Numbered from the whole stretch's first letter, positions 1-63,275 are shown. The stretch is DNA of 63,275 bases, filler included, from Armatimonadota bacterium (GCA_031400935.1; 9 parts of 9 records of this genome joined end to end with filler, not necessarily neighbours in it); one strand, 5' to 3'. Numbers and translations: made by a program. Notes: generated by a model from the sequence alone, not told the origin.

Positions 1-2
1 GA

Positions 3-1061
3 GTCAAGAATCTCACCGTGCATTGCACCGATCAAGGCAAATTGTCAGGTATGGAATTTCACAAAACTCGAATGTGGAACGAGGCTTCCCGAGCCGCCCT
101 CATGAACTATCTTTCGCAAATTGATGCCAAAGACACGATTATTCATTCCCATTGCTACTACGGAATGCTCTCTAGTTCTATTATTGATGCTGCGATATCG
201 AGCGGAATACCCACATTGATAACGATGCACGACTACGGTATTGCCTGCCCGCAACGCAATTTCTTCCATTACGGCGAAAACAAAATCTGCCACCGAAAAC
301 CGCTATCGCTGTCTTGCATTTGCACAAATTGCACTTCTGGATCCATGAGATCAAAGATTCCGATGATCGCTGTGTCAATGGCGCAAAGGCACCGGGCAAG
401 AGTCGCAGAGCGAGTTGACTTTGTGGCCTTTGTATCAGAATTTAGTCAAGAAATCCTGTCGCCGTTTCTCAATTCAAATGCAAGGCAGTTTCTGGTTCAA
501 AATCCGGTAGACGTAACTCAAACGCCACGAGCTACGAACGAATCAAATTCGGAATTCGTGTTCATTGGCCGAATGGTTGCCGAAAAGGCTCCCGTTCAGG
601 TGGCGCTGGCGGCTCGCGAAGCTGGAGTAAAGGCACTTTTTATTGGCGATGGCCCCGAAAGAGAGGAAGTGCTTCGTGTCAACCCTGATGCCGAATGCAC
701 CGGTTGGCTCGATGCCGCCGGGGTGCACGAAAGGCTTTCAAAGGCGAGGGCATTTGTCATGCCAAGCATTTGGTACGAATGCTCGCCCCTTTCAACAATC
801 GAGGCTCAGGCTCATGGCCTGCCAGTGATTGTTGCCGACACCAACGCCTCTCGCGAAGCTGTCGAGAATGGTGCAACTGGCCTAATTTACAACGGCGGAA
901 ATCTTGAACAATTGATTGATGCAATGGTCAAATTAAGGGACAACGCAACCGTTCGGCAAATGAGCGAAACGACTTACGAGCGATTCTGGTCGTCGCCACC
1001 TTCGATGGACAGGCATTTGGACCGTCTTGAGGAAGTTTATCGCGAGATTAGTGCCAAATAG
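3..1061 (+). CDS. Glycosyltransferase family 4 (5' end probably outside window)
   Basis: TMHDY..CP, FIGRMVAEK, PSIWYECSPLSTIEA (EX7E) GT-B motifs; frame is open back to nt 3. Confidence 0.9.
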   Translation, partial: VKNLTVHCTDQGKLSGMEFHKTRMWNEASRAALMNYLSQIDAKDTIIHSHCYYGMLSSSIIDAAISSGIPTLITMHDYGIACPQRNFFHYGENKICHRKPLSLSCICTNCTSGSMRSKIPMIAVSMAQRHRARVAERVDFVAFVSEFSQEILSPFLNSNARQFLVQNPVDVTQTPRATNESNSEFVFIGRMVAEKAPVQVALAAREAGVKALFIGDGPEREEVLRVNPDAECTGWLDAAGVHERLSKARAFVMPSIWYECSPLSTIEAQAHGLPVIVADTNASREAVENGATGLIYNGGNLEQLIDAMVKLRDNATVRQMSETTYERFWSSPPSMDRHLDRLEEVYREISAK

Positions 1062-1142
1062 CCCCTCCCTTTTTCGAGGAACGCCTGCCCCGCCGTAGGG
1101 AAATGAAATCGGGAAGAAAGAGGGAGGGGTTGGAGTGGGAGT
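1062..1142. repeat. Intergenic hairpin repeat, GAGGAACGA-loop family A, with a ~31-nt insertion in the loop
   Basis: Stem 1062-1075 pairs with 1116-1129; GAGGAACG at 1076-1083; near-identical to 31005-31052. Confidence 0.8.
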
Positions 1143-1153
1143 TCCGGGTTATT

Positions 1154-2293
1154 TTATGAAACACTTCCCAACTTCAAAATTTCTGCAAGAGTTGTCTCAG
1201 CCGTCTTCTCCCAACTAAATTGCTTTGCCCTCTCAATTCCAGTTTCGACCATTTGCTCCCGGTCAACAGCACCGTCCAAAAACTTTTCCATCATCGTTGC
1301 CATTTCTTCCACATTTTCAGGATCAAAATAGAGAACAGCATCGCCGCCGACTTCGGGCAGCGCGCCCCGGTCGCTTGTCAGAACCGGTGTGCCATACATC
1401 ATGCCCTCTAGGACTGGAATGCCAAACCCTTCGTCAATCGAAGCGCAAATGAATGCCTCAGATCGAGCGAAAAGATCGGGAAGGTTTTCGTCTAGCACGT
1501 AGCCTAGAAATACGACCCTGTTTTCGAGCCCAAGATTTGAGACTGAATCAAAGATGGAACTTTCGTTCCAACCCTTTCCTCCACCAATTACAAGTCCAAA
1601 GTCATCTTCATTAGACTCTTGGCAGAGTTTGCCAAACGCTTCGATCAGCCTGCCCAGATTCTTTCGTGGCTCTAGAGTCCCCAAAGTGAAGAAGTAGCGA
1701 TCAAATGGAACCCCCAAACCTTGCAACCTTTCTTTGGAGACTGAAGAGTACGTTACTCTCTCGCCAACGTTCCCCGGTCCGTTTGGAGTGACGACAACTG
1801 AATTTGAGCTTACGTTCGGAAATCGCTTTAGTAACCGATCTTTGGTGTTTTGACTGACCGAAAAAATGAGATCACTTTTCAAAATCTGCTGGGTGGCTAG
1901 ACCTTTCATAGATTCCAAAACCGACTCATCGAACGCCTGCGGATGATCAAATGGAAACAAATCATGAACAGTTACAGCTTTCTTGATGAGGGAATGATTG
2001 CACGTTGGGCCTGTCAGCACAAAGAGCACATCAATTCGATGTCTAAGTAAATATGGCGTACGGTGAAAAGCCCTCCACAGACGATATTTCTCTGGTATTA
2101 CTTTGAGGTGAAAGTTTTCTCTTGTAGTCCAATCTGAGGGAACTTCAAATGCGGATGTTGCCATCAAATGCCACTCGTGCCCTTCTCCAATACGTAGCAA
2201 ATGGTCAATGATGGAATAGCTGTACCGCCCAACGCCTGCATGGCGAAAGTTGGCACCTCCAACCAGATTTTCTGCTTGAATGGCAATCCGCAT
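1154..2293 (-). CDS. Glycosyltransferase family 4 (mannosyltransferase-like)
   Basis: GVGRY, VTVHDL, GTLEPRKN, EGFGIPVLEGM, FSWEKTA. Confidence 0.92.
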   Translation of the reverse strand: MRIAIQAENLVGGANFRHAGVGRYSYSIIDHLLRIGEGHEWHLMATSAFEVPSDWTTRENFHLKVIPEKYRLWRAFHRTPYLLRHRIDVLFVLTGPTCNHSLIKKAVTVHDLFPFDHPQAFDESVLESMKGLATQQILKSDLIFSVSQNTKDRLLKRFPNVSSNSVVVTPNGPGNVGERVTYSSVSKERLQGLGVPFDRYFFTLGTLEPRKNLGRLIEAFGKLCQESNEDDFGLVIGGGKGWNESSIFDSVSNLGLENRVVFLGYVLDENLPDLFARSEAFICASIDEGFGIPVLEGMMYGTPVLTSDRGALPEVGGDAVLYFDPENVEEMATMMEKFLDGAVDREQMVETGIERAKQFSWEKTAETTLAEILKLGSVS

Positions 2294-2296
2294 GGC

Positions 2297-2854
2297 TTAC
2301 AGCTTCAGCATTTGACCTTCGACGGAGACGCCTCGATTTTGGCCTTGCCTCGGCGGAATTGGAAGGAGTTTTTCAGGCAATCCGTGCGCATTTCGAGTCA
2401 GATCACTGCTGTCAAAGAGCAGAGAGGTAGTTGGGGGATTTGGTATGTCATCTTTGTATTTTCGACTGCATTGATCGTTCATCGCATATCCAAATTTTCC
2501 GGGCTGATCTCGATACTCAGGCGAAACTAGCTTTTTCGCACTCTCGTTCTTGTCCATATCATAGGCCCTCATCCGATTTTCAACTTCTACCATCCAGCCG
2601 GAACCATGAGGGAAAGCGTCTTCGCTTTCGTGGTAGAGCATCATCGCCTGGTGCATAGACTTGAAATTCTGCATCGTGTTTCCATCGTAGGTTCGCTTGT
2701 CTACCTTTTCAAATAGACCGACCTTCCATGCCGACTTTATCACCGGCCCGAGCCACCAGCCCAGTCCAACAAGCACAACCAGCCCAAAAATGAGGCAGCC
2801 TCTCCTTCTTTTGCGTGGCGTGGATTCAGAAATCGGTTCGCTTTGCTCTTCCAT
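2297..2854 (-). CDS. Membrane-anchored protein with DUF1559-like (pseudopilin-type) globular domain
   Basis: Start MEEQS at 2854; RKRRRGCLI plus TM helix; NFKSMHQAMMLY..., GYAMN, LLFDS, degenerate H-X9-DG-like tail. Confidence 0.55.
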   Translation of the reverse strand: MEEQSEPISESTPRKRRRGCLIFGLVVLVGLGWWLGPVIKSAWKVGLFEKVDKRTYDGNTMQNFKSMHQAMMLYHESEDAFPHGSGWMVEVENRMRAYDMDKNESAKKLVSPEYRDQPGKFGYAMNDQCSRKYKDDIPNPPTTSLLFDSSDLTRNAHGLPEKLLPIPPRQGQNRGVSVEGQMLKL

Positions 2855-2918
2855 TTTGGTTATAGACGAAGTTTGGCATGTCAGAGAACTTTGAAGCCGG
2901 GCAAAGTAAACTTCATTT

Positions 2919-3896
2919 GTGCAACCTCGCCAAATTCCCTTGATTTGCAAACCGACTCCCATGCACCGATTGGAGAGGCTTTCGAACGCATTGAAGACCG
3001 ATCTATGGATCAAGCGCGACGACCTAACGGGGTTTGGCTTTGGAGGAAACAAGGGGAGGAAGATCGAGTTTCTGTTGGCCGAGGCGATTGATTCAAAAGC
3101 GACCGCTATAGTGTGCCAAGGCGCGATTCAGTCTAATTTTGTCCGTCAATTAGGGGCGGCGTGCTCGATGTTTGGCTTGCGATGCGTAGCAGCGGTAATG
3201 AACATGCCCTATTACGCGGCGGCGGGCAAGCCCACCGGAACAAAGCACGTTGGTGGGGGCAATCGAATTCTGGACGATTTGTTTGGAGTCGAATTGCGAA
3301 TATTCCCTGATGGCGATTGGGAGCAACTTGCGAAACACGCTGGCGAAGTGGCATTGGAACTCACCTTACAAGGCGAATCGCCCTATCTCATTGCAATCGG
3401 CGGATCGTCCGCTCTAGGGGCGTATTCATTTCATCTCGCTGGAGAAGAAGTAATTGCGACAGGCGAACAGTTTGACTTTTTAGTAACCCCCAGCAGCAGC
3501 GGAAGCACTCATGCGGGACTGGCATATTGCTTTCAAGGCACCAAAACGAAAGTGATCGGAATTTCTGCGGACCCCGACCCAGATGATGAATTGGCGCATG
3601 ACATTGTCAGTCTTTGCGATTTAGTTGGAGGCATCACTGGTATTGAAAAGAAAATTAGAAGAGCCGATATTGATTTGCGTATGGGATATTGCGGCGAGGC
3701 TTATGGCATTCCCAGTGAAGCTGGAACAAAGGCAATAGAACAATTCGCGAAAAGGGAAGGGATTATTCTTGATCCGGTTTATTCTGGAAAGGCAGCGGCG
3801 GGGCTTTTTGCCCTGATTGAGTCAGGCGAGATTGGCGGAAAGATTCTGTTTTGGCACACAGGCGGCTCCCCGACCTTGTTCACGACCCCGCAATAG
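2919..3896 (+). CDS. dcyD: D-cysteine desulfhydrase / ACC deaminase family PLP enzyme
   Basis: LWIKRDDLTG..GGNKGRKIEF, GAIQSN, SSSGSTHAG, LDPVYSGK, WHTGG. Confidence 0.85.
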   Translation: MQPRQIPLICKPTPMHRLERLSNALKTDLWIKRDDLTGFGFGGNKGRKIEFLLAEAIDSKATAIVCQGAIQSNFVRQLGAACSMFGLRCVAAVMNMPYYAAAGKPTGTKHVGGGNRILDDLFGVELRIFPDGDWEQLAKHAGEVALELTLQGESPYLIAIGGSSALGAYSFHLAGEEVIATGEQFDFLVTPSSSGSTHAGLAYCFQGTKTKVIGISADPDPDDELAHDIVSLCDLVGGITGIEKKIRRADIDLRMGYCGEAYGIPSEAGTKAIEQFAKREGIILDPVYSGKAAAGLFALIESGEIGGKILFWHTGGSPTLFTTPQ

Positions 3897-4362
3897 CGCT
3901 CGACCGAACTGGAGCAAATGGATTCTTCGCATAGCTAGCAGGAGGATCAAGGAATCGGTAAACACATACAGCCAGAAAAACAGCAACAAAGCCCAACAGA
4001 ATCCGATTCGCGGCTTTTGAATAAACAAAAAATCTTTGCTGCTTCCAAGCCCAAAACGCTGCAATTGCAGATGCGCTAAACGCCAAATACAAAAAAGGTC
4101 CAAACTGATGCGCTTGAAACGAGGTCGTAATCTTGCCGTGCAACAATGCTGTCCAGCTTGTCGTCAAGCCGCATCCAGGGCAAGGACGATTCAACAGAAA
4201 AGCGCTCGCGCACGGCGGCAATCCGAGTTGGCGGTGCGTTCCATGTCCGTCGGGATGCGGGGTTAGAATGAAGCCAATGATGGTTATGGCAGCCCAAACT
4301 CCAAACCAAAGCAAGTAGCTCGAAACAGCTTTTTTGGTGGCTGCTGGCTCAGTTCGAAGCAA
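3880..4362 (-). CDS. DUF2752 membrane protein
   Basis: GTHRQLGLPPC...PCPGCGLTTSW motif with TM helices; TTG start inferred overlapping truB end. Confidence 0.75.
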   Translation of the reverse strand: MLRTEPAATKKAVSSYLLWFGVWAAITIIGFILTPHPDGHGTHRQLGLPPCASAFLLNRPCPGCGLTTSWTALLHGKITTSFQAHQFGPFLYLAFSASAIAAFWAWKQQRFFVYSKAANRILLGFVAVFLAVCVYRFLDPPASYAKNPFAPVRSSAIAGS

Positions 4363-5221
4363 CGATTGCCTCCAGCGGAATGACGCATTCTGGCTGTAAC
4401 ATTGGGCCATCGGCGTGCGCAATTCCAATGATCTCGCCAGCCGGATCAGCGAGTGCAACCTTGCCCGAAACGCCTCTTTGTCCAGCACCGATTGGCATTC
4501 CGTTGCGAATGGCGGCGACCTCAGTTTCGTTGAGTTTCAGAATCGTCATGGGTTTGAGGGCTTCCGAAAGGGGCATCAAGCGGCTTGGTTCAAGCTCTTC
4601 TATTGAATTTGCGCCTTCGATGCGAAACCTGCCTGCCTGGGTTCGGTGAAGGCCGCAAAGGTGCGCCCCGCACCCAATCGCCTCGCCTAAATCATGTGCA
4701 AGTGTTCTCATGTATGTCCCACCAGAACAAATAACGCGAATTTCGGCGGTTTCGTTGTGCCAATCCTCGAATTTGATGTCGTCAATTTGCACGATTCGGG
4801 CTTGCCTTACTACTTCGATGCCCTTTCTTGCATAGGTGTAAAGAGGTTTCCCATCCTTTTTTACAGCCGAATACATCGGCGGCATTTGTTCGATTCGACC
4901 CAAAAATTTCGCTTTGGCAGATTCGGCGATTTTTTCAATATTGGTTGGAACAGTTCCTTCAAAAATCACTTGCCCCTCAATGTCTTGAGTATCCATTGCG
5001 ATCCCAAAACGAACTTGGCAAATATATTCCTTTGGTTCCAAAGACAAATATTGAAGGAACCGAGTTGCGGGGCCGATTGCAACAACGAGCAATCCCGTGG
5101 CGATCGGGTCGAGCGTCCCAGCATGGCCGACACGCTTGGTGCCAAGCTTGCGCCGGATTCCGTTCACGACATCATGCGAGGAAATGCCCGAGGGCTTGTC
5201 AATTAATGCGATCCCAAGCAT
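4349..5221 (-). CDS. truB: tRNA pseudouridine(55) synthase
   Basis: DKPSGISSHDVV, VGHAGTLDP, PPMYSAVKKDGKPLY, CSGGTYMRTLAHDLG. Confidence 0.97.
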   Translation of the reverse strand: MLGIALIDKPSGISSHDVVNGIRRKLGTKRVGHAGTLDPIATGLLVVAIGPATRFLQYLSLEPKEYICQVRFGIAMDTQDIEGQVIFEGTVPTNIEKIAESAKAKFLGRIEQMPPMYSAVKKDGKPLYTYARKGIEVVRQARIVQIDDIKFEDWHNETAEIRVICSGGTYMRTLAHDLGEAIGCGAHLCGLHRTQAGRFRIEGANSIEELEPSRLMPLSEALKPMTILKLNETEVAAIRNGMPIGAGQRGVSGKVALADPAGEIIGIAHADGPMLQPECVIPLEAIVASN

Positions 5222-6171
5222 TCTCGCATCCTTGGAACGACTAGAGAAACTACTTCTGAAATCGGCATATCAAACGAGCATCCAGCCGCATTGTGATGCC
5301 CGCCGCCGCCAAATTCGCGGGCTACAGCTGCAACGTCGTGCTTGCCTCTTGACCGAAGGCTCACCCTCACCCAATCTGGCTTTGTTTCCCGAAAAAGGGC
5401 GGCGATTTCTACTGAACTGATCGAAAGCATCTCGTTCACAAAGCCTTCAGTATCCTCGTCTTTGGCGCCGACAAGCTGAAATTGATCATGGGTCATTTGC
5501 CCCCACGCCACCCGATTCTGAACTTCTAAAGTCATGGTTTCAAGCAGAAATCCTAAGAGTCGAACGGCTGCCAGAGGTTTGCGCTGAAAAATCTCTTCAG
5601 AAACTAATCCAATGTTCCCGCCTGCTTCGAGAAGGCGACTGGCAAGCATGAGAGCCTCCGCATTTGTGTTTCGAAATCGGAAGCTGCCGGTATCCGTTAC
5701 AATCCCAGTCAGAAGGCAAGTCGCCATTTCAGGAGTGATTTCTGCATCCATTTCCAATAACAACCTTGCCAAAATGGCACAAGTCGCGGCGGCTGTTTGA
5801 TCAATAATTCGCAGATCGCCGGGTGCCTCGTGTGGAATATGGTGATCAATTACTACGAGCCGCTTGGCTTTAGAAAGATGTTCCGCGGGGTCGCCAAGCC
5901 GCTCAATTGAGTCCAAATCGAGCATGACGGCCAGATCGTGCGATTCCATTTCAGGCTTCAGCTTTACTTTTTCAATATGAGGCAAGAACTCTAAATTCGC
6001 CGGCGGAACATGGTGGCAAAGAACTTCGTTTGCTAAACCAATCGCATCAAAGTAAAGTGAAAGTGCAATTGCTGAACCTAAAGCATCTCCGTCTGGGTTC
6101 AAATGCGTACCGATCAGCGCCGAAGAAGCCGACTGACATTCAGATTGGAATTGGGATGCAGTTGACAGCAT
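5203..6171 (-). CDS. nrnA: DHH/DHHA1 bifunctional oligoribonuclease / PAP phosphatase
   Basis: HLNPDGDALGS, IDHH, GIVTDTGSF, SLRS, GGGGH; adjacent to truB. Confidence 0.93.
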   Translation of the reverse strand: MLSTASQFQSECQSASSALIGTHLNPDGDALGSAIALSLYFDAIGLANEVLCHHVPPANLEFLPHIEKVKLKPEMESHDLAVMLDLDSIERLGDPAEHLSKAKRLVVIDHHIPHEAPGDLRIIDQTAAATCAILARLLLEMDAEITPEMATCLLTGIVTDTGSFRFRNTNAEALMLASRLLEAGGNIGLVSEEIFQRKPLAAVRLLGFLLETMTLEVQNRVAWGQMTHDQFQLVGAKDEDTEGFVNEMLSISSVEIAALFRETKPDWVRVSLRSRGKHDVAAVAREFGGGGHHNAAGCSFDMPISEVVSLVVPRMRECLGSH

Positions 6172-6334
6172 AAAGGTTCCCGACGAGCTTCAAGCTTACT
6201 TTATTGGGCGCGATTTGTTCGGATCGGCAGCTATTCGGTATGGATTAGTTGCTTCGTATGGGTTCAATGGATGCGGAGCTTTAGTTCGAGCTTTTAAGAG
6301 CATAACCTAACAGTTGCTCCACGCTCCTTTCGAT

Positions 6335-7387
6335 TCAAAGACCCGGAGTTCTTGGTTGGCCGCTAAATGCACCGAAGTTCGTTAAATTTGATGGACTTCC
6401 ACCCGAATTTGTCATTCGATAAATTTCCCTGCCGAATCCAAATGGCCTTGAAAAGAAGATGTATTGGCCGTTGCCCGAATAGCATGGGTCGTCGTCGTTC
6501 AACATTGAAGTGGTCAATCTATTGAGTCCGCCTCCGGTTGCATTTACGACCATAACTTGACCGATGACTTCACCCAAAGAGCCGTAATCTCGTACAAAAA
6601 CGATTTTGGATCCATCGGGGCTGAAGGCTGGGTTCCATTCATCAGAACTGTTCGAAGTTAGTTGCGTTTTCCCAGACCCATCGGCATTCATGACATAAAT
6701 GTCGTCATTTGTGTCACCTGAAACAAATGCGATTTTTGTGCCGTCAGGACTCCACTGGCCTTGAACTGCGCCGCTCGATTCAAAAGTTAGCTGGGTTGCC
6801 GAACCACCTGAAAACGGAATGGTAAACAATTGAGGTGTTCCGAAGCGGTTAGATGTGAACAGAACTGAAATGCCACTTGGCGAAATGGATGGCTCAGAAT
6901 TATCGTCGCTCGTGTCGGCAATCGAAACAAAACCGGCGCCGCTTGATAAGATTCCGAAGACTCTCGCGAAAAGGCTAACAGAAGTGAAGACAATTTTTGT
7001 TCCGTCAAGAGATGAGCTTGGTTGTTCGGCTTGCTCGCCATTTGTCGAAATAGAAGCTAACCCCGATCCGTCATTGTTCAATTTGAACAATTCAGGAAGG
7101 CCGTCTTTGTCGCTAGAAAAATAGAAGTAGTCTGGAACAGATCCACCTGTCGTGCTTCCTGTGGTTGAACCAGTTGTACTACCGGTCGTGGCTCCAGTTG
7201 TTGATCCGGTGGTTGCGCCGGTTGTGCTTCCAGTTGTCGCGCCAGTCGTGCTTCCCGTCGTCGCGCCTGTAGTCGTTCCGCTGCCTGCTCCACCGCCACC
7301 GCATCCAATCGCGATCATTGCGATGCAATAGAAAACAACAGCGGAAATGGTTCCCGCTCTAGATTCCCAAAATTCTCGACCCCTCAT
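6335..7387 (-). CDS. Lipoprotein with Thr/Gly/Ser linker and TolB-like PD40 beta-propeller
   Basis: Lipobox IAIG-C-GGGG; about 11 TTG[S/A] repeats; repeated SPDG.KI.F.S and IYVMNADGSG motifs. Confidence 0.85.
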   Translation of the reverse strand: MRGREFWESRAGTISAVVFYCIAMIAIGCGGGGAGSGTTTGATTGSTTGATTGSTTGATTGSTTGATTGSTTGSTTGSTTGGSVPDYFYFSSDKDGLPELFKLNNDGSGLASISTNGEQAEQPSSSLDGTKIVFTSVSLFARVFGILSSGAGFVSIADTSDDNSEPSISPSGISVLFTSNRFGTPQLFTIPFSGGSATQLTFESSGAVQGQWSPDGTKIAFVSGDTNDDIYVMNADGSGKTQLTSNSSDEWNPAFSPDGSKIVFVRDYGSLGEVIGQVMVVNATGGGLNRLTTSMLNDDDPCYSGNGQYIFFSRPFGFGREIYRMTNSGGSPSNLTNFGAFSGQPRTPGL

Positions 7388-7434
7388 GGTCGTAATTTTC
7401 GGTACGTTTGAACCGAGACTGTAGCATAGTGAAT

Positions 7435-8835
7435 CTAGACTTCGCCGAAAAGTTTGGTTCGTCTTGCCAAGCAGGAGTCAAACAGCAAATTTGGATCAAG
7501 AAGTTTCTTCCATTTTCGAAATTCTGATAACTTCTCGGTACCAAGCCAGCGCTCAATATCTTGAGTACGAAGCGTCGAATCTTTTGCCAGATAAAACTTA
7601 CCGCCAGCATCCAAAACGGCATCATTCATAGCCCAGCAAAGCTCTTGAAGCGATTTCCAATTGCTGCTAGTGACTTTGAAATCCATGGCTAGAGAAAAAC
7701 CATCAACGCCGTGGCTGAGCAAGAATGAGTCTGAACGATGGCGTTTCATTACGGTCAAGAAATTGGTGAGTCCAGCTTGCTGCTGCATTTGAATGAGCCG
7801 AGGGAAGAGTTCTCGGGCGGATGCGTCAGGAACGAAGCATTGGAATTGGATAAACCCTCCCGGCGAATACGATTTCTCCCACCCTGGCACGTAGTCGAGC
7901 AAAAATGAAAAGGCGACTAGACTTTGGCGAAATTCGTGCCTTTTGGACGTTTTTGAGGCTAGGAATTTGGCTTTGTTGAGAAAACGAATGCCCCTTTGGC
8001 TATTCAGTTTCTTTAGAAATTTCCAAACTTGCGATTTGGGAATCAGTCCAAGAATTCGTGATGGAAGCACCTGATTGTCTACTTCTAGCAAATCTGGTCT
8101 GGCTTCTTTGCAGTGCTTCGCTGAGTGAAAGAGACCTCGACCAGAATTCGCTTCTGCTCCAAATGCATTCACCCACGAGACCATGTAATCGGCATTAGCT
8201 TGATTGGCTTCGAAAGCAGCGAATTGCTCATCCCAACTTTTGCATACAACTGCAGAAACATCCAATATCCCTGAATTGACCTTTTTAAGCTTGATTTTGG
8301 CTTCGAAGATGCAGGCGAGCAATCCAGCCGAAGAAATGATCACATGAAACTCATCGTCTTTCGGACTCAATTTTCGGATAGAGCAATCAGCAAACAAAAC
8401 CGTCATTTCTTGAACATGCTCCCCTAGCGTTCCGACTGAAAACGCATTTTTCCCATGGATATTCATTGCGAGTACGCCTCCGATTGTGGGAAACATCGTT
8501 CCAGGAACCACGGGCGGCCAAAAGCCAAGTGGAAGGGAAGCCTGCCACAAGTCGCCAATTGTTGCGCCGCATCCTACGGTTGCAATTCCTGATTCAGCGT
8601 CAATTTGGCATGAATTCAATTTGCAAAGATCTATTGCGATCTCTTCGGCAAGAATGGCGGCATCGCCGTAGCTCTTTCCTGCCCCCCGAAGAACGATTTT
8701 TCGGCCATTCTCCGTTGCGAATCGGAACACTTCGGCTAATTCTTCAAGCGATTCAGGTTCAAAAGTATAAGAGTCAGAGTCTGTTACGAATCCGAAACCT
8801 GACAGCCGTCGCATTCGGGGCCGAGGCAAAATCAA
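7435..8835 (-). CDS. dprE1: Decaprenylphosphoryl-beta-D-ribose oxidase-like FAD oxidoreductase
   Basis: RGAGKSYGDAA, PVVPGT..TIGG..NIHGKN, FIQFQ, GGKFYLAKDS; TTG start overlaps SDR stop. Confidence 0.85.
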   Translation of the reverse strand: MILPRPRMRRLSGFGFVTDSDSYTFEPESLEELAEVFRFATENGRKIVLRGAGKSYGDAAILAEEIAIDLCKLNSCQIDAESGIATVGCGATIGDLWQASLPLGFWPPVVPGTMFPTIGGVLAMNIHGKNAFSVGTLGEHVQEMTVLFADCSIRKLSPKDDEFHVIISSAGLLACIFEAKIKLKKVNSGILDVSAVVCKSWDEQFAAFEANQANADYMVSWVNAFGAEANSGRGLFHSAKHCKEARPDLLEVDNQVLPSRILGLIPKSQVWKFLKKLNSQRGIRFLNKAKFLASKTSKRHEFRQSLVAFSFLLDYVPGWEKSYSPGGFIQFQCFVPDASARELFPRLIQMQQQAGLTNFLTVMKRHRSDSFLLSHGVDGFSLAMDFKVTSSNWKSLQELCWAMNDAVLDAGGKFYLAKDSTLRTQDIERWLGTEKLSEFRKWKKLLDPNLLFDSCLARRTKLFGEV

Positions 8836-9557
8836 AGGCGAAGCCTCCGAAAAATCGGGCTTGGAATGTGCCTGATGATCAAGAAAATCAGCCAATGCGT
8901 CGGTTTCAAGTAGTGCTCTCCACCTCTATTCATTTTTTTGAGAATCAGCTTAGCTGCTGTTTCGGCTGACATCATTTTGGATTGATCCAAATGCGCTGTC
9001 ATCGGAGTGGCAATGGGCCCCGGTTTAATGGTTACAACTTTTATGCCCTGCCGTGAAAGGCGATTTCGCAATGCCTCTAGATACGTAGCCATCGCTGCTT
9101 TGGAGGCGTTATAGACAGGCTGGGCGTGTCTGCCACGATCTCCTGCGACGCTTCCAATTCCTACGATCGTTCCGGCACCAACATCTTGAAATCGCCTTGC
9201 GGCCTCGTTCAGCCAGGCTACGCACCCGAGGAAGTTGGTTTCGATCATATCGCGATCTTTGGAAGTATCAAATTCGTCCGCTGCGACTTCTGGCATCACG
9301 CCCGCTACATAGATGATTAGGTCAAGTCCGCCTAGGTCTCGGCAAATTTCTTCAAAGAGTTGCGGCACGTCCTGAATCTGGCGAACATCGTGTTCGTACG
9401 CGGAGATCATTTCGGGATTTGAGAGGCACGCTCTATTGAGTTTTTCGAAACTTCTGCCAATGATGGCGACTTTGCACCCATCTATAGCGAGCATCCACGC
9501 AAGCTCGGCTCCCAACCCAGATGAGCCGCCTACGATGATCGCTTTTTTAGGCTTCAC
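8832..9557 (-). CDS. dprE2: Short-chain dehydrogenase, DprE2-like
   Basis: GGSSGLG, SVAGDRGR, YNASK, IKPGPIATPMT; lies between ubiA and dprE1 with 4-nt overlaps. Confidence 0.8.
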   Translation of the reverse strand: MKPKKAIIVGGSSGLGAELAWMLAIDGCKVAIIGRSFEKLNRACLSNPEMISAYEHDVRQIQDVPQLFEEICRDLGGLDLIIYVAGVMPEVAADEFDTSKDRDMIETNFLGCVAWLNEAARRFQDVGAGTIVGIGSVAGDRGRHAQPVYNASKAAMATYLEALRNRLSRQGIKVVTIKPGPIATPMTAHLDQSKMMSAETAAKLILKKMNRGGEHYLKPTHWLIFLIIRHIPSPIFRRLRL

Positions 9558-10438
9558 TTCAGCCCACCGAATCCCCAAGCATGAGTCATCGCAAGACCCG
9601 CTGTAATGAGAAAACCGATTACGGAAGCAATCACATGCTGATCAGTTAGCAAAATCATGTCTGGCTCTTCTCCATCTCCTTCGTGGAACACCCGATAAAG
9701 GTACCGGCAGATTCCGTAGGCAACGAAAAACGCTGTTGCGAGAAGTCCAGGATGCGCTTTTGCAGTTGCGCTCTCGGAGGAATAAATCCCGTAAGAGATC
9801 ATCGAAGCTCCAGCGAAGATTCCGACCATCATATTGAGAATTGGCAGGCTATAGCCTCCTAAACTTTCTCTCGATACGGTTCGTTCTTCACCCATTTTGA
9901 TAAATTCATCACGACGCTTTGCAAAGCCGAGCATAAGCGCCAACGTCATCGTGCAAACAAATAGCCAATTGGAGATCGTCACATTTAAGGCGAGCGGTCC
10001 CAGAACGGCTCGCATCACAAAACCAATCGCAATCAAAAAGACATCGGTAATAGGGAGTTTTTTGAAGCCGAGATTGTAAATTGCTTGCAAGCAAAAATAA
10101 GCCACGATGAGCCATAAGCAAGCAGGATTGATTGAGAACGCGACTGACAGTGCCCCCGCCGAAAGAGCGAAAACAAGGACCAATGCCATAGCGGTTGATA
10201 CCGTTCCAGACGCGATTGGTCGATCCTTCTTCCGCGGGTGATTTCGATCCCGTTTCGCGTCAATCAGATCGTTGACTACATAAGTTGCAGAACTCGCTAA
10301 GCACATTGCCGCGAATGCCATGAGTGTAAGGCGAATGGACTCAGGATCGAATGCTGCGGTAAAAAGCATCGCGGCAAAGACCAAAAAGTTTTTGGTCCAT
10401 TGCTTTACCCGCAGTAAGTGCAAAATCGCGATTGCCAT
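9554..10438 (-). CDS. ubiA: UbiA-family polyprenyl-phosphate phosphoribosyltransferase (DPPR synthase)
   Basis: LRVKQWTKN, YVVNDLIDAKRDRNHPRKKDRPIASG, GFAKRRDE. Confidence 0.9.
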   Translation of the reverse strand: MAIAILHLLRVKQWTKNFLVFAAMLFTAAFDPESIRLTLMAFAAMCLASSATYVVNDLIDAKRDRNHPRKKDRPIASGTVSTAMALVLVFALSAGALSVAFSINPACLWLIVAYFCLQAIYNLGFKKLPITDVFLIAIGFVMRAVLGPLALNVTISNWLFVCTMTLALMLGFAKRRDEFIKMGEERTVSRESLGGYSLPILNMMVGIFAGASMISYGIYSSESATAKAHPGLLATAFFVAYGICRYLYRVFHEGDGEEPDMILLTDQHVIASVIGFLITAGLAMTHAWGFGGLK

Positions 10439-10459
10439 AGTTGTCTCAAAGGCACAAAA

Positions 10460-10560
10460 TCACATAGCACTTTCGTACACGCGCCACGTTTGTTCCAGTA
10501 CAGCCTCAACGGAATAACGATTTTCAACGAACTTTCGTCCCTCCAATCCCATTTTTGTTC
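10460..10560 (-). CDS. 3' end of a GT4 glycosyltransferase (cut by contig end; not in ORF track)
   Basis: Own translation: ...KMGLEGRKFVENRYSVEAVLEQTWRVYESAM*, a typical GT4 C-terminal helix. Confidence 0.7.
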
Positions 10561-10660
10561 NNNNNNNNNNNNNNNNNNNNNNNNNNNNNNNNNNNNNNNN
10601 NNNNTTAATTAATTAANNNNNNNNNNNNNNNNNNNNNNNNNNNNNNNNNNNNNNNNNNNN
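10561..10660. other. Artificial contig linker (also at 42374-42473, 47443-47542, 50662-50761, 53504-53603, 56154-56253, 58759-58858, 60960-61059)
   Basis: Identical 44N + TTAATTAATTAA + 44N spacers with stops in all six frames; most flanking genes are cut mid-sequence. Confidence 0.99.
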
Positions 10661-11494
10661 CTCCAGGTAGCTGGCGGCATTCTCAATTGATTCGGCGAGA
10701 GATTGGACGAACTTGTTTGGCCGGAGCTTTCTTCCGGCAGACAAATCTGAAATGAGATGAGAATAGCCCACGATTCGATCAATCGAAGTTCTGAAATCAA
10801 CAGAAACGTCCTTTACAATTCCGAGTCGCTTTGTTACATCGGGGGTTGCCTTCGCTAGCGCATCGTCTAGCCCTTCGATTGCAAAGTCGAATACAGAAAC
10901 ATTTGCATAAAGGCTTGCTGCCAAATTGCCTATGTCGTGACTTACTTTTCCCATTCCGAGCAACGAACTTGCTCGTGTAGATTCTTCACTTAGCTTTGCG
11001 TTCAAAATGGCAAGGGTAGCTACTGCGGCAACTGTGTCGAGAACCGTTATGTCGCTTTCTTCAAACATCCCGCCAACTTTGTTGATTAGCTGAACGACGC
11101 CAATCGGGGATTCATCTTGCATCTGCAAGGGAACTGTGATCATAGATCGAACCTGCACTCCGGTTTGCTGCTCAATTCGATTCAGTTGATCGCCTGGCTT
11201 GGGTGGAAATTCACTAATCAGCGTTTTACCGGTCTGAAAAACTTTGCCTGCGGCGCCAAAATTATCTGGGATGTTCTCAAACTCAAGTTTTTCGCGGACT
11301 TCCTCAGGCAAAACATGGCGAAAGACGAGAGTTTGGTTCGAATCGTCATGCAAATAGATCGTTCCGCCGCTGGCGCCAACAGCCTGAACGCAAATGCCAA
11401 GAACACGCGGAAGCAAGAGATCAATATGCCCGCTGCCAGCTAACATCCTCGTCGCGGTTTGAACTGCGAGCAACAAATCTTCTTTTGAAGCCAT
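10661..11494 (-). CDS. GAF-domain sensor histidine kinase (C-terminus cut by contig end)
   Basis: GAF (RSMITVPL, IGVVQLINK, F.ESD), then H-box VSHDIGN. Confidence 0.82.
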
Positions 11495-11635
11495 TGACCT
11501 TGGAATGTACCATGTAAGAGTGCCTGTTCATCGCGCTGAATTCAAGGAAAACAAGGAACATCCCAACATTCTCTAGTAAAATGAACTACAACACATCTGG
11601 ACAAATGTATTTTTCATCACTCTGGGGGCATCACT

Positions 11636-12208
11636 TTGAGCATAAGTAGAACTATTGATTGCTCTTCAACGCAAATGCCTGCGATGAATACGAAATTGCA
11701 GGAGGCAAAGGCTGGCAACCGATCAGCGTTTGATGAGTTGATTGTTCCTTTCATTTCTGATTTGAGAACTTTTGTGTCAACAAAGGTTGATGCCAAGGAA
11801 GTTGACGATGTTGTGCAAGAAGTTCTGCTGGCAGCATGGAAGGCAATTCCGGGCTTTGATGGGCGGAGCAAATTGCGTACCTGGCTTTTTGGCATTTGCA
11901 TTTTCAAAGTCAAAGATCATTACCGACTCAAAATGCGGAGAATCCAAGAAGTTTCGATTGAAGGATACGATGCTGAATCAGGGACACCAGGTCTAAGCTA
12001 TCAAACGGAACTTGCCCATGCCGTAAAAGGATATGTCCAGTCTCTTTCAGCATCACAGTCCGAAGTAATTGACCTCTATTATCAACAAAACTTGACCTTG
12101 GCAGAAGTAGCCACGGTCCTCGACCGAAACTTGAATACAGTTAAGTACCAGTTTTGCCAAGCGCACTTTCGTTTGGCTAAGTCTATGAAGGACGGGGGAT
12201 TCATATGA
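11636..12208 (+). CDS. ECF RNA polymerase sigma factor (true start probably 11675 or 11684)
   Basis: DDVVQEVLLAAW, FDGRSKLRTWLFGI, region 4 LTLAEVA...NTVK. Confidence 0.9.
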   Translation: MSISRTIDCSSTQMPAMNTKLQEAKAGNRSAFDELIVPFISDLRTFVSTKVDAKEVDDVVQEVLLAAWKAIPGFDGRSKLRTWLFGICIFKVKDHYRLKMRRIQEVSIEGYDAESGTPGLSYQTELAHAVKGYVQSLSASQSEVIDLYYQQNLTLAEVATVLDRNLNTVKYQFCQAHFRLAKSMKDGGFI

Positions 12209-12696
12209 GCAAAGAGATTGAAGAACGATATTGTTCCGATGGGGATTGCAGTTTTGCAAGCAACGTAGTCTTGCTTTCCCATCAAGAACTTGGCTTTTGG
12301 CAGGGCGTTCGAACCCGTTTGCATCTAATTACATGCGATTCATGCAAACAGAGAAATGCGGAGACCAAGGCTGTTAGGGGTCACTTATTGTCCCTTCCTG
12401 GAATTGTTGGTTCTGGATCAGAACTGCCTATTCGAGTTTCACGAAAATTCATCCGGATGCAGGTGGCAATTGCAAGTGTTGTCGCTGTTGCCAGTATTAT
12501 CTTGGCTTATACAGGCATAAACGCATATTTATCAGAGCCCTCGGTTGCAGCGAAGCCAAGTTCAAGCGAACCCGCATTGAGTGTGGCTCCAAAATTGTAC
12601 GGAGATGACGTAATCTCGAAAAAGGGTAGAAAGAGAGGACAAAAGCCCCGCAAGCAATCTTCCGAAGTTGCAAAATCACCAGATTTCATTAGGTAA
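12205..12696 (+). CDS. Zinc-binding anti-sigma factor (ZAS-type)
   Basis: HLITCDSC (HxxxCxxC), one TM helix, ATGA overlap with sigma gene. Confidence 0.75.
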   Translation: MSKEIEERYCSDGDCSFASNVVLLSHQELGFWQGVRTRLHLITCDSCKQRNAETKAVRGHLLSLPGIVGSGSELPIRVSRKFIRMQVAIASVVAVASIILAYTGINAYLSEPSVAAKPSSSEPALSVAPKLYGDDVISKKGRKRGQKPRKQSSEVAKSPDFIR

Positions 12697-12713
12697 CCTT
12701 CAATCCATTCATT

Positions 12714-12739
12714 TGGCCCCTTAGGGGGCCATTTTTTTT
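12714..12739 (+). terminator. Intrinsic terminator of the sigma/anti-sigma operon
   Basis: TGGCCCC-TTAG-GGGGCCA followed by a T run. Confidence 0.7.
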
Positions 12740-13125
12740 CTTAAGTTGTCAATGACTTGAATCAAGATTCCTGAAATCAGGCACGTGAGGAATACGAATG
12801 GCAGGCATCTTTGCCATGCCTCTCCGCCCCATGAGCTAGTCACACTAGCAAAGATTGGAGTCATCCCCACAGCAAAAACTGCACCAATTACCGCGGCCAC
12901 ATTTCGGCGCATTGGGTGGACACCTGCGTTTAGTGCTATTCCACAAGGAATCCCGACAAAGGAACCTATGACGATGCACATCGCTAATGAACGCATGTAA
13001 CCGATGTTTTCAGACGCAAGATCAACTCCATACAGCCTGCCATGTGTTGCAACCGAAATTAGGACGAATGCAGTTGACCACAAGATCGAAGAAGCAACGA
13101 TACGCAAACTACGGTCTTCGAACAT
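12721..13125 (-). CDS. Hypothetical 4-TM membrane protein
   Basis: 134-aa ORF with four hydrophobic segments. Confidence 0.65.
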   Translation of the reverse strand: MFEDRSLRIVASSILWSTAFVLISVATHGRLYGVDLASENIGYMRSLAMCIVIGSFVGIPCGIALNAGVHPMRRNVAAVIGAVFAVGMTPIFASVTSSWGGEAWQRCLPFVFLTCLISGILIQVIDNLRKKMAP

Positions 13126-13153
13126 ATACCATCGTTATACGCGATATGCGGCG

Positions 13154-13591
13154 CTACCTGCCTGAGCGAGTTGGCTTCGAGGTATCCACGCCAAAGTGTT
13201 TTTTGACTTCTGGCTTGAGCCAACTAATCAACAACGGCAGGGCGATCGGAAGGCAAACACAAGTTGTTAGTCCGACCAACAAGTTGCACAAATGGATGTG
13301 ATACATTGTGCTCGATTCGCGGGCATGTGCAAGCCAAATGTTCAAAGGAGCAAATATGGCCCCCGAAATACAAGCCATCACTAGAGTTTTCAAGAACACA
13401 CTTTTTGCAATCTCGTACTCCGGAATGTCCGAAGGAACATCCACTAGGAGCAGTGAAAATAGCCAATCTAGATTCTGAATGGCCCAAATTATTCCGAAGG
13501 TTAGTGCGATGTTTGTAAGCGCCATGCTCCAACAAAACACTCGATTCCAAAGGATTGCTTTTGGCTGAGAATTTTCGAGCGACATAACCAT
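13154..13591 (-). CDS. Hypothetical membrane protein
   Basis: TM helices; C-terminal CLPIALPLLISWLKPEVKKHF. Confidence 0.7.
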   Translation of the reverse strand: MVMSLENSQPKAILWNRVFCWSMALTNIALTFGIIWAIQNLDWLFSLLLVDVPSDIPEYEIAKSVFLKTLVMACISGAIFAPLNIWLAHARESSTMYHIHLCNLLVGLTTCVCLPIALPLLISWLKPEVKKHFGVDTSKPTRSGR

Positions 13592-13643
13592 TCAAGGACG
13601 TTTGACAGATTCCGATTGCATTCTTCAGATACTATGGACTTCA

Positions 13644-15281
13644 ATGAACCTCAAGCGAATTCCGTTTGACAGCCTGACGCTCATGGCAGTTTGTCGTGAG
13701 TTCCAGTCCGTTGTCGGTTCTCGGGTTCAGCGTGTCGTGAAGTTGGATGATTCAACCATTGCATTGAACACTCATGGCATGGGGAAAACATTGTGGATCC
13801 TGATTTGCGTTCATCCAGACTTCGCTCGCATTCACTTTATGGAATCCAAACCCGAATCGGCAATAACGGCAGATGACTTCGTTAGACTTTTGAGGAGTCA
13901 TGTTGAGGGTGCTCGAATCAAAAATTGCCAGATAGAAGGGCTTGACCGCATTTTGAAAATTCAGCTTGAACGCTCCGATGAACCTCCGGTCCTCCTTGTG
14001 GCGGAAATTATGGGGAAGCACTCAAATCTAATTTTGGTTTCATCGGAAAAGAAGATTTTAGCTTGTGCTAAACCTGTCGGCGCAACTAAATCGAGCCGCG
14101 TTGTCTTAGTGGGTCGTAAGTTCGAGCCCCCGCCTCATGCTAAACGCGAATCAATGCTAAAGGCAAACTCATGGGAAGAATTGAAAGGATCAGAAGGTGC
14201 CTCGCCATTTCTCATTCGGTTGCTAGAATCAGTTAGTTCGGGAGAATGGAATTTAGGAAAAGCAACCCTCCAAGGTTGGGTGACATCGGTGAAGATGGGA
14301 ACTGTTCAACCGGTTTTCGACTCTGAATTTGGTGCCTACCCCATTGACGTGGCCGCGCTTGGTTATTGTACTGAACCGATTTCATCAGTTAGTACTGGAT
14401 TAGATCGGTTCTACAAAGAAGCTGCGACTCAATCATCTGTTGAACAGAAACGACGGGCACTTCTTGGCTCCTTAGACCGAGTTGTACTTTCAAGGAGCGC
14501 AGCAATTCACGACTTGAATGAAGTGCTCGCTTCGGGGCTTCATGCTGGCAAATGGCAAATGTATGGCGAACTCTTGTTAGCTTATGGCTCACAAATCACT
14601 TCATCGGCTTCCGTGCTCAAAGTGCAAGATTATTCTTACACCGACGTAGAGATTCCGATTGACCCTGAACTTGATCCAATTGAGAATGCAAATCGCTATT
14701 TTTCGAAGGCAAAGAAGTCCAAATCAAATCTTGCCACCAGAAATAAGCAATTTGAACTGTTAACAGCCGAGTTAACTGAAATTAATTCACTAGTTCTTAA
14801 AGTCAATGCATGCACGTCACTATCTGAACTCGAAGACTTTTCGGCAATTGCCCGAACACGCAAGTGGTTGCATGTCGTTAGAGTTCAATCAGAGTCAGGC
14901 GGCAAAGCGACGGACGATCCATTTCAAGGTCATAGAATTCGAAAGCTGGAGGCGCCGGGCGGGTTACGAGTCCTTTATGGAGAGAATGCGACTAGCAACG
15001 ACTTTTTGACTTTGAGAGTAGCAAAGCCGAACGACATTTGGCTTCATGTGCGAGGGGGCAATTCTGCTCACGTAGTTATTCAGACTGGAAATGCTCCTGA
15101 AAGGGTTGGGAAAGCCATAATCGAATTTGCAGCTGGCGTTGCCGTGCGGAACAGCCCTAGCAAGCATTCTGGTTACGTATCCGTTGATTACACCTTAAGA
15201 AAGTATGTTCGCAAGCCCAAAGGTGCACCTATTGGCACTGCGCTCTACACGCACGAAAAGACGATCAACATTCAAAGTTGA
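13644..15281 (+). CDS. rqcH: NFACT / Rqc2-family ribosome quality control protein (FbpA-like)
   Basis: GLDRIL, EIMGKHSNLIL, ENANRYF, GENATSND, DIWLHVRG..SAHVVI, VDYT..KYVRKPKG. Confidence 0.92.
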   Translation: MNLKRIPFDSLTLMAVCREFQSVVGSRVQRVVKLDDSTIALNTHGMGKTLWILICVHPDFARIHFMESKPESAITADDFVRLLRSHVEGARIKNCQIEGLDRILKIQLERSDEPPVLLVAEIMGKHSNLILVSSEKKILACAKPVGATKSSRVVLVGRKFEPPPHAKRESMLKANSWEELKGSEGASPFLIRLLESVSSGEWNLGKATLQGWVTSVKMGTVQPVFDSEFGAYPIDVAALGYCTEPISSVSTGLDRFYKEAATQSSVEQKRRALLGSLDRVVLSRSAAIHDLNEVLASGLHAGKWQMYGELLLAYGSQITSSASVLKVQDYSYTDVEIPIDPELDPIENANRYFSKAKKSKSNLATRNKQFELLTAELTEINSLVLKVNACTSLSELEDFSAIARTRKWLHVVRVQSESGGKATDDPFQGHRIRKLEAPGGLRVLYGENATSNDFLTLRVAKPNDIWLHVRGGNSAHVVIQTGNAPERVGKAIIEFAAGVAVRNSPSKHSGYVSVDYTLRKYVRKPKGAPIGTALYTHEKTINIQS

Positions 15282-15288
15282 GTGAAGA

Positions 15289-15957
15289 CTAATTCTTGTG
15301 AGCTTCTACTTTTGCGCGAAGCTCTTCAGCACTGTCCCTTGGTACGAGAGCTACTACAAAGTCATGCGGAAGCAGCTCCGTGTCACCGGTTACCAAAAGA
15401 CCTTGGTCGTTTCTGAGAATCCAAACAATGTTCGTACCGGGCGGGAGAACAATGTCTCTTACCTTCATATTGCAAACCGGCGAGCGTGCTGACAATTCGA
15501 CTTCAACGACTTCAATATTTCCCCTGCCCAATGCACCTACAGGCAGCAAAACGTCGGGTGAAATCTGCTGTTCCAGTAGTGAATAGATGATTCCAGTTGC
15601 TGAGACGGTGTCATCAATGCCAATTTTCCAGAAGACTTCCTCGTGTACTGGATCGTTTACTCTCGCTAGGACACGATCAACATTCCATACGGTTTTTGCC
15701 ATTTGGCAGGTAACCATATTGTCTTCGTCTTCCCCGGTTACAGCAACGACCACATCGGCTCTTCCAAATCCGGCGTCTTTCTGGGTCGTTGTTTCGCATC
15801 CGTCACCAACCATGACATTTTCTTCACCTAAAATCTGTGCAAGGCGAACGGCTTGACGTGCGTCTCTTTCAAGCAAGAGGACCTCATGTTCGCCCAACAG
15901 GAGTCGTTTTGCCAAATGAAGTCCGACATTTCCACCACCAACAATGATCATATACAT
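15289..15957 (-). CDS. trkA: TrkA-family RCK protein (RCK_N + RCK_C)
   Basis: IIVGGGNVG, AVTGEDEDN, LARVNDP, RCK_C tail. Confidence 0.9.
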   Translation of the reverse strand: MYMIIVGGGNVGLHLAKRLLLGEHEVLLLERDARQAVRLAQILGEENVMVGDGCETTTQKDAGFGRADVVVAVTGEDEDNMVTCQMAKTVWNVDRVLARVNDPVHEEVFWKIGIDDTVSATGIIYSLLEQQISPDVLLPVGALGRGNIEVVEVELSARSPVCNMKVRDIVLPPGTNIVWILRNDQGLLVTGDTELLPHDFVVALVPRDSAEELRAKVEAHKN

Positions 15958-15958
15958 G

Positions 15959-16411
15959 TCAGACCTCCAATTCCTTTGGTAACAGATTATATTCGTTAAC
16001 GCTTATGTACTCCTGCTCCATGATCCAGTCTCGCATCATGCCTGAAGTGAGAAGACTTGGAGTTATGCAAAAATATCCGAGATTTCGGTAAGCCTCAGCT
16101 CGTAGAGGGTCTGCAACTTTGATGCAAACTTTGGCAGTTCCAAACTTAATTTTCACAATCTGTGCGGCCATAAGGTTTGTATTGTCGCCTCGAGTCAAAG
16201 CAAAGAAAACATCTGCCGATTCGATTCCAGATTGAAGAAGTACGTCCTCGTCTAACCCGCTGCCAATTACAATATTACACCCATGCTCTTGTCCAAGGCG
16301 CCTAATTGCGGGTGGGTTCTGTTCGATGACAGTTACGTCGTGGCCCTTTGTCGCCAACTGCAGAGCTAACGAGGAACCCGTTCGCCCGCATCCAAAAATA
16401 ACTACTTTCAT
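15959..16411 (-). CDS. trkA: TrkA-family protein, RCK_N only
   Basis: VIFGCGRTG, ALTRGDNTN, 150 aa. Confidence 0.85.
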   Translation of the reverse strand: MKVVIFGCGRTGSSLALQLATKGHDVTVIEQNPPAIRRLGQEHGCNIVIGSGLDEDVLLQSGIESADVFFALTRGDNTNLMAAQIVKIKFGTAKVCIKVADPLRAEAYRNLGYFCITPSLLTSGMMRDWIMEQEYISVNEYNLLPKELEV

Positions 16412-16471
16412 AGAGTTCAGGTTGAAATATACCTGTGAATGGCAGTCTGGAATTGCGTCGTTACTGCCAGA

Positions 16472-18025
16472 CTAGCGGGTCAAATAATAAGTCGGCTCAT
16501 TGAGCAGCATTTTTGACAAGATTGGGTTCAGAATTGTGTCCCCATAGATGGCAAGTGGAACCGTAACTATTCCAAAGAAGAGGCAAAAACTTGCGGCATC
16601 AAACCCAAAATATCTCAAAGCAAGGGTGAGAATGTGCGATGTAGATATCCGTGTTGCGATAGCCCAAAGTGGGGCAGCAAGCAGTACCAGAGTCATTACT
16701 ATTCCTGCGAGCCAAAGCGGCATCGTACTTCCACCAAAATACTCTTCTGGAACACCCAATAATGGCATCAATTCAAAAGCGGGCGTGGTGATACCAACAA
16801 CAAACACCAACATAAAGGCTGAAAAAAGCGTTGCCAAGAAAGCAACTGTCAGGTCGAACAGCGGCCCAAGGCTAATTGGAGGTTTGCTTCTTTCATGTTG
16901 AGGTCCAAACCCCAGAAATGCAAAACTTCCCACAAATGTCAGGGAAAGGAATCCCAACTCGGTCGTGGCATAGACAATTATCCCTAGTGCAAGTCCAAAT
17001 ATGGGTGCAATTGGATTACGTAGCAATACCATGAGCGAGGGGAATTTCTTTCCAAGGTGGCTAAATATTGCGATTCCGAACGAAATAAAGGATACTAAGA
17101 GCAATGAACCCGGCAAGGATGAAATTGCGACAGAAGCGAAAGCTAGAAGTCTAACGGATTCAGTTGGCTCTTGATGAAGGAGAAGCGCTAGCCATGCATC
17201 ATTGTCGTAGAAAGCTTGGTTTGCAAGTTCGACTTCTTCGGACATTCCCAAATCGCGTAGCCGATCAATCAGCGCAAACCTTGCCGTAACAAGTTTTCTT
17301 GGCGAAGAAGATGCCGTCTGCCTGCTTTGCAAGCTTGCTGACTCTACAAGGTCAACTCCTTGTTGGCCCACAGAAATGGATCGTGAATTATCACGGAGCA
17401 AAGCTCCATTCTTCAAGGTATAGATTCGCCTTTCCAATTTTGCACTGGTCGAAAAGTCTATGTCTCGTATTGAATTTCGCCCATAACGGTTAATGAGACC
17501 GGAGGCAGCCTTTGATCGTTGAAAAAACAAGAACGCTGAGTGCCAACTTTGCTCGACGCCTGTTTCTGATACAAAGTCAAGCTTTGCCTTGTCAAACCGG
17601 CTACTCTGGTAGTCATTCCATGTGGAACAATTTGCCGCTCGCTTCCAATGTTCAAATGCGGCTGTGTTGCGGCCCATGGCTTGCTCAAGTACGGCGCTAA
17701 ATTGGGGCCAGAAAGCGTTCTCAGGATCTTGTTTACCTGCATCGTCGGCAATAAGAATCAATTCAACTTGCGTTGATATGGGGAGTTGCTCTCTCATCAA
17801 TAGGCGCTCAGCAGCGACATGAAGCCAAATGGACGATTCAATGAGATTTTTAGGGCGCGGGAGAACCTCATACGTAGCCGGAAGCATTGGAGTCTTGCTT
17901 GCTGCTTTGCTCGGGCCAAACCGAGCTAGTCCGCCCAAAACGTAAGGTCTGGAAAGGGGATGCGCCAAAAGAACAATGAACGCGCCGAGTGCTGCACCAG
18001 CTGCAACACGGCTCAGTGGGCTCAT
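16472..18025 (-). CDS. Hypothetical multi-pass membrane protein in ECF operon
   Basis: N-terminal TM, TPR-like soluble part (DPENAFW), about 6 C-terminal TMs; ATGA overlap with anti-sigma. Confidence 0.75.
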   Translation of the reverse strand: MSPLSRVAAGAALGAFIVLLAHPLSRPYVLGGLARFGPSKAASKTPMLPATYEVLPRPKNLIESSIWLHVAAERLLMREQLPISTQVELILIADDAGKQDPENAFWPQFSAVLEQAMGRNTAAFEHWKRAANCSTWNDYQSSRFDKAKLDFVSETGVEQSWHSAFLFFQRSKAASGLINRYGRNSIRDIDFSTSAKLERRIYTLKNGALLRDNSRSISVGQQGVDLVESASLQSRQTASSSPRKLVTARFALIDRLRDLGMSEEVELANQAFYDNDAWLALLLHQEPTESVRLLAFASVAISSLPGSLLLVSFISFGIAIFSHLGKKFPSLMVLLRNPIAPIFGLALGIIVYATTELGFLSLTFVGSFAFLGFGPQHERSKPPISLGPLFDLTVAFLATLFSAFMLVFVVGITTPAFELMPLLGVPEEYFGGSTMPLWLAGIVMTLVLLAAPLWAIATRISTSHILTLALRYFGFDAASFCLFFGIVTVPLAIYGDTILNPILSKMLLNEPTYYLTR

Positions 18026-18456
18026 TGTACGCGGTTTGCGTGACCCGGACTATCAGGAGTGGGAAACATTGGCGAATGTACTTTCCGAGCCTCTCCGGTT
18101 GCCCTGAAAACTGGTAACTGATTCGGTTTGGAAACTAATTGTACGACTGCCAAAACAGCCAATCCTGCAATTGTCGCGCCAGCTAGTGCTGGTGACCAAT
18201 ATGAAAATGCCGTCTTCCTTAATGAAACACGAGCAAGTCGAATCACACGATCGTTAAATCCATTCGAAATGATTGGTTCAATTTGACAGCTTCGCAACAA
18301 GTTGATTCCATAATCAGTTTCGTGATATTGGGCACACCTGTCGCATTCGTTCCCATGATTTGCTACAAAGTCCAATTCCGATTTTGACATTTCATCTTCG
18401 GTTTTGGCGTTGATAATGTAGCTAAATCTGCTGCAACGGCTCCAAAAAATTTTCAT
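18022..18456 (-). CDS. Putative zinc-binding anti-sigma factor
   Basis: HGNECDRC (HxxxCxxC), single TM, overlaps sigma stop. Confidence 0.75.
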   Translation of the reverse strand: MKIFWSRCSRFSYIINAKTEDEMSKSELDFVANHGNECDRCAQYHETDYGINLLRSCQIEPIISNGFNDRVIRLARVSLRKTAFSYWSPALAGATIAGLAVLAVVQLVSKPNQLPVFRATGEARKVHSPMFPTPDSPGHANRVQ

Positions 18457-19010
18457 TCTGCAATTGCCTCCAACCAAAGTTTGCGAAATCGCTCACGAGC
18501 TGAATGCAGCCTCGATCGAACGGTTCCAATTGGTACGTGCATGCATTCGGCAACCTCGTCATAACTGAGCTGTTCCATTTCTCTTAATACGAGGGTTGCT
18601 CGGAGGTCGTAGGGCAATTGGCTTAGAATTTTTTCAATTACCACTTTTGTTTCGACACTAAGGCCTTCATGTGGTTGAACTTCTTCAATTTCGGCAGGTT
18701 CAGCTCTTTTCAGTCGAAGCCGATCCATGCATAGTCGAACGCAAATGCGGTAAAGGTATCCAGAAAATGCCTTGTCTTCTCGAAGACGATGAAGCTCCCG
18801 AAACGCTTTCAAAAAAGACTCTTGGGCAACATCCTCTGCCTCGTAACGATCTCTCAAAAGGTTTGCCGCTGTGCGAATCAGGCGGCTTCGATGCCTGCCT
18901 ACGAGATGAGACATTGCAGTTTCGTCTTGGTTACGACTGCGAGCCACCCAGGCCCACTCCTCGTGGGCCTGCTCAGCTTTCGAAATTCTAAAAATGTCTG
19001 TATCAACCAT
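18453..19010 (-). CDS. ECF sigma factor (SigW/RpoE-like)
   Basis: EAEDVAQESFLKAF, LREMEQLSYDEVA...PIGTVRSRLHSAR. Confidence 0.93.
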   Translation of the reverse strand: MVDTDIFRISKAEQAHEEWAWVARSRNQDETAMSHLVGRHRSRLIRTAANLLRDRYEAEDVAQESFLKAFRELHRLREDKAFSGYLYRICVRLCMDRLRLKRAEPAEIEEVQPHEGLSVETKVVIEKILSQLPYDLRATLVLREMEQLSYDEVAECMHVPIGTVRSRLHSARERFRKLWLEAIAE

Positions 19011-19110
19011 AACTCTACAAATACAATAGCACGTCTTTTCTATAGACGGTAGTGTTTTCTACATTTGTTCGTCAATAAATTGCGAAATCGGTAGAATCTG
19101 CTAGGTAATT

Positions 19111-20655
19111 ATGCCAATCGTATGGTCACTTCCTCCAAACAGTGCTGTTTTCGGCCAGGGCTTTCAAACTGTAAATTTGACTGAGTCGCTCCGCGTAACT
19201 GCAAAATCCTATACCCTCAAGCGTATTGATTTAGTAGCAGAATTTGCAGGCAAGGTGGAAGCTGTATTTGGAGTGACTAAGCTCAATGGAGACCAGATCA
19301 CTTTCTACCTTCCGACAGACTCTTCACGGTCATTCATTAGAAGAGCGATTGCGAAGGGAAACGTAACATTAGTTGATCCGGACGGCACAATCTCAGCTCA
19401 AAGGCTCGAATTCGACTGGGAAACGGGAATTGGAACAGCATCCGAAGCGGTCGTGAACATTGGCGGAATGAACTTAAGCGTGGCGCAAATTGAAATCCAA
19501 CCAGGCCAGTGGACATTGAACGGGGTTAACGCAAGTTTGTGCGAAGACCGTCACATCGGTTTTGCTTGTAAGAAGTTGGTTTATCGTCCTTCAGAACGAG
19601 CAGCTTTTCACAATGTCCAACTGAAATTTTTCGGGAAGACAATCATTGGTCAAAAATCCTATTCATTAGATTTGGGACCCGAGGACAGCACCACACTTTG
19701 GCCAAACATTGTGATTGGAGGATCAAAGGGAATTGGCGTGCAATGGACAGGCCGACACAAGATCACCGATGGCTTGCGGTTTTCAGCAAAGTTTGGAATA
19801 TCAACAGATTCAAGTCCCTGGGGCGAAGCCTATTTGAGCCAGGGATTCCTTCCTTTGGGAAGTGCAATTCGAGCACCTAGATCAGATTCTGCCGAAGTTG
19901 CGAGTTCAGGCTTCTTTGAAAACGTCCGTATTCGCGATCCAGAGACAGAAATTTCAAGAGAGAGGGAAGTTAGGGGTTCCATAAGTTTAGGCACAACCTG
20001 GAATCAAAGCCAATACACAGACTTGCCTGGACAAATCAACAAGCCGTACGAGCTAATCCTAGAGGGAGGAGGAAACTTGAATGAATTCGGTTGGTTTGCT
20101 CAAATCCGAAATCATAAACTGGACCAGATAGACGCCGACGATTTGAACCGAGTTACTACTCTGGCCACAGTTTCACTGCCAAGCATTTCAATTTCTAAAA
20201 AAGTTAAGTTGCTTTCCCGAATTGATTCGAGGACTTACGCATCTGGGCAAAGTGATCAGGGAGGATGGATTCGAGGGCAAGCAGGGGTCGTTCTGTCGCT
20301 GGACCGCCATGTGCGAATCGGGGTCGCATATTCAAACTCAACTTCTTTTGGCGACCCACCGTCAACCATTGATGCCTTAGACTCTAAATCAGCCTTCCAT
20401 TTCCGTGCAGACCTCGCAGGCGGTTCAACAAATGTAAGCACTCTTTTAAAATACGATCCGGATCGCAAAGATTGGTACGACTACGAATTCTCGATTCACC
20501 AGTTAGCTGGATGTATAGAACCGTTTGTGTCGTTCCGTTCTCGCCCGCGAAGAATCACGTTTGGATTCACTCTTAGGCCATTTGAAAAAATACAACGCCT
20601 CGAAGAATCAACTTCGAAGCGTCTGATTGGCAACCACTTGCCACCAAAGAACTAA
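19111..20655 (+). CDS. LptD/OstA-like outer-membrane assembly protein
   Basis: OstA-type beta-jellyroll start (AKGNVTLVD..ISAQRLEFDW), then alternating beta-strand pattern. Confidence 0.55.
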   Translation: MPIVWSLPPNSAVFGQGFQTVNLTESLRVTAKSYTLKRIDLVAEFAGKVEAVFGVTKLNGDQITFYLPTDSSRSFIRRAIAKGNVTLVDPDGTISAQRLEFDWETGIGTASEAVVNIGGMNLSVAQIEIQPGQWTLNGVNASLCEDRHIGFACKKLVYRPSERAAFHNVQLKFFGKTIIGQKSYSLDLGPEDSTTLWPNIVIGGSKGIGVQWTGRHKITDGLRFSAKFGISTDSSPWGEAYLSQGFLPLGSAIRAPRSDSAEVASSGFFENVRIRDPETEISREREVRGSISLGTTWNQSQYTDLPGQINKPYELILEGGGNLNEFGWFAQIRNHKLDQIDADDLNRVTTLATVSLPSISISKKVKLLSRIDSRTYASGQSDQGGWIRGQAGVVLSLDRHVRIGVAYSNSTSFGDPPSTIDALDSKSAFHFRADLAGGSTNVSTLLKYDPDRKDWYDYEFSIHQLAGCIEPFVSFRSRPRRITFGFTLRPFEKIQRLEESTSKRLIGNHLPPKN

Positions 20656-20858
20656 GCGGCTTTTACTTCAACAGCGACGCACGATACAACACGATCTAGC
20701 CTAATGTCGCCGTTACTCGTTACAAAGCAGGGGCCATAGAATGGAACAAAATTCACTTCAAGTACGTGAACGACTTCGGAAACGACCTCGCCGTTCCTGT
20801 CTTTCCACCCAAGAGTGACCTTTCGGTTCGCATATGCTTTGGCTTCAGTGATGTCCAT
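20652..20858 (-). CDS. Small hypothetical protein
   Basis: 68-aa ORF with globular beta-rich composition, filling the gap. Confidence 0.65.
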   Translation of the reverse strand: MDITEAKAYANRKVTLGWKDRNGEVVSEVVHVLEVNFVPFYGPCFVTSNGDIRLDRVVSCVAVEVKAA

Positions 20859-21033
20859 AGGTTGACTTTTAATAGTTCAGCGATTTACTCCGCTCCCAAT
20901 ATTCATATTCCATAATTATCGTTGGAAAATGACCCGGTAATTAGACTCGAAGATCAGTTTTTGAACTGTTTCTATCGAGAATGTGGAAAACTCGAGGACG
21001 CGGACTTATTTGCACTGTCGTCATTAGCATCAA

Positions 21034-22269
21034 ATGCAAATCATAACTCTTTCCGTGCTTGCGCTGGGAAATCTTGGTTTTTCAGGCTTTCAAGAACTAC
21101 AAGCGGTTGCAGAACCACAACGACTGGCCCTGACTCCCGTTATTGACGGGAAGTTGGAAGCCAACGAATGGGATTCCTATTCAGGAGTTCCAGGAAAAGA
21201 AACGTTCTTTCAGTGGGAGCCTGGAAGAATTTACGCCGCATCAAAACTTGGCGAAAACGAAGACATGCTGGTTTCAATTGATGCTCAATCTGACGGTTGG
21301 CTAATTGGAAAGGCCAACTACGACTTCCGAATTTCGATCAACAATGGAAAACCAGTTTTGCGAGCACGATATCTTGACTCTTCTCTACGATCTGGGCCAG
21401 CATGGTTCGATGCACCCGAATTTCTAAGGCTCTCGCTTGCCTCCGCTGCTCCTGGAGAAAGTGGATATATTGTTGAGTGCGCGATAGACGACAGTGGAGC
21501 AAATCTACTTCGAAATGAAACTGGAAAAATGGGTGTAAGGGTAGACATCGTGCCTACCGGGCAAGAATTCGAGGCGTTTTTACCACGGACAATGACTCAA
21601 TCTGAATTTGTCCTTGATCGTGCATCAAATGTTCCTGGTGGTTTGAGATGGATCCCGGGTTACATTTCACGAAATGTTGTCGCGGGCCAAGTGATGAAAG
21701 TTCGCTTTCACTTCAATGGCGATCCGGCAATGAACCTGGTACGTTTTGATGTTGACGCCCTTCATCATGTAACTGAAGTTGCTGCAAAACTCTCCTATCC
21801 CTTTCCCCAGTTCGATAGGAAGGGGCACACGGCCATTGATTTCATGACTCCGATTCCGGCAAATGCGACGACAGGATATCGAACTTTGCGAGGCGAAGTA
21901 ACTGATTCGGCAGGCAAAACCACTTTCTTAAGATCAAGTTACCGAGTGGCACCTCTAGTTGAACTGGCTCTAAATCAGCAACGAAATCTCAAATCGAGCA
22001 CTAAGGAACGGAAGCTCAAGTTCTCATACTTTGTTCAGTCGAACTCTTTGAAGAGGATTAATTGCGTAGTCAGGATTCAGGTTCCAACTCAATGGAAAAT
22101 CTTGTCTGGCGAAGTCTTCCCGATTGTTATTTACAATTCATATTCGCGTCAAAAGAGAACGTTTGAGGTCAATATTCCAGCCGATGCTAAAGGCAGTTTT
22201 CCCGTTACTTTGACCGCAAAAGTTGGAGAAAAAGAATTTCAAGACTCCTGTTGGATTGAAATTCAATAA
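21034..22269 (+). CDS. Exported protein (CBM9/DOMON-like N-terminus plus Ig-like domains)
   Basis: Signal-like N-terminus; PVIDGKLEANEW motif; beta-rich; TAATG-coupled to next gene. Confidence 0.65.
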   Translation: MQIITLSVLALGNLGFSGFQELQAVAEPQRLALTPVIDGKLEANEWDSYSGVPGKETFFQWEPGRIYAASKLGENEDMLVSIDAQSDGWLIGKANYDFRISINNGKPVLRARYLDSSLRSGPAWFDAPEFLRLSLASAAPGESGYIVECAIDDSGANLLRNETGKMGVRVDIVPTGQEFEAFLPRTMTQSEFVLDRASNVPGGLRWIPGYISRNVVAGQVMKVRFHFNGDPAMNLVRFDVDALHHVTEVAAKLSYPFPQFDRKGHTAIDFMTPIPANATTGYRTLRGEVTDSAGKTTFLRSSYRVAPLVELALNQQRNLKSSTKERKLKFSYFVQSNSLKRINCVVRIQVPTQWKILSGEVFPIVIYNSYSRQKRTFEVNIPADAKGSFPVTLTAKVGEKEFQDSCWIEIQ

Positions 22270-23015
22270 TGGAAGGAATTGCCGGTTTGTTTGCTCCTGT
22301 GGTGACACCATTTACTGATGATGGGTCAACAGTTAGTGATGTTCGGCTATCTCGCCAAGTTCGGCATCTAATTGAAAATGGGATTGCTGGATTCATAACA
22401 ACGAGCGACACGGGAGAGTTTCTCGCCACGAGCTTCGCAGAGCGAAAAACAGTTCTTGAAATTGTAGTTCGAGAAGCGCAGGGGCGACCTGTTCTGGCCC
22501 ATGTTTCAACTATGTCAACTTCATCAAGTCTTGACCTCGCGCAACATGCAGGACGGCACGGTGCGAGAGCCGCGATCCTTATGCCACCGTATTATGGGAG
22601 ATATACAGATGATGAAGTTGCTCGCTTTTTTGAGACCATCGCTAGCTACGCAAATATCGCGGTGATTGCTGTTGATCCGCTAGATAGAATCACTCCCGAA
22701 TTGAAAGACAAGTTGGGAACCATTCCGATGGTTCATCTTGCGGAGCCAGTTCCACAACCCAACCAGCATCCAACTTATTCCGACTCGTTCCGGTTAGATG
22801 CGATGGTTACTACGCCAGCAGCGCTACTTATGCAGAGTGGTGATTTAGGCAAGATAGACTCTCTTCTTGCCGAATATAGCGGAAAGAGAGTTTGCAAAGC
22901 AGGGTTTGAAGTGCTTGAACTTGAAATGGGAAGCCCGCGCTCGCCTGCGATGCCGGTTCCGTTCGAAGTAATGGTGCAATTGCGCGAAATGCTCGGATCG
23001 GTTCAAGATTCGTGA
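22269..23015 (+). CDS. DapA/NAL-fold protein lacking catalytic residues
   Basis: VVTPFTDDG, SDTGEF, MPPYY kept; YN and GIK motifs absent. Confidence 0.8.
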   Translation: MEGIAGLFAPVVTPFTDDGSTVSDVRLSRQVRHLIENGIAGFITTSDTGEFLATSFAERKTVLEIVVREAQGRPVLAHVSTMSTSSSLDLAQHAGRHGARAAILMPPYYGRYTDDEVARFFETIASYANIAVIAVDPLDRITPELKDKLGTIPMVHLAEPVPQPNQHPTYSDSFRLDAMVTTPAALLMQSGDLGKIDSLLAEYSGKRVCKAGFEVLELEMGSPRSPAMPVPFEVMVQLREMLGSVQDS

Positions 23016-23812
23016 ATTCGCAGAACTCTTGCAAGGATCGGTCCTTTTCTCTTTGGATACAGCATCACATGGAATTCGTCATCGAAACAATTAACCTTTA
23101 CTTCTGTTGGAATCGCTCTCAATTCCCAAAGTTGAAGTGCAGTTTTCTCGAGAACTGCCTGAAGAAGAACAGAATGGTCAGCGGAAGATAGCGGCGTTTC
23201 CAATTCCGGAATTCCAATTTTTACAAGCCCGCGAGTAAATGCGAGTCCATTGGAATCGTGCCGCTCCCAACCGGTACGAAGATGAAACTCTGGAGTATCC
23301 GCTCGCTCGATTGATTCAAGCGACGCACGAAATTCATTTGACGTATATAAGCGCTCAGAAATCGTGTCGAATACGACTTCAGCATTGGTCAGCCAAGCCA
23401 CAGCCTCTGCCAGATACGGCATGAATTGCAGATGACGGTCATCTGTCAGCTTATTGGTCGAGAGGAATCTGAGTTTGGCTAGAGCAACTGAAGTTCCTAA
23501 ACCCTTTAATACTTCAGCACTTGGCTGAATGTGTTCATCAAAGAGATCGGGCCGAAAAACGTGTGCATTTCGCTCTCGAAGGATCAATGCGATGTGAAGT
23601 CGAATGTCCGAGAATACAATTGCTTCTCGCGGAGTAATCATTGGCTCTTCACCAGTTGAGAACGGATTCACCCGTGTCATTCGTGCCATGTATGCGGCTT
23701 GAGGTGGAAGTTTTGGGCGATTGATATAGACAAAATACTCGCAACAAGCGAGGTAATTAGGCACTTGGCGGTCAAAAGGCCATTTCACTACGTTCTTGCT
23801 CCAGAAAGCCAT
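23003..23812 (-). CDS. Hypothetical protein (C-terminus resembles DUF4261-type FTRGL..IG.PELE)
   Basis: 269-aa ORF; family call by motif resemblance only. Confidence 0.65.
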   Translation of the reverse strand: MAFWSKNVVKWPFDRQVPNYLACCEYFVYINRPKLPPQAAYMARMTRVNPFSTGEEPMITPREAIVFSDIRLHIALILRERNAHVFRPDLFDEHIQPSAEVLKGLGTSVALAKLRFLSTNKLTDDRHLQFMPYLAEAVAWLTNAEVVFDTISERLYTSNEFRASLESIERADTPEFHLRTGWERHDSNGLAFTRGLVKIGIPELETPLSSADHSVLLQAVLEKTALQLWELRAIPTEVKVNCFDDEFHVMLYPKRKGPILARVLRIHES

Positions 23813-24003
23813 TGCGATGCCAAAGCGAATTCATCATCGGTCAAGAGTGCCCAACAGCAATGGCACAGCGCAGCTTCGTTGACATGCGGATTGCGACACA
23901 ACAGGCAACTATCAATTCGCCTAAATGTGCGAATAGATTTGGCACTCCTTAGGTGCGTTTTTAGCTCGTATCGAGGGATTCCCTCTGAGTTGAAGCGATC
24001 CAC
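23788..24003 (-). CDS. Small zinc-finger protein
   Basis: CLLC...CHCC; TACAAT -10 box 6 nt upstream of GTG. Confidence 0.7.
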   Translation of the reverse strand: MDRFNSEGIPRYELKTHLRSAKSIRTFRRIDSCLLCRNPHVNEAALCHCCWALLTDDEFALASQWLSGART

Positions 24004-24072
24004 TTCTTGATTGTACTTTGATAGCGCAAAAACGCAATCTCGTTATCTACCCAAACAGCTCGTTCGCCAATT

Positions 24073-24645
24073 CTAATACTTGTACTTCGGCTCCCAATCG
24101 TTTGCCCCATCTTTCAACAGGTCAAAAAACGGCCAAACTGAGCAAAAGTCATCGCCAGGTCCAAACTCTGTGCTACTGGTTCTCACGATGGTGCCGTCAG
24201 AATTCCTTCGGAATGCAGATACGCCCGGCCACCAATCACCATCATTACTTTGAAAACCCATTGCCTTACCGAATTGACTGTCGTGCCCCGAAACCATTGG
24301 AAAATTCCAATTTCTGGACTCCGAGAATTCCTTGGCAAGCTCCCAAGAATCGCCGCTGCAAAGCACAAAGGAGCATCTGCTAGCGATGTGTTGATAGAAT
24401 CCCGTGAATCCATCTGCCCAAAGGGTGCAGTACGAACATCCTCGGCCCATATTGTGGATAACCAATAGGTCGTCTTTTTCGCCAAATAGTTCGCTAAGTC
24501 GAACCTGTGTTCCGTTTAAACTTGTCAGCAAGTGATCTTCAACCAGTTCATCTGGCGATTCCTGACGAAGCTTAGTCAATTGTTGCTTGAGTTCAGAAAT
24601 CTGTTTTGAAATTTCAGTTAACTGATCAATATTTGCAGTTGCCAT
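24073..24645 (-). CDS. DUF899 thioredoxin-fold protein
   Basis: LSELFGEKDDLLVIHNMGRGCSYCTLWADG, PGVSAF. Confidence 0.85.
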   Translation of the reverse strand: MATANIDQLTEISKQISELKQQLTKLRQESPDELVEDHLLTSLNGTQVRLSELFGEKDDLLVIHNMGRGCSYCTLWADGFTGFYQHIASRCSFVLCSGDSWELAKEFSESRNWNFPMVSGHDSQFGKAMGFQSNDGDWWPGVSAFRRNSDGTIVRTSSTEFGPGDDFCSVWPFFDLLKDGANDWEPKYKY

Positions 24646-24741
24646 GTGAACAATCCATGCGATACTCTCGCCTTATCCTTTATAGTACATTTAATGTGCG
24701 AGAAATTTAGTGATAAATATCTCGCAAAGGAACTGAAACCT

Positions 24742-25107
24742 ATGAAAATTCAAGCACTTGTATTGATTATGGTGTTCTCTATGGCAATGCTTTGCTCTGC
24801 GGGATGTTCAAAGCCTCCTGCAGGAGGCACTGAAAGCGATGTCGCAGGGAATTCAGTCCAGGAACCTAATGCAACTGCACCTGGAAATCCTGACACTCCA
24901 GTTTCTTCCCAAGGAGGAAGTTCTGGTGCAGGAGGAAACATTGCTCCAATGGCGGGAATGGGCGCAGGAGGCCTGACACCTGTTCAAGGTTCAGAAAGTA
25001 TTCAAGGCGGTGGCAGTGGAGTTGGCCAAGTTATGAAGGAAAAGGCTAAAGACATTGCGGCTAAAGGTGGCGGAAGCGTTGGAAACGTTGGGGAAGACGG
25101 CCAGTAG
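24742..25107 (+). CDS. Gly-rich lipoprotein
   Basis: MKIQ... hydrophobic stretch, SAG-C lipobox, low-complexity body. Confidence 0.7.
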   Translation: MKIQALVLIMVFSMAMLCSAGCSKPPAGGTESDVAGNSVQEPNATAPGNPDTPVSSQGGSSGAGGNIAPMAGMGAGGLTPVQGSESIQGGGSGVGQVMKEKAKDIAAKGGGSVGNVGEDGQ

Positions 25108-25111
25108 CTGA

Positions 25112-25558
25112 CTAACTGAGTTTCGTCAAAGCCGCATCCAATTGCAAATTGGTAGTTCTCAGTCGTTGAACAAGCACCTTTGAAATATTCAAGATGACGT
25201 TGTAAGCCAATTCATGGTCTCCTGTCAAAATCTGCTTTAGCGAATCGTAGGGAAGCACAGCCACCTTTGTCTCTCCGACAGCGAGCACCGTAGCCGACCT
25301 GGGCTGATCGTCAATCAATGCCATCTCGCCGATCAAGCTGCCGATGCTGACTTCTGCAATGGTTTCACCTGAATAGGTTGTAATTCTTGCCGAACCTTCC
25401 AAAATGATCATAAGGTCATAATTTTTTTCAAACTGGCGCATCAGTGTATCGCCGCCATGAAATGATCGCATGATCGCAGCATTCTTCACTGCCTGAATCT
25501 GATGGGCTTCCAAATTTCGAAAGACATAACTGTTTTGTATCGCTTCGCCAATATCCAT
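25112..25558 (-). CDS. Stand-alone cyclic-nucleotide-binding protein
   Basis: GEMALIDDQPRSATV. Confidence 0.88.
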   Translation of the reverse strand: MDIGEAIQNSYVFRNLEAHQIQAVKNAAIMRSFHGGDTLMRQFEKNYDLMIILEGSARITTYSGETIAEVSIGSLIGEMALIDDQPRSATVLAVGETKVAVLPYDSLKQILTGDHELAYNVILNISKVLVQRLRTTNLQLDAALTKLS

Positions 25559-25671
25559 TGTTCAAATAGCCTATCCTAAAATTCAACATGAATTCACTTT
25601 TTCCTTCCAAAATCGCACTTTCTTTAATGATCCTTTACTTCTAACGCAGGAATCAGTATGCTTTCTTAAAC

Positions 25672-26823
25672 ATGGAATTTGTAGTTCGTCCTTATGAGGC
25701 CTCGGATAGAGTTGGGTTCAATTTGGTCCGATCGAAGGTTTACAGAAATGGCGAGCAGATTCCTGATGATGAAAATCTTGTTCCAGAAGACGGGAGCGGC
25801 ACGGTAGTTGAAGCTAACGGTCAAATTGTGGGCGCAGCTACCGGAATTTCATTTGACACCGAGTTCTGGGGCAACCGCATCATGTGCGTAGGAATTGCCG
25901 CTGTAGGCGTCTTGCCAGAGTGGCGGGGAACCGGTGCTGGTGCTGCATTAATGCATGGTGCGCATCAACAGTATTACAAGTCTGGCTTTGACATCGCGGC
26001 ACTGTATCCGTTCAGGGCCGCATTTTATAGGAAATTTGGATACGAATACTCCGGCTATTGGCTCAAAATAAAAGCAAATCCTAATCAGTTGCAAATTTCT
26101 GGCGATTTGCTGCCAATTCGCGAGATTCCGAATTCAAACTATAATGCAATTCGGCCCGTTTACGAGAGGTATGCAAGCCAAATGAATGGCATGAACTTTC
26201 GAAACGAGCTTCAATGGCAGAGGATCATTGGAAAGGAAAAGCCTTGCTCTATTTATGTTGCTGGTGATCCAATCGAAGCCTATGCGATTGTGCGTTTGGA
26301 CGGGACGTTTTGGGTTTCCCAGCCTATAAAGGAACTCGTTGCATATACAAATCGCGGCTATTCTTCGATGCTGGGTTTTATGAACGGCCTTGCAAACAAT
26401 AAGACGGAATTAGAATGGTTCGAACCTGCAAATTCCCGATTATTGAATTCTCAAACCGAACAAGGAATGCAGATTGCAAGGGACGCCCAGGTCATGTGGC
26501 GAGTCTTAAATGTCGAAGCAATCCTTGGAAAATTGCAAGTTTCCAACGGTGAGAGTGTTTCACTGTCCGTCATTGATCCTGAAATTTCCGCAAATAGCTG
26601 CACTTGGGTTACTACGACGTCAGGATTCGAGCCTTCCGCTGCGAAGTTAGGAAATGCAGACGTTACTGCAACAATCGGGCAATTCACACAAATGGCTTTA
26701 GGCCAGCCAGCATTTGCGGAGTTAGCTGAACAGCAAACACTGATGGTCAACAGACCAAGTTCCATTACTCGACTTTCGGAGATATTCGCACCAAGAACAG
26801 TCTGCCACGCAGACTGGTACTAA
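25672..26823 (+). CDS. Eis-family GNAT acetyltransferase
   Basis: GIAAVGVLPEWRGTGAG, LYPF..FYRKFGY, SCP2-like tail ending DWY. Confidence 0.85.
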   Translation: MEFVVRPYEASDRVGFNLVRSKVYRNGEQIPDDENLVPEDGSGTVVEANGQIVGAATGISFDTEFWGNRIMCVGIAAVGVLPEWRGTGAGAALMHGAHQQYYKSGFDIAALYPFRAAFYRKFGYEYSGYWLKIKANPNQLQISGDLLPIREIPNSNYNAIRPVYERYASQMNGMNFRNELQWQRIIGKEKPCSIYVAGDPIEAYAIVRLDGTFWVSQPIKELVAYTNRGYSSMLGFMNGLANNKTELEWFEPANSRLLNSQTEQGMQIARDAQVMWRVLNVEAILGKLQVSNGESVSLSVIDPEISANSCTWVTTTSGFEPSAAKLGNADVTATIGQFTQMALGQPAFAELAEQQTLMVNRPSSITRLSEIFAPRTVCHADWY

Positions 26824-26851
26824 AGGGATGACTAATCAAGCAAAATAATCT

Positions 26852-27679
26852 ATGAGCAACGCAATTCGTATCTCACAAAACCAGAAGCTATCTCTGAAAT
26901 CAATAGACCCAGAAGCCTCCGGTGGGCTGAACAAGGAAGACGCCAAAGAGAGAATTCAAGAGCTCGGAAATGAATTAGAAGAGTTGCAAGAGTTGCTTTC
27001 GGTTTCAGGCATGAACGGCCTTTTGATCGTTTTTCAAGGAAGGGACACCGCTGGGAAAGAGGGTGCGATCAAGTCAGTTCTCAACTTTTCAAGTGTTAGA
27101 ACTTGCAATGTAGCAGCATTTAAGGTTCCCACACCGCTTGAATTATCACACGACTTTTTGTGGCGAATTCATCACAACGCACCAGCTAAAGGTTCGATTT
27201 CCATATTCAACAGGTCGCACTATGAAGACGTTTTGGTAGTTCGCGTTCACGAATTTGTACCAAAGGACATCTGGGGCAAGAGATACGACCATATCAATGC
27301 ATGGGAAAAACTGCTGACCGATTCTGGCACGATAATTCTCAAATTCATGCTTCACATTAGTTTTGAAGAACAGGAACAGCAATTGCTTGATCGAGAAAAG
27401 GAAGTAGAGAAAGCGTGGAAACTAAATGTTCAGGACTGGCGCGAGCGGGAATATTGGGATAAATACACAGAAGCCTACGAAGATGCGTTGACAATGTGTT
27501 CCCCTGAAAGCGCACCTTGGTTCGTAATTCCAGCCAACAAGAAATCGGCTAGGGATGTTGCCATATTGGAGACTATCGTCGAAACCCTGCGGCCATACAA
27601 GAAAAGTTGGTTACAGCGTTTGGAAGCTATCGGTGCGAAAGCAAAAGAAGAGCTTCGAGTGTTTCGCGAAGAAAAATAA
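26852..27679 (+). CDS. ppk2: Polyphosphate kinase 2 (class III-like)
   Basis: GRDTAGKEG Walker A, HDFLWR, FNRSHYEDVL, APWFVIPA. Confidence 0.93.
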   Translation: MSNAIRISQNQKLSLKSIDPEASGGLNKEDAKERIQELGNELEELQELLSVSGMNGLLIVFQGRDTAGKEGAIKSVLNFSSVRTCNVAAFKVPTPLELSHDFLWRIHHNAPAKGSISIFNRSHYEDVLVVRVHEFVPKDIWGKRYDHINAWEKLLTDSGTIILKFMLHISFEEQEQQLLDREKEVEKAWKLNVQDWREREYWDKYTEAYEDALTMCSPESAPWFVIPANKKSARDVAILETIVETLRPYKKSWLQRLEAIGAKAKEELRVFREEK

Positions 27680-27681
27680 CG

Positions 27682-28422
27682 TTACAAGTAACTCAATGAT
27701 CTCGCAGAATTGCGAAACGCATCTACAACTTTCGGAGCCCTAAGTTTTGAAGATGCATAGGCAATCGTGAATATTTGCTGTTTGCGAATTGTCGAATACA
27801 CAAATCTCGAAACGTTCGTCTTTGCAGGTCCTTCTTCGTATGCGAATTGAAATTCGAGCATCTTTCCAGCTTCTGAGTCAATCTCTGAAACGGCTATTTT
27901 CACACCAGGTTTTTGATCAGAAAGTTCTTTGACAACCAGATCCTTTACTGCCTTTAGCGTTAAAGTTTCTTGTACACCTCGAATGCTAACATTCATGTTG
28001 TCTGCGAAGCCATCAGTAACTGAAGCGGGACGCATGTTCATCGCGAAAACGACCCCGCCAGAAGGGCGAAGTGCATTACATTGGGATTGGATTTGAGTAG
28101 CTAACTGTGGAACATCGCTTTTAATTCGACCGGAAAAAGCTGCGATTTCGCGATCTGTCAGAATTGTTCCTCGGAAATCGAGTGGTAGGGTGATCTGGAA
28201 ATCATCTATAAACGATGTCAATTGAACTAAGCTTTGCCCGTCAACCTCTACCTTGACTGTGGTAGCTTCAAGCGTCGGCTCAGTTTTTGCAACAGATTCC
28301 GCACTAGAAGCTACCGAATTCGATGGAACTGCTGGCTTGTCTGGTTTTTGGCAGCCAGCTAATGCAAATGAGGCAATGACCAGGTTGCAAGAAAAAAGTC
28401 GGACGATGAATAACCGATTCAT
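27682..28422 (-). CDS. Lipoprotein of unknown function
   Basis: LAG-C lipobox; PsbP/DcrB-like composition. Confidence 0.7.
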   Translation of the reverse strand: MNRLFIVRLFSCNLVIASFALAGCQKPDKPAVPSNSVASSAESVAKTEPTLEATTVKVEVDGQSLVQLTSFIDDFQITLPLDFRGTILTDREIAAFSGRIKSDVPQLATQIQSQCNALRPSGGVVFAMNMRPASVTDGFADNMNVSIRGVQETLTLKAVKDLVVKELSDQKPGVKIAVSEIDSEAGKMLEFQFAYEEGPAKTNVSRFVYSTIRKQQIFTIAYASSKLRAPKVVDAFRNSARSLSYL

Positions 28423-28467
28423 ATCAAAATAGGATACTTCGGAAAAGGCTTCTCTAATGCCTGTCAA

Positions 28468-28872
28468 CTACAAATCGTAACGCTTAGGACCGTCGCCTTC
28501 TTTGTTGCCTTCAAGAATTCGTTTGACGAACGAGATCAACTCGATCGGATTAAATGGCTTGGTCAAATACATATCTGCACCATAGCTGTATCCTTCAAAA
28601 ACGTCCTTATCCTGGGCTTTGGCAGTAAGCATGATTACGGGAATGGCTTCTGTTTCAGGCTCTCTTCGCAAATTCTTGAGGACTTCAAATCCGTCCATAT
28701 ACGGCATCATGACGTCAAGAACAACGAGATCGGGCTTTTCAGCTAACGTCTTTTCTAGTCCCTCTTTGCCATCATAGGCAGTAACGACCGTGTAACCCTG
28801 GCGTTCCAAGTTCACTTGAATCAGTCGTACAATATGTCGTTCGTCGTCACAAACCAGAATCTTAGTTCCCAT
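28468..28872 (-). CDS. Single-domain response regulator
   Basis: VCDD, LDVMMP, MLTAK, YLTKPF; no output domain. Confidence 0.93.
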   Translation of the reverse strand: MGTKILVCDDERHIVRLIQVNLERQGYTVVTAYDGKEGLEKTLAEKPDLVVLDVMMPYMDGFEVLKNLRREPETEAIPVIMLTAKAQDKDVFEGYSYGADMYLTKPFNPIELISFVKRILEGNKEGDGPKRYDL

Positions 28873-28965
28873 TCAGTTCTCCTTGAAAAAGGCGTCAATC
28901 TTGTAACTCATGCTACCCAAAAGCATGAGTCAAGTCAACTGGGAGAGAGGGTACCTTAACAACCT

Positions 28966-29769
28966 ATGAAACTTTGCCGATTCGATCTTATTTCTTCGCC
29001 CGGCACCGTTCGATCTGGCGTTGTATATTCGGGAAAGATATATGAGACCGACGGAAGCAATCCGGTTGCTGTTCACGAAGCGAGCGACTCGCGATTGCTT
29101 TCGCCTGTTGGATTGGCTCCTAGCTTTCGACTTTTCGAGCCTTGGGTGGCAGGATCTGACTGGTCAACGATGTCCGAAGGGCAGGCGGCAATCGCTGACT
29201 TATCTTTTGCATATCTCAATTCAGCAACCATAGTCGGAACGCATACTGAACTTGCTCCCTTTCACACAAGCGACGAAATTAGTTTTAAACCATGTCTTAC
29301 GGCAATTGTTTCAGCATTCGGGACCAACGTAATGCCGGAAGACGCTGAATTGCATATTCTGGGAGTAACGCTTGCGAATGTGTTCTTTGCTAGGGACCAG
29401 AATCGAATCGAGCGAATGCGCGGTTATCCGCCAAGCCGATCTCATGATGTTGGCATTGCACTTGGTCCAGCAATTACAACTCCTGATGAACTAGAAGAAA
29501 CAACAATTCAAGATTTGGGCGGACGAAGATACAAATTGATCGTTACCGCAACTGTCAATGAAGAAGAGGTTTTCCGATTTGACACCGATGACTTGCCAAT
29601 CACTCTTACAGATGCAATCTGCTTTGCTAGCACGACCGCAGGAGTTCGCTCCGGAGATGTGATTGCCATAACTCTAGGCGAACCAAATTTAAGAAGTCCG
29701 TTGAAGTCCGGCGACGAAATCCGCGTTACTTGCGATTGGCTGGGTACTCTGGCAAGTCGCGTAGGTTAA
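28966..29769 (+). CDS. Fumarylacetoacetate-hydrolase-fold protein with degenerate metal site
   Basis: HILGVTLAN..ARD, LGPAITTPDEL, GDVI retained; E-x-E, D and K ligands replaced. Confidence 0.8.
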   Translation: MKLCRFDLISSPGTVRSGVVYSGKIYETDGSNPVAVHEASDSRLLSPVGLAPSFRLFEPWVAGSDWSTMSEGQAAIADLSFAYLNSATIVGTHTELAPFHTSDEISFKPCLTAIVSAFGTNVMPEDAELHILGVTLANVFFARDQNRIERMRGYPPSRSHDVGIALGPAITTPDELEETTIQDLGGRRYKLIVTATVNEEEVFRFDTDDLPITLTDAICFASTTAGVRSGDVIAITLGEPNLRSPLKSGDEIRVTCDWLGTLASRVG

Positions 29770-29771
29770 AT

Positions 29772-31004
29772 ATGAGTGAGCCATTCAAGACACAGCTTCC
29801 CAACGGAGTTCGAATTCTCGTTGAGCCAATTGGGCATGTCCAGTCGGCGGCAGTTGGGCTTTGGTGCAAGACCGGAAGCCGTCATGAATTCGAAAACGAA
29901 GCTGGAATTACTCATTTGATCGAGCACATGCTGTTCAAAGGCACTCAAAAACGAACCGCAAAGCAAATTGCAGAAACTATCGAAGGCCGCGGCGGAATGC
30001 TCAACGCATTCACGGATAAAGAGTCCACCTGCTATTACTGCCGAGTATTGGCTGATGAAGTTGAAACTGGGATCGAAGTGCTCTCTGACATGATGCGAAA
30101 CTCGCTCATTGAACCTGAAGAATTGAAGAGGGAACAAGGCGTCGTCCTAGAGGAAATCAAACGAGGCGAAGACGAACCTGGCGACCATGTTCATGAGCTT
30201 CACCTGCAAAACCGGTGGGGAAATCACGTTTTGGGAAAGCCGATAATTGGAACTCGAGAATCGGTTAGCTCATTTGATTCAAGCAATTTGCGAACCTATA
30301 TGGATCGAAGATATGTCAGCGATAATGTATTGCTTTCTATTGCAGGAAATGTTGATCCTGACCAAGTTGTAGCTTGGGCCACCGAACATTTGGGAGAAAT
30401 TCCTGCCGGCGGCGGTGATTCTCAACCGGATCGTCCTTCAGGATCGAAAGGGAACAACTATGTCAAGAAGGAAGTTGAGCAAGTCCATTTTTGCATCGGT
30501 GGCGAGGGTACTTCGATCTACGACGAAGAGATTTACACGTTGGCAGTATTAGATAGCTCGCTTGGCGGGTCAATGAGCAGCCGACTTTTCCAAGAAATTC
30601 GCGAAAAACGGGGGTTGGTTTATTCGATCGGCTCTTACTCGCTATCGTATGGCAGTGGCGGCGCATTCACGGTCTACGGAGGAACTGGAAATGAAACCTG
30701 GGCACAGGTGCAAGACCTTGTGCGAATCGAGTTTGACAAAGTAATGAAAAACGGCTTGACTGATGATGAACTAGATCGAACAAAGCGAAGTATTTGCGGC
30801 TCCCTTGTCTTAGGTCTCGAAGGAATGAGTTCAAGAATGATGCGAAACTCTCGAAATGAACTGAATCATGAACGCCATATCCCGGTCAAAGAAACAATGG
30901 GCAAAATCAATGCGATTACTAATTCTCAATTGGTTGATTTGGCACAACGAGTACTTTCAGTGGATTCCGTGAGCACGACGGCAATTGGGCCAACTGCCAA
31001 TTAG
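29772..31004 (+). CDS. M16 (pitrilysin-family) zinc peptidase
   Basis: HLIEH inverted zincin motif, NAFTDKE, SSRLFQEIREKRGLVY. Confidence 0.95.
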   Translation: MSEPFKTQLPNGVRILVEPIGHVQSAAVGLWCKTGSRHEFENEAGITHLIEHMLFKGTQKRTAKQIAETIEGRGGMLNAFTDKESTCYYCRVLADEVETGIEVLSDMMRNSLIEPEELKREQGVVLEEIKRGEDEPGDHVHELHLQNRWGNHVLGKPIIGTRESVSSFDSSNLRTYMDRRYVSDNVLLSIAGNVDPDQVVAWATEHLGEIPAGGGDSQPDRPSGSKGNNYVKKEVEQVHFCIGGEGTSIYDEEIYTLAVLDSSLGGSMSSRLFQEIREKRGLVYSIGSYSLSYGSGGAFTVYGGTGNETWAQVQDLVRIEFDKVMKNGLTDDELDRTKRSICGSLVLGLEGMSSRMMRNSRNELNHERHIPVKETMGKINAITNSQLVDLAQRVLSVDSVSTTAIGPTAN

Positions 31005-31052
31005 CCCCCTCCTTTTTCGAGGAACGAGAAAGAGGAGGGGGTTGGGGGTGGA
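31005..31052. repeat. Intergenic hairpin, GAGGAACGA-loop family A (clean copy)
   Basis: 14-bp stem 31005-31018/31028-31041 closing loop GAGGAACGA 31019-31027. Confidence 0.85.
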
Positions 31053-31148
31053 GTAAAATCGCATGCAAATTGAGTAGTAGCCCGCGCACTCCCAAAATTT
31101 CCTGCTATAACTAATATTCAGGAATTTTGTACTTAATAGGAAGCATCC

Positions 31149-31514
31149 ATGAGAATTGTATTTGTAGACGTCGCTTTAGGTCAAATCGTACTTGATGAAT
31201 CAAATTGGGAGGGTGAACACCCTACTGTCGGTGAAGTGCTCGAACTCCACAACGGCCCTACCACGAAATGGACGGTTCAAGAGGTGGACTGGGTTTTTGA
31301 AGACGCTGCACCTGGTTCAAACGATGTGCCAATGAAGCTCCTTAAAGTTCTAGTCATGGATTATGACGCTGCACGGTCCCTCGGCGGCAAACCGCTCGAC
31401 CCAATGTGTAAGTGTGGGCACAAACGATCTATGCATGCACCAGGAAGGTGTTTGGGTGAGGCTTCAAACTGCTCGTGCAGCGGATTTGCTGACAAGAATG
31501 CTGTAGAGCTGTAG
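31149..31514 (+). CDS. Hypothetical protein with C-terminal Cys/His zinc motif
   Basis: CKCGHKRSMH...C...CSCSGF. Confidence 0.75.
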   Translation: MRIVFVDVALGQIVLDESNWEGEHPTVGEVLELHNGPTTKWTVQEVDWVFEDAAPGSNDVPMKLLKVLVMDYDAARSLGGKPLDPMCKCGHKRSMHAPGRCLGEASNCSCSGFADKNAVEL

Positions 31515-31517
31515 GGA

Positions 31518-31658
31518 GTTGGCAAGTAGTTAGCACGTTGTCGGCAAGTTGTTGGCAGGTGATCGCCAAGTCGTTGCCAAGTGGGTGGCAACTAACAACC
31601 AACAACTGACAACCAATAACCAACAACCAACAACTAACAACTAACAACCGACAATTGA
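31518..31658. repeat. Composite tandem array: 7 x 11-mer GTTGGCAAGTN then 10 x 7-mer CAACYRA
   Basis: Units read directly: 31518-31594 and 31589-31658. Confidence 0.9.
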
Positions 31659-31665
31659 CATTGCT

Positions 31666-31707
31666 AAAAAGCCCCCGATTCCCAAATTGGAATCGGGGGC
31701 TTCTTTT
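31666..31707. terminator. Bidirectional intrinsic terminator
   Basis: AAAAAGCCCCCGATTCC-CAAATT-GGAATCGGGGGCTTCTTTT between convergent genes. Confidence 0.88.
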
Positions 31708-31720
31708 GCACTTGCTTTTA

Positions 31721-32575
31721 CTATGAAGTTGGGTCGGAAACGATGCCAATCAGACCATTAAGGTCATAAGGCAAATTGTAAGGCGGAGTAAGTACGGTCG
31801 GATTTGCATAACTCTGAGGAGAATTAGGCACTGGCAACTTTGCATTGCGACGATATGTTTTTGCATGGCCGTCGGCAAAGTTGATAACGATTGTAACTTG
31901 GTGCCGGGCCGTTCCTGGGAAATTGAATCCGCTGAAAACGGTTGCGGGCTGATAGTAGGGATTGGTCAAATAGTTAATTGGGTCAACTTCTCTAACCTCT
32001 TCATTGATCGTGCCAACAGCTTGATGCTTTGAATCATAGAAGACCGGCGTGTAAACTACATCAGAAAGGGAGTTTTCGTTGATCACTCCATCTCCAGCAA
32101 CTGTGTGACCCGGGCAAGTACCGGGTTGGCCTGTCGGCGGTACCGCAGGATCTTCGAACAATGCAAAGTTCGGAGCATAGCTTGCAACCGTGATTGGACC
32201 TTCGACTTGGAGGCCGAGTGGAGTAAGCACCTTGTCCTTCCACAAAATTGAGTCGGGCTTGCTTGGGCAAGTGTAAATCTGTACGTTCTTCGTGTACGAC
32301 TGGATTGCGTCAAAAACCGAATAGATCCTCGAACCCGTTCCAGGAACAACGCAACCAGCAGCAAATGTTGTTGAATATGCGCTTTGCGCAAAGGAGCCGT
32401 CGTTATCGCCGTTGTACATGATTACTGCCAAGATGTTTTGCTTGGCATTGCTGAGACAACTGGTCTTTTTCGCAGCTTCTTTTGCTTGCGCAAAAACAGG
32501 GAATAAAATTGCAGCCAAAATCGCAATGATTGCGATGACCACAAGTAGCTCGATGAGCGTGAAAGCTTTTTTCAT
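31721..32575 (-). CDS. Prepilin-type N-methylation / DUF1559 / H-X9-DG protein
   Basis: [51 protein letters not shown]. Confidence 0.93.
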
Positions 32576-32768
32576 TTTAACCTCAGACACTTCAGACAGG
32601 GACTCGGCGAATCGTTCTCAAATAAAATTGAAACCACCTCTACGCCGAAAAACGTGACATTGCTGTCGCTTCCAGCCATAATAGCGCATATTCACTGTGA
32701 AAATACAGTAATTCGATGACAGGTTTTGAAAAATTGTTGAAAAGTCAGATACGCTTGAGTCCGAGGAA

Positions 32769-33533
32769 ATGATGACAAAGCAATCAACTTCCAAACCTGT
32801 TCAAGTTAGAAGGCAACGGGTCGAGATATTGGGAATTTTGGTTGATGTTGTTACCTTTGAAGCTACTTTGAAAATAATTTCAGCTTTTTTGATTGAAAAC
32901 AAACCTCATGTGATCGTGACCGCGGACGCAGCAGGACTCATGATCGCTCAAACAAACCAGAAATACCGATCAATTTTGTTATCCGCCGACCTTGTCACTC
33001 CCGACAGTGTGGGAGTGCTTTGGGCAGGGAAGAGAGCAGGCGCAACATTTACCGAAAGAGTCAGCGGGGTTGAACTTGTTGACGCAATCTGCAAACTCAG
33101 CGCAAACAACGGCCATCGAATCTATTTCTTGGGATCCTCACCCGGAGTGGCAGAGCTGGCTGCCGAAAAGTTGAGGCTAAAACATCCTGGATGCAACATC
33201 GTTGGGACAAGGCATGGCTTTTTTCCTGCGTCGGATGACGAAGTTGTCGCTCAAGAAATTGCCGAAGCAAAGCCAGATATCCTATTTGTCGCCATGGGAA
33301 TTCCAAGGCAAGAAATCTTTATTTCCAAAACGAAGGATATTATCGGCGCAAAGGTGAACATGGGTGTCGGCGGTTCGCTTGATGTATTCAGTGGAACAGT
33401 TAAGCGTGCGCCGAAGCTGTTTCAAAAGTTGAGCATGGAGTGGCTATGGAGGACATTGGCGAATCCAAAGAAAATTTCAAAAGCCAAATACTTGCCTGCG
33501 TTTTTCTGGCGAGTACTACGAAGTAAGCGATGA
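32769..33533 (+). CDS. WecB/TagA/CpsF glycosyltransferase
   Basis: TPDSVG, ERVSGVEL, VAMGIPRQE, GVGGSLD, RAP...MEWLWR. Confidence 0.93.
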   Translation: MMTKQSTSKPVQVRRQRVEILGILVDVVTFEATLKIISAFLIENKPHVIVTADAAGLMIAQTNQKYRSILLSADLVTPDSVGVLWAGKRAGATFTERVSGVELVDAICKLSANNGHRIYFLGSSPGVAELAAEKLRLKHPGCNIVGTRHGFFPASDDEVVAQEIAEAKPDILFVAMGIPRQEIFISKTKDIIGAKVNMGVGGSLDVFSGTVKRAPKLFQKLSMEWLWRTLANPKKISKAKYLPAFFWRVLRSKR

Positions 33534-34072
33534 AACTCTACACAAAAACTGGCGATAAGGGGACCACAGGCTTGAGCGGTGGAAGCAGGGTCTCGAAAGC
33601 CAATGCTCGCATTGTGGCGTTAGGGGATATTGACGAGTTAAACGCAATGCTAGGGCTGTGCCGCACATTGTCGGTTGATTCAATTTTTGAATATCGCTTA
33701 GCCTCTGTTCAATCACTTCTCTTTGCAATTGGTGCAGAAATTTCATTTCCCTCCAATTCAAAGAAACGTCTTGAAATTCTTACAAAAGAAGACATCTCAA
33801 CTTTAGAGGAGTCAATTGATCAACAGGATGACGAATTGGAGCCACTGACAAGTTTTATTCTTCCTGGCGGAAGTTCGTTAGCAGCACATTTTCATTTGGC
33901 CCGAGCGATTTCACGCCGGGCGGAGCGATCCGTGGTAACGTTGTGTGAAGTCGAATCCGTAAGAGAAGTTGTAATACAATACTTGAACCGGCTTTCCGAT
34001 TGGCTTTTCATTGCGGCACGAACCGCCAACCGTCATTCAAACGTCGAAGATATTAAGTGGAAGAGGGAATAA
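33530..34072 (+). CDS. pduO: PduO-type cob(I)alamin adenosyltransferase
   Basis: KLYTKTGDKGTT, GDIDELN, FILPGG, RRAER, YLNRLSDWLF. Confidence 0.95.
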   Translation: MKLYTKTGDKGTTGLSGGSRVSKANARIVALGDIDELNAMLGLCRTLSVDSIFEYRLASVQSLLFAIGAEISFPSNSKKRLEILTKEDISTLEESIDQQDDELEPLTSFILPGGSSLAAHFHLARAISRRAERSVVTLCEVESVREVVIQYLNRLSDWLFIAARTANRHSNVEDIKWKRE

Positions 34073-34076
34073 AAAT

Positions 34077-34796
34077 TTGATAGCAACCGTTTTAGCACTT
34101 GTCGTTACATTTGCGGGTCCTGTTCAAGAACCAACTCCGAGCGCAAAGATTGGCTTTATGTTGGCGAAATACAATTCGGCAAGAACTCTTACCGGAACAA
34201 TTGTAAAAACAGAAGGAAATTCTCAAGAATCTGGCCAGCTAATCACCGATCTTCAATATGAAAGACCTGCCAAATTGTATATTCGCCAGACTCGACAAAC
34301 GATTTCTGGCGGAGCGTGGACGGTAACGAGTGACGGAAAGTACTTTTCGTATGACAAGCCCGACACCGAATCGCATGGAAGAGGCAGACTGCTTGAAGAA
34401 GTCGATGGTAAGTATGGGCGACTCAAAATAGCGGAAATATACGCTGCTTCGAGCAAGAGTCTTGCGGATCGTTCTGCGCCGCTGGATATGGCGATTTCTC
34501 GCCCCGAAGACCTCCAGTTCTTGCGAAATCAATGGGCAACAGTCAATAGCGGCGGAACTAAAGAAGTAGGCGGCGAAAAGTTCTACGTTGTCAGTGGCAA
34601 ATGGCGAACATACGGCGAAGACCAAGTTTCTGGAAATTATGAGATGTGGATTTCAGCGACAAACGATCTAAGGATGTACGTCGTGAGGGAGCTGATCATC
34701 GTTGGTGGCGCCGAGACGCTATTGATCCATAAATGGGATGTCAATCTGAAAGTGGATGACCAAGTGAACCCAAAGCTGTTCAAAGTCATCCTCTGA
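34077..34796 (+). CDS. Exported protein, LolA/DUF2092-like fold (tentative)
   Basis: Signal peptide after TTG; YERPAKL, VTSDGK motifs. Confidence 0.6.
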   Translation: MIATVLALVVTFAGPVQEPTPSAKIGFMLAKYNSARTLTGTIVKTEGNSQESGQLITDLQYERPAKLYIRQTRQTISGGAWTVTSDGKYFSYDKPDTESHGRGRLLEEVDGKYGRLKIAEIYAASSKSLADRSAPLDMAISRPEDLQFLRNQWATVNSGGTKEVGGEKFYVVSGKWRTYGEDQVSGNYEMWISATNDLRMYVVRELIIVGGAETLLIHKWDVNLKVDDQVNPKLFKVIL

Positions 34797-34861
34797 ACAT
34801 TCTCCAGTTTGAATCGTCCGACGGTTTGGAGACGTCTTTTTGAGGTAACTTTAGGATCATA

Positions 34862-35101
34862 GTGAAGACCGTGACTACATTTTCTCAGCTTGAAAAGGGC
34901 ATGAAAGCTCGAATTACCGAGACGTCAAGCTCGACTCCGGAAGGCATTCGATTGCAAGAGATGGGTTTAACGAAAGATACCGTCTTTGTTGTCACGAAGA
35001 TCGCACCACTTGGAGACCCAATCGAAATAGAGCTCCGTGGCTATCGCCTCTGTTTACGACGATCGGAAACTGAAGGGTTTGCGCTGGAAATATCGGAGTA
35101 G
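34862..35101 (+). CDS. feoA: Ferrous iron transport protein A
   Basis: RLQEMGL, APLGDPIEI..RGY.L.LR. Confidence 0.93.
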   Translation: MKTVTTFSQLEKGMKARITETSSSTPEGIRLQEMGLTKDTVFVVTKIAPLGDPIEIELRGYRLCLRRSETEGFALEISE

Positions 35102-35104
35102 TTT

Positions 35105-37270
35105 GTGCTCTCCGCAGCGATTTCTTCCGAACCCGACAAGAAGACTTATCTTGTAGCGGTCGTTGGAAATCCAAATGCAGGCAAAACAAGCCTATTTAAT
35201 GCTCTTACTGGGAGCCGTCAAAAGGTTGGCAATTATCCTGGCGTCACCGTAGAACGAGTTTCTTCCGTTCGTGAACTAGGAGATTTCAGCCTCGAATTCG
35301 TGGATGTTCCAGGCCTGTATTCACTCGAACCTGTTTCCGCAGATGAACAAGTTGCGGTGGAAGCGCTATCAGGCGAAAGTGGAGCTCGGCCCGATCTTGT
35401 CATTTGCGTAATTGATTCAAGCAATCTTGAACGTAACCTCTATCTATTCACTCAAATTACGGAGCTTCAATTGCCGACAGTCGTGGTCCTTACCATGACG
35501 GATGTTCTGGAATCGAAGGGAAAGAAGGTAGACATCCCCAAACTCTCGACGATGCTCGGAGTCAATGTCGTAAGCGTTATTGCGCACAGGAAAACTGGGG
35601 TTAAGGAACTTGAATCTGAGATTCTAGGAATCATCGGACAAGCAAACAAATCACGGAAATTCCCATGGAGGTCGCAGAGTAGCGATCAAACCTTTTTGGA
35701 GCTCAGGCATCGAATCGCCCGCTCCGGAATTGACATGAACGATGCGGAATTCGATCAGCTTTTCTTAACTACTGAAGTCGAAATTAACAAAGATTGGGAA
35801 GAGCATCCCGATGTCCTAGCACTAATACTGGAAGCGAGATCTTTGCCGTCGGATGTTTCAACCAACGACGACACTGTTTCAGAACGATATAAATGGACTT
35901 CATCAGTTCAAGCGGAAGTCATTGTCACGCAGAGTCGAAAAGCTCGTTTCACCGTGACCGACAAAATTGATTTTGTACTCACCCACAGATTTTGGGGGCT
36001 TGCTGTCTTCATCGGGGTGATGTACGTAGTCTTTCAGTCCATCTACTCGTTTGCAGAGCCGATAATGGGTTGGATTGAAGGCGGGTTCTCGAAGATAGGA
36101 GAATTCGTATCTCCTTGGTTTTCGGGCTCGCCGGCAGTTCAATCTCTGATCGTAGATGGTGTCATTGGCGGAGTTGGTGGCGCACTTGCGTTTCTTCCGC
36201 AAATCATGATCCTCTTTCTGTTCATAGCTTTGCTAGAAGGAAGCGGATATTTGGCTCGTGCCGCGTTTCTAATGGACAAACTTCTTGGCTGGGCAGGACT
36301 CAATGGCAGAGCATTTATCCCTCTCCTTTCGAGCTTTGCGTGCGCGATTCCCGGAATCATGGCTGCCAGAGTAATGCCCGATCCAAAAAGTCGGTTAGCC
36401 ACGATCCTTGTGGCACCACTCATGAGCTGCAGCGCACGGTTGCCTGTTTACCTACTATTGATTGGTGCAGTGATTGAACCTAAATATGGTGCCGTATGGG
36501 CGGGCGTAACTTTGTTTGCAATGCACTTTTTGGGACTAGTTGTGGCGATTCCGGTAGTAATGGTATTGAACAAGCGAGTCATCAAAGGAAAACGATTGCC
36601 ATTTCATCTAGAACTCCCACCCTATCAATGGCCGAAATGGAGAGATGTTTGGCTGTCCATGTACATTCGAGCAAAGACGTTTCTTCAAACGGCTGGGACG
36701 ATTATCGTCTTGATGTCTATCGTAATTTGGGGTTTGCTCTATTTTCCTAGGAGCCTTGAATCCGATCAAAAGTTTGCTTCCGAGTTCCGCATTACAAAGC
36801 CTCAAGCAACATTCAATGAAGTGGATCAATATGTAAGTGCCAAGAGGATGGAAAGTTCGTATTTAGGACAATTTGGAAGAACAATTGAACCTGTAATGCG
36901 ACCTGCAGGCTTTGATTGGAGGCTCTCCACAGCGATTCTATCGGCATTTCCTGCTCGTGAAGTCGTCGTAGCTTCGATGGGAGTGCTATTTCAGCAGGGA
37001 AGTGAGGTGCCGCAAGAATCCCCTAGTCTTCGTAATTCGTTGAAAGACGCAACTTGGCCAGATGGAAAGCCATTAATCACCATTTGGTCGGCAATTTCCT
37101 TAATGGTGTTCTTTGCTCTTTGTTGCCAGTGCATGGCGACCTTGGCAACTGTAAAGCGTGAGACTGGAACTTGGAAATGGCCGGTATTCATGTTTTGCTA
37201 TATGACTGGGCTTGCATACATCTTTTCAGTAGGCGTCTTTCAACTCGGTCTTTGGTTTGGATCCAGATAG
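35105..37270 (+). CDS. feoB: Ferrous iron transporter B
   Basis: GNPNAGKT, GNYPGVTVE, DVPG, MSCSARLPVY, gate domains. Confidence 0.97.
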   Translation: MLSAAISSEPDKKTYLVAVVGNPNAGKTSLFNALTGSRQKVGNYPGVTVERVSSVRELGDFSLEFVDVPGLYSLEPVSADEQVAVEALSGESGARPDLVICVIDSSNLERNLYLFTQITELQLPTVVVLTMTDVLESKGKKVDIPKLSTMLGVNVVSVIAHRKTGVKELESEILGIIGQANKSRKFPWRSQSSDQTFLELRHRIARSGIDMNDAEFDQLFLTTEVEINKDWEEHPDVLALILEARSLPSDVSTNDDTVSERYKWTSSVQAEVIVTQSRKARFTVTDKIDFVLTHRFWGLAVFIGVMYVVFQSIYSFAEPIMGWIEGGFSKIGEFVSPWFSGSPAVQSLIVDGVIGGVGGALAFLPQIMILFLFIALLEGSGYLARAAFLMDKLLGWAGLNGRAFIPLLSSFACAIPGIMAARVMPDPKSRLATILVAPLMSCSARLPVYLLLIGAVIEPKYGAVWAGVTLFAMHFLGLVVAIPVVMVLNKRVIKGKRLPFHLELPPYQWPKWRDVWLSMYIRAKTFLQTAGTIIVLMSIVIWGLLYFPRSLESDQKFASEFRITKPQATFNEVDQYVSAKRMESSYLGQFGRTIEPVMRPAGFDWRLSTAILSAFPAREVVVASMGVLFQQGSEVPQESPSLRNSLKDATWPDGKPLITIWSAISLMVFFALCCQCMATLATVKRETGTWKWPVFMFCYMTGLAYIFSVGVFQLGLWFGSR

Positions 37271-37370
37271 TTTCATCATTTCTTATTCACGATGTCTTAA
37301 CTTTAGTACTAAAGACTGTTAAGGAAACTCCGAGGATAAATTAAGCGTCGAAGAAAGAGGCAAAAGAGAA

Positions 37371-37598
37371 ATGAGCGAATTTGAATCCGAAGAGTGTGAA
37401 AGTCAGTTTCCGTGGGGAGTTGTATTAACTACCGCTGCAATTGGAGCATTAGCTTTCGTCTTGTATCGCAAAATTCAGGATGTTGGCGGTCTTAGCGCAA
37501 AATCAGTCGAGTCAGCCCTCGAACTTTGCAGCAAAGCGGCAGAAACTCTAGAGCATCGCCTTATCGGCGAATCAGGCGAGCTTTCGATGGCTGGTTGA
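37371..37598 (+). CDS. Small single-TM protein
   Basis: 75 aa, one TM helix, purine-rich RBS. Confidence 0.6.
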   Translation: MSEFESEECESQFPWGVVLTTAAIGALAFVLYRKIQDVGGLSAKSVESALELCSKAAETLEHRLIGESGELSMAG

Positions 37599-37606
37599 GA
37601 AACCCG

Positions 37607-37760
37607 TTGTTGGTTATTAGTTGTTGGAATTCACTTCCGATAATCATTATTATGACTAATAGTGATTGCGAATTCTAAGAATTAGCCTTCCCTTGCCATT
37701 GAGGCGTTTGCCTACTAACGTCTGGGCAACTTGTCAACCACTTGCCAACAACCTGCTAGC
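37607..37760 (-). repeat. Short 7-mer (37607-37627) and 11-mer (37728-37760) arrays, reverse complements of the 31.5-kb units
   Basis: TTGTTGG TTATTAG TTGTTGG; AACTTGTCAAC CACTTGCCAAC AACCTGCTAGC. Confidence 0.7.
37633..37660. other. dif-like XerC/XerD recombination site
   Basis: ACTTCCGATAA-TCATTA-TTATGACTAAT, 11-6-11 layout with TAA/TTATG inner arms as in B. subtilis and E. coli dif; intergenic. Confidence 0.55.
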
Positions 37761-37782
37761 CAATGAACATCCATAATGATTC

Positions 37783-39153
37783 ATGCGCGTAATGATGCTG
37801 TCGTGGGAATACCCGCCACGAATTGTCGGTGGAATCTCTCCGCACGTATACGACCTGTCAAAGGAACTCGTGAAATTAGGCATTGAAGTTCACGTTGTTA
37901 CAAAATCCACACCGCAAGCACCAGATGAAGAAATCGAATCCAGCGGCGTTGTGGTTCACAGAGTTCATTTAGACGAGTCTCCTCGAAACTTTGTCCACGA
38001 AATTGAGTTATTGAACGCAGCTACCGAGCGCCGAGTGAGGCAATTGCTAGAAGACTGGAGGCCTGGAGGGCAGCCGACTCTGTTTCACGCACACGACTGG
38101 CTTGCACTAGAAGCAGCCCGAGAGCTCAAATTTGAATATAGCTTGCCCATGGTCGCGACGATTCATGCGACTGAATCTGGAAGAAATCAGGGCGTCCACA
38201 ATGACCTTCAAATGTACATTTCAGAAGAAGAATACTGGCTCAGCTTTGAAGCATGGCGAGTAATTGTCTGCTCTGAATATATGAAACACCATGTGTCCGA
38301 CATTTTTTCATCCCCAATTGACAAGATTGACGTGATTTTCAATGGGGTTACGCCAGAAACATTTCAATTTGAATGGAGCGAACAAGACAAATCGGCTTGG
38401 CGAAAAAAGTTTGCGAACGATGACGAGAAAATTGTCCTCTTTGTAGGAAGATTTGTACGTGAAAAGGGGATTCAGGACTTACTTTCTGCTGCTGGCTCCA
38501 TCCTGGCAACGCACCCGAACACACGATTTCTGGTCGTCGGCGGAGGGCATCGAGAGCGATTTGAGCGATTTGTAGACTGGTATGGGATCGCTGATAAAGT
38601 GACATTCACAGGTTTCATGGGCGGCAGAGACCTCCTTCAGATGTTCCGGATTGCCGATGTCGCCGTATTCCCCTCCCTTTACGAGCCCTTTGGAATTGTT
38701 GCTCTTGAAGCGATGGCGGCTGGTGCCTCAGTTGTATCCAGTGAGGCGGGCGGATTGAAGGAGGTTGTGATGCACGACGTAACTGGCACAAACTGCTATC
38801 CAGGAGATCCAGAATCAGTTGCGTGGGCAATTCGAAGAGTCTTGGATGATCCTGAAAGGGCGTTAAGATTGCGCCAAAACGCTTCCCTGCGCCTGAAATC
38901 TGACTTCGATTGGCCGTTGATAGCGAAAAAAACTGTTGCTGTTTATGAACAAGTTTGGAACGAATTCCTGGCAAGCCATTGGGCGGCTGACACAGTTTGG
39001 CCCGTCGTTGCAGGAGCTGAAGAGCGATGGCGAGGACGTCAACTCAGTCAGCGGGCGCTAAGCGGTGCAACGCTCAATAAACCTCGTCCAACCACCCAGC
39101 CAGAAGCACCTTCTGTTGAACAATTAGAAACTGAGAAGTACTTTAAGGAGTGA
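37783..39153 (+). CDS. Glycosyltransferase family 4 (glycogen-synthase-like)
   Basis: LSWEYPPRIVGG, HAHDWL, TIHATE.GR, PSLYEPFGIVALEAMA. Confidence 0.92.
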   Translation: MRVMMLSWEYPPRIVGGISPHVYDLSKELVKLGIEVHVVTKSTPQAPDEEIESSGVVVHRVHLDESPRNFVHEIELLNAATERRVRQLLEDWRPGGQPTLFHAHDWLALEAARELKFEYSLPMVATIHATESGRNQGVHNDLQMYISEEEYWLSFEAWRVIVCSEYMKHHVSDIFSSPIDKIDVIFNGVTPETFQFEWSEQDKSAWRKKFANDDEKIVLFVGRFVREKGIQDLLSAAGSILATHPNTRFLVVGGGHRERFERFVDWYGIADKVTFTGFMGGRDLLQMFRIADVAVFPSLYEPFGIVALEAMAAGASVVSSEAGGLKEVVMHDVTGTNCYPGDPESVAWAIRRVLDDPERALRLRQNASLRLKSDFDWPLIAKKTVAVYEQVWNEFLASHWAADTVWPVVAGAEERWRGRQLSQRALSGATLNKPRPTTQPEAPSVEQLETEKYFKE

Positions 39154-39303
39154 TATGAGTGAAGTGGGTTAACTGGGTGATTTTTGACTTTCGTGATAGT
39201 TTCGTGTGACTAGTTTGAGTAGCCCTGATCGCCTTTGCATTCAGTTTCATCCCAATCATCTCAGTCACCCAATTCACCCAATTCACCCTTTCACCCACGT
39301 CAC
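39148..39303. repeat. Inverted pair of 9-mer tandem arrays (nnnGGGTGA ... TCACCCnnn)
   Basis: Left 39148-39180, right 39238-39303; same unit at 44026-44065 and 61202-61228. Confidence 0.8.
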
Positions 39304-39305
39304 AA

Positions 39306-40796
39306 CTACGCCAACCCCATCGGCGGCAGAATTAGATACAAGCAACCAAATGTGACTCCGAACCCAATCACGTCAAACAGCAAGCCAGCCCGAAGCATCA
39401 CGCCCGAAGGAACGAGTCCACTGCTGTAAACAATCGCATTTGGAGCCGTGCTTATTGGAAGCATAAAGCCAAGATTGGAACCAATTACTGCGCCTAATGC
39501 AGGCGGAATTGGACTGACATGAGCGCCTTGAGCGAGTGCGATAGCAACTGGCGTCATTGTTGTTGCCGAAGCAGTATTGCTTGCAAGTTCGCTCAAGAGG
39601 ATAGACATTGCAATAGATAGAGCGGTGATCGCCCAAACATTCGAAGCACCCGTCGAATGAGCCAACGATTCGCCCACCGATTTCGCAAGTCCAGACTCAA
39701 ATGTTGCCTTCCCAAGGGCAAGGCCGCCGGCAAACAAAATAATTGTTCCCCACTCGATTTTCGTTGCAGAAGCCCAGGTCATCGCTCGTTTTTCAATTCG
39801 ATCCTTGCATGGCATCACAAAAAGGACCAGTGCCCCGGCCAATGCCGCGACAGCTTCCGGAACGCGAGCGGTCCAGAGTTTTGCAATTTGGGTTCCGCTC
39901 CCAGCCGCATATTCGATAAAGCCGGGCAAAATCCATAGAGTTAAGGCAACCCCAAAGCCAATCATGCTGACTTTTTCAGAGTCCCTCAATGGCCCGAGTG
40001 AGTGCAGTTCCTCGACCGCGACTGTCCTTGCAGAAGAAGTATTGGGCTGTTCGACCCCACGCCATACTCTCAAAAGCATCCAGGCAATGAGGAGCATTAA
40101 GATAGTAATGGGCATCCCAAACATCGCCCACTGAACAAAATTGATAGAAACGCCTGTGGATTCTCGAATCAACGCCACTCCAATCACGTTGGGCGGTGTG
40201 CCAATGATCGTTCCAACCGCGATGCTGGATCCCCACGTTAGCATCAAAAGTACGGAAGTTGAAATCGGATGGCCTCGCTTTTCGACGTGGATGGCCTTCA
40301 ATATTGTCCTGCCAATCGGCAACAGCATGGCGGTTGTTGCTGTATTGCTTACGAACAAAGAAATCACGCAGGCAATCGTGCCTATTGAGAGCAGAATGGA
40401 GCTGGGAGATCGAGTCGCGAACGGCTTGCTCAAGAGCCAGTAACTGATTCTGCGATCGAGCCCAGAGTCCTCCATAGATTTTGCAATAATGAAACTGCCT
40501 ACGAAAAGCAAAATGATTTGGTCGCCATAAGCTCCAAATGCATCTTTGGTCGAAAGAGCCCCAGTCGTAACCAACAAACAGGTGCTCACAAGGGCTGTTA
40601 TTGCAAGAGGAAGGGCTTCCGTCATCCACGAAGTGACCGCAAAGGCAAATGTTGTGGCGACCCATCGCTGCTCCGGCGGCCAATTCCCCATCGAAAGAAA
40701 CACTATCAGTGGAACGATGAGACAGAGAATCTGTTGCCACAATTGCGGCAAAATTTCCCTTCCCTCTTCTGAAACAGTGCTAGGTGACTCGTTCAT
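39306..40796 (-). CDS. SLC13/DASS sodium:dicarboxylate/sulfate symporter
   Basis: VSNTATTAM, IGTPPN, ASNTA, FMLPISTAPNAIVY. Confidence 0.93.
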   Translation of the reverse strand: MNESPSTVSEEGREILPQLWQQILCLIVPLIVFLSMGNWPPEQRWVATTFAFAVTSWMTEALPLAITALVSTCLLVTTGALSTKDAFGAYGDQIILLFVGSFIIAKSMEDSGLDRRISYWLLSKPFATRSPSSILLSIGTIACVISLFVSNTATTAMLLPIGRTILKAIHVEKRGHPISTSVLLMLTWGSSIAVGTIIGTPPNVIGVALIRESTGVSINFVQWAMFGMPITILMLLIAWMLLRVWRGVEQPNTSSARTVAVEELHSLGPLRDSEKVSMIGFGVALTLWILPGFIEYAAGSGTQIAKLWTARVPEAVAALAGALVLFVMPCKDRIEKRAMTWASATKIEWGTIILFAGGLALGKATFESGLAKSVGESLAHSTGASNVWAITALSIAMSILLSELASNTASATTMTPVAIALAQGAHVSPIPPALGAVIGSNLGFMLPISTAPNAIVYSSGLVPSGVMLRAGLLFDVIGFGVTFGCLYLILPPMGLA

Positions 40797-40930
40797 AAGC
40801 TATCCAAAACGACGGAAGCAAACCGTTTTCCGCCGCTAAAATCGGTGAACAAGGAAAGCTGCTGACGACGAATCTCTTTTACGACTAGTATCAGTCCAGC
40901 AATCTATATGTGTTTTTGACTTGCGTTGGT

Positions 40931-42370
40931 CTAAAACCGAGACCAAAGATACTGATTTGTAACTTCGTGGTGGAACAGAATTTCAGCTGTTTTTACGAGA
41001 GATCCAAGTTCCTTGGGACATCTGTCTGCGACCGCCATTTTGCGTTCTGCAAACTTCTCATGAACTTCTGTGCCGAGAAGCGATTCCATGAACTCGCTGG
41101 TCTTGAAGTGGCGAAGGGCGTCATAGATGTTGCCCGGCAAATATCGTGTTCGGGTCCGACGATTTTCTTTGTCAATGACTTCAGTCATTGGGCCTTCAAA
41201 ACCAGTTCGCAGAATCGTGTAAAACGCCATATAGGGGTTTGCATCTGGGGCGACGGTCCGAACCTCGATTCTCGCCGATTTTTCGTTACCCAAAGGAATC
41301 CTGACCATAGAAGTTCGGTCAACAGCCGATGATTTGATTTGATTCGGGGCTTCGTAATTTGGATCTAAACGGCGATAGGCGTTCACGCTTGGGTTCAGCA
41401 CGAGACACATATCGTTTGCGCTGTTCAGGAGCCTATCCACAAAATCCCATGCTTCCTTTGACAACTGATCGTCCCCCTTCTTGTCGAAATAGACGTTCTT
41501 TCCATTTCTGCTGATCGAAAGGTTTGTGTGCATTCCGCTGCCATTGATTCCTGCAATCGGCTTGGGCAAAAAGCATGCTGTCATTCCCATATTCGCGGCA
41601 ACTTGGCGAGATGTCAGCTTGTAAAGCTGCAATTGGTCTGCCGCCAAAAGGGCTTCGGTATACATATAGTTGAGTTCAAATTGGGCAGGGGCAACTTCGG
41701 GGTGGTCCTTTTCGTTCTGAAATCCAAGCGACCTTTGCGCTTCTGCTAAGTTGTCAATGAAGATTTTGAGAGGGTCTTTGGGAAGCGAATTGTAATATCC
41801 GCCGCTACTGGTGAGGGTGAATTCGTTTCGCGAGTTGTAAGTTTGCTCAGCATTCAATCCGGCAAACAAGAATCCCTCGCATTCGACGGCAATATTGGCG
41901 ACCATGTCTTTCTCCGCCAACGAATCGGAGAAGTCCTTTAACCGCCCACGCATGTCAGATGAATAGCTTTTACCGTCTCGATCCTTAATGAGTCCAAAGA
42001 CAATCACTTTTCCGGGGCCGAAGATGTCGCTTGGCAACCATCGGAACGAACCCCAATCAATTCCAAGACGAAGGTCCGACTCACTAACGACGCTGAATCC
42101 GCGAACAGACGAGCCGTCAAAGGTCAGATTGTCGTAGCTCGTCAACAAAAATTTCTTGTCGTAGTCGAGCATGTGGAAGCGCCCTTCCAAATCCGTAAAC
42201 CCGACTGTGACAGCTTTTATCTCCTTGGTGTCAGCAAGGTATTTCAGATAATAGTCTTTGAGCTTCCCTTCTTTTGTGCGGGAAAGCTGCCTCTCTTTTG
42301 CTTCAAGGTTGAGGTCTTCGAGTTGGTCGTAAGGAATTTCGAGAAAGTTCTTGAGAGGCGAATTACTCAT
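40931..42370 (-). CDS. glnA: Glutamine synthetase (type I)
   Basis: FDGSS, HPEVAPAQFE, PKPIAGINGSGMHTN, YRRLDPNYEAP, RIEVR. Confidence 0.95.
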   Translation of the reverse strand: MSNSPLKNFLEIPYDQLEDLNLEAKERQLSRTKEGKLKDYYLKYLADTKEIKAVTVGFTDLEGRFHMLDYDKKFLLTSYDNLTFDGSSVRGFSVVSESDLRLGIDWGSFRWLPSDIFGPGKVIVFGLIKDRDGKSYSSDMRGRLKDFSDSLAEKDMVANIAVECEGFLFAGLNAEQTYNSRNEFTLTSSGGYYNSLPKDPLKIFIDNLAEAQRSLGFQNEKDHPEVAPAQFELNYMYTEALLAADQLQLYKLTSRQVAANMGMTACFLPKPIAGINGSGMHTNLSISRNGKNVYFDKKGDDQLSKEAWDFVDRLLNSANDMCLVLNPSVNAYRRLDPNYEAPNQIKSSAVDRTSMVRIPLGNEKSARIEVRTVAPDANPYMAFYTILRTGFEGPMTEVIDKENRRTRTRYLPGNIYDALRHFKTSEFMESLLGTEVHEKFAERKMAVADRCPKELGSLVKTAEILFHHEVTNQYLWSRF

Positions 42371-42473
42371 GATNNNNNNNNNNNNNNNNNNNNNNNNNNN
42401 NNNNNNNNNNNNNNNNNTTAATTAATTAANNNNNNNNNNNNNNNNNNNNNNNNNNNNNNNNNNNNNNNNNNNN

Positions 42474-42614
42474 GCGCACTTTTTTCAGAAAGGCGATCGG
42501 CTCGTAATCGCCGCCTTTACCTGGACCGATGAACCCATAGTTCCAAAGCTGCTGTTACTCGATGAGAACAATGCGGTGGTAAGAGAAATGGAACCGTTCA
42601 CGGTCGATGGTTGA
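42474..42614 (+). CDS. panD: 3' end of aspartate 1-decarboxylase (not in ORF track)
   Basis: Own translation AHFFQKGDRLVIAAFTWTDEPIVPKLLLLDENN... resembles the PanD C-terminus. Confidence 0.75.
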   Translation, partial: AHFFQKGDRLVIAAFTWTDEPIVPKLLLLDENNAVVREMEPFTVDG

Positions 42615-42620
42615 CGAAAG

Positions 42621-42678
42621 CCCCTCCCTTATTTCGAGGAACGAAGGAAAAATGGCATACGGGTTGGGGAGGGAGAGT
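42621..42678. repeat. Degenerate GAGGAACGA-loop family A element
   Basis: CCCCTCCCTTATTTC-GAGGAACGA...GGGTTGGGGAGGGAG. Confidence 0.7.
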
Positions 42679-42699
42679 TTGAATCTGGATTCAGGCCCT

Positions 42700-43791
42700 T
42701 CATTGAGGTTTCGGCGATCCCAAAATAACCGTTGCCCCAAAACCATACGCAAGAAAGGCAATTTCTTTTGTCTTCAGATCGATTAGCCAAATGCGGTCGT
42801 TCACCTCAGCAACGCACCAGCCATCGGGCAAGAGAATTTGGTTTTCCCAATTCCAAGAGAGGAAAGGAGTCACTAGATCTAAAGAAAACGACTCGTTGGT
42901 TTTCGCGTCAGTCACGCCGAACGAGTAGCCTGCCCAACCCAAGCTGATGATTCTGTACTCGGGAGGTTCTTCGATCGAAAAGCGTCGCAAATAGGATGGT
43001 CCAGAAAACGGATATTTCCAACCAATCTCATCGCCTTCTAGCCGTTCAACTTGTCTTTCTTCGAGCGGCAGGTCTTTCAGAACAATACGTTGATATGGCA
43101 CCAAACTTGAATCTTGAAAAATCATGTGCCACTTGTTGCCAGGAGATTTCGCAATGTGGAGTGGCATTCTGTAGGGATGCAGCGGAAAATTGAACTTACT
43201 GACGTCATGTCTCTGCAAAAGCACCCGTGACGGCAACGATCTAACAAACAGTTGCTTTCCATCATTTGACACGGAAAACAGAGTTGCCTCAGGTGGTTTC
43301 CGAGTCATCTTGAAAGGCATCGTTCTGCCCTTCAATAAGAAGGCGCCGCTGTAGTTTGAAACGGGAATCGATACCAAAAACAACGCCGCATAACTAACCA
43401 AATTCGCAAGGAATGCCGCCTTAAAGGCTCTCGGAGCTTTCTCGCAATTTCGAATCGCCCAACGAAACATCGGCCATTCAGCGAGTACAGTTGCACCGAA
43501 AGTCACAAGCCAAGTGACGATAAGGAACGGAACAGTAAAGTAGAAAATCAGGGGTTCAGAGAGCTTTTGCCAAAATGATAAGGTGCTGGGAACGATGAAC
43601 AGGCCCAGCAGCCCAGTTACGAAATTGGTTGCAATGAGAATCCCCCTGGTTTTTTGAATCGGGATTCCGTATCGTTTCTGCAAGACCCAGGCTTCCAGAT
43701 AGCCGATCAGCGCGTTCCCGAAGATGAGCATAAAGCAACCGCCCCAAACAAACGGCGTGCCGATGTTCGCCATGAGGTTTATGGGCTGCAT
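42700..43791 (-). CDS. Hypothetical membrane protein with soluble C-terminal domain
   Basis: Four N-terminal TMs (GNALIGYLEA, ANLVSY); TACAGT 7 nt before ATG. Confidence 0.75.
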   Translation of the reverse strand: MQPINLMANIGTPFVWGGCFMLIFGNALIGYLEAWVLQKRYGIPIQKTRGILIATNFVTGLLGLFIVPSTLSFWQKLSEPLIFYFTVPFLIVTWLVTFGATVLAEWPMFRWAIRNCEKAPRAFKAAFLANLVSYAALFLVSIPVSNYSGAFLLKGRTMPFKMTRKPPEATLFSVSNDGKQLFVRSLPSRVLLQRHDVSKFNFPLHPYRMPLHIAKSPGNKWHMIFQDSSLVPYQRIVLKDLPLEERQVERLEGDEIGWKYPFSGPSYLRRFSIEEPPEYRIISLGWAGYSFGVTDAKTNESFSLDLVTPFLSWNWENQILLPDGWCVAEVNDRIWLIDLKTKEIAFLAYGFGATVILGSPKPQ

Positions 43792-43854
43792 AATCGGAAC
43801 TGTACCTATTTGGTTTCGATACTATGAGCGGTAACTTTTGGAAAGCGATATCTT

Positions 43855-43988
43855 CCTTCCCTTGAGGGAAGGACCGAGGATGGTTGGGCGCACATTTCTC
43901 GTTGGATCGATTCAGCATATAAATCGGGCGATGAAAAAACAGTTAGGAAATCATCGCCATCCACCCTTGCCCTCCTTCAAAGGAGGGT
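43855..43988. repeat. Inverted pair of purine/pyrimidine hairpins (CCTTCCCTTGAGGGAAGG / CCCTCCTTCAAAGGAGGG)
   Basis: Two small palindromes facing each other, with an internal GGCGATGA/TCATCGCC stem. Confidence 0.55.
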
Positions 43989-44074
43989 TGCCATAGACCA
44001 TGACTCCGAGGCTGGAACGACATTCACACCCCAGTCACCCACTTCACCCGGGTCACCCACTTCATAATAGAAAA

Positions 44075-45343
44075 ATGCACCCCCACCGCATACCACTCGC
44101 CACCGTCGACCCTGAAGTCGCCGCCATCATCGCCAAAGAAGAACAAAGACAAGAGCACAACCTAGAACTCATCGCCAGCGAAAACATCGCCTCCCTCGCC
44201 GTCCGCCAAGCGATGATGTGCGTGATGACCGACAAGTACGCCGAGGGGTACCCAGGCAAGCGCTACTACGGCGGATGCGAAGTGGTAGACGAAGTGGAAT
44301 CGCTGGCGATTGAAAGGGTGTGCAAACTCTTTGGAGCCAACTTTGCCAACGTACAGCCCCATTGCGGAGCCGGGGCGAACATGGCAGCCTATTTCGCGCT
44401 CGTCAAGCCGGGAGACACCATCATGGCGATGAATCTGGCGCATGGCGGGCACCTCACCCATGGCTCGCCGGTGAACTTTTCCGGCCAACTTTACAAGGTC
44501 GTGCCCTACGGAGTTGACCCCGAAACCGAACTGATAGATTACGATGAATTCCACCGGCTGGCAGTCGAACACAAGCCAAAGCTCATCGTCAGCGGGGCGA
44601 CGGCGTATTCTCGCAAGTTCGATTTCAAACGCATTCGCGAAATCGCCGATGAAGTCGGCGCGATGCACCTATGCGATATGGCGCACTACGCGGGGCTCAT
44701 CGCAGCGGGCGAATATCCCAATCCGCTGCCGCATTGCCATGTGGTCACTTCCACCACGCACAAATCGCTTCGCGGCCCACGCGGCGGCATCATTTTGTGG
44801 AACGATGAAGAGCTTTCAAAGCCCATCAATATGAGCGTTTTTCCGGGTTTGCAAGGCGGCCCGCTCATGCACATCATCGCGGCAAAGGCGGTCTGTTTTG
44901 CTGAAGCTTCCTTGCCCTCTTTTAAGGATTATGCCAAGCAGGTTCGCCTAAACGCGGCGGCCCTTTCTTCAGCCATGTCGAATGAGGGTTTTCGAATCGT
45001 TTCGGGCGGCACCGATTCGCACCTGATGCTGGTGGACCTTCGCCCATTTGCCGTAACAGGAAAAAATGCCCAAGCTGTGCTCGATTCCGTAAACATCACC
45101 ACGAACAAGAATTCGATCCCCAACGATCCTGAAAAGCCGTTCGTCACTTCGGGCATCCGTCTCGGCACCCCGGCAGTCACCACCAGGGGGATGAAGGAAG
45201 GGGAGATGGCATCCATCGCCTCGCTGATTTCACGGGCGCTAAAGGCTGGGGAAGATGAAGGGTTGCTTTCTGGAGTTAGGTCGGAGGTTGTTGAGTTGAC
45301 TGGGAAGTTTGGGATTCACGATTTAGAGGGAGTAACAGCATGA
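44075..45343 (+). CDS. glyA: Serine hydroxymethyltransferase
   Basis: [49 protein letters not shown] 6 nt before ATG 44075. Confidence 0.98.
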
Positions 45344-45633
45344 GGATATACGACCGAGCAGTTTGGGAGCTAATGCACGAACTTGCAAACCAATTACTTG
45401 TGAAGGAGGGTGATGTTGTTGAACGTGCCGAAGTTAAAGCATGGTTCAAAAGCCATTATCCGCTCATAAAGATGAACACGATTGATCGGCACTTAATGCG
45501 CATGTCTACGAATGCTGTTGGACGACTCCACCATCATGGCAAACCCGGAAACGACGATTTGTTCTTCAAGCTGGAGAAGAGCACATTCAGGCGCTATCGC
45601 CCAGGGATCGATCAGGCTCCACTTTGGAAATGA
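45340..45633 (+). CDS. Small winged-helix-like protein resembling the N-terminal domain of some NucS-type endonucleases
   Basis: WF..HYP.IK.NTI..HL..MSTN...R.H....DLFFK....FRRY.P..D; resemblance from memory; ATGA overlap with glyA. Confidence 0.6.
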
Positions 45634-45645
45634 GCCGAGGTTGCA

Positions 45646-46581
45646 TTAAACTGCTACGCAACTCACCGGTACTTCGCCATAAAGCCATAATTCCTCGTGA
45701 ACTGCCATCGAAGCTCCCAGTTCTTGAGTCACCTTGTGAAACTTCAGTTCTGACGCTGTGTAAAGCGAAACGCTTTGGTCACGCAATTTTGTAGCCGCAA
45801 TCTTACAATAGTCACGGTCAATTTCGATTCCGATACTATTCCTCCCAGCTTTTAAGGCGGCTAACATTGTAGTGCCTGAACCATTGAAAGGGTCCAGAAC
45901 AGTGTCTCCAACGAATGAGAACATTCGCACCAATCGATAAGCGAGTTCAAGCGGAAACGGAGCAGGATGTACTTTTGTTGAGGCTCCTGTAAGAGTCCAA
46001 ATCTGCTGAAACCAAGCACGATATTCGTCCTTACTCATCTTGCTAAGTCGGCGTTGTTCTTCTGTAGGTTGCCGGTATCCTCCGGATTTCCGTTCCATCA
46101 AGATGAATTCGATGTCGCTCTTGATGATCGCATTAGGCTCGTAAGGCTTTCCAAGGAACTTCGTACCGTTTTCGACTTCAAAGCTTGCGTTGCTGATCTT
46201 GTGCCAAATAATTGGATTCAAATTGTCAAATCCGATCTTTCGACACAACACACAAATGTCCGCATGTAAAGGCACAACTGCATGCCGTCCAAATTTCCGT
46301 CTCGATTGGCAGATATCACCGACGACACAAACCATTCTGCCGCCTGGAACGAGAACTCTATACACTTCCTTCCAGACCTTATCAATCTGGGCCAGGAAAT
46401 CCTCGTAATCGTTTATATGACCAAGTTGTTCACTTGACTCGTTGTAGCGTTTTAGATTCCAGTACGGCGGTGATGTGACGACAAGATGCACTGAATTGTC
46501 AGGAATGTATGGAAAGTGTCGTGCGTCACCCCAAAACAGGGAGTGTGTGGTTCTTTCGGCGCTATCTACAATTTTGTTCAT
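45646..46581 (-). CDS. Beta-class N4-C/N6-A DNA methyltransferase
   Basis: TSPPY (motif IV) precedes DPFNGSGTT (motif I); HPAPFP. Confidence 0.93.
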   Translation of the reverse strand: MNKIVDSAERTTHSLFWGDARHFPYIPDNSVHLVVTSPPYWNLKRYNESSEQLGHINDYEDFLAQIDKVWKEVYRVLVPGGRMVCVVGDICQSRRKFGRHAVVPLHADICVLCRKIGFDNLNPIIWHKISNASFEVENGTKFLGKPYEPNAIIKSDIEFILMERKSGGYRQPTEEQRRLSKMSKDEYRAWFQQIWTLTGASTKVHPAPFPLELAYRLVRMFSFVGDTVLDPFNGSGTTMLAALKAGRNSIGIEIDRDYCKIAATKLRDQSVSLYTASELKFHKVTQELGASMAVHEELWLYGEVPVSCVAV

Positions 46582-46584
46582 AGG

Positions 46585-47301
46585 TTAAATGTGAGCCTTG
46601 ACGTGTCCAACCATTGATCGAACAAAGTGCTCAAGGTTGAGTTCTGGATCGGGTTGAGAAAAGCTGTAATCCTTCTTAGTTGAAATGAATGCAGTTGCAG
46701 TGTATTGCCTCTCTGCCATTAGTTTCCGACAAAGCAACCGGCATCGTTCCGAATAGCTTGCTCGTGTAAACTCCTTTAGTACTTTAAAGTGCGGTTCCTT
46801 GACATTTACCGGGCTCTTACTTCCAGGAGCATCTTCCACGATGAACACAAAGCCGAGCCATGGCGGATTTGCAGATCGGTAGACTTCGTCTTGATGCGCT
46901 CTCCAGAGGTCCGCAGCATTTCCAATTGCTTCCTCTGCACGGTTATTACAATTGTTTCCAAACGAACCAACGATTGCCTTTGTTTCCAGAACCACAAGCA
47001 ACTTTCCTTTATGGACAACAAGTAAATCCCATTTCTTCGTCGGTCGATAGAAACCAGGAATCTCCAGACTCCTCTGCGAGAAAATGCTTGACTCTGGTAC
47101 GCCAGCTGCCTTCAAAAAAGAAGCTAAGAGTAGAAGCATTCCGTCAAAGTGCTTGCCTCCAGTCGCAGCTCCACGATGGCCCTGGTCAGCTTTTCCTTCT
47201 GGGAGTTGTTTTTGTAATTGTTTGTCCCTACCCGTCCAAAAGCCCTTTATCGCGTCGGCTGTAAGTGAATCCAATTCGCCATAAAGCTCATCAAGCGTCA
47301 T
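46585..47301 (-). CDS. PaeR7I/XhoI-family type II restriction endonuclease
   Basis: GGKHFDG, PGFYRPTKKWDLLV...ETK, SFGNNCNNRAEEAIG.A.DLW. Confidence 0.85.
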   Translation of the reverse strand: MTLDELYGELDSLTADAIKGFWTGRDKQLQKQLPEGKADQGHRGAATGGKHFDGMLLLLASFLKAAGVPESSIFSQRSLEIPGFYRPTKKWDLLVVHKGKLLVVLETKAIVGSFGNNCNNRAEEAIGNAADLWRAHQDEVYRSANPPWLGFVFIVEDAPGSKSPVNVKEPHFKVLKEFTRASYSERCRLLCRKLMAERQYTATAFISTKKDYSFSQPDPELNLEHFVRSMVGHVKAHI

Positions 47302-47542
47302 TACGATATGCTACCTTTCCCAACCTGAAAGTGCCTGGCAGCAATTAGGCAACGGAAATTGCAAGGAAGGTCCCTCGCTTGCCTTTTGTCGTGCCTCGGA
47401 CGTGGCGAGGCACGACCCAAGCCGTCCGAGGAGCAACCCAAGNNNNNNNNNNNNNNNNNNNNNNNNNNNNNNNNNNNNNNNNNNNNTTAATTAATTAANN
47501 NNNNNNNNNNNNNNNNNNNNNNNNNNNNNNNNNNNNNNNNNN

Positions 47543-48614
47543 CGCCAGAATCATCACTTGAAACGACTGCAAAGGCAGCTGGCTCGCTTGTGTTCCGATG
47601 AATTGATAGTTCGCCTAGAATTGGATTTGGCAAGCGCTGATGCCCGCTCTTTAGGTCAAGAGCTAGTTGAATTAGGTCGCTCACAACGCCCGAAGCAGTC
47701 GTGCCTGCTCCTGCTCCAGAACCTCGAAATTGCAATTTACCGATTGGGTTTGCTTCTAATTGAACTATGTTCTCGGTTCCATCTACGCCAAAGAGGGAAT
47801 GGGACGGGAAGACGAAAACTGTTTCTACGTTTGCAGTTTGGGAATCCTCGATGTTCGAAAACCGCGCCGCAAGTTTGATTTGGCAACCCAGCGCAGAGGC
47901 AGCCAGAATTGTGGAGTTTGAGATTTGACGGATGGATTTGCGGCGAATAAGCTCCGGGTCTAACCATAGGCCTGTACCTAGCGAAGCCAGAATCGAAAGC
48001 TTGTAGGCCGCATCCCAGCCGTCAACATCGCTCGATGGATCGGCTTCCGCATATCCAAGCTCTTTGGCTTCATCAAGTGCCTCTTCAAATTCAAGATTTG
48101 AATCTCGCATTCGAGTGAGAATGAAGTTTGTCGTGCCGTTGAGGATTCCAGTTATGGAATCAATATGATTGCCAGCGAGTCCGACTTCCAGGCTAGAAAG
48201 AATCGGAATTCCGGCACAAACTGCAGCCTCGTATCGAAAGCCAACTTCATTCTTTCGTGCCAAAGCAATTAGGGCCGGCCAATGCTTTGCAACGACAAGC
48301 TTGTTTGCCGTTGCGGTTGGCTTTTTCAATTCCAGGGCGCGGGAAATGCATGAATATGCAGGTTCTTCTCCACCCATCACTTCGGCAATGAGTTGGCAAT
48401 CCGGGTCGTTTATGACCTCCATTGCATCAATCGTCAGCGACGATGAATCAATAGAATTGTGTTTGGAAAGATCTCGAACTGCGATTCTTCGGATGGAAAG
48501 CCGGACGCCGCGCCTTTGCGCGATTTCTTCGCCATTTGCTTCAAGGAGGTCATGGATGCCTTTTCCCACGGTTCCATAACCGAGAAGTCCGATTCCGATT
48601 TCCGTCATTTTCAT
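47543..48614 (-). CDS. hom: Homoserine dehydrogenase (C-terminus cut)
   Basis: GYGTVG, TANK, YEAAVCAGIP, GILNGTTNFIL, GYAEADP..DVDG.DAA.K. Confidence 0.95.
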
Positions 48615-49060
48615 GCCAGAAATAGAAGCGGCTCGCCAAGATTGACCAATGCGCCATTTTCTAATGGAGTGCTTTGAACCGTGCCTGCCATTGTCGCTGT
48701 GACTTCGTTAAACACTTTCATCGCCTCGATAAGGGCGATGATCTGACCGGCTTCAATACGGTCCCCGACCTTAACAAATGGCGGAGAAGTGGGGCTCGAA
48801 GCTGAATAATAGATTCCGGTCATCGGGCTAGAAATTGGGATCCCGGGAGGTAGCTGCGGCGCTACCAGTGCCTTGTGGTGAACAGTTTCTTCATGAAACG
48901 ACGGTTGGCCATTCGTAGAATCGGTCCTAACTGTATTCTTGCGAAAAGCAACTTTCCAATCTTCTCCAGAAAGCTCGGCTTCTGAAAGTCCGAATTCTGA
49001 CATCAGGTCTGCCAGCGCGTTAGCGCGTTTTGCGAAATCACTCACGGGAATAGGATACAC
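48611..49060 (-). CDS. accB: Biotin carboxyl carrier protein
   Basis: SPMTGIYY, IEAMKVFNE biotinylation motif. Confidence 0.92.
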   Translation of the reverse strand: MYPIPVSDFAKRANALADLMSEFGLSEAELSGEDWKVAFRKNTVRTDSTNGQPSFHEETVHHKALVAPQLPPGIPISSPMTGIYYSASSPTSPPFVKVGDRIEAGQIIALIEAMKVFNEVTATMAGTVQSTPLENGALVNLGEPLLFLA

Positions 49061-49076
49061 GATTTGAGTCTGAGGA

Positions 49077-49286
49077 TGGGGTATTGGGTAGGGATTAGCA
49101 CAGGGTATGTGGTTCAGGGTTTAGGGTCGGCGATCGGAATATTGCTCAACGAAAGCGAAATTTTGATTGCAAACCATTCCTCCCGATGGCTGGAATTGTT
49201 GGACAAATGACCGCTTGCTTTGTACTCTTTACCCCATACCCTTCACCCTGCACCCTGCACCCTGCACCCTGAAACCCTATACCCAT
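49077..49286. repeat. Inverted pair of 7-mer arrays (CAGGGTN ... YACCCTG) in the divergent accB/trpB spacer
   Basis: Left 49077-49128; right 49223-49286 including 4 perfect CACCCTG. Confidence 0.82.
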
Positions 49287-49346
49287 CCAATGCGTCAAAC
49301 TCGGCGCACTCCCAAACGCCGTCCCATAAAACGTAAAATACAATTC

Positions 49347-50519
49347 ATGGCATCAGAAGTCCCTGGAAGGTTTGGAGCGTACGGCGGGAGATATGTGCCA
49401 GAAACGCTAGTGCCAGCCCTCGATGAAGTTGACCAAGAATTTCGAACCGCCTGGGCAGACTCAGATTTTAGAAATGAATTTGAGCGCTTGCTCCATGAAT
49501 ACGTTGGTCGCCCCACGCCAATTACTTTTGCAGAAAGACTTTCAGAAGACACCGGACTCCATGTTACGATCAAGCGCGAAGACCTGAACCACACTGGCGC
49601 TCATAAAATCAACAACGCACTTGGCCAAGTTTTGCTTGCTCGACGAATGGGCAAAGAGAGAATCATCGCGGAAACGGGTGCCGGACAACACGGAGTCGCA
49701 ACCGCAACGGTTTGCGCCCTTTTTGGGCTGCCATGCGAAGTCTATATGGGCGAAGAAGACTGTGTCCGACAGCAGTTAAACGTTTTCCGAATGAAGCTTT
49801 TGGGCGCAAAAGTCATTCCGGTTTCGAGTGGAACAAAAACGCTCAAAGACGCCCTTAACGAGTCACTGAGAGATTGGGTGACGAATGTTCGAACGACGCA
49901 TTACGTAATTGGGACAGCCGCTGGGCCGCACCCGTATCCGACAATGGTTCGAGAGTTTCAATCGGTTATCGGGAAAGAAGCAAGACAGCAATATCAAGAT
50001 CGTTTCAACTGTTTGCCAGATTCAGCCGTTGCCTGCGTCGGCGGCGGATCGAACGCAATCGGATTCTTTGCGCCATTTTTAGAAACAAATGTGAAGTTGA
50101 TAGGCGTAGAAGCGGCGGGCCACGGAATTGAGACTGGGAAGCACGCGGCGCCATTGAATGCTGGAACTCCAGGGGTACTTCATGGCTCGTTTTCGTATGT
50201 GATTCAAGACGAATTTGGACAAATTCAAGAGACTCATTCCGTTTCGGCGGGGCTAGATTATCCGGGAGTTGGAGCGGAACATTCGTTCTTGAAAGATTCA
50301 GGAAGAGCCTCTTACGAATCTGCAACAGATACTGAAGCACTCGATGCTTTTCGCTGGGTCGCCGAGAGAGAAGGAATCATTCCTGCATTTGAATCCGCAC
50401 ATGCATTCGCTATACTGCGGCGCAGCGATCTTTTCCAAACTGGAGAACGAGTCCTTGTAAATCTAAGCGGCCGCGGCGACAAAGACATGGAGACCGCAAG
50501 CCGAATTCTGAAATTGTAA
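49347..50519 (+). CDS. trpB: Tryptophan synthase beta chain
   Basis: [50 protein letters not shown]. Confidence 0.98.
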
Positions 50520-50526
50520 GCACAAG

Positions 50527-50661
50527 CTATTTCTTTTCTTCGAGCCGTTTGAGGTTTGGAGACATATTTGACATCATCGAGTTAATGTCCATTGAACCAA
50601 GTTGGGATGTTGCTTGAGCAGAACTTGGAGGTCCCCATTGAAGCTCTTTTGTATCTTCAGA
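50527..50661 (-). CDS. 3' end of an unknown gene (cut by contig end)
   Basis: Open frame SEDTKELQWGPP...KRLEEKK*. Confidence 0.45.
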   Translation of the reverse strand, partial: SEDTKELQWGPPSSAQATSQLGSMDINSMMSNMSPNLKRLEEKK

Positions 50662-50761
50662 NNNNNNNNNNNNNNNNNNNNNNNNNNNNNNNNNNNNNNN
50701 NNNNNTTAATTAATTAANNNNNNNNNNNNNNNNNNNNNNNNNNNNNNNNNNNNNNNNNNNN

Positions 50762-51418
50762 AACTTCCCGTTCACATTGGAAGACGTGCCGATTTCCATC
50801 CTTGCTAAGGGGGCAGAACTTCCGCAGTGGCAACTTGACAGGTTCAAGCTCGTCTCTGTACTTCAACCTAGCCCCACAAAGACTACAAGACCTATTAAGG
50901 CAATTGAGTTGGTCCCCATGGGCGCAGCGCGAATCCGGATCACGGCATTTCCATGGATATCCAAAGACGCAAAGCGATGGCAAGCTCCGCCTACTGTGCT
51001 TCCATTCCACCCATCTGCCTCTCATGTTTATGAAGACGACGACTTGAATGCTGTCTGTGACCAAATTTTGCCTCGATCTTCCGGAGATCACGGCATTCCT
51101 AGGTTCACCTGGTGGCCGAACAAAGGCACGGAAGAGTGGATTGAATACCGATTCGATTCACCCAGGCTGGTTTCAAGCGTCAGGGTGTATTGGTTCGACG
51201 ATACCGGCAGAGGAGAGTGCAGAGTCCCGAAGTCGTGGTTGCTTCATGGGTTCATAAATGGCAAGCCAGTTGACTTGTCACTATTGAGCTCGCCAACATG
51301 CGAGAGAAATAAGTACAACATATTGAAGTTTCTTCCGACAAGAGTTGACCGTTTACGGATCAGCGCGAAATTGCAGGACGAGTTCTCCGCGGGAATTCTG
51401 GAATGGCAGGTGAGATAG
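50762..51418 (+). CDS. C-terminal part of a GH127/GH146-like glycoside hydrolase with discoidin-type domain
   Basis: IELVPMGAARIRITAFP; RFTWW...EWIEY.F, VYWFDDTGRGECRVP.SW, SAGILEW. Confidence 0.72.
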   Translation, partial: NFPFTLEDVPISILAKGAELPQWQLDRFKLVSVLQPSPTKTTRPIKAIELVPMGAARIRITAFPWISKDAKRWQAPPTVLPFHPSASHVYEDDDLNAVCDQILPRSSGDHGIPRFTWWPNKGTEEWIEYRFDSPRLVSSVRVYWFDDTGRGECRVPKSWLLHGFINGKPVDLSLLSSPTCERNKYNILKFLPTRVDRLRISAKLQDEFSAGILEWQVR

Positions 51419-51438
51419 GATAATGGATTAATATCATA

Positions 51439-52368
51439 CTATTTCTTCAAAGGCAGTCTAGTTCTGTAGATGGAAGATATTTTCCTCTCCTTGCGATATT
51501 CAGGCCTCGGGTGAATGTCGCCTGGTGAACTCAGTTCCCATTTGTAGATTTCGGTTGAATTCATCAAATTTAGAATAGGTACAAATCGCTTGTTCGAGTA
51601 AAGGTCTCTCGGCCACACAACGGGATTCTGGATTGTGTTAGCAATGCAAATCTTGTCATCTGTCAAGAGGTTCCAAACAAAGACGTTCGGATAGTCAACA
51701 ATTACGGCGTGATTGTCATCTGCCATGCCTGTAAAGTTACTTCGATATGAATCTTCGTCTACAAAATCGTAATCTCTCCTAAGGTTTCCCGATTCAAAAT
51801 AGACGACATCAATGAACGAATGAAAATGTCCTGGCTCCAATATGTGATCATCATAGGAAAAGCGATATTTCCACTTTGTCGGTACGTTTGTATTCGCAAT
51901 TGGAGCTAGCGCAATGCGTACTGGTTCTTCGATTGCTGGAACAAGTCCGCCAGAATCAATGACGATCTGCGTCGCAAGTTGTGCTGGAGTCGTATCAACG
52001 ACCGTATAACCGCCTGGAGACGGCACACATGGCATTGTGATTCGTCCCTCAGCTTTTGCGGTTGGCAGACTTAGATCAAGGTGCATCCCTCGAACGATTC
52101 CGCACCGAATTACCAACTCTCGCTCTCTGCCATCCAAGGAAACTCGCATAATGTTTCCCGTTTCAAAATCCTGGTAATAGAGGCACTGGTTCGAGTTGGC
52201 AAGTGATTTGACTTCACCGATTGGCTGCAGGCGCCCTCTAGCACTTGCCATATCCGATTCCGACCCAGAATAGGTTATTTTCTCCTTCTTTGATGAGCAC
52301 GACGTGCAGGAGCCTAGGCACAACAAAAGCGCGATTCCGCAAATCTGAGAGCGAATTGCTGACTTCAT
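51439..52368 (-). CDS. Lipoprotein of unknown function
   Basis: LGS-C lipobox; AT-richer than neighbours by eye. Confidence 0.7.
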   Translation of the reverse strand: MKSAIRSQICGIALLLCLGSCTSCSSKKEKITYSGSESDMASARGRLQPIGEVKSLANSNQCLYYQDFETGNIMRVSLDGRERELVIRCGIVRGMHLDLSLPTAKAEGRITMPCVPSPGGYTVVDTTPAQLATQIVIDSGGLVPAIEEPVRIALAPIANTNVPTKWKYRFSYDDHILEPGHFHSFIDVVYFESGNLRRDYDFVDEDSYRSNFTGMADDNHAVIVDYPNVFVWNLLTDDKICIANTIQNPVVWPRDLYSNKRFVPILNLMNSTEIYKWELSSPGDIHPRPEYRKERKISSIYRTRLPLKK

Positions 52369-52371
52369 TCG

Positions 52372-53502
52372 TTATTCCTGACTCATCAGTCTCGTCGCAG
52401 CACTCACCGGACCAAACACCTTCCGAACTGGAAATCCGGAACCCACAGCAAAACTCTCGCCAAAGAATCCCCAAGCAGCACATCCGTCGAGTGATTCGGG
52501 CTCCAATAGATGAAACGCGAGCAAACCCAATGGCTGATCCGCTCTCACTAGGTATGAGCCAGAAGGAGCTGAAAACGGCGCGGACGCAAACGTGCCCGCT
52601 AAGGTGACTAGCTTGTGCCCCTGAAACGCTTGGCCGGCTTGCTTAAACTCTTTGATTTCAAATCGCTCGGCGTCTCCGGACCAATTTTCGCGTAGCTTTT
52701 CAACTGAAATTCCTTGTGCTAAGAGCAAATTGACTGCCTTTGTTGCGTCAGAAGGCAGCAAATACGCCATGGGAACGCGGGCGGTTCTAGATGGAACAAA
52801 TCTGTCCCAAACAGGCATTGTGACCGTTTTGAACTCGGTTGGAGCCTTCATGTAGTTGATCTCACTTTGCTTGCGATCAATTTCCAAAATCACCGGTTCT
52901 TCGCCGCGAGATGCCATCTCGAAACGAATGCCGACGTCCCGTTTCCCGCCAATCGAGCGCACCATTTTTGCCCAACGTTCATCAGCCCCACGAGTCATTT
53001 CGATGACCTTTTGAATGTTGCGAATGGTTTCTGTAAGCACGCTTCGCACAAATGCAAGCGTGGATTCAACCCTCAACTTGAACGGCTGAAAACTGGCTGC
53101 TTCGCTGAGAACTGCGATTCGATTACGGGTTCCGGCATAGTTAGTAACGTACCGAGGCTCCCACCCGAATGTGGCATAGACGTCTTTGCCATCACGCTTT
53201 TCGGCGTTGCCGTAATCAATCAGATTCCAACCCAGCTTTGCGAGTGTGTCTTTTCGAATCTTGGGAAGCAGAACGTCGCGCGTGAACCCAAGCACTTTTG
53301 CATCGCTGGTTGGGTTCAGGCAAGGCGAATAGGTGAGAACATAGCCATGACGGGTTCCGTTCGTAGTGTGCAGGTCCATCATCACTTCGGGGTCCCAAGT
53401 GTTGTAAACGTGCTTCAAAACGGCCTGCATTTCGGGCGATTCGGCCTTCATGCAATCACGGTTGAGGTCTAGCCCGCCGCCATTTGCCCGTTCGCCAACC
53501 GG
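52372..53502 (-). CDS. M14 zinc carboxypeptidase family (N-terminus cut)
   Basis: RAN..GLDLNRD.MKAESPE, DLHTTNG, PRY..NY.G.RN, LLEPES.DG. Confidence 0.88.
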   Translation of the reverse strand, partial: PVGERANGGGLDLNRDCMKAESPEMQAVLKHVYNTWDPEVMMDLHTTNGTRHGYVLTYSPCLNPTSDAKVLGFTRDVLLPKIRKDTLAKLGWNLIDYGNAEKRDGKDVYATFGWEPRYVTNYAGTRNRIAVLSEAASFQPFKLRVESTLAFVRSVLTETIRNIQKVIEMTRGADERWAKMVRSIGGKRDVGIRFEMASRGEEPVILEIDRKQSEINYMKAPTEFKTVTMPVWDRFVPSRTARVPMAYLLPSDATKAVNLLLAQGISVEKLRENWSGDAERFEIKEFKQAGQAFQGHKLVTLAGTFASAPFSAPSGSYLVRADQPLGLLAFHLLEPESLDGCAAWGFFGESFAVGSGFPVRKVFGPVSAATRLMSQE

Positions 53503-53603
53503 GNNNNNNNNNNNNNNNNNNNNNNNNNNNNNNNNNNNNNNNNNNNNTTAATTAATTAANNNNNNNNNNNNNNNNNNNNNNNNNNNNNNNNNNNNNNNNN
53601 NNN

Positions 53604-53792
53604 CCAGTCAGGGCTCGTTACGAGTGCCAACGACAACGATGGGCCAACGGTTATAGATGCAGTTGCAGAAGTGTCAACTACTTGCGCTCGCGACATTGAG
53701 CACAGAATTACCATTCCTAGAGTCGCCAAGAGCGACGATTTCATTTTTCTCTTAATCAATTTGTTTCCCTCCCCAAAATGAATCCCATCCAT
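53604..53792 (-). CDS. 5' part of a secreted protein (cut by contig end)
   Basis: Signal peptide ending SRA-Q, then ATASITVGPSLSL; GGGGAGG upstream. Confidence 0.55.
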
Positions 53793-53896
53793 GATGTCAA
53801 CGGATTCACATTGGAACTTATTCCTGTTATTGGTTAGCGAGAGGAGAATCTTTATGTTTGGGGTTGGTAAGTGGTTGGCGGACTAATGTGAAGGGC

Positions 53897-53945
53897 ACAA
53901 AAACGTGTCCCTCGACCCTTGCTTCGCGGTGAGGGCCGAGGGATC
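53897..53945 (-). terminator. Probable terminator hairpin downstream of lipoprotein gene
   Basis: Stem 53908-53919/53932-53943 with a T run on the minus strand. Confidence 0.5.
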
Positions 53946-53952
53946 AAAATTA

Positions 53953-54402
53953 CTATTCTGGATAATACTGGGTCACTATTACTTCGTTTTCTGGATCTGA
54001 CAGTAATCGGGTCAATATCACTATTGATTTTCCCTTGACCACAGCATCGAGGGAAATCCGGCCAGAATCAGGAGGCACATGTAGTAACAAACGAGCCTCG
54101 TTCGTTGTCATGTCGTACAGATACCCTTCCGGCAAATATAGACCAGACCCTCTCTCAACACTTACAAAAAAGTACCGATGACCTTCGAATTGTAGGTTTC
54201 GAGTAAAGGGTGTTCTTCCTGAATTCTTCAATTCTTCAAGAATGTTAACTATTTCCGAATTCATTTTTTCCGTCCCTTTAGATTTTCTATTGAACTGTTT
54301 GGAATCCAAATTGTCGGCTTTAGGTATCGGTGTGGTGGAACAACTACTCAGTACCAAGCTGACAAGTAAGATCCCAATTACCGTTCCAACAACATCTTTC
54401 AT
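53953..54402 (-). CDS. Lipoprotein of unknown function
   Basis: MKDVVG...LSS-C lipobox. Confidence 0.7.
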   Translation of the reverse strand: MKDVVGTVIGILLVSLVLSSCSTTPIPKADNLDSKQFNRKSKGTEKMNSEIVNILEELKNSGRTPFTRNLQFEGHRYFFVSVERGSGLYLPEGYLYDMTTNEARLLLHVPPDSGRISLDAVVKGKSIVILTRLLSDPENEVIVTQYYPE

Positions 54403-54442
54403 CGTGAGGACACACAATAATGCTGGCAAACTGTGTCATACA

Positions 54443-54818
54443 CGGGTGGGCGGGACATCTTTCAGACTCCTCTAAATGGGGGCCACGGCCAAGCGATTCG
54501 TACTGATCCGAATTGTCGCTGAACATGGATAGCTTGACCGTGCTCATTTCCCAATCTTACTCACTTTTCCTCAAGCACTGACAACTTCGTTCCTCATTTG
54601 GCAGTGGTACCAACAATAGATCATTTCAAGTTATCCTGCGACGGGTGGCCGGGCTCAGTAGTAATTCCCTTTTGTGGGTGCCACTGTTATCTGAGGAACC
54701 AAGATTGCAGTGAGTTACAGAAGAAGAAGTCAGATTGGTAAATCAGCACTGCCTTGCTCGTTCCTCGCAAGACAGTGGCACCCATTGGGAGGTCTTTCAA
54801 AGATATCCCGCCCAACCG
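54443..54818. repeat. Nested REP/REPIN-like island: outer 38-nt inverted repeat enclosing three CACTG-N6-[GAGGAACGA]-N6-CAGTG hairpins (family B)
   Basis: Outer arms 54443-54480/54781-54818 (30/38 match by hand); hairpins 54576-54606, 54682-54712, 54747-54777. Confidence 0.82.
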
Positions 54819-54931
54819 TCCGGGATCTACGACTAACCCCTTTTCTCCGTTTTCGGCGAAATTGCAAGGTCAAGAATAGTCAGGAAGGGGAATTCCCGAC
54901 CCGGTTGATCCCCCAACTGTCACGACGAAGC

Positions 54932-56152
54932 CTAATCGCTCTCTGTGCTTCCCCATGGACTTGTATAATTCGGCGGCTCTTTGGTTATCCAAACATCATG
55001 AGGATGGCTTTCTCGAAGCCCTGCACCAGTTATTCGAATGAACTCGGCGTTGTCCCTAAGCGCCTGCAAGTTTTCCGCACCGCAATAGCCCATTCCAGAG
55101 CGAAGGCCGCCAACCAGTTGCGCCATGGTATCGCTCAATGCTCCCTTAAATGGAACACGCCCTTCCACGCCTTCCGGGACGATGGTTCCGCCCGCTTCCT
55201 TGACCTGCATGTATCTGTCGCTGGAGCCGGTTTTCATAGCTCCCATCGAACCCATTCCTCGATACACTTTGTACGCCCGGTTTCGATAAATCTCAATTTC
55301 GCCTGGCGATTCTTCGCATCCGGCAAACATATTGCCCATCATCACGCAGCTTGCACCAGCGGCGAGGCATTTAACAATGTCGCCGGAACTACGGATTCCG
55401 CCATCGGCAATTGTTGGAATTCCAAGCTCGTTCGCTTCCTCGCAGCAATCTTGAACGGCTGTAAATTGGGGAACTCCTACACCTGCCACAACCCTTGTCG
55501 TGCAGATTGAGCCAGCACCAATGCCAACTCTCAGGCCGTCTGCGCCAGCTTTGGCCAAATCGCGAACCGATTTCTTTGTTGAGACGTTTCCTGCGATCAC
55601 TTTAAGGCCAGGAAGCTTTGATTTGAGCATTCTCACGCATTCGATCACACCTTTTGAATGTCCGTGCGCGGCATCTATCACAACGAAATCCACACCAGCG
55701 TCCAGAAGAGCTTGAGAACGCTCTAATGGCTGGCGTAGCGCACCAATAGCTGCTCCGCAAACCAAACGGCCGTTATCGTCTTTAGTCGAATTCGGATGGC
55801 GTTTCACTTTGAGAATATCTTTAATAGTGATAAGCCCGACCAGGTGGCGATTCTCGTCCACAATGGGCAGCTTTTCAATTCGGTGATGAGAAAGAATCTG
55901 CTCTGCAATTTCTAAATCGGTTCCGACAGCAGCCGTTATCAATCCTTTCTTGGTCATTCGCTCCCGAATCAACTTTGTAAAATCAGTTTCAAATCGAATA
56001 TCGCGATGAGTAAGAATTCCGACAAGTTTGCCTTTCTTGTCAACGATGGGAACGCCTGAGATGTGAAAGTGGTCCATTAGGGCGATAGCTTCTGAGATCG
56101 GCTTATCGGGCTCCAACTTGATCGGATTCGTGATGACCCCGTGCTCACTTCG
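54932..56152 (-). CDS. guaB: IMP dehydrogenase (N-terminus cut)
   Basis: CBS pair, [38 protein letters not shown]. Confidence 0.98.
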
Positions 56153-56254
56153 CNNNNNNNNNNNNNNNNNNNNNNNNNNNNNNNNNNNNNNNNNNNNTTA
56201 ATTAATTAANNNNNNNNNNNNNNNNNNNNNNNNNNNNNNNNNNNNNNNNNNNNC

Positions 56255-56464
56255 TTCCGAGACCGAAGACAGAAAAAGCGCGATTTCCGACAGCTTTGGA
56301 TTGCCCGAATCAATGCCGGATGCCGCCAATGCGGCGTGAAATACAGCCTTCTCATTGATGGAATGAACAAGAAGGGAATTCAGGTCAACCGAAAGGTTTT
56401 GAGCGAGCTTGCAATTCACGATTTTGCATCGTTTGAGAAAGTAGTCAAAGAAGCAGTAGCTTAG
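56255..56464 (+). CDS. rplT: 3' part of 50S ribosomal protein L20 (not in ORF track)
   Basis: Own translation FRDRRQKKRDFRQLWIARINAGCR...VNRKVLSELAIHD. Confidence 0.95.
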   Translation, partial: FRDRRQKKRDFRQLWIARINAGCRQCGVKYSLLIDGMNKKGIQVNRKVLSELAIHDFASFEKVVKEAVA

Positions 56465-56533
56465 CGTGGCATAGTGTGTCTTGTCCGTCCCGGCCAGCAT
56501 TTTTAGGCGGAACACTGGGCAATTGACTTTGGC

Positions 56534-56872
56534 TCATAGTTCAGTTAGGGTTGAAACCGCTTCCCGAAGCTGAGCAAGGGGTTCGATACAGAGAGCAAAT
56601 ATAGCGTTAGCATCCACAGCATCGTATCCGTGAGCCAGCAAGTTTCTCAATCGGACAATGTTGGAAGCATCTGGGATTCTTTCAAACAAGTCGGGATCGA
56701 GGCCCCGTATTCGCACCATGGCTTCGCCGATTACCAACAGTTGCCGCTCTATTGCCGACTGCTTTTCCCAATTAGCTTGGTAAGTTTCAAGGTTAACGTT
56801 TACGAGGGCTTCTCGAATCAAATCTGCAGCCCTAATAATGTCGGCTAAGCTTGAAAGAGTTTCACGCCGCAT
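56534..56872 (-). CDS. hepT: HepT-like (DUF86/HEPN) RNase toxin
   Basis: AIERQLLVIGEA, RNLLAHGY (RX4HXY). Confidence 0.9.
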   Translation of the reverse strand: MRRETLSSLADIIRAADLIREALVNVNLETYQANWEKQSAIERQLLVIGEAMVRIRGLDPDLFERIPDASNIVRLRNLLAHGYDAVDANAIFALCIEPLAQLREAVSTLTEL

Positions 56873-57179
56873 AAAAAATCTCGGCGGTCTCTTCTGCGGA
56901 TTCTCGAAAATATGGATTTCGAGCTACGTTCCAATCTACAACATCAACCTTTCTGCCAAGAAGTTCTTCTAGGGCCGCTTGGAGACCAACGAGTCGTTCC
57001 AATGGTGGCAAGGAACGAGATTCTTGTCCGTATTCAACAAGAAAGTCAAAATCGCTCGATTCAAGATTCCATGTCCCCTGAGTAGCACTTCCGAACAATC
57101 TTAGCCTCAGCACAAAAAACTGTCGGCACAACATTTCGATTTCCTTTCTTCTATCCTCAAGTAGCTCCCTTGGCCCCAT
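56862..57179 (-). CDS. mntA: MntA-like minimal nucleotidyltransferase antitoxin
   Basis: LFGS...SDFDFLV, LEELLGRKVDVV, NPYF; TACAAT 6 nt before ATG. Confidence 0.9.
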   Translation of the reverse strand: MGPRELLEDRRKEIEMLCRQFFVLRLRLFGSATQGTWNLESSDFDFLVEYGQESRSLPPLERLVGLQAALEELLGRKVDVVDWNVARNPYFRESAEETAEIFYAA

Positions 57180-57412
57180 TGCTCCATTGTAGACCATCTT
57201 TTGTCGAGTGAACGGGCAGAATTGGATTTGTCTCTCGTCGATGCTTTACGTGAATTGTGTAAGATTGGTAAATGAGCCAGGACAAGCAATCCAAGTTTGC
57301 GAGAAATTCCAGAGGGGGACGAATCGCTTGACCGTGGCACGATTTTTTGAAGACCGAAAGTTTTCCCGGACACTTGCGAAGTAAGCACATTGTGTTCTAA
57401 ATTCAAAGAGTC

Positions 57413-58756
57413 TTATGGCTCCACGGAAACAATGTTGGTATGGAGATCATAACGGCTAACAGCTCCAGCCACGAACGAAGTCTCTAGCCACTGCGCTAGG
57501 AACCGGAGCTTTCGAGCACCGGACCTAGGATCAAGAAAGAACGCACCCTTGTTGTAGTGCCCGGTGAGCGCGAAGCCAGACCAACCCCTTTTTCTCCCGT
57601 TTGGTTCTAGTGAAAGCGTGAATGGTTCTGACCATGTTGCCAGGTCTCTGACGATCCGCCCCCGGACGGTGAGAATCCCCCAATTATCACTGTTTTTTCC
57701 GGACTGGTCCGTTTGGGTGGACTCCGTCCAATACAAGAGGGATACGGTAGTGGGATTGCTCGTAGGCAGGTCCAAGCGGTCCGTTTCGACGGCCACGGCG
57801 CCCAAGAGGGACCCACCCGAAGACAACGCTGAAAGTGTTTTGGAGCAACCTTCGACCAAAGACGCCTTATCCCCTGTCACCTTGACTACATGAGTGCGTA
57901 ATACTTCCCGCTTTATGTTGTCTTCGGACTCAACATGCGGATAGTACACCCGCACATAGGAATCTGGCCCTTTCTGCCCAGCGAATGTGGCCCCGACGCT
58001 AATAACGATAGGGCTCTGCACGAGACTGAATCCATCCTGAGAGGCTACGCGAAATTGACCAGGTCGAACTCGGGAGTTGAGAAGGTCGTCAATGCGGTAC
58101 CAGCGAACGTAGGCGTCGTAGTTCTCTCTTCTGCCGTCTTGAAGATTGAATACGAAAAGGTATTCAGAAGATGCCGTTGTCGTGAAAGGAGCTGTCGCTG
58201 GCAAATCAGTTACGACAAGAGTCCACTTCGAACCCCAAGGCGAAGCCGAAGTACGGGTTGATGCAAAGATGAGTCCGTTGCAGCTGCCTTTTCCAGTCCC
58301 GGTCAACGACAGAAAAACTGTGTTTCCAGTTGGGGGCACGCAAAGTTCAATGCGATCGAAACCACCTTGATTATCGGGATTGCCGTAACGACCACCGGCA
58401 AATGCCGGATCAAAGGGATCGATCACCGCAACGTAGGTCCAAGAAGCCCCACCAGTCGTGGACTTGAAAACAAGTTCGGCGCCCCTCTTTTGGGAACTCG
58501 CGCTTCCATTCGGCGAACCTGTGATGACAGCTTGCCGGATAAGCAATAGTGATCCGTCCGCAAGGCGAGCTATTTGATTGTCGTTCGAGCCAAATCCGAC
58601 CTGAGCCAAAGTTACGCCGGAGCCATTCAAAAGCATCGCGAGTGATTTTCTCGTGAGACTGACCGCTGGACAAGTGCTCAATGCTCCGGAACGGGCAACC
58701 GTGCCACGTCCTGCGGGATCGGTAAAGGCTGTGAAGGCACCTGTCCAAACCTCGTC
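57413..58756 (-). CDS. Hypothetical beta-propeller / sialidase-like protein (N-terminus cut)
   Basis: Asp-box-like KSTTGGASW; beta-rich; frame open to contig end. Confidence 0.6.
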   Translation of the reverse strand, partial: DEVWTGAFTAFTDPAGRGTVARSGALSTCPAVSLTRKSLAMLLNGSGVTLAQVGFGSNDNQIARLADGSLLLIRQAVITGSPNGSASSQKRGAELVFKSTTGGASWTYVAVIDPFDPAFAGGRYGNPDNQGGFDRIELCVPPTGNTVFLSLTGTGKGSCNGLIFASTRTSASPWGSKWTLVVTDLPATAPFTTTASSEYLFVFNLQDGRRENYDAYVRWYRIDDLLNSRVRPGQFRVASQDGFSLVQSPIVISVGATFAGQKGPDSYVRVYYPHVESEDNIKREVLRTHVVKVTGDKASLVEGCSKTLSALSSGGSLLGAVAVETDRLDLPTSNPTTVSLLYWTESTQTDQSGKNSDNWGILTVRGRIVRDLATWSEPFTLSLEPNGRKRGWSGFALTGHYNKGAFFLDPRSGARKLRFLAQWLETSFVAGAVSRYDLHTNIVSVEP

Positions 58757-59026
58757 CGNNNNNNNNNNNNNNNNNNNNNNNNNNNNNNNNNNNNNNNNNN
58801 NNTTAATTAATTAANNNNNNNNNNNNNNNNNNNNNNNNNNNNNNNNNNNNNNNNNNNNCGAGCACTACCTGAAACCTTTGAGGAAGAAGCTGAACGACAT
58901 CGTTTACGCCGACCTCAGACACGAAGAACGCAAGCAGGCCGGGCTAATATCGACACTTATCACTGCCCTTTGGGGACTTGGGGACAAGAAGAAAGCGGAC
59001 GCAACATTTACAGGAGGAAAAACCTA

Positions 59027-59596
59027 ATGGCAACATTCACAGAAACTAAAGAGACAGTATTCACGGTAATCGAGTGCGGCGGATGTGGGGTTATGTTCGC
59101 AATGACCGAGGCATATAACAAACAACGGCGGGAAGATCACAAGGGATGGTGTTGTCCCAATGGCTGTAACCGGATATACGAAGGAAAGACAGAGGCCCAG
59201 AAACTTCGGGAGCAACTAGCAACCGCCGAGCAGAATGCCAAGTACCACGCAGAGCAAGCTCGCCGTGAGCGACAGGAAGCCGAACACTTCAAGAAGTCCA
59301 GAGACGCCTACAAAGGGCGCGTGACGCATTTGAAGAATCGTGCCGCAGAAGGCATGTGCCCTTGTTGTAATGAGAAGTTCCCCAACCTGCACGAGCACAT
59401 GAAGTCTAACCATCCTGAGTTCTTGGAACAAGAGGAACCCGTTATCGAAATATCGATAACGGAGCCAGTCGAAGCACCCAAAACGTTCCAAGGAATGCCT
59501 TGTGGCAAGTGCGGCAGAGTGTTCACATTCAAAAAGAGCTTCAAGAAACACATAGCGATATGCAAAGGGCGAAAGAAAGCGGAGCGTGCAGGGTGA
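59027..59596 (+). CDS. Phage-type multi-zinc-finger coiled-coil protein
   Basis: CGGC, CCPNGC, coiled coil, CPCC..HEHMKSNH, CGKC..HIAIC; AGGAGG RBS; TAATG overlap. Confidence 0.8.
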   Translation: MATFTETKETVFTVIECGGCGVMFAMTEAYNKQRREDHKGWCCPNGCNRIYEGKTEAQKLREQLATAEQNAKYHAEQARRERQEAEHFKKSRDAYKGRVTHLKNRAAEGMCPCCNEKFPNLHEHMKSNHPEFLEQEEPVIEISITEPVEAPKTFQGMPCGKCGRVFTFKKSFKKHIAICKGRKKAERAG

Positions 59597-59922
59597 GCAA
59601 ATTTGAATCGAACGTAGATTTATTTCGAGAACTCAATGTTCCGTTTGAAAGCCAAGATCACGCTAACGAAGCACTTAGGGGATTCCTTGACGATGTTCGC
59701 GCCGCGAGAGAGAAGCACAAGATAGCCAATGTTTGCACCATCGTTCAGATAGATATGAAAACCGAAAGCGGGATTGTCCCCGGCTTTTCATCTGGATTCC
59801 TTGGTGACTTAACTATGCAATTGCCTATTGCTGCTAGATATTACGGACAATGCCAGGCGGAGCATCGGCAGATCATTGACAGAGCGCTATCTCAGGGATT
59901 GAAGATTGGGAGGGAAGAGTGA
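59593..59922 (+). CDS. Hypothetical phage protein
   Basis: GTGA overlap with previous gene; 109 aa. Confidence 0.7.
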   Translation: MSKFESNVDLFRELNVPFESQDHANEALRGFLDDVRAAREKHKIANVCTIVQIDMKTESGIVPGFSSGFLGDLTMQLPIAARYYGQCQAEHRQIIDRALSQGLKIGREE

Positions 59923-59971
59923 ACTTTCAAGAACAGAAAAAGACCTATAGATTGAGAGGCGGCGTGGAATT

Positions 59972-60238
59972 ATGAGCGAAAGACACCCAATCAGCGTAGC
60001 GCATCAAATCAAAAAGGTTATCCCTGTGCGGCACCAGAGCCGAGTTGACAGCATGATCCGCTCATTTTCATACAAAGCACCAGAACAAGTGGGCGAGTGC
60101 TGGCTGATCCTCACCGACTTTGTGAACGAGATGGTTCCATGCCCACCCCACGAAGTAAAACTCATGTGGCAAAAGAAAGCCGTTAGCATTTTGGTTGATA
60201 GGCAGTTAGATGATGGAACTCCCCGGAGCAGTTCCTAG
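59972..60238 (+). CDS. Hypothetical phage protein
   Basis: 88-aa ORF in co-oriented cluster. Confidence 0.65.
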   Translation: MSERHPISVAHQIKKVIPVRHQSRVDSMIRSFSYKAPEQVGECWLILTDFVNEMVPCPPHEVKLMWQKKAVSILVDRQLDDGTPRSSS

Positions 60239-60330
60239 TGCGTTCGTCCGTCTGATTGCTTGGTGGAAGAATCGGCGCAAGGAGACCAAATGAACAAATT
60301 TGAGATCGGGCACAGGGAAATAGAGAATAG

Positions 60331-60501
60331 ATGAGATGCCGAAGATGCTTTGGTCAAGTCGAACAGCAGGCCGATTCGACGCACACTGAATGCATTGATT
60401 GCGGTGCGATTGATTCACAAATCAACAACGACTCCACCGCAGAAGAACTTTTTGAATTGAACGATATTGATATTCCCGACTGGTTAAAGGAGAACAAATG
60501 A
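60331..60501 (+). CDS. 56-aa zinc-ribbon microprotein (not in ORF track)
   Basis: MRCRRC...ECIDCG...DIPDWLKENK*; ATGA overlaps at both ends. Confidence 0.65.
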   Translation: MRCRRCFGQVEQQADSTHTECIDCGAIDSQINNDSTAEELFELNDIDIPDWLKENK

Positions 60502-60638
60502 AATCATTTACTATCATCGTTCCAGATTGGATTTTGTGGGTACTCACCGTGTATCTGTTACTCCATTCGGCAATAGCACTTTACGATATTTCAATCAATT
60601 GGCAACTGATTAAGCAAAGATACAAGGAGACCAAATGA
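60498..60638 (+). CDS. 46-aa single-TM microprotein (not in ORF track)
   Basis: MKSFTIIVPDWILWVLTVYLLLHSAIALY...KETK*; AAGGAG RBS. Confidence 0.65.
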   Translation: MKSFTIIVPDWILWVLTVYLLLHSAIALYDISINWQLIKQRYKETK

Positions 60639-60959
60639 CACACAAAGAACTACTACAAAAAATAGCTGAGGTCGCGCCAGAGGGAATGGTCTACAGGCTA
60701 GACGATGATGGATTGCTTTTCCACCATCCGCACACCGGGCTATACACCATACTAGACCTAGATCAGCCAAGCGCAGAAGCCGCGTTCCTGATGCTGGACG
60801 CGATGGAGAAGGCTGGGGGGTTGGAACCTGCAAATCTCAACAAGCACGGTGAACTTTATCGCTGCGGGGTCTGCTCGACGGCGCGGCACTTTGAATACAA
60901 CATTGATTGGGACGCCGACTTTGAAACGCCTGACAATATATTTGAAGGCTACGGCGAAA
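60635..60959 (+). CDS. Hypothetical phage protein (C-terminus cut)
   Basis: AAGGAG RBS, ATGA overlap. Confidence 0.7.
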
Positions 60960-61059
60960 NNNNNNNNNNNNNNNNNNNNNNNNNNNNNNNNNNNNNNNNN
61001 NNNTTAATTAATTAANNNNNNNNNNNNNNNNNNNNNNNNNNNNNNNNNNNNNNNNNNNN

Positions 61060-61143
61060 ACAGAAGATTTCGTGACCGATCCGTCCGTGATCAACTGGAC
61101 TCCCTCGGTGGCGATTGCCAACGAACGGCGTCTGGCCGCATAA
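61060..61143 (+). CDS. 3' end of an unknown gene
   Basis: TEDFVTDPSVINWTPSVAIANERRLAA*, followed by a terminator. Confidence 0.5.
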   Translation, partial: TEDFVTDPSVINWTPSVAIANERRLAA

Positions 61144-61167
61144 CACCCACCACTACCCTCCATCGCT

Positions 61168-61197
61168 AAGTCCCCGTCCCATGGCGGGGGCTTTTTT
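61168..61197 (+). terminator. Intrinsic terminator
   Basis: AAGTCCCCGTC-CCAT-GGCGGGGGCTT plus T run. Confidence 0.8.
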
Positions 61198-61281
61198 GTG
61201 TCTTGGGTGACTTGGGTGAATGGGGTGAAATAGCATGAAATTCAAATGATGTCCAGTCAACTCTGGTAAATTGGTTTCATC

Positions 61282-61875
61282 ATGAAAAGGCTATTTGGAA
61301 TCGCTTCCATTTGTTTATTTGCGAGTGCAGGTTACGGTCAAATAAACCCTTCCACCACAAAAGTCTTGTTTCTTCCTAGCCTCAACACATCGGGCGACAA
61401 GTACAAGAAAATGGTTGAAGGGCAAATTAAGGAAGCCGACGATACGCTTCGAAGACTCTTTGGCGAACGCGGATTTGTACTTGCTACAGAAGAAGACGGC
61501 AGGACTGCACTCACTAAGTCAGGGATCGACTTTACAGACGAAGAGAACCACAGGAAAGACATTCTCTATAAGATCGGCGAGGAAGCTGGCACCGATCTGA
61601 TCGTATTCACGATCATCACTCGTACTTGGCAGAAAACCACTCAGGATCTTTTCTTTGACAAACTTGAGGGATTCGCCACAATGAAAACGTGGGTGCTGGA
61701 TGTCAAAAACAAGAAACCTCTTGTCTCCGGCACTACAATTGAAGGTGTCAGCAGGCGAAACGGACCAACGGGAAGCCTCAGACAAATTCGTGCCGTAAGG
61801 ATCGGCCTTGAGAGCCAGTTGAAGGAATTCTTGCAGCCTTTTGCGAAGATTCCCGACAAGGCATTGATTCCCTAA
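61282..61875 (+). CDS. Secreted hypothetical protein
   Basis: Signal peptide MKRLFG...GYG-Q; alpha/beta CsgG-like composition. Confidence 0.7.
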   Translation: MKRLFGIASICLFASAGYGQINPSTTKVLFLPSLNTSGDKYKKMVEGQIKEADDTLRRLFGERGFVLATEEDGRTALTKSGIDFTDEENHRKDILYKIGEEAGTDLIVFTIITRTWQKTTQDLFFDKLEGFATMKTWVLDVKNKKPLVSGTTIEGVSRRNGPTGSLRQIRAVRIGLESQLKEFLQPFAKIPDKALIP

Positions 61876-62507
61876 CTGTTTCTTGCCTTGATAATGTCTG
61901 AAAGCAAGCGAACCGATTGCCCGGATGCACAGAACAAGCCACCGATTAGGAACAGTCCCAAACCTCCTAGATAGCCCATCATTTGCTGTGAGATTCTCTG
62001 AAGGTTTACTACACGACTTGCCGTATCAAATGCGCTGGTTCCAGCTTCAACACTTGGGTCGAATCCGAACTGAAACCATAGTGCTACTCCAACTCCAATA
62101 AACATAAGCAGCACTCCCCAATTGAGAAGGTCGCTTCCTGGTTTTGGCCGACTCTTTTCCTCGAGTAATCTTCGCTCCCTTGCCTTTTTGGTCTTATTCT
62201 CTTGCCAAACAGCCCTCGCTGGTTCAGCCCGAACCATCAATTCTTCTACTATCGCCCCAGCAGCCTCCTTTTGCTCTACACCGAGATCGATGTATGAAGA
62301 GGTAAGTTCGCCCTGATCGTGAGCGGTGACGAACCAAAAGACAATTCTCCAGCCATTGCCTCGTGACTGAACTTCTGCCCTATGCATTCTGTTCCAAGGG
62401 ATTCGACTGTCGCGGCCGTCCCAAAATCCTTTGTTCTGAATGCGAACGCCCTCGTCATCTAATTCGAGGGTCGCTCGCTTCCACTGAATTTGCATCGCCA
62501 TCAACAC
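61872..62507 (-). CDS. Hypothetical protein: PH-like N-terminus plus two TM helices
   Basis: LELDDEGVRI...RIPW; two hydrophobic segments. Confidence 0.65.
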   Translation of the reverse strand: MLMAMQIQWKRATLELDDEGVRIQNKGFWDGRDSRIPWNRMHRAEVQSRGNGWRIVFWFVTAHDQGELTSSYIDLGVEQKEAAGAIVEELMVRAEPARAVWQENKTKKARERRLLEEKSRPKPGSDLLNWGVLLMFIGVGVALWFQFGFDPSVEAGTSAFDTASRVVNLQRISQQMMGYLGGLGLFLIGGLFCASGQSVRLLSDIIKARNS

Positions 62508-63197
62508 CTACGGAATCGTAGTCACCTGAAACACGCCCGAATACCCGCCAACGGGAACGTCGGCAATCTCATACCGCAAGCGGTACCGACGAACTTCTGG
62601 CTGGCCTGCGACAAGCGGTGCACGAGCGTCAATGTACGGCGCAAAGTGGTCAATCGCAAGCACCGTCCAAACAACCTCGTCAGCCCGTTGCGATTCGATA
62701 ATCACGCCATCCGCCGTAGCCTTCACCCAGTCAATTTGAACCTGGCTGCCGATCAAAGCGGTCAAAGTGAACGTAGGATCGCCAAGCACCGGCGGCCCGC
62801 CGACAGGCTCGATGCCGATGTCTTCGCCCATCACCGTGTTGTAACCAACTGTGTTCTTCGTCCGCTCGGCAAAATTGATGATTTGGCCAAAGATGTCCGC
62901 TGAAATCACGAATAATGGAGCAGGCGGATAAGCAGGCGCGACCGGAGTTGCGCCCATCGGTGTTCCGGCAGGCCCTTCCGACATGATGCTCTTGAATTCG
63001 TTGACCTCGATGCCGCTGTTCCTTAGCTGGTCGCTCCGGTTCAATATCCATTGGTACCAAGCGAGCCAGCCGTTGAAATTGGTCGAATCTCCCGCCACAA
63101 TGCCAGCTTGTCCGACGTGAAGCGCAACTTTTGCAGCTGCATTTTGAAGCCAAAGAAGCTTTCCAGCTTCGGTTGATGGTAGCCAGGACACGGGCAT
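62508..63197 (-). CDS. Hypothetical protein, helical N-terminus plus Fn3/Ig-like C-terminus
   Basis: WLP.TE..KL.WL.N, Y..MGEDIGI, GV.IESQR..W..LA.D..PY.D.R, PEVRRYR; GGAGG RBS. Confidence 0.8.
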   Translation of the reverse strand: MPVSWLPSTEAGKLLWLQNAAAKVALHVGQAGIVAGDSTNFNGWLAWYQWILNRSDQLRNSGIEVNEFKSIMSEGPAGTPMGATPVAPAYPPAPLFVISADIFGQIINFAERTKNTVGYNTVMGEDIGIEPVGGPPVLGDPTFTLTALIGSQVQIDWVKATADGVIIESQRADEVVWTVLAIDHFAPYIDARAPLVAGQPEVRRYRLRYEIADVPVGGYSGVFQVTTIP

Positions 63198-63275
63198 TGT
63201 AGTACCTCCACAGGTAAAAGTGGTTGTACCCGATGGAACATATGGTTTTCCACCTGGAACTGCGAATTCTCCGAC

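What the first reader, a model, noticed from the sequence alone, without database searches (positions are those of the whole stretch)
1062..54784. Two unrelated hairpin families share one invariant 9-nt loop, GAGGAACGA
Seen: six intergenic hairpins on four contigs. Family A (1062-1129, 31005-31041, 42621-42678) is CCCCTCC(C)TTTTTC-[GAGGAACGA]-GAAAGAG(G)GAGGGG with a TTGGRGTGGAG-like tail. It starts right after AG, twice the stop codon TAG. Family B (54576-54606, 54682-54712, 54747-54777) is CACTG-N6-[loop]-N6-CAGTG-GCACCCA; the N6 stems differ between copies but largely keep pairing (CCTTGC/GCAAGA, TTATCT/AGATTG). The loop is the same in both families and occurs on either strand, with one GAGGAACCA variant. 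Known: REPs are hairpins mobilised by HUH RAYT transposases. Inference: a fixed loop on interchangeable stems suggests a lineage-specific ssDNA/RNA loop-recognising protein, or a tiny mobile module that parasitises several repeat families. I know of no description of this in Armatimonadota.
Basis: partly seen in the sequence, partly recalled or inferred. Interest (0 to 1): 0.72.

Follow-up and report, generated by a model that had tools for sequence, protein, structure and literature searches.

The report
Shared mini-hairpin cap on REP repeats
Two unrelated families of short hairpin repeats in this bacterium, one of which flanks the genome's hairpin-cutting (RAYT) transposase gene, carry the same nine letters at their tip; these letters likely fold into a tiny, very stable DNA cap that also sits on unrelated repeats in many other bacterial phyla.

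Summary
The six hairpins exist at the stated places, on four contigs. The 9-mer is far above chance: 4 in the window against 0.56 expected, and 64 in the genome against 18 for the reversed control. 40 of those 64 cap long hairpins.

The loop is not invariant and is probably not an open loop. Variants GACGAAGGA and GAGGTACGA occur in both families. Positions 3 and 7 covary (G..C or C..G) and the middle loop base is free. This fits C:G, G·A, A·G, S:S' closed by a GNA triloop, which is a DNA "CGAG block" plus mini-hairpin.

Family B is the REP of the genome's one bona fide RAYT gene, which lies on contig C50 between inverted B copies. The tag GGGTG(G/C) follows this RAYT clade in other genomes; the cap does not. 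Family A, tagged (T)AG and lying at gene 3' ends, is likely a second REP family.

The 11-mer CGAGGAACGAG is enriched on unrelated stems in six Armatimonadota families. It is also enriched in Gemmatimonadota, Actinomycetota and Mesorhizobium, including genomes with no detectable Y1 transposase.

Best reading: a structural single-stranded-DNA cap reused by REP-like repeats, not a lineage-specific loop reader. I found no description of it. I rate it a new variant of a known kind, of moderate interest.

The parts
1059..1061 (+). TAG stop codon of a 352-codon frame. Its AG is the 5' tag of family A copy 1.
1062..1129 (+). Family A copy 1. 5' arm CCCCTCCCTTTTTC (1062-1075), cap truncated to GAGGAACG (1076-1083), insert, then A and the 3' arm GAAAGAGGGAGGGG (1116-1129).
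   Evidence: The arms match the family consensus.
1084..1114 (-). 31-nt mini-element nested inside the cap of copy 1. It is the inverted form of the repeat TCCCGATT..TTCCCT..GGCGGG.
   Evidence: The same element follows the cap of B copies at C27:89524 and C50:11507, and of a G001 B copy (L049).
1130..1142 (+). G-rich tail TTGGAGTGGGAGT of family A copy 1.
31003..31054 (+). Family A copy 2, intact. AG of stop TAG (31002-31004), 13-bp stem, 11-nt cap CGAGGAACGAG (31018-31028), tail TTGGGGGTGGAGT (31042-31054).
   Evidence: No such hairpin is seen at the matching site of the sister species G001, where the intergenic sequence has diverged.
42621..42678 (+). Family A copy 3, degenerate. 5' arm plus cap GAGGAACGA (42636-42644), 3' arm replaced (42645-42663), tail TTGGGGAGGGAG (42664-42675).
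54576..54606 (-). Family B (REP) copy 1. CACTG-N6-GAGGAACGA-N6-CAGTG read on the minus strand, with a degenerate tag (TTGGTAC).
54674..54712 (+). Family B (REP) copy 2 with tag GTGGGTGC. The cap variant GAGGAACCA (54693-54701) breaks the second G·A pair.
54747..54784 (-). Family B (REP) copy 3. 11-bp stem, cap at 54758-54766, tag GGGTGC (read on the plus strand as GCACCCA, 54778-54784). It is convergent with copy 2 across a 34-nt spacer, like the pair at C17:100545/100610.

Best explanation
Family B hairpins are the REP repeats of this genome's one REP-associated tyrosine transposase (RAYT) gene, family A is likely a second, (T)AG-tagged REP family, and the nine letters they share likely fold, as single-stranded DNA, into a compact cap that would act as a stable folding nucleus and non-Watson-Crick mark, not as the address of one lineage-specific loop-reading protein.

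Shown:
- The RAYT gene lies between inverted B copies.
- The tag GGGTG(G/C) plus the lower stem CACTG is kept, while stem positions 2-6 covary.
- Inside the 'loop', positions 3 and 7 covary (G..C or C..G), the two flanking GA dinucleotides are fixed, and the middle loop base varies.
- The 11-mer CGAGGAACGAG recurs on unrelated stems in many phyla, including genomes with no detectable Y1 transposase.

Inferred:
- The cap is one 'CGAG block' (C:G, sheared G·A, sheared A·G, G:C) closed by a GNA triloop.
- It folds in single-stranded DNA, for example on the lagging-strand template where RAYT-type enzymes act.
- It helps the long hairpin form against its complementary strand and single-strand binding protein.
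- It gives the hairpin a tandem mismatch near the tip, like the bulge that the E. coli RAYT needs.
- REP-like repeats of different origin have therefore adopted it repeatedly.
For: 1. RAYT link for family B.
- PF01797 finds one place in the genome, C50:10378-10626.
- The 187-aa protein scores 101.2 bits on NF047646 (cut-off 80). Its best solved relative is E. coli TnpA-REP, 4ER8.
- The translation shows HVH and YIHMNPV.
- B hairpins lie 64 nt before its ATG in the plus orientation and 6 nt after its stop in the minus orientation.

2. Strand-specific folding. In 58 capped hairpins the first 13 stem positions hold 610 Watson-Crick pairs, 90 G·T, 14 A·C and 40 other.

3. Fold of the cap in this genome, for GA-x-GAA-y-GA in hairpins with at least 10 of 11 stem pairs:
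- x/y is GC in 34, CG in 10, CT in 1, GG in 1, and none in the other 12 combinations.
- The flanks are GA/GA in 44 and any other pair in at most 1.
- The triloop is GAA in 44 and GTA in 5.

4. Independent check in an Arachnia genome (Actinomycetota):
- G..C form 277 copies and C..G form 166 copies.
- Uncompensated forms 8 and 15 copies.

5. The middle loop base varies. Non-A forms are enriched over controls: 114 against 27 in G052, 95 against 10 in G335, 81 against 9 in G163.

6. Both minor cap forms occur in both families of this genome.

7. The tag follows the RAYT and the cap does not. Homologues of 34-55% identity in G028, G082, G095, G174, G276, G302 and G209 are flanked by hairpins tagged GGGTG(C/G) or GTGC, with other stems and tips.

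8. Spread of the 11-mer.
- 21 of 301 Armatimonadota genomes carry 30 or more copies, with controls of 0-17 (counted by eye from its table).
- At least 121 inverted doublets occur in many phyla, where about 2 are expected by chance (my arithmetic).
- Counts against control: 251/5, 343/1, 277/2, 80/1 and 20/1.

9. Published structural work, passages read.
- Two CGAG strands form C:G, sheared G:A, A:G, G:C in DNA hairpins by NMR (PMC10085684).
- GCGNAGC mini-hairpin DNA is extraordinarily stable and nuclease-resistant, and the RNA counterparts are considerably less stable than the DNA ones (PMC13037366).
- The E. coli RAYT needs the tandem mismatch bulge of its REP while the upper half is non-specific; group 3 enzymes need loop bases (PMC8266576).

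10. In Arachnia, 35 of 45 distinct caps have GTAG within 22 nt upstream and 0 of 45 downstream. The cap therefore also sits on classical GTAG-tagged REPs.
Against: - No physical measurement exists for this 11-mer.
- Nearest-neighbour DNA folding leaves the nine letters as an open loop in three of four sense-strand copies, and gives a different 3-bp tip for family A. It cannot show the cap.
- The commonest form closes the triloop with G:C. From memory, C:G is the more stable closing pair in DNA. The abstract of PMC3201870 says only that stability depends strongly on the closing pair.
- Exact identity of 11 letters across phyla is tighter than simple convergence on 'any stable cap' would predict. 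The distribution is also patchy, and most genomes of the same families lack it. Both facts fit a specific partner or horizontal spread as well.
- Among the 120 of the 121 fetched cross-phylum doublets that could be scored, only 20 have 7 or more of 8 pairs directly beside the 11-mer. Most are long palindromes in which the 11-mer faces its own complement. My test misses stems that continue through purine mismatches.
- Family A has no RAYT beside it in this assembly. A is co-oriented with the upstream gene more often than not (11 sense only, 4 antisense only, 5 both, of 37), which also suits an RNA role.
- Gene calls in my scripts are crude open-frame calls.
Confidence: 0.5

Rival explanations
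1. A dedicated protein reads the cap. This could be a RAYT or another, still unidentified, widely spread hairpin-specific enzyme or host factor that binds the CGAG-GNA-CGAG tip specifically. All cap-bearing repeats would be its substrates, so the cap is an address and not only a stable fold.
For: - The same 11 letters recur on unrelated stems in many phyla, with very low controls.
- The same two minor forms co-occur in two phyla.
- Both families in this genome keep tag, lower stem and cap while the middle of the stem drifts, as expected if foot and tip are contacted.
- Loop or bulge recognition by RAYTs is documented (PMC8266576, passages).
- Distribution is patchy within families.
Against: - The cap does not follow the RAYT clade found here.
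- G163 (117 copies) and G052 (151 copies) have no NF047646 hit at E<=1e-8.
- Arachnia, the Gemmatimonadales genome and Mesorhizobium have no PF01797 hit at E<=1e-5. The last three are of unstated completeness.
- The most exposed base of the triloop is the most variable.
- No candidate protein was identified. The one DUF559 gene lies 1.6 kb from the nearest cap.
Confidence: 0.28
2. The hairpins work as RNA. They would be 3'-end stabilisers, terminators or protein-binding hairpins in transcripts, with a K-loop-like GA..GA tip. The cap would then be an RNA motif.
For: - G·T (G·U) wobbles far outnumber A·C (90 against 14).
- Family A abuts stop codons, and 16 of 37 copies follow a sense frame of 100 or more codons within 60 nt.
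- REPs are known to act on mRNA (abstracts of PMC3479197 and PMC3733652).
Against: - No Rfam family reaches its gathering score on the window or on 40 related loci. In the B-cluster region two matches at E 2.5-3.7 lie far below their thresholds.
- There is no T-run after the hairpins.
- Copies lie in both orientations relative to genes, and as inverted pairs around the RAYT gene.
- GNA triloops with sheared G·A are a hallmark of DNA mini-hairpins, and the RNA forms are much less stable (PMC13037366, passage).
- A K-turn or K-loop needs a 3-nt bulge, which the 3:7 pairing leaves no room for.
Confidence: 0.12
3. The cap is, or descends from, a tiny mobile module that inserts into the loops of existing hairpins. 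Unrelated stems would then have acquired it secondarily.
For:
- A separate 31-41-nt mini-element is nested exactly at the cap in four copies, in either orientation.
- A 19-nt stretch TTATTCGAGGAACGAGAAT is shared by some A and some B copies.
Against: - Nine to eleven letters are too few to carry recognisable ends.
- No filled and empty pair for the cap itself was found.
- The inner covariation is explained by folding alone.
- No enzyme is known for this.
Confidence: 0.1

Closest known systems
REPtron: REP repeats with a REP-associated tyrosine transposase (RAYT / TnpA-REP; E. coli structure 4ER8)
   Same: - A Y1 HUH transposase gene passes the NCBIfam RAYT model and lies between inverted copies of a hairpin repeat.
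- That repeat is scattered in intergenic DNA, often in inverted pairs, with a short conserved tag 5' of the stem and strand-specific folding.
- A tandem mismatch near the tip resembles the AA/GC bulge of E. coli REPs (PMC8266576 and PMC3733652, passages).
   Different: - The tag is GGGTG(G/C), not GTAG, for family B.
- The tip is a defined 11-nt module shared with a second family of unrelated stem, and with repeats in other phyla.
- Family A has no RAYT beside it.
DNA mini-hairpin GCGNAGC and the 'CGAG block' (sheared tandem G·A between C:G and G:C)
   Same: CGAG-GNA-CGAG is one CGAG block closed by a GNA triloop. The covariation seen (closing pair kept, middle base free, GA/GA fixed) is what these structures predict.
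   Different: - The published examples are phage origins, a human promoter and synthetic oligos.
- In two searches of the paper library I found no report of this composite as the tip of bacterial genomic repeats.
- The usual closing pair here is G:C, not C:G.
Origin hairpins of HUH Rep proteins (geminivirus/circovirus nonanucleotide loop) - recalled, no call
   Same: A conserved nine-letter tip sits on stems that differ between elements, and is handled by HUH enzymes on single-stranded DNA.
   Different: - In those hairpins the loop is open and holds the nick site.
- Here the 'loop' is internally paired, and no nick site is known.
Phage N4 virion RNA polymerase promoter hairpins (5-bp stem, 3-nt GGA/GAA loop; PMC13037366, passage)
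   Same: A single-stranded DNA hairpin with a GNA triloop is recognised as a structure.
   Different: - The inverted doublet of the 11-mer was not found in 2.9 million viral contigs.
- Copy numbers of hundreds per chromosome do not suit promoters.

Membership tests
REPtron (RAYT + REP), for family B | Y1 HUH transposase of the RAYT type with an HUH motif and a catalytic Tyr segment | tested here: met
   NF047646 scores 101.2 bits against a cut-off of 80. PF01797 scores 40.6 bits. Best PDB hit is 4ER8 at E 6.1e-5. HVH and YIHMNPV are seen in the translation.
REPtron (RAYT + REP), for family B | Gene flanked by inverted copies of the repeat | tested here: met
   C50:10237-10267 is in the plus orientation and C50:10900-10930 in the minus orientation, around the gene at 10330-10890.
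REPtron (RAYT + REP), for family B | Repeat dispersed in intergenic DNA at many copies, forming a hairpin on one strand | tested here: met
   19 capped B copies, in clusters of 3-4. G·T far outnumbers A·C.
REPtron (RAYT + REP), for family B | Conserved 5' tag that goes with the enzyme (GTAG in the classical case) | tested here: inconclusive
   The tag is GGGTGG or GGGTGC in 14 of 19 copies, and recurs beside homologous RAYT genes in other genomes. It is not GTAG, and its guide role is untested.
REPtron (RAYT + REP), for family B | Single-strand cleavage and strand transfer by the RAYT | not testable with these tools
   This needs a biochemical assay.
GTAG-type REP, for family A | Tag ending in AG directly 5' of the stem | tested here: met
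   AG or TAG precedes most of the 37 copies. The six letters before the stem vary apart from the terminal AG.
GTAG-type REP, for family A | Cognate RAYT flanked by the repeat | tested here: not met
   No Y1 gene in this assembly (95.6% complete) is flanked by A copies. None was found in the G015, G032 or G163 loci examined.
CGAG block + GNA mini-hairpin DNA | C:G / G·A / A·G / S:S' with the inner pair kept through changes on both sides | tested here: met
   This genome has GC 34, CG 10 and unpaired forms 2. Arachnia has 277 and 166 against 8 and 15.
CGAG block + GNA mini-hairpin DNA | Triloop G-N-A with a free middle base | tested here: met
   GAA 44 and GTA 5 in this genome. GTA, GGA and GCA forms are enriched over controls in G335, G052, G163 and G209.
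CGAG block + GNA mini-hairpin DNA | Exceptional thermal stability of the DNA form | not testable with these tools
   Nearest-neighbour folding does not model it.
Any Rfam RNA family | Match at the family's gathering score | tested here: not met
   0 matches on the window. Only a tRNA on 20 Armatimonadota loci. 0 on 20 loci of other phyla.
Kink-turn / K-loop | Three-nucleotide bulge next to the tandem G·A pairs | tested here: not met
   C7 is followed directly by G8 A9, and positions 3:7 pair. The consensus of the motif is recalled.
CsrA/RsmA-binding hairpin | GGA in the loop | tested here: not met
   The compensatory form GACGAAGGA removes the loop GGA yet is kept in hairpins. The motif is recalled.

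The most novel reading that the evidence does not exclude
CGAG-GNA-CGAG is the signature of a cross-phylum superfamily of palindromic repeats. These repeats are propagated, or kept, by a still unknown hairpin-tip-specific enzyme or host factor that is independent of RAYT/IS200 transposases. Alternatively, the cap itself spreads by slotting into the loops of existing hairpins.
Probability: 0.2. Interest if true: 0.85.

Novelty: new variant of a known kind. Interest (0 to 1): 0.56.

Why it matters
REP repeats are among the commonest non-coding elements of bacterial genomes, yet what makes a hairpin a good REP is known for only a few proteobacterial models. This finding adds several things:
- A defined 11-letter tip, supported by covariation in two phyla, links REP biology to a well-studied class of unusually stable DNA mini-hairpins.
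- The tip recurs on unrelated stems from Armatimonadota to Actinomycetota.
- It gives a concrete, testable determinant that can be swapped, melted and assayed with a RAYT.
- It gives a simple sequence probe for finding REP-like repeats in little-studied phyla.
- It raises the question of why the same tip is kept in genomes where no Y1 transposase was detected.

Tried and rejected
- **Rfam.** Nothing reaches a gathering score on the window. In the B-cluster region only two matches appear at E 2.5-3.7, far below their thresholds. Nothing but a tRNA appears on 40 related loci.
- **Sigma-54 promoter for family B (TGGCAC..TTGC).** The spacing is one base short and half the copies read TGCCAC (reading; consensus recalled).
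- **Hammerhead core, K-loop, CsrA site, boxB.** Their motifs do not fit (recalled consensus; see membership test).
- **5'-UTR reading of family B.** A conserved GAGTAAGATTGGGAAATGAGCACG follows some copies. However, copies lie in both orientations and as convergent pairs, so I treated it as part of a composite repeat.
- **Nearest-neighbour DNA folding.** It confirms the long stems (z -3.2 to -4.1 for intact copies) but cannot model the cap.
- **RAYT as reader of the cap.** Not supported by the comparisons.
- **DUF559.** One gene, 1.6 kb from the nearest cap. Not followed further.
- **Second RAYT-like gene (C15:229355-229750, 75 bits).** Its flanking hairpins look like promoters.
- **Expression.** No RNA holder is listed for this DNA.
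- **Laying contigs of four related metagenome runs.** This gave only short pieces. Family A hairpins occur there with other flanks, but there is no clean empty site.
- **Orthologous site in sister species G001.** It lacks the A copy of 31005, but the intergenic sequence has diverged, so it is not a clean empty site.
- **Viral contigs.** 0 hits for the inverted doublet.
- **Literature.** The 9-mer (430 papers, the 10 listed all unrelated by title) and the 11-mer on either strand (29 papers, 25 listed, all primers or aptamers by title) gave no paper on repeats. 'Repetitive extragenic palindromic' combined with sheared / GNA / trinucleotide loop gave no relevant paper among the 10 listed.
- **Earlier notes of this scan.** A search by sequence found nothing.
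- **Genome-wide triloop census.** No general excess of GNA loops (106 against 109 for the complement class), because background hairpins swamp it.

Full report
**Observation**

The window is nine contigs of one assembly joined by runs of N. The six hairpins are present as described on contigs C30, C36, C37 and C43. GAGGAACGA occurs exactly 4 times in the window, where shuffles expect 0.56, and 0 of 100 shuffles reach 4. Two of the six copies deviate. The copy at 54693 reads GAGGAACCA. The copy at 1076 is GAGGAACG, then a 31-nt insert, then A and the 3' arm. The copy at 42621-42678 has lost its 3' arm.

In the whole genome (2.97 Mb, 67 contigs) the 9-mer occurs 64 times against 18 for the reversed control. 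A loop-blind scan for hairpins with stems of 9 bp or more makes it the commonest 9-nt loop: 22 of 1230, followed by GACGAAGGA with 7 and GAGGTACGA with 4.

**Anatomy of the two families**

I defined members by the cap pattern plus at least 9 of 11 stem pairs. This gives 58 hairpins: 37 of family A, 19 of family B and 2 unclassified.

Family A:
- It reads (T)AG, then CCCC(C)TCC, then 5-6 variable pairs, then the cap, then the complementary arm, then the tail TTGGGG(T/A)GGAGT.
- A sub-form has the stem CCCCTCTCCC.

Family B:
- It reads GGGTG(G/C), then CACTG, then six pairs, then the cap, then CAGTG.
- Stem positions 7-11 are almost fixed.
- Positions 2-6 change on both sides. For example, position 3 is T-A in 7 copies, A-T in 6 and G·T in 5.

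In the first 13 stem positions of the 58 hairpins there are 610 Watson-Crick pairs, 90 G·T, 14 A·C and 40 other. The hairpin therefore forms well on one strand only.

**The 'loop' is a folded cap**

The minor forms GACGAAGGA and GAGGTACGA sit on family A stems and also on family B stems at C28:129745 and C28:129815.

For GA-x-GAA-y-GA inside hairpins with at least 10 of 11 stem pairs:
- x/y is GC in 34 copies, CG in 10, CT in 1 and GG in 1. The other 12 combinations have none.
- The flanking dinucleotides are GA/GA in 44, and any other pair in at most 1.
- The triloop is GAA in 44 and GTA in 5.

An Arachnia genome (Actinomycetota) gives the same picture independently. CGAGGAACGAG occurs 277 times and CGACGAAGGAG 166 times, while the uncompensated CGAGGAAGGAG and CGACGAACGAG occur 8 and 15 times.

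The middle loop base is free. CGAGG[C/G/T]ACGAG is enriched over its control in G052 (114 against 27), G335 (95 against 10), G163 (81 against 9) and G209 (43 against 9).

This pattern is what one 'CGAG block' closed by a GNA triloop predicts. The CGAG block (C:G, sheared G:A, sheared A:G, G:C) was shown by NMR in DNA hairpins (PMC10085684, passages). GCGNAGC mini-hairpins are described as extraordinarily stable in DNA and considerably less so in RNA (PMC13037366, passages). The fold of this particular 11-mer is inferred, not measured, and nearest-neighbour folding cannot show it.

**Family B is a REP with its RAYT**

The Y1 transposase model finds one place in the genome. The 187-aa protein passes the NCBIfam model for REP-associated tyrosine transposases at 101.2 bits against a cut-off of 80. 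Its best solved relative is E. coli TnpA-REP, and the translation shows HVH and YIHMNPV. A B hairpin lies 64 nt before the start codon and an inverted one lies 6 nt after the stop. This is the defining arrangement of a REPtron. The gene is on contig C50, outside the window.

**The tag follows the enzyme, the cap does not**

- Homologues of this RAYT at E<=1e-20 occur in 13 of 301 sampled Armatimonadota genomes, this one included. The closest, at 49-55% identity, are in G028.
- Their flanking hairpins keep GGGTG(C/G) or GTGC before the stem but have their own stems and tips: GCA or GTA triloops and 4-10-nt loops.
- One G028 copy has the very same lower stem as here, but a 17-nt tip with two inner pairs and a GGA loop.
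- Conversely, G015 (64 copies of the 11-mer) has no close homologue.
- G163 (117 copies) and G052 (151 copies) have no RAYT-model hit at E<=1e-8.

**Spread of the cap**

Among 41 relatives the 11-mer CGAGGAACGAG stands out only in this genome (31), its sister species (29), G015 (64), G014 (13) and G032 (17). It sits there on A-like, B-like and quite different stems.

In a sample of 301 genomes of the phylum, 21 carry 30 or more copies, with controls of 0-17. These come from six families (counted by eye). The contexts differ again. One 130-nt palindrome in G063 carries the 11-mer on one arm and the 13-nt form CGAG-CGGAG-CGAG on the other.

My arithmetic expects about 2 by chance. The hits include:
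- Gemmatimonadota (Longimicrobium, Gemmatimonadales)
- Actinomycetota (Arachnia, Nocardioidaceae, Tessaracoccus, Nakamurella, Propionicimonas)
- Bacteroidota
- Desulfobacterota
- Planctomycetaceae
- Mesorhizobium
- Sumerlaeota

Whole-genome counts against controls are 251/5, 343/1, 277/2, 80/1 and 20/1. Three of these five genomes have no Y1 transposase hit at E<=1e-5; their completeness is not stated. In Arachnia the cap sits on classical GTAG-tagged REPs: GTAG lies within 22 nt upstream in 35 of 45 distinct caps and downstream in 0 of 45. Longimicrobium carries CCCCTCTCC stems like the A sub-form here.

Among the 120 of the 121 fetched doublets that could be scored, only 20 show 7 or more of 8 pairs directly beside the 11-mer. 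In most, the two 11-mers face each other in a long palindrome. The cap is therefore not always at a hairpin tip.

**Family A**

- It lies at gene 3' ends. 16 of 37 copies follow a sense frame of 100 or more codons within 60 nt, 9 precede the end of an antisense frame, and 5 do both.
- In the window two copies start in the stop codon TAG, and the first fills a 92-nt gap between convergent genes.
- Several copies form inverted pairs.
- The copy at 31005 has no counterpart at the matching site of the sister species, although that site has diverged.
- The AG tag matches the two positions of GTAG that one RAYT selected most strongly in vitro (PMC8266576, passage).
- No RAYT lies beside an A copy. 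'REP' is therefore a likely reading for A, not a shown one.

**Mechanism**

I take the hairpins to act as single-stranded DNA. I take the cap to serve two ends: it is a very stable nucleus from which the long stem zips up, and it provides a tandem mismatch near the tip of the kind the E. coli RAYT requires (PMC8266576).

This explains:
- the covariation,
- the free middle base,
- the use of the cap on unrelated stems,
- its independence from one transposase clade,
- its presence on GTAG REPs elsewhere.

It does not fully explain why exactly these 11 letters recur, or why the distribution is so patchy. For that reason a dedicated reader remains a serious rival (0.28). An RNA role (0.12) and a loop-inserting module (0.10) are not excluded.

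**Comparison and novelty**

REPtrons, GTAG REPs with complex loops (PMC3733652, passages), the CGAG block and GNA mini-hairpins are all known. I did not find the composite tip described as a recurrent, cross-phylum feature of genomic repeats. The searches were the exact 11-mer on either strand, the 9-mer, and REP combined with structural terms. Subscription-only papers are not covered by these searches.

Earlier notes of this scan record other REP-like hairpins in Armatimonadota, but none with this sequence.

I rate it a new variant of a known kind, with interest 0.56.

Noticed in passing
It is also nested, inverted, inside the cap of the A copy at 1062-1129.
   Followed up: partly
window 31080-31097 (half site); G000 C15:229829, C15:229244 and 16 more: Hairpin family TTTGGGAGTGCG-CGGGCTTGAC-CGCGCTTTT (18 copies). 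At C15:229829 the loop gives TTGACC, then 17 nt, then TATAAT. It looks like a shared promoter module and not a REP.
   Followed up: partly
G000 C15:229355-229750 (outside the window): A second RAYT-like gene (75.4 bits, below the 80-bit cut-off), flanked by two same-orientation copies of the promoter-like hairpin.
   Followed up: partly
G000 C63:16755-17144 (outside the window): A weak Y1-like open frame (29.7 bits). By eye its translation has ETTEL where HUH is expected and F where the catalytic Tyr is expected. Similar weak hits of 155-195 aa recur in many genomes of the family. It may be an inactivated RAYT relative.
   Followed up: no
G000, e.g. C22:52086, C22:52175, C25:10375, C15:15588 (outside the window): A third hairpin family..CG-GGA-CG.. 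followed by CACA. Read on the other strand, it has the loop GTCCC (10 copies). Its tip is also a GNA triloop.
   Followed up: no
window 54540-54575 (minus strand) and C17, C27, C62, C8, C50 copies: A conserved stretch GAGTAAGATTGGGAAATGAGCACGGTCAA follows several B copies by 15-20 nt. B hairpins come as convergent pairs with a 34-nt spacer, a BIME-like mosaic.
   Followed up: partly
L276-L280 (Arachnia genome G335); L137, L191: Capped hairpins form head-to-tail arrays of 42-43, 110 and 135 nt in Arachnia. In a Gemmatimonadales and a Sumerlaeota genome the cap is part of runs of the heptamer CGAGGAA.
   Followed up: partly
L038, L042, L046, L054, L058, L062 (G015): In G015 the 11-mer sits in a longer repeat, followed by runs of the heptamer GTAGTTn. 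Many copies lie at contig ends, so this repeat breaks the assembly.
   Followed up: no
window 31029-31054 and all family A copies: The 3' arm plus tail (GGAGGGGG TT GGGGG T GGAG) holds four G-runs and could form a G-quadruplex as an alternative to the hairpin. REP oligos forming tetraplexes are reported in PMC4690160 (passages).
   Followed up: no
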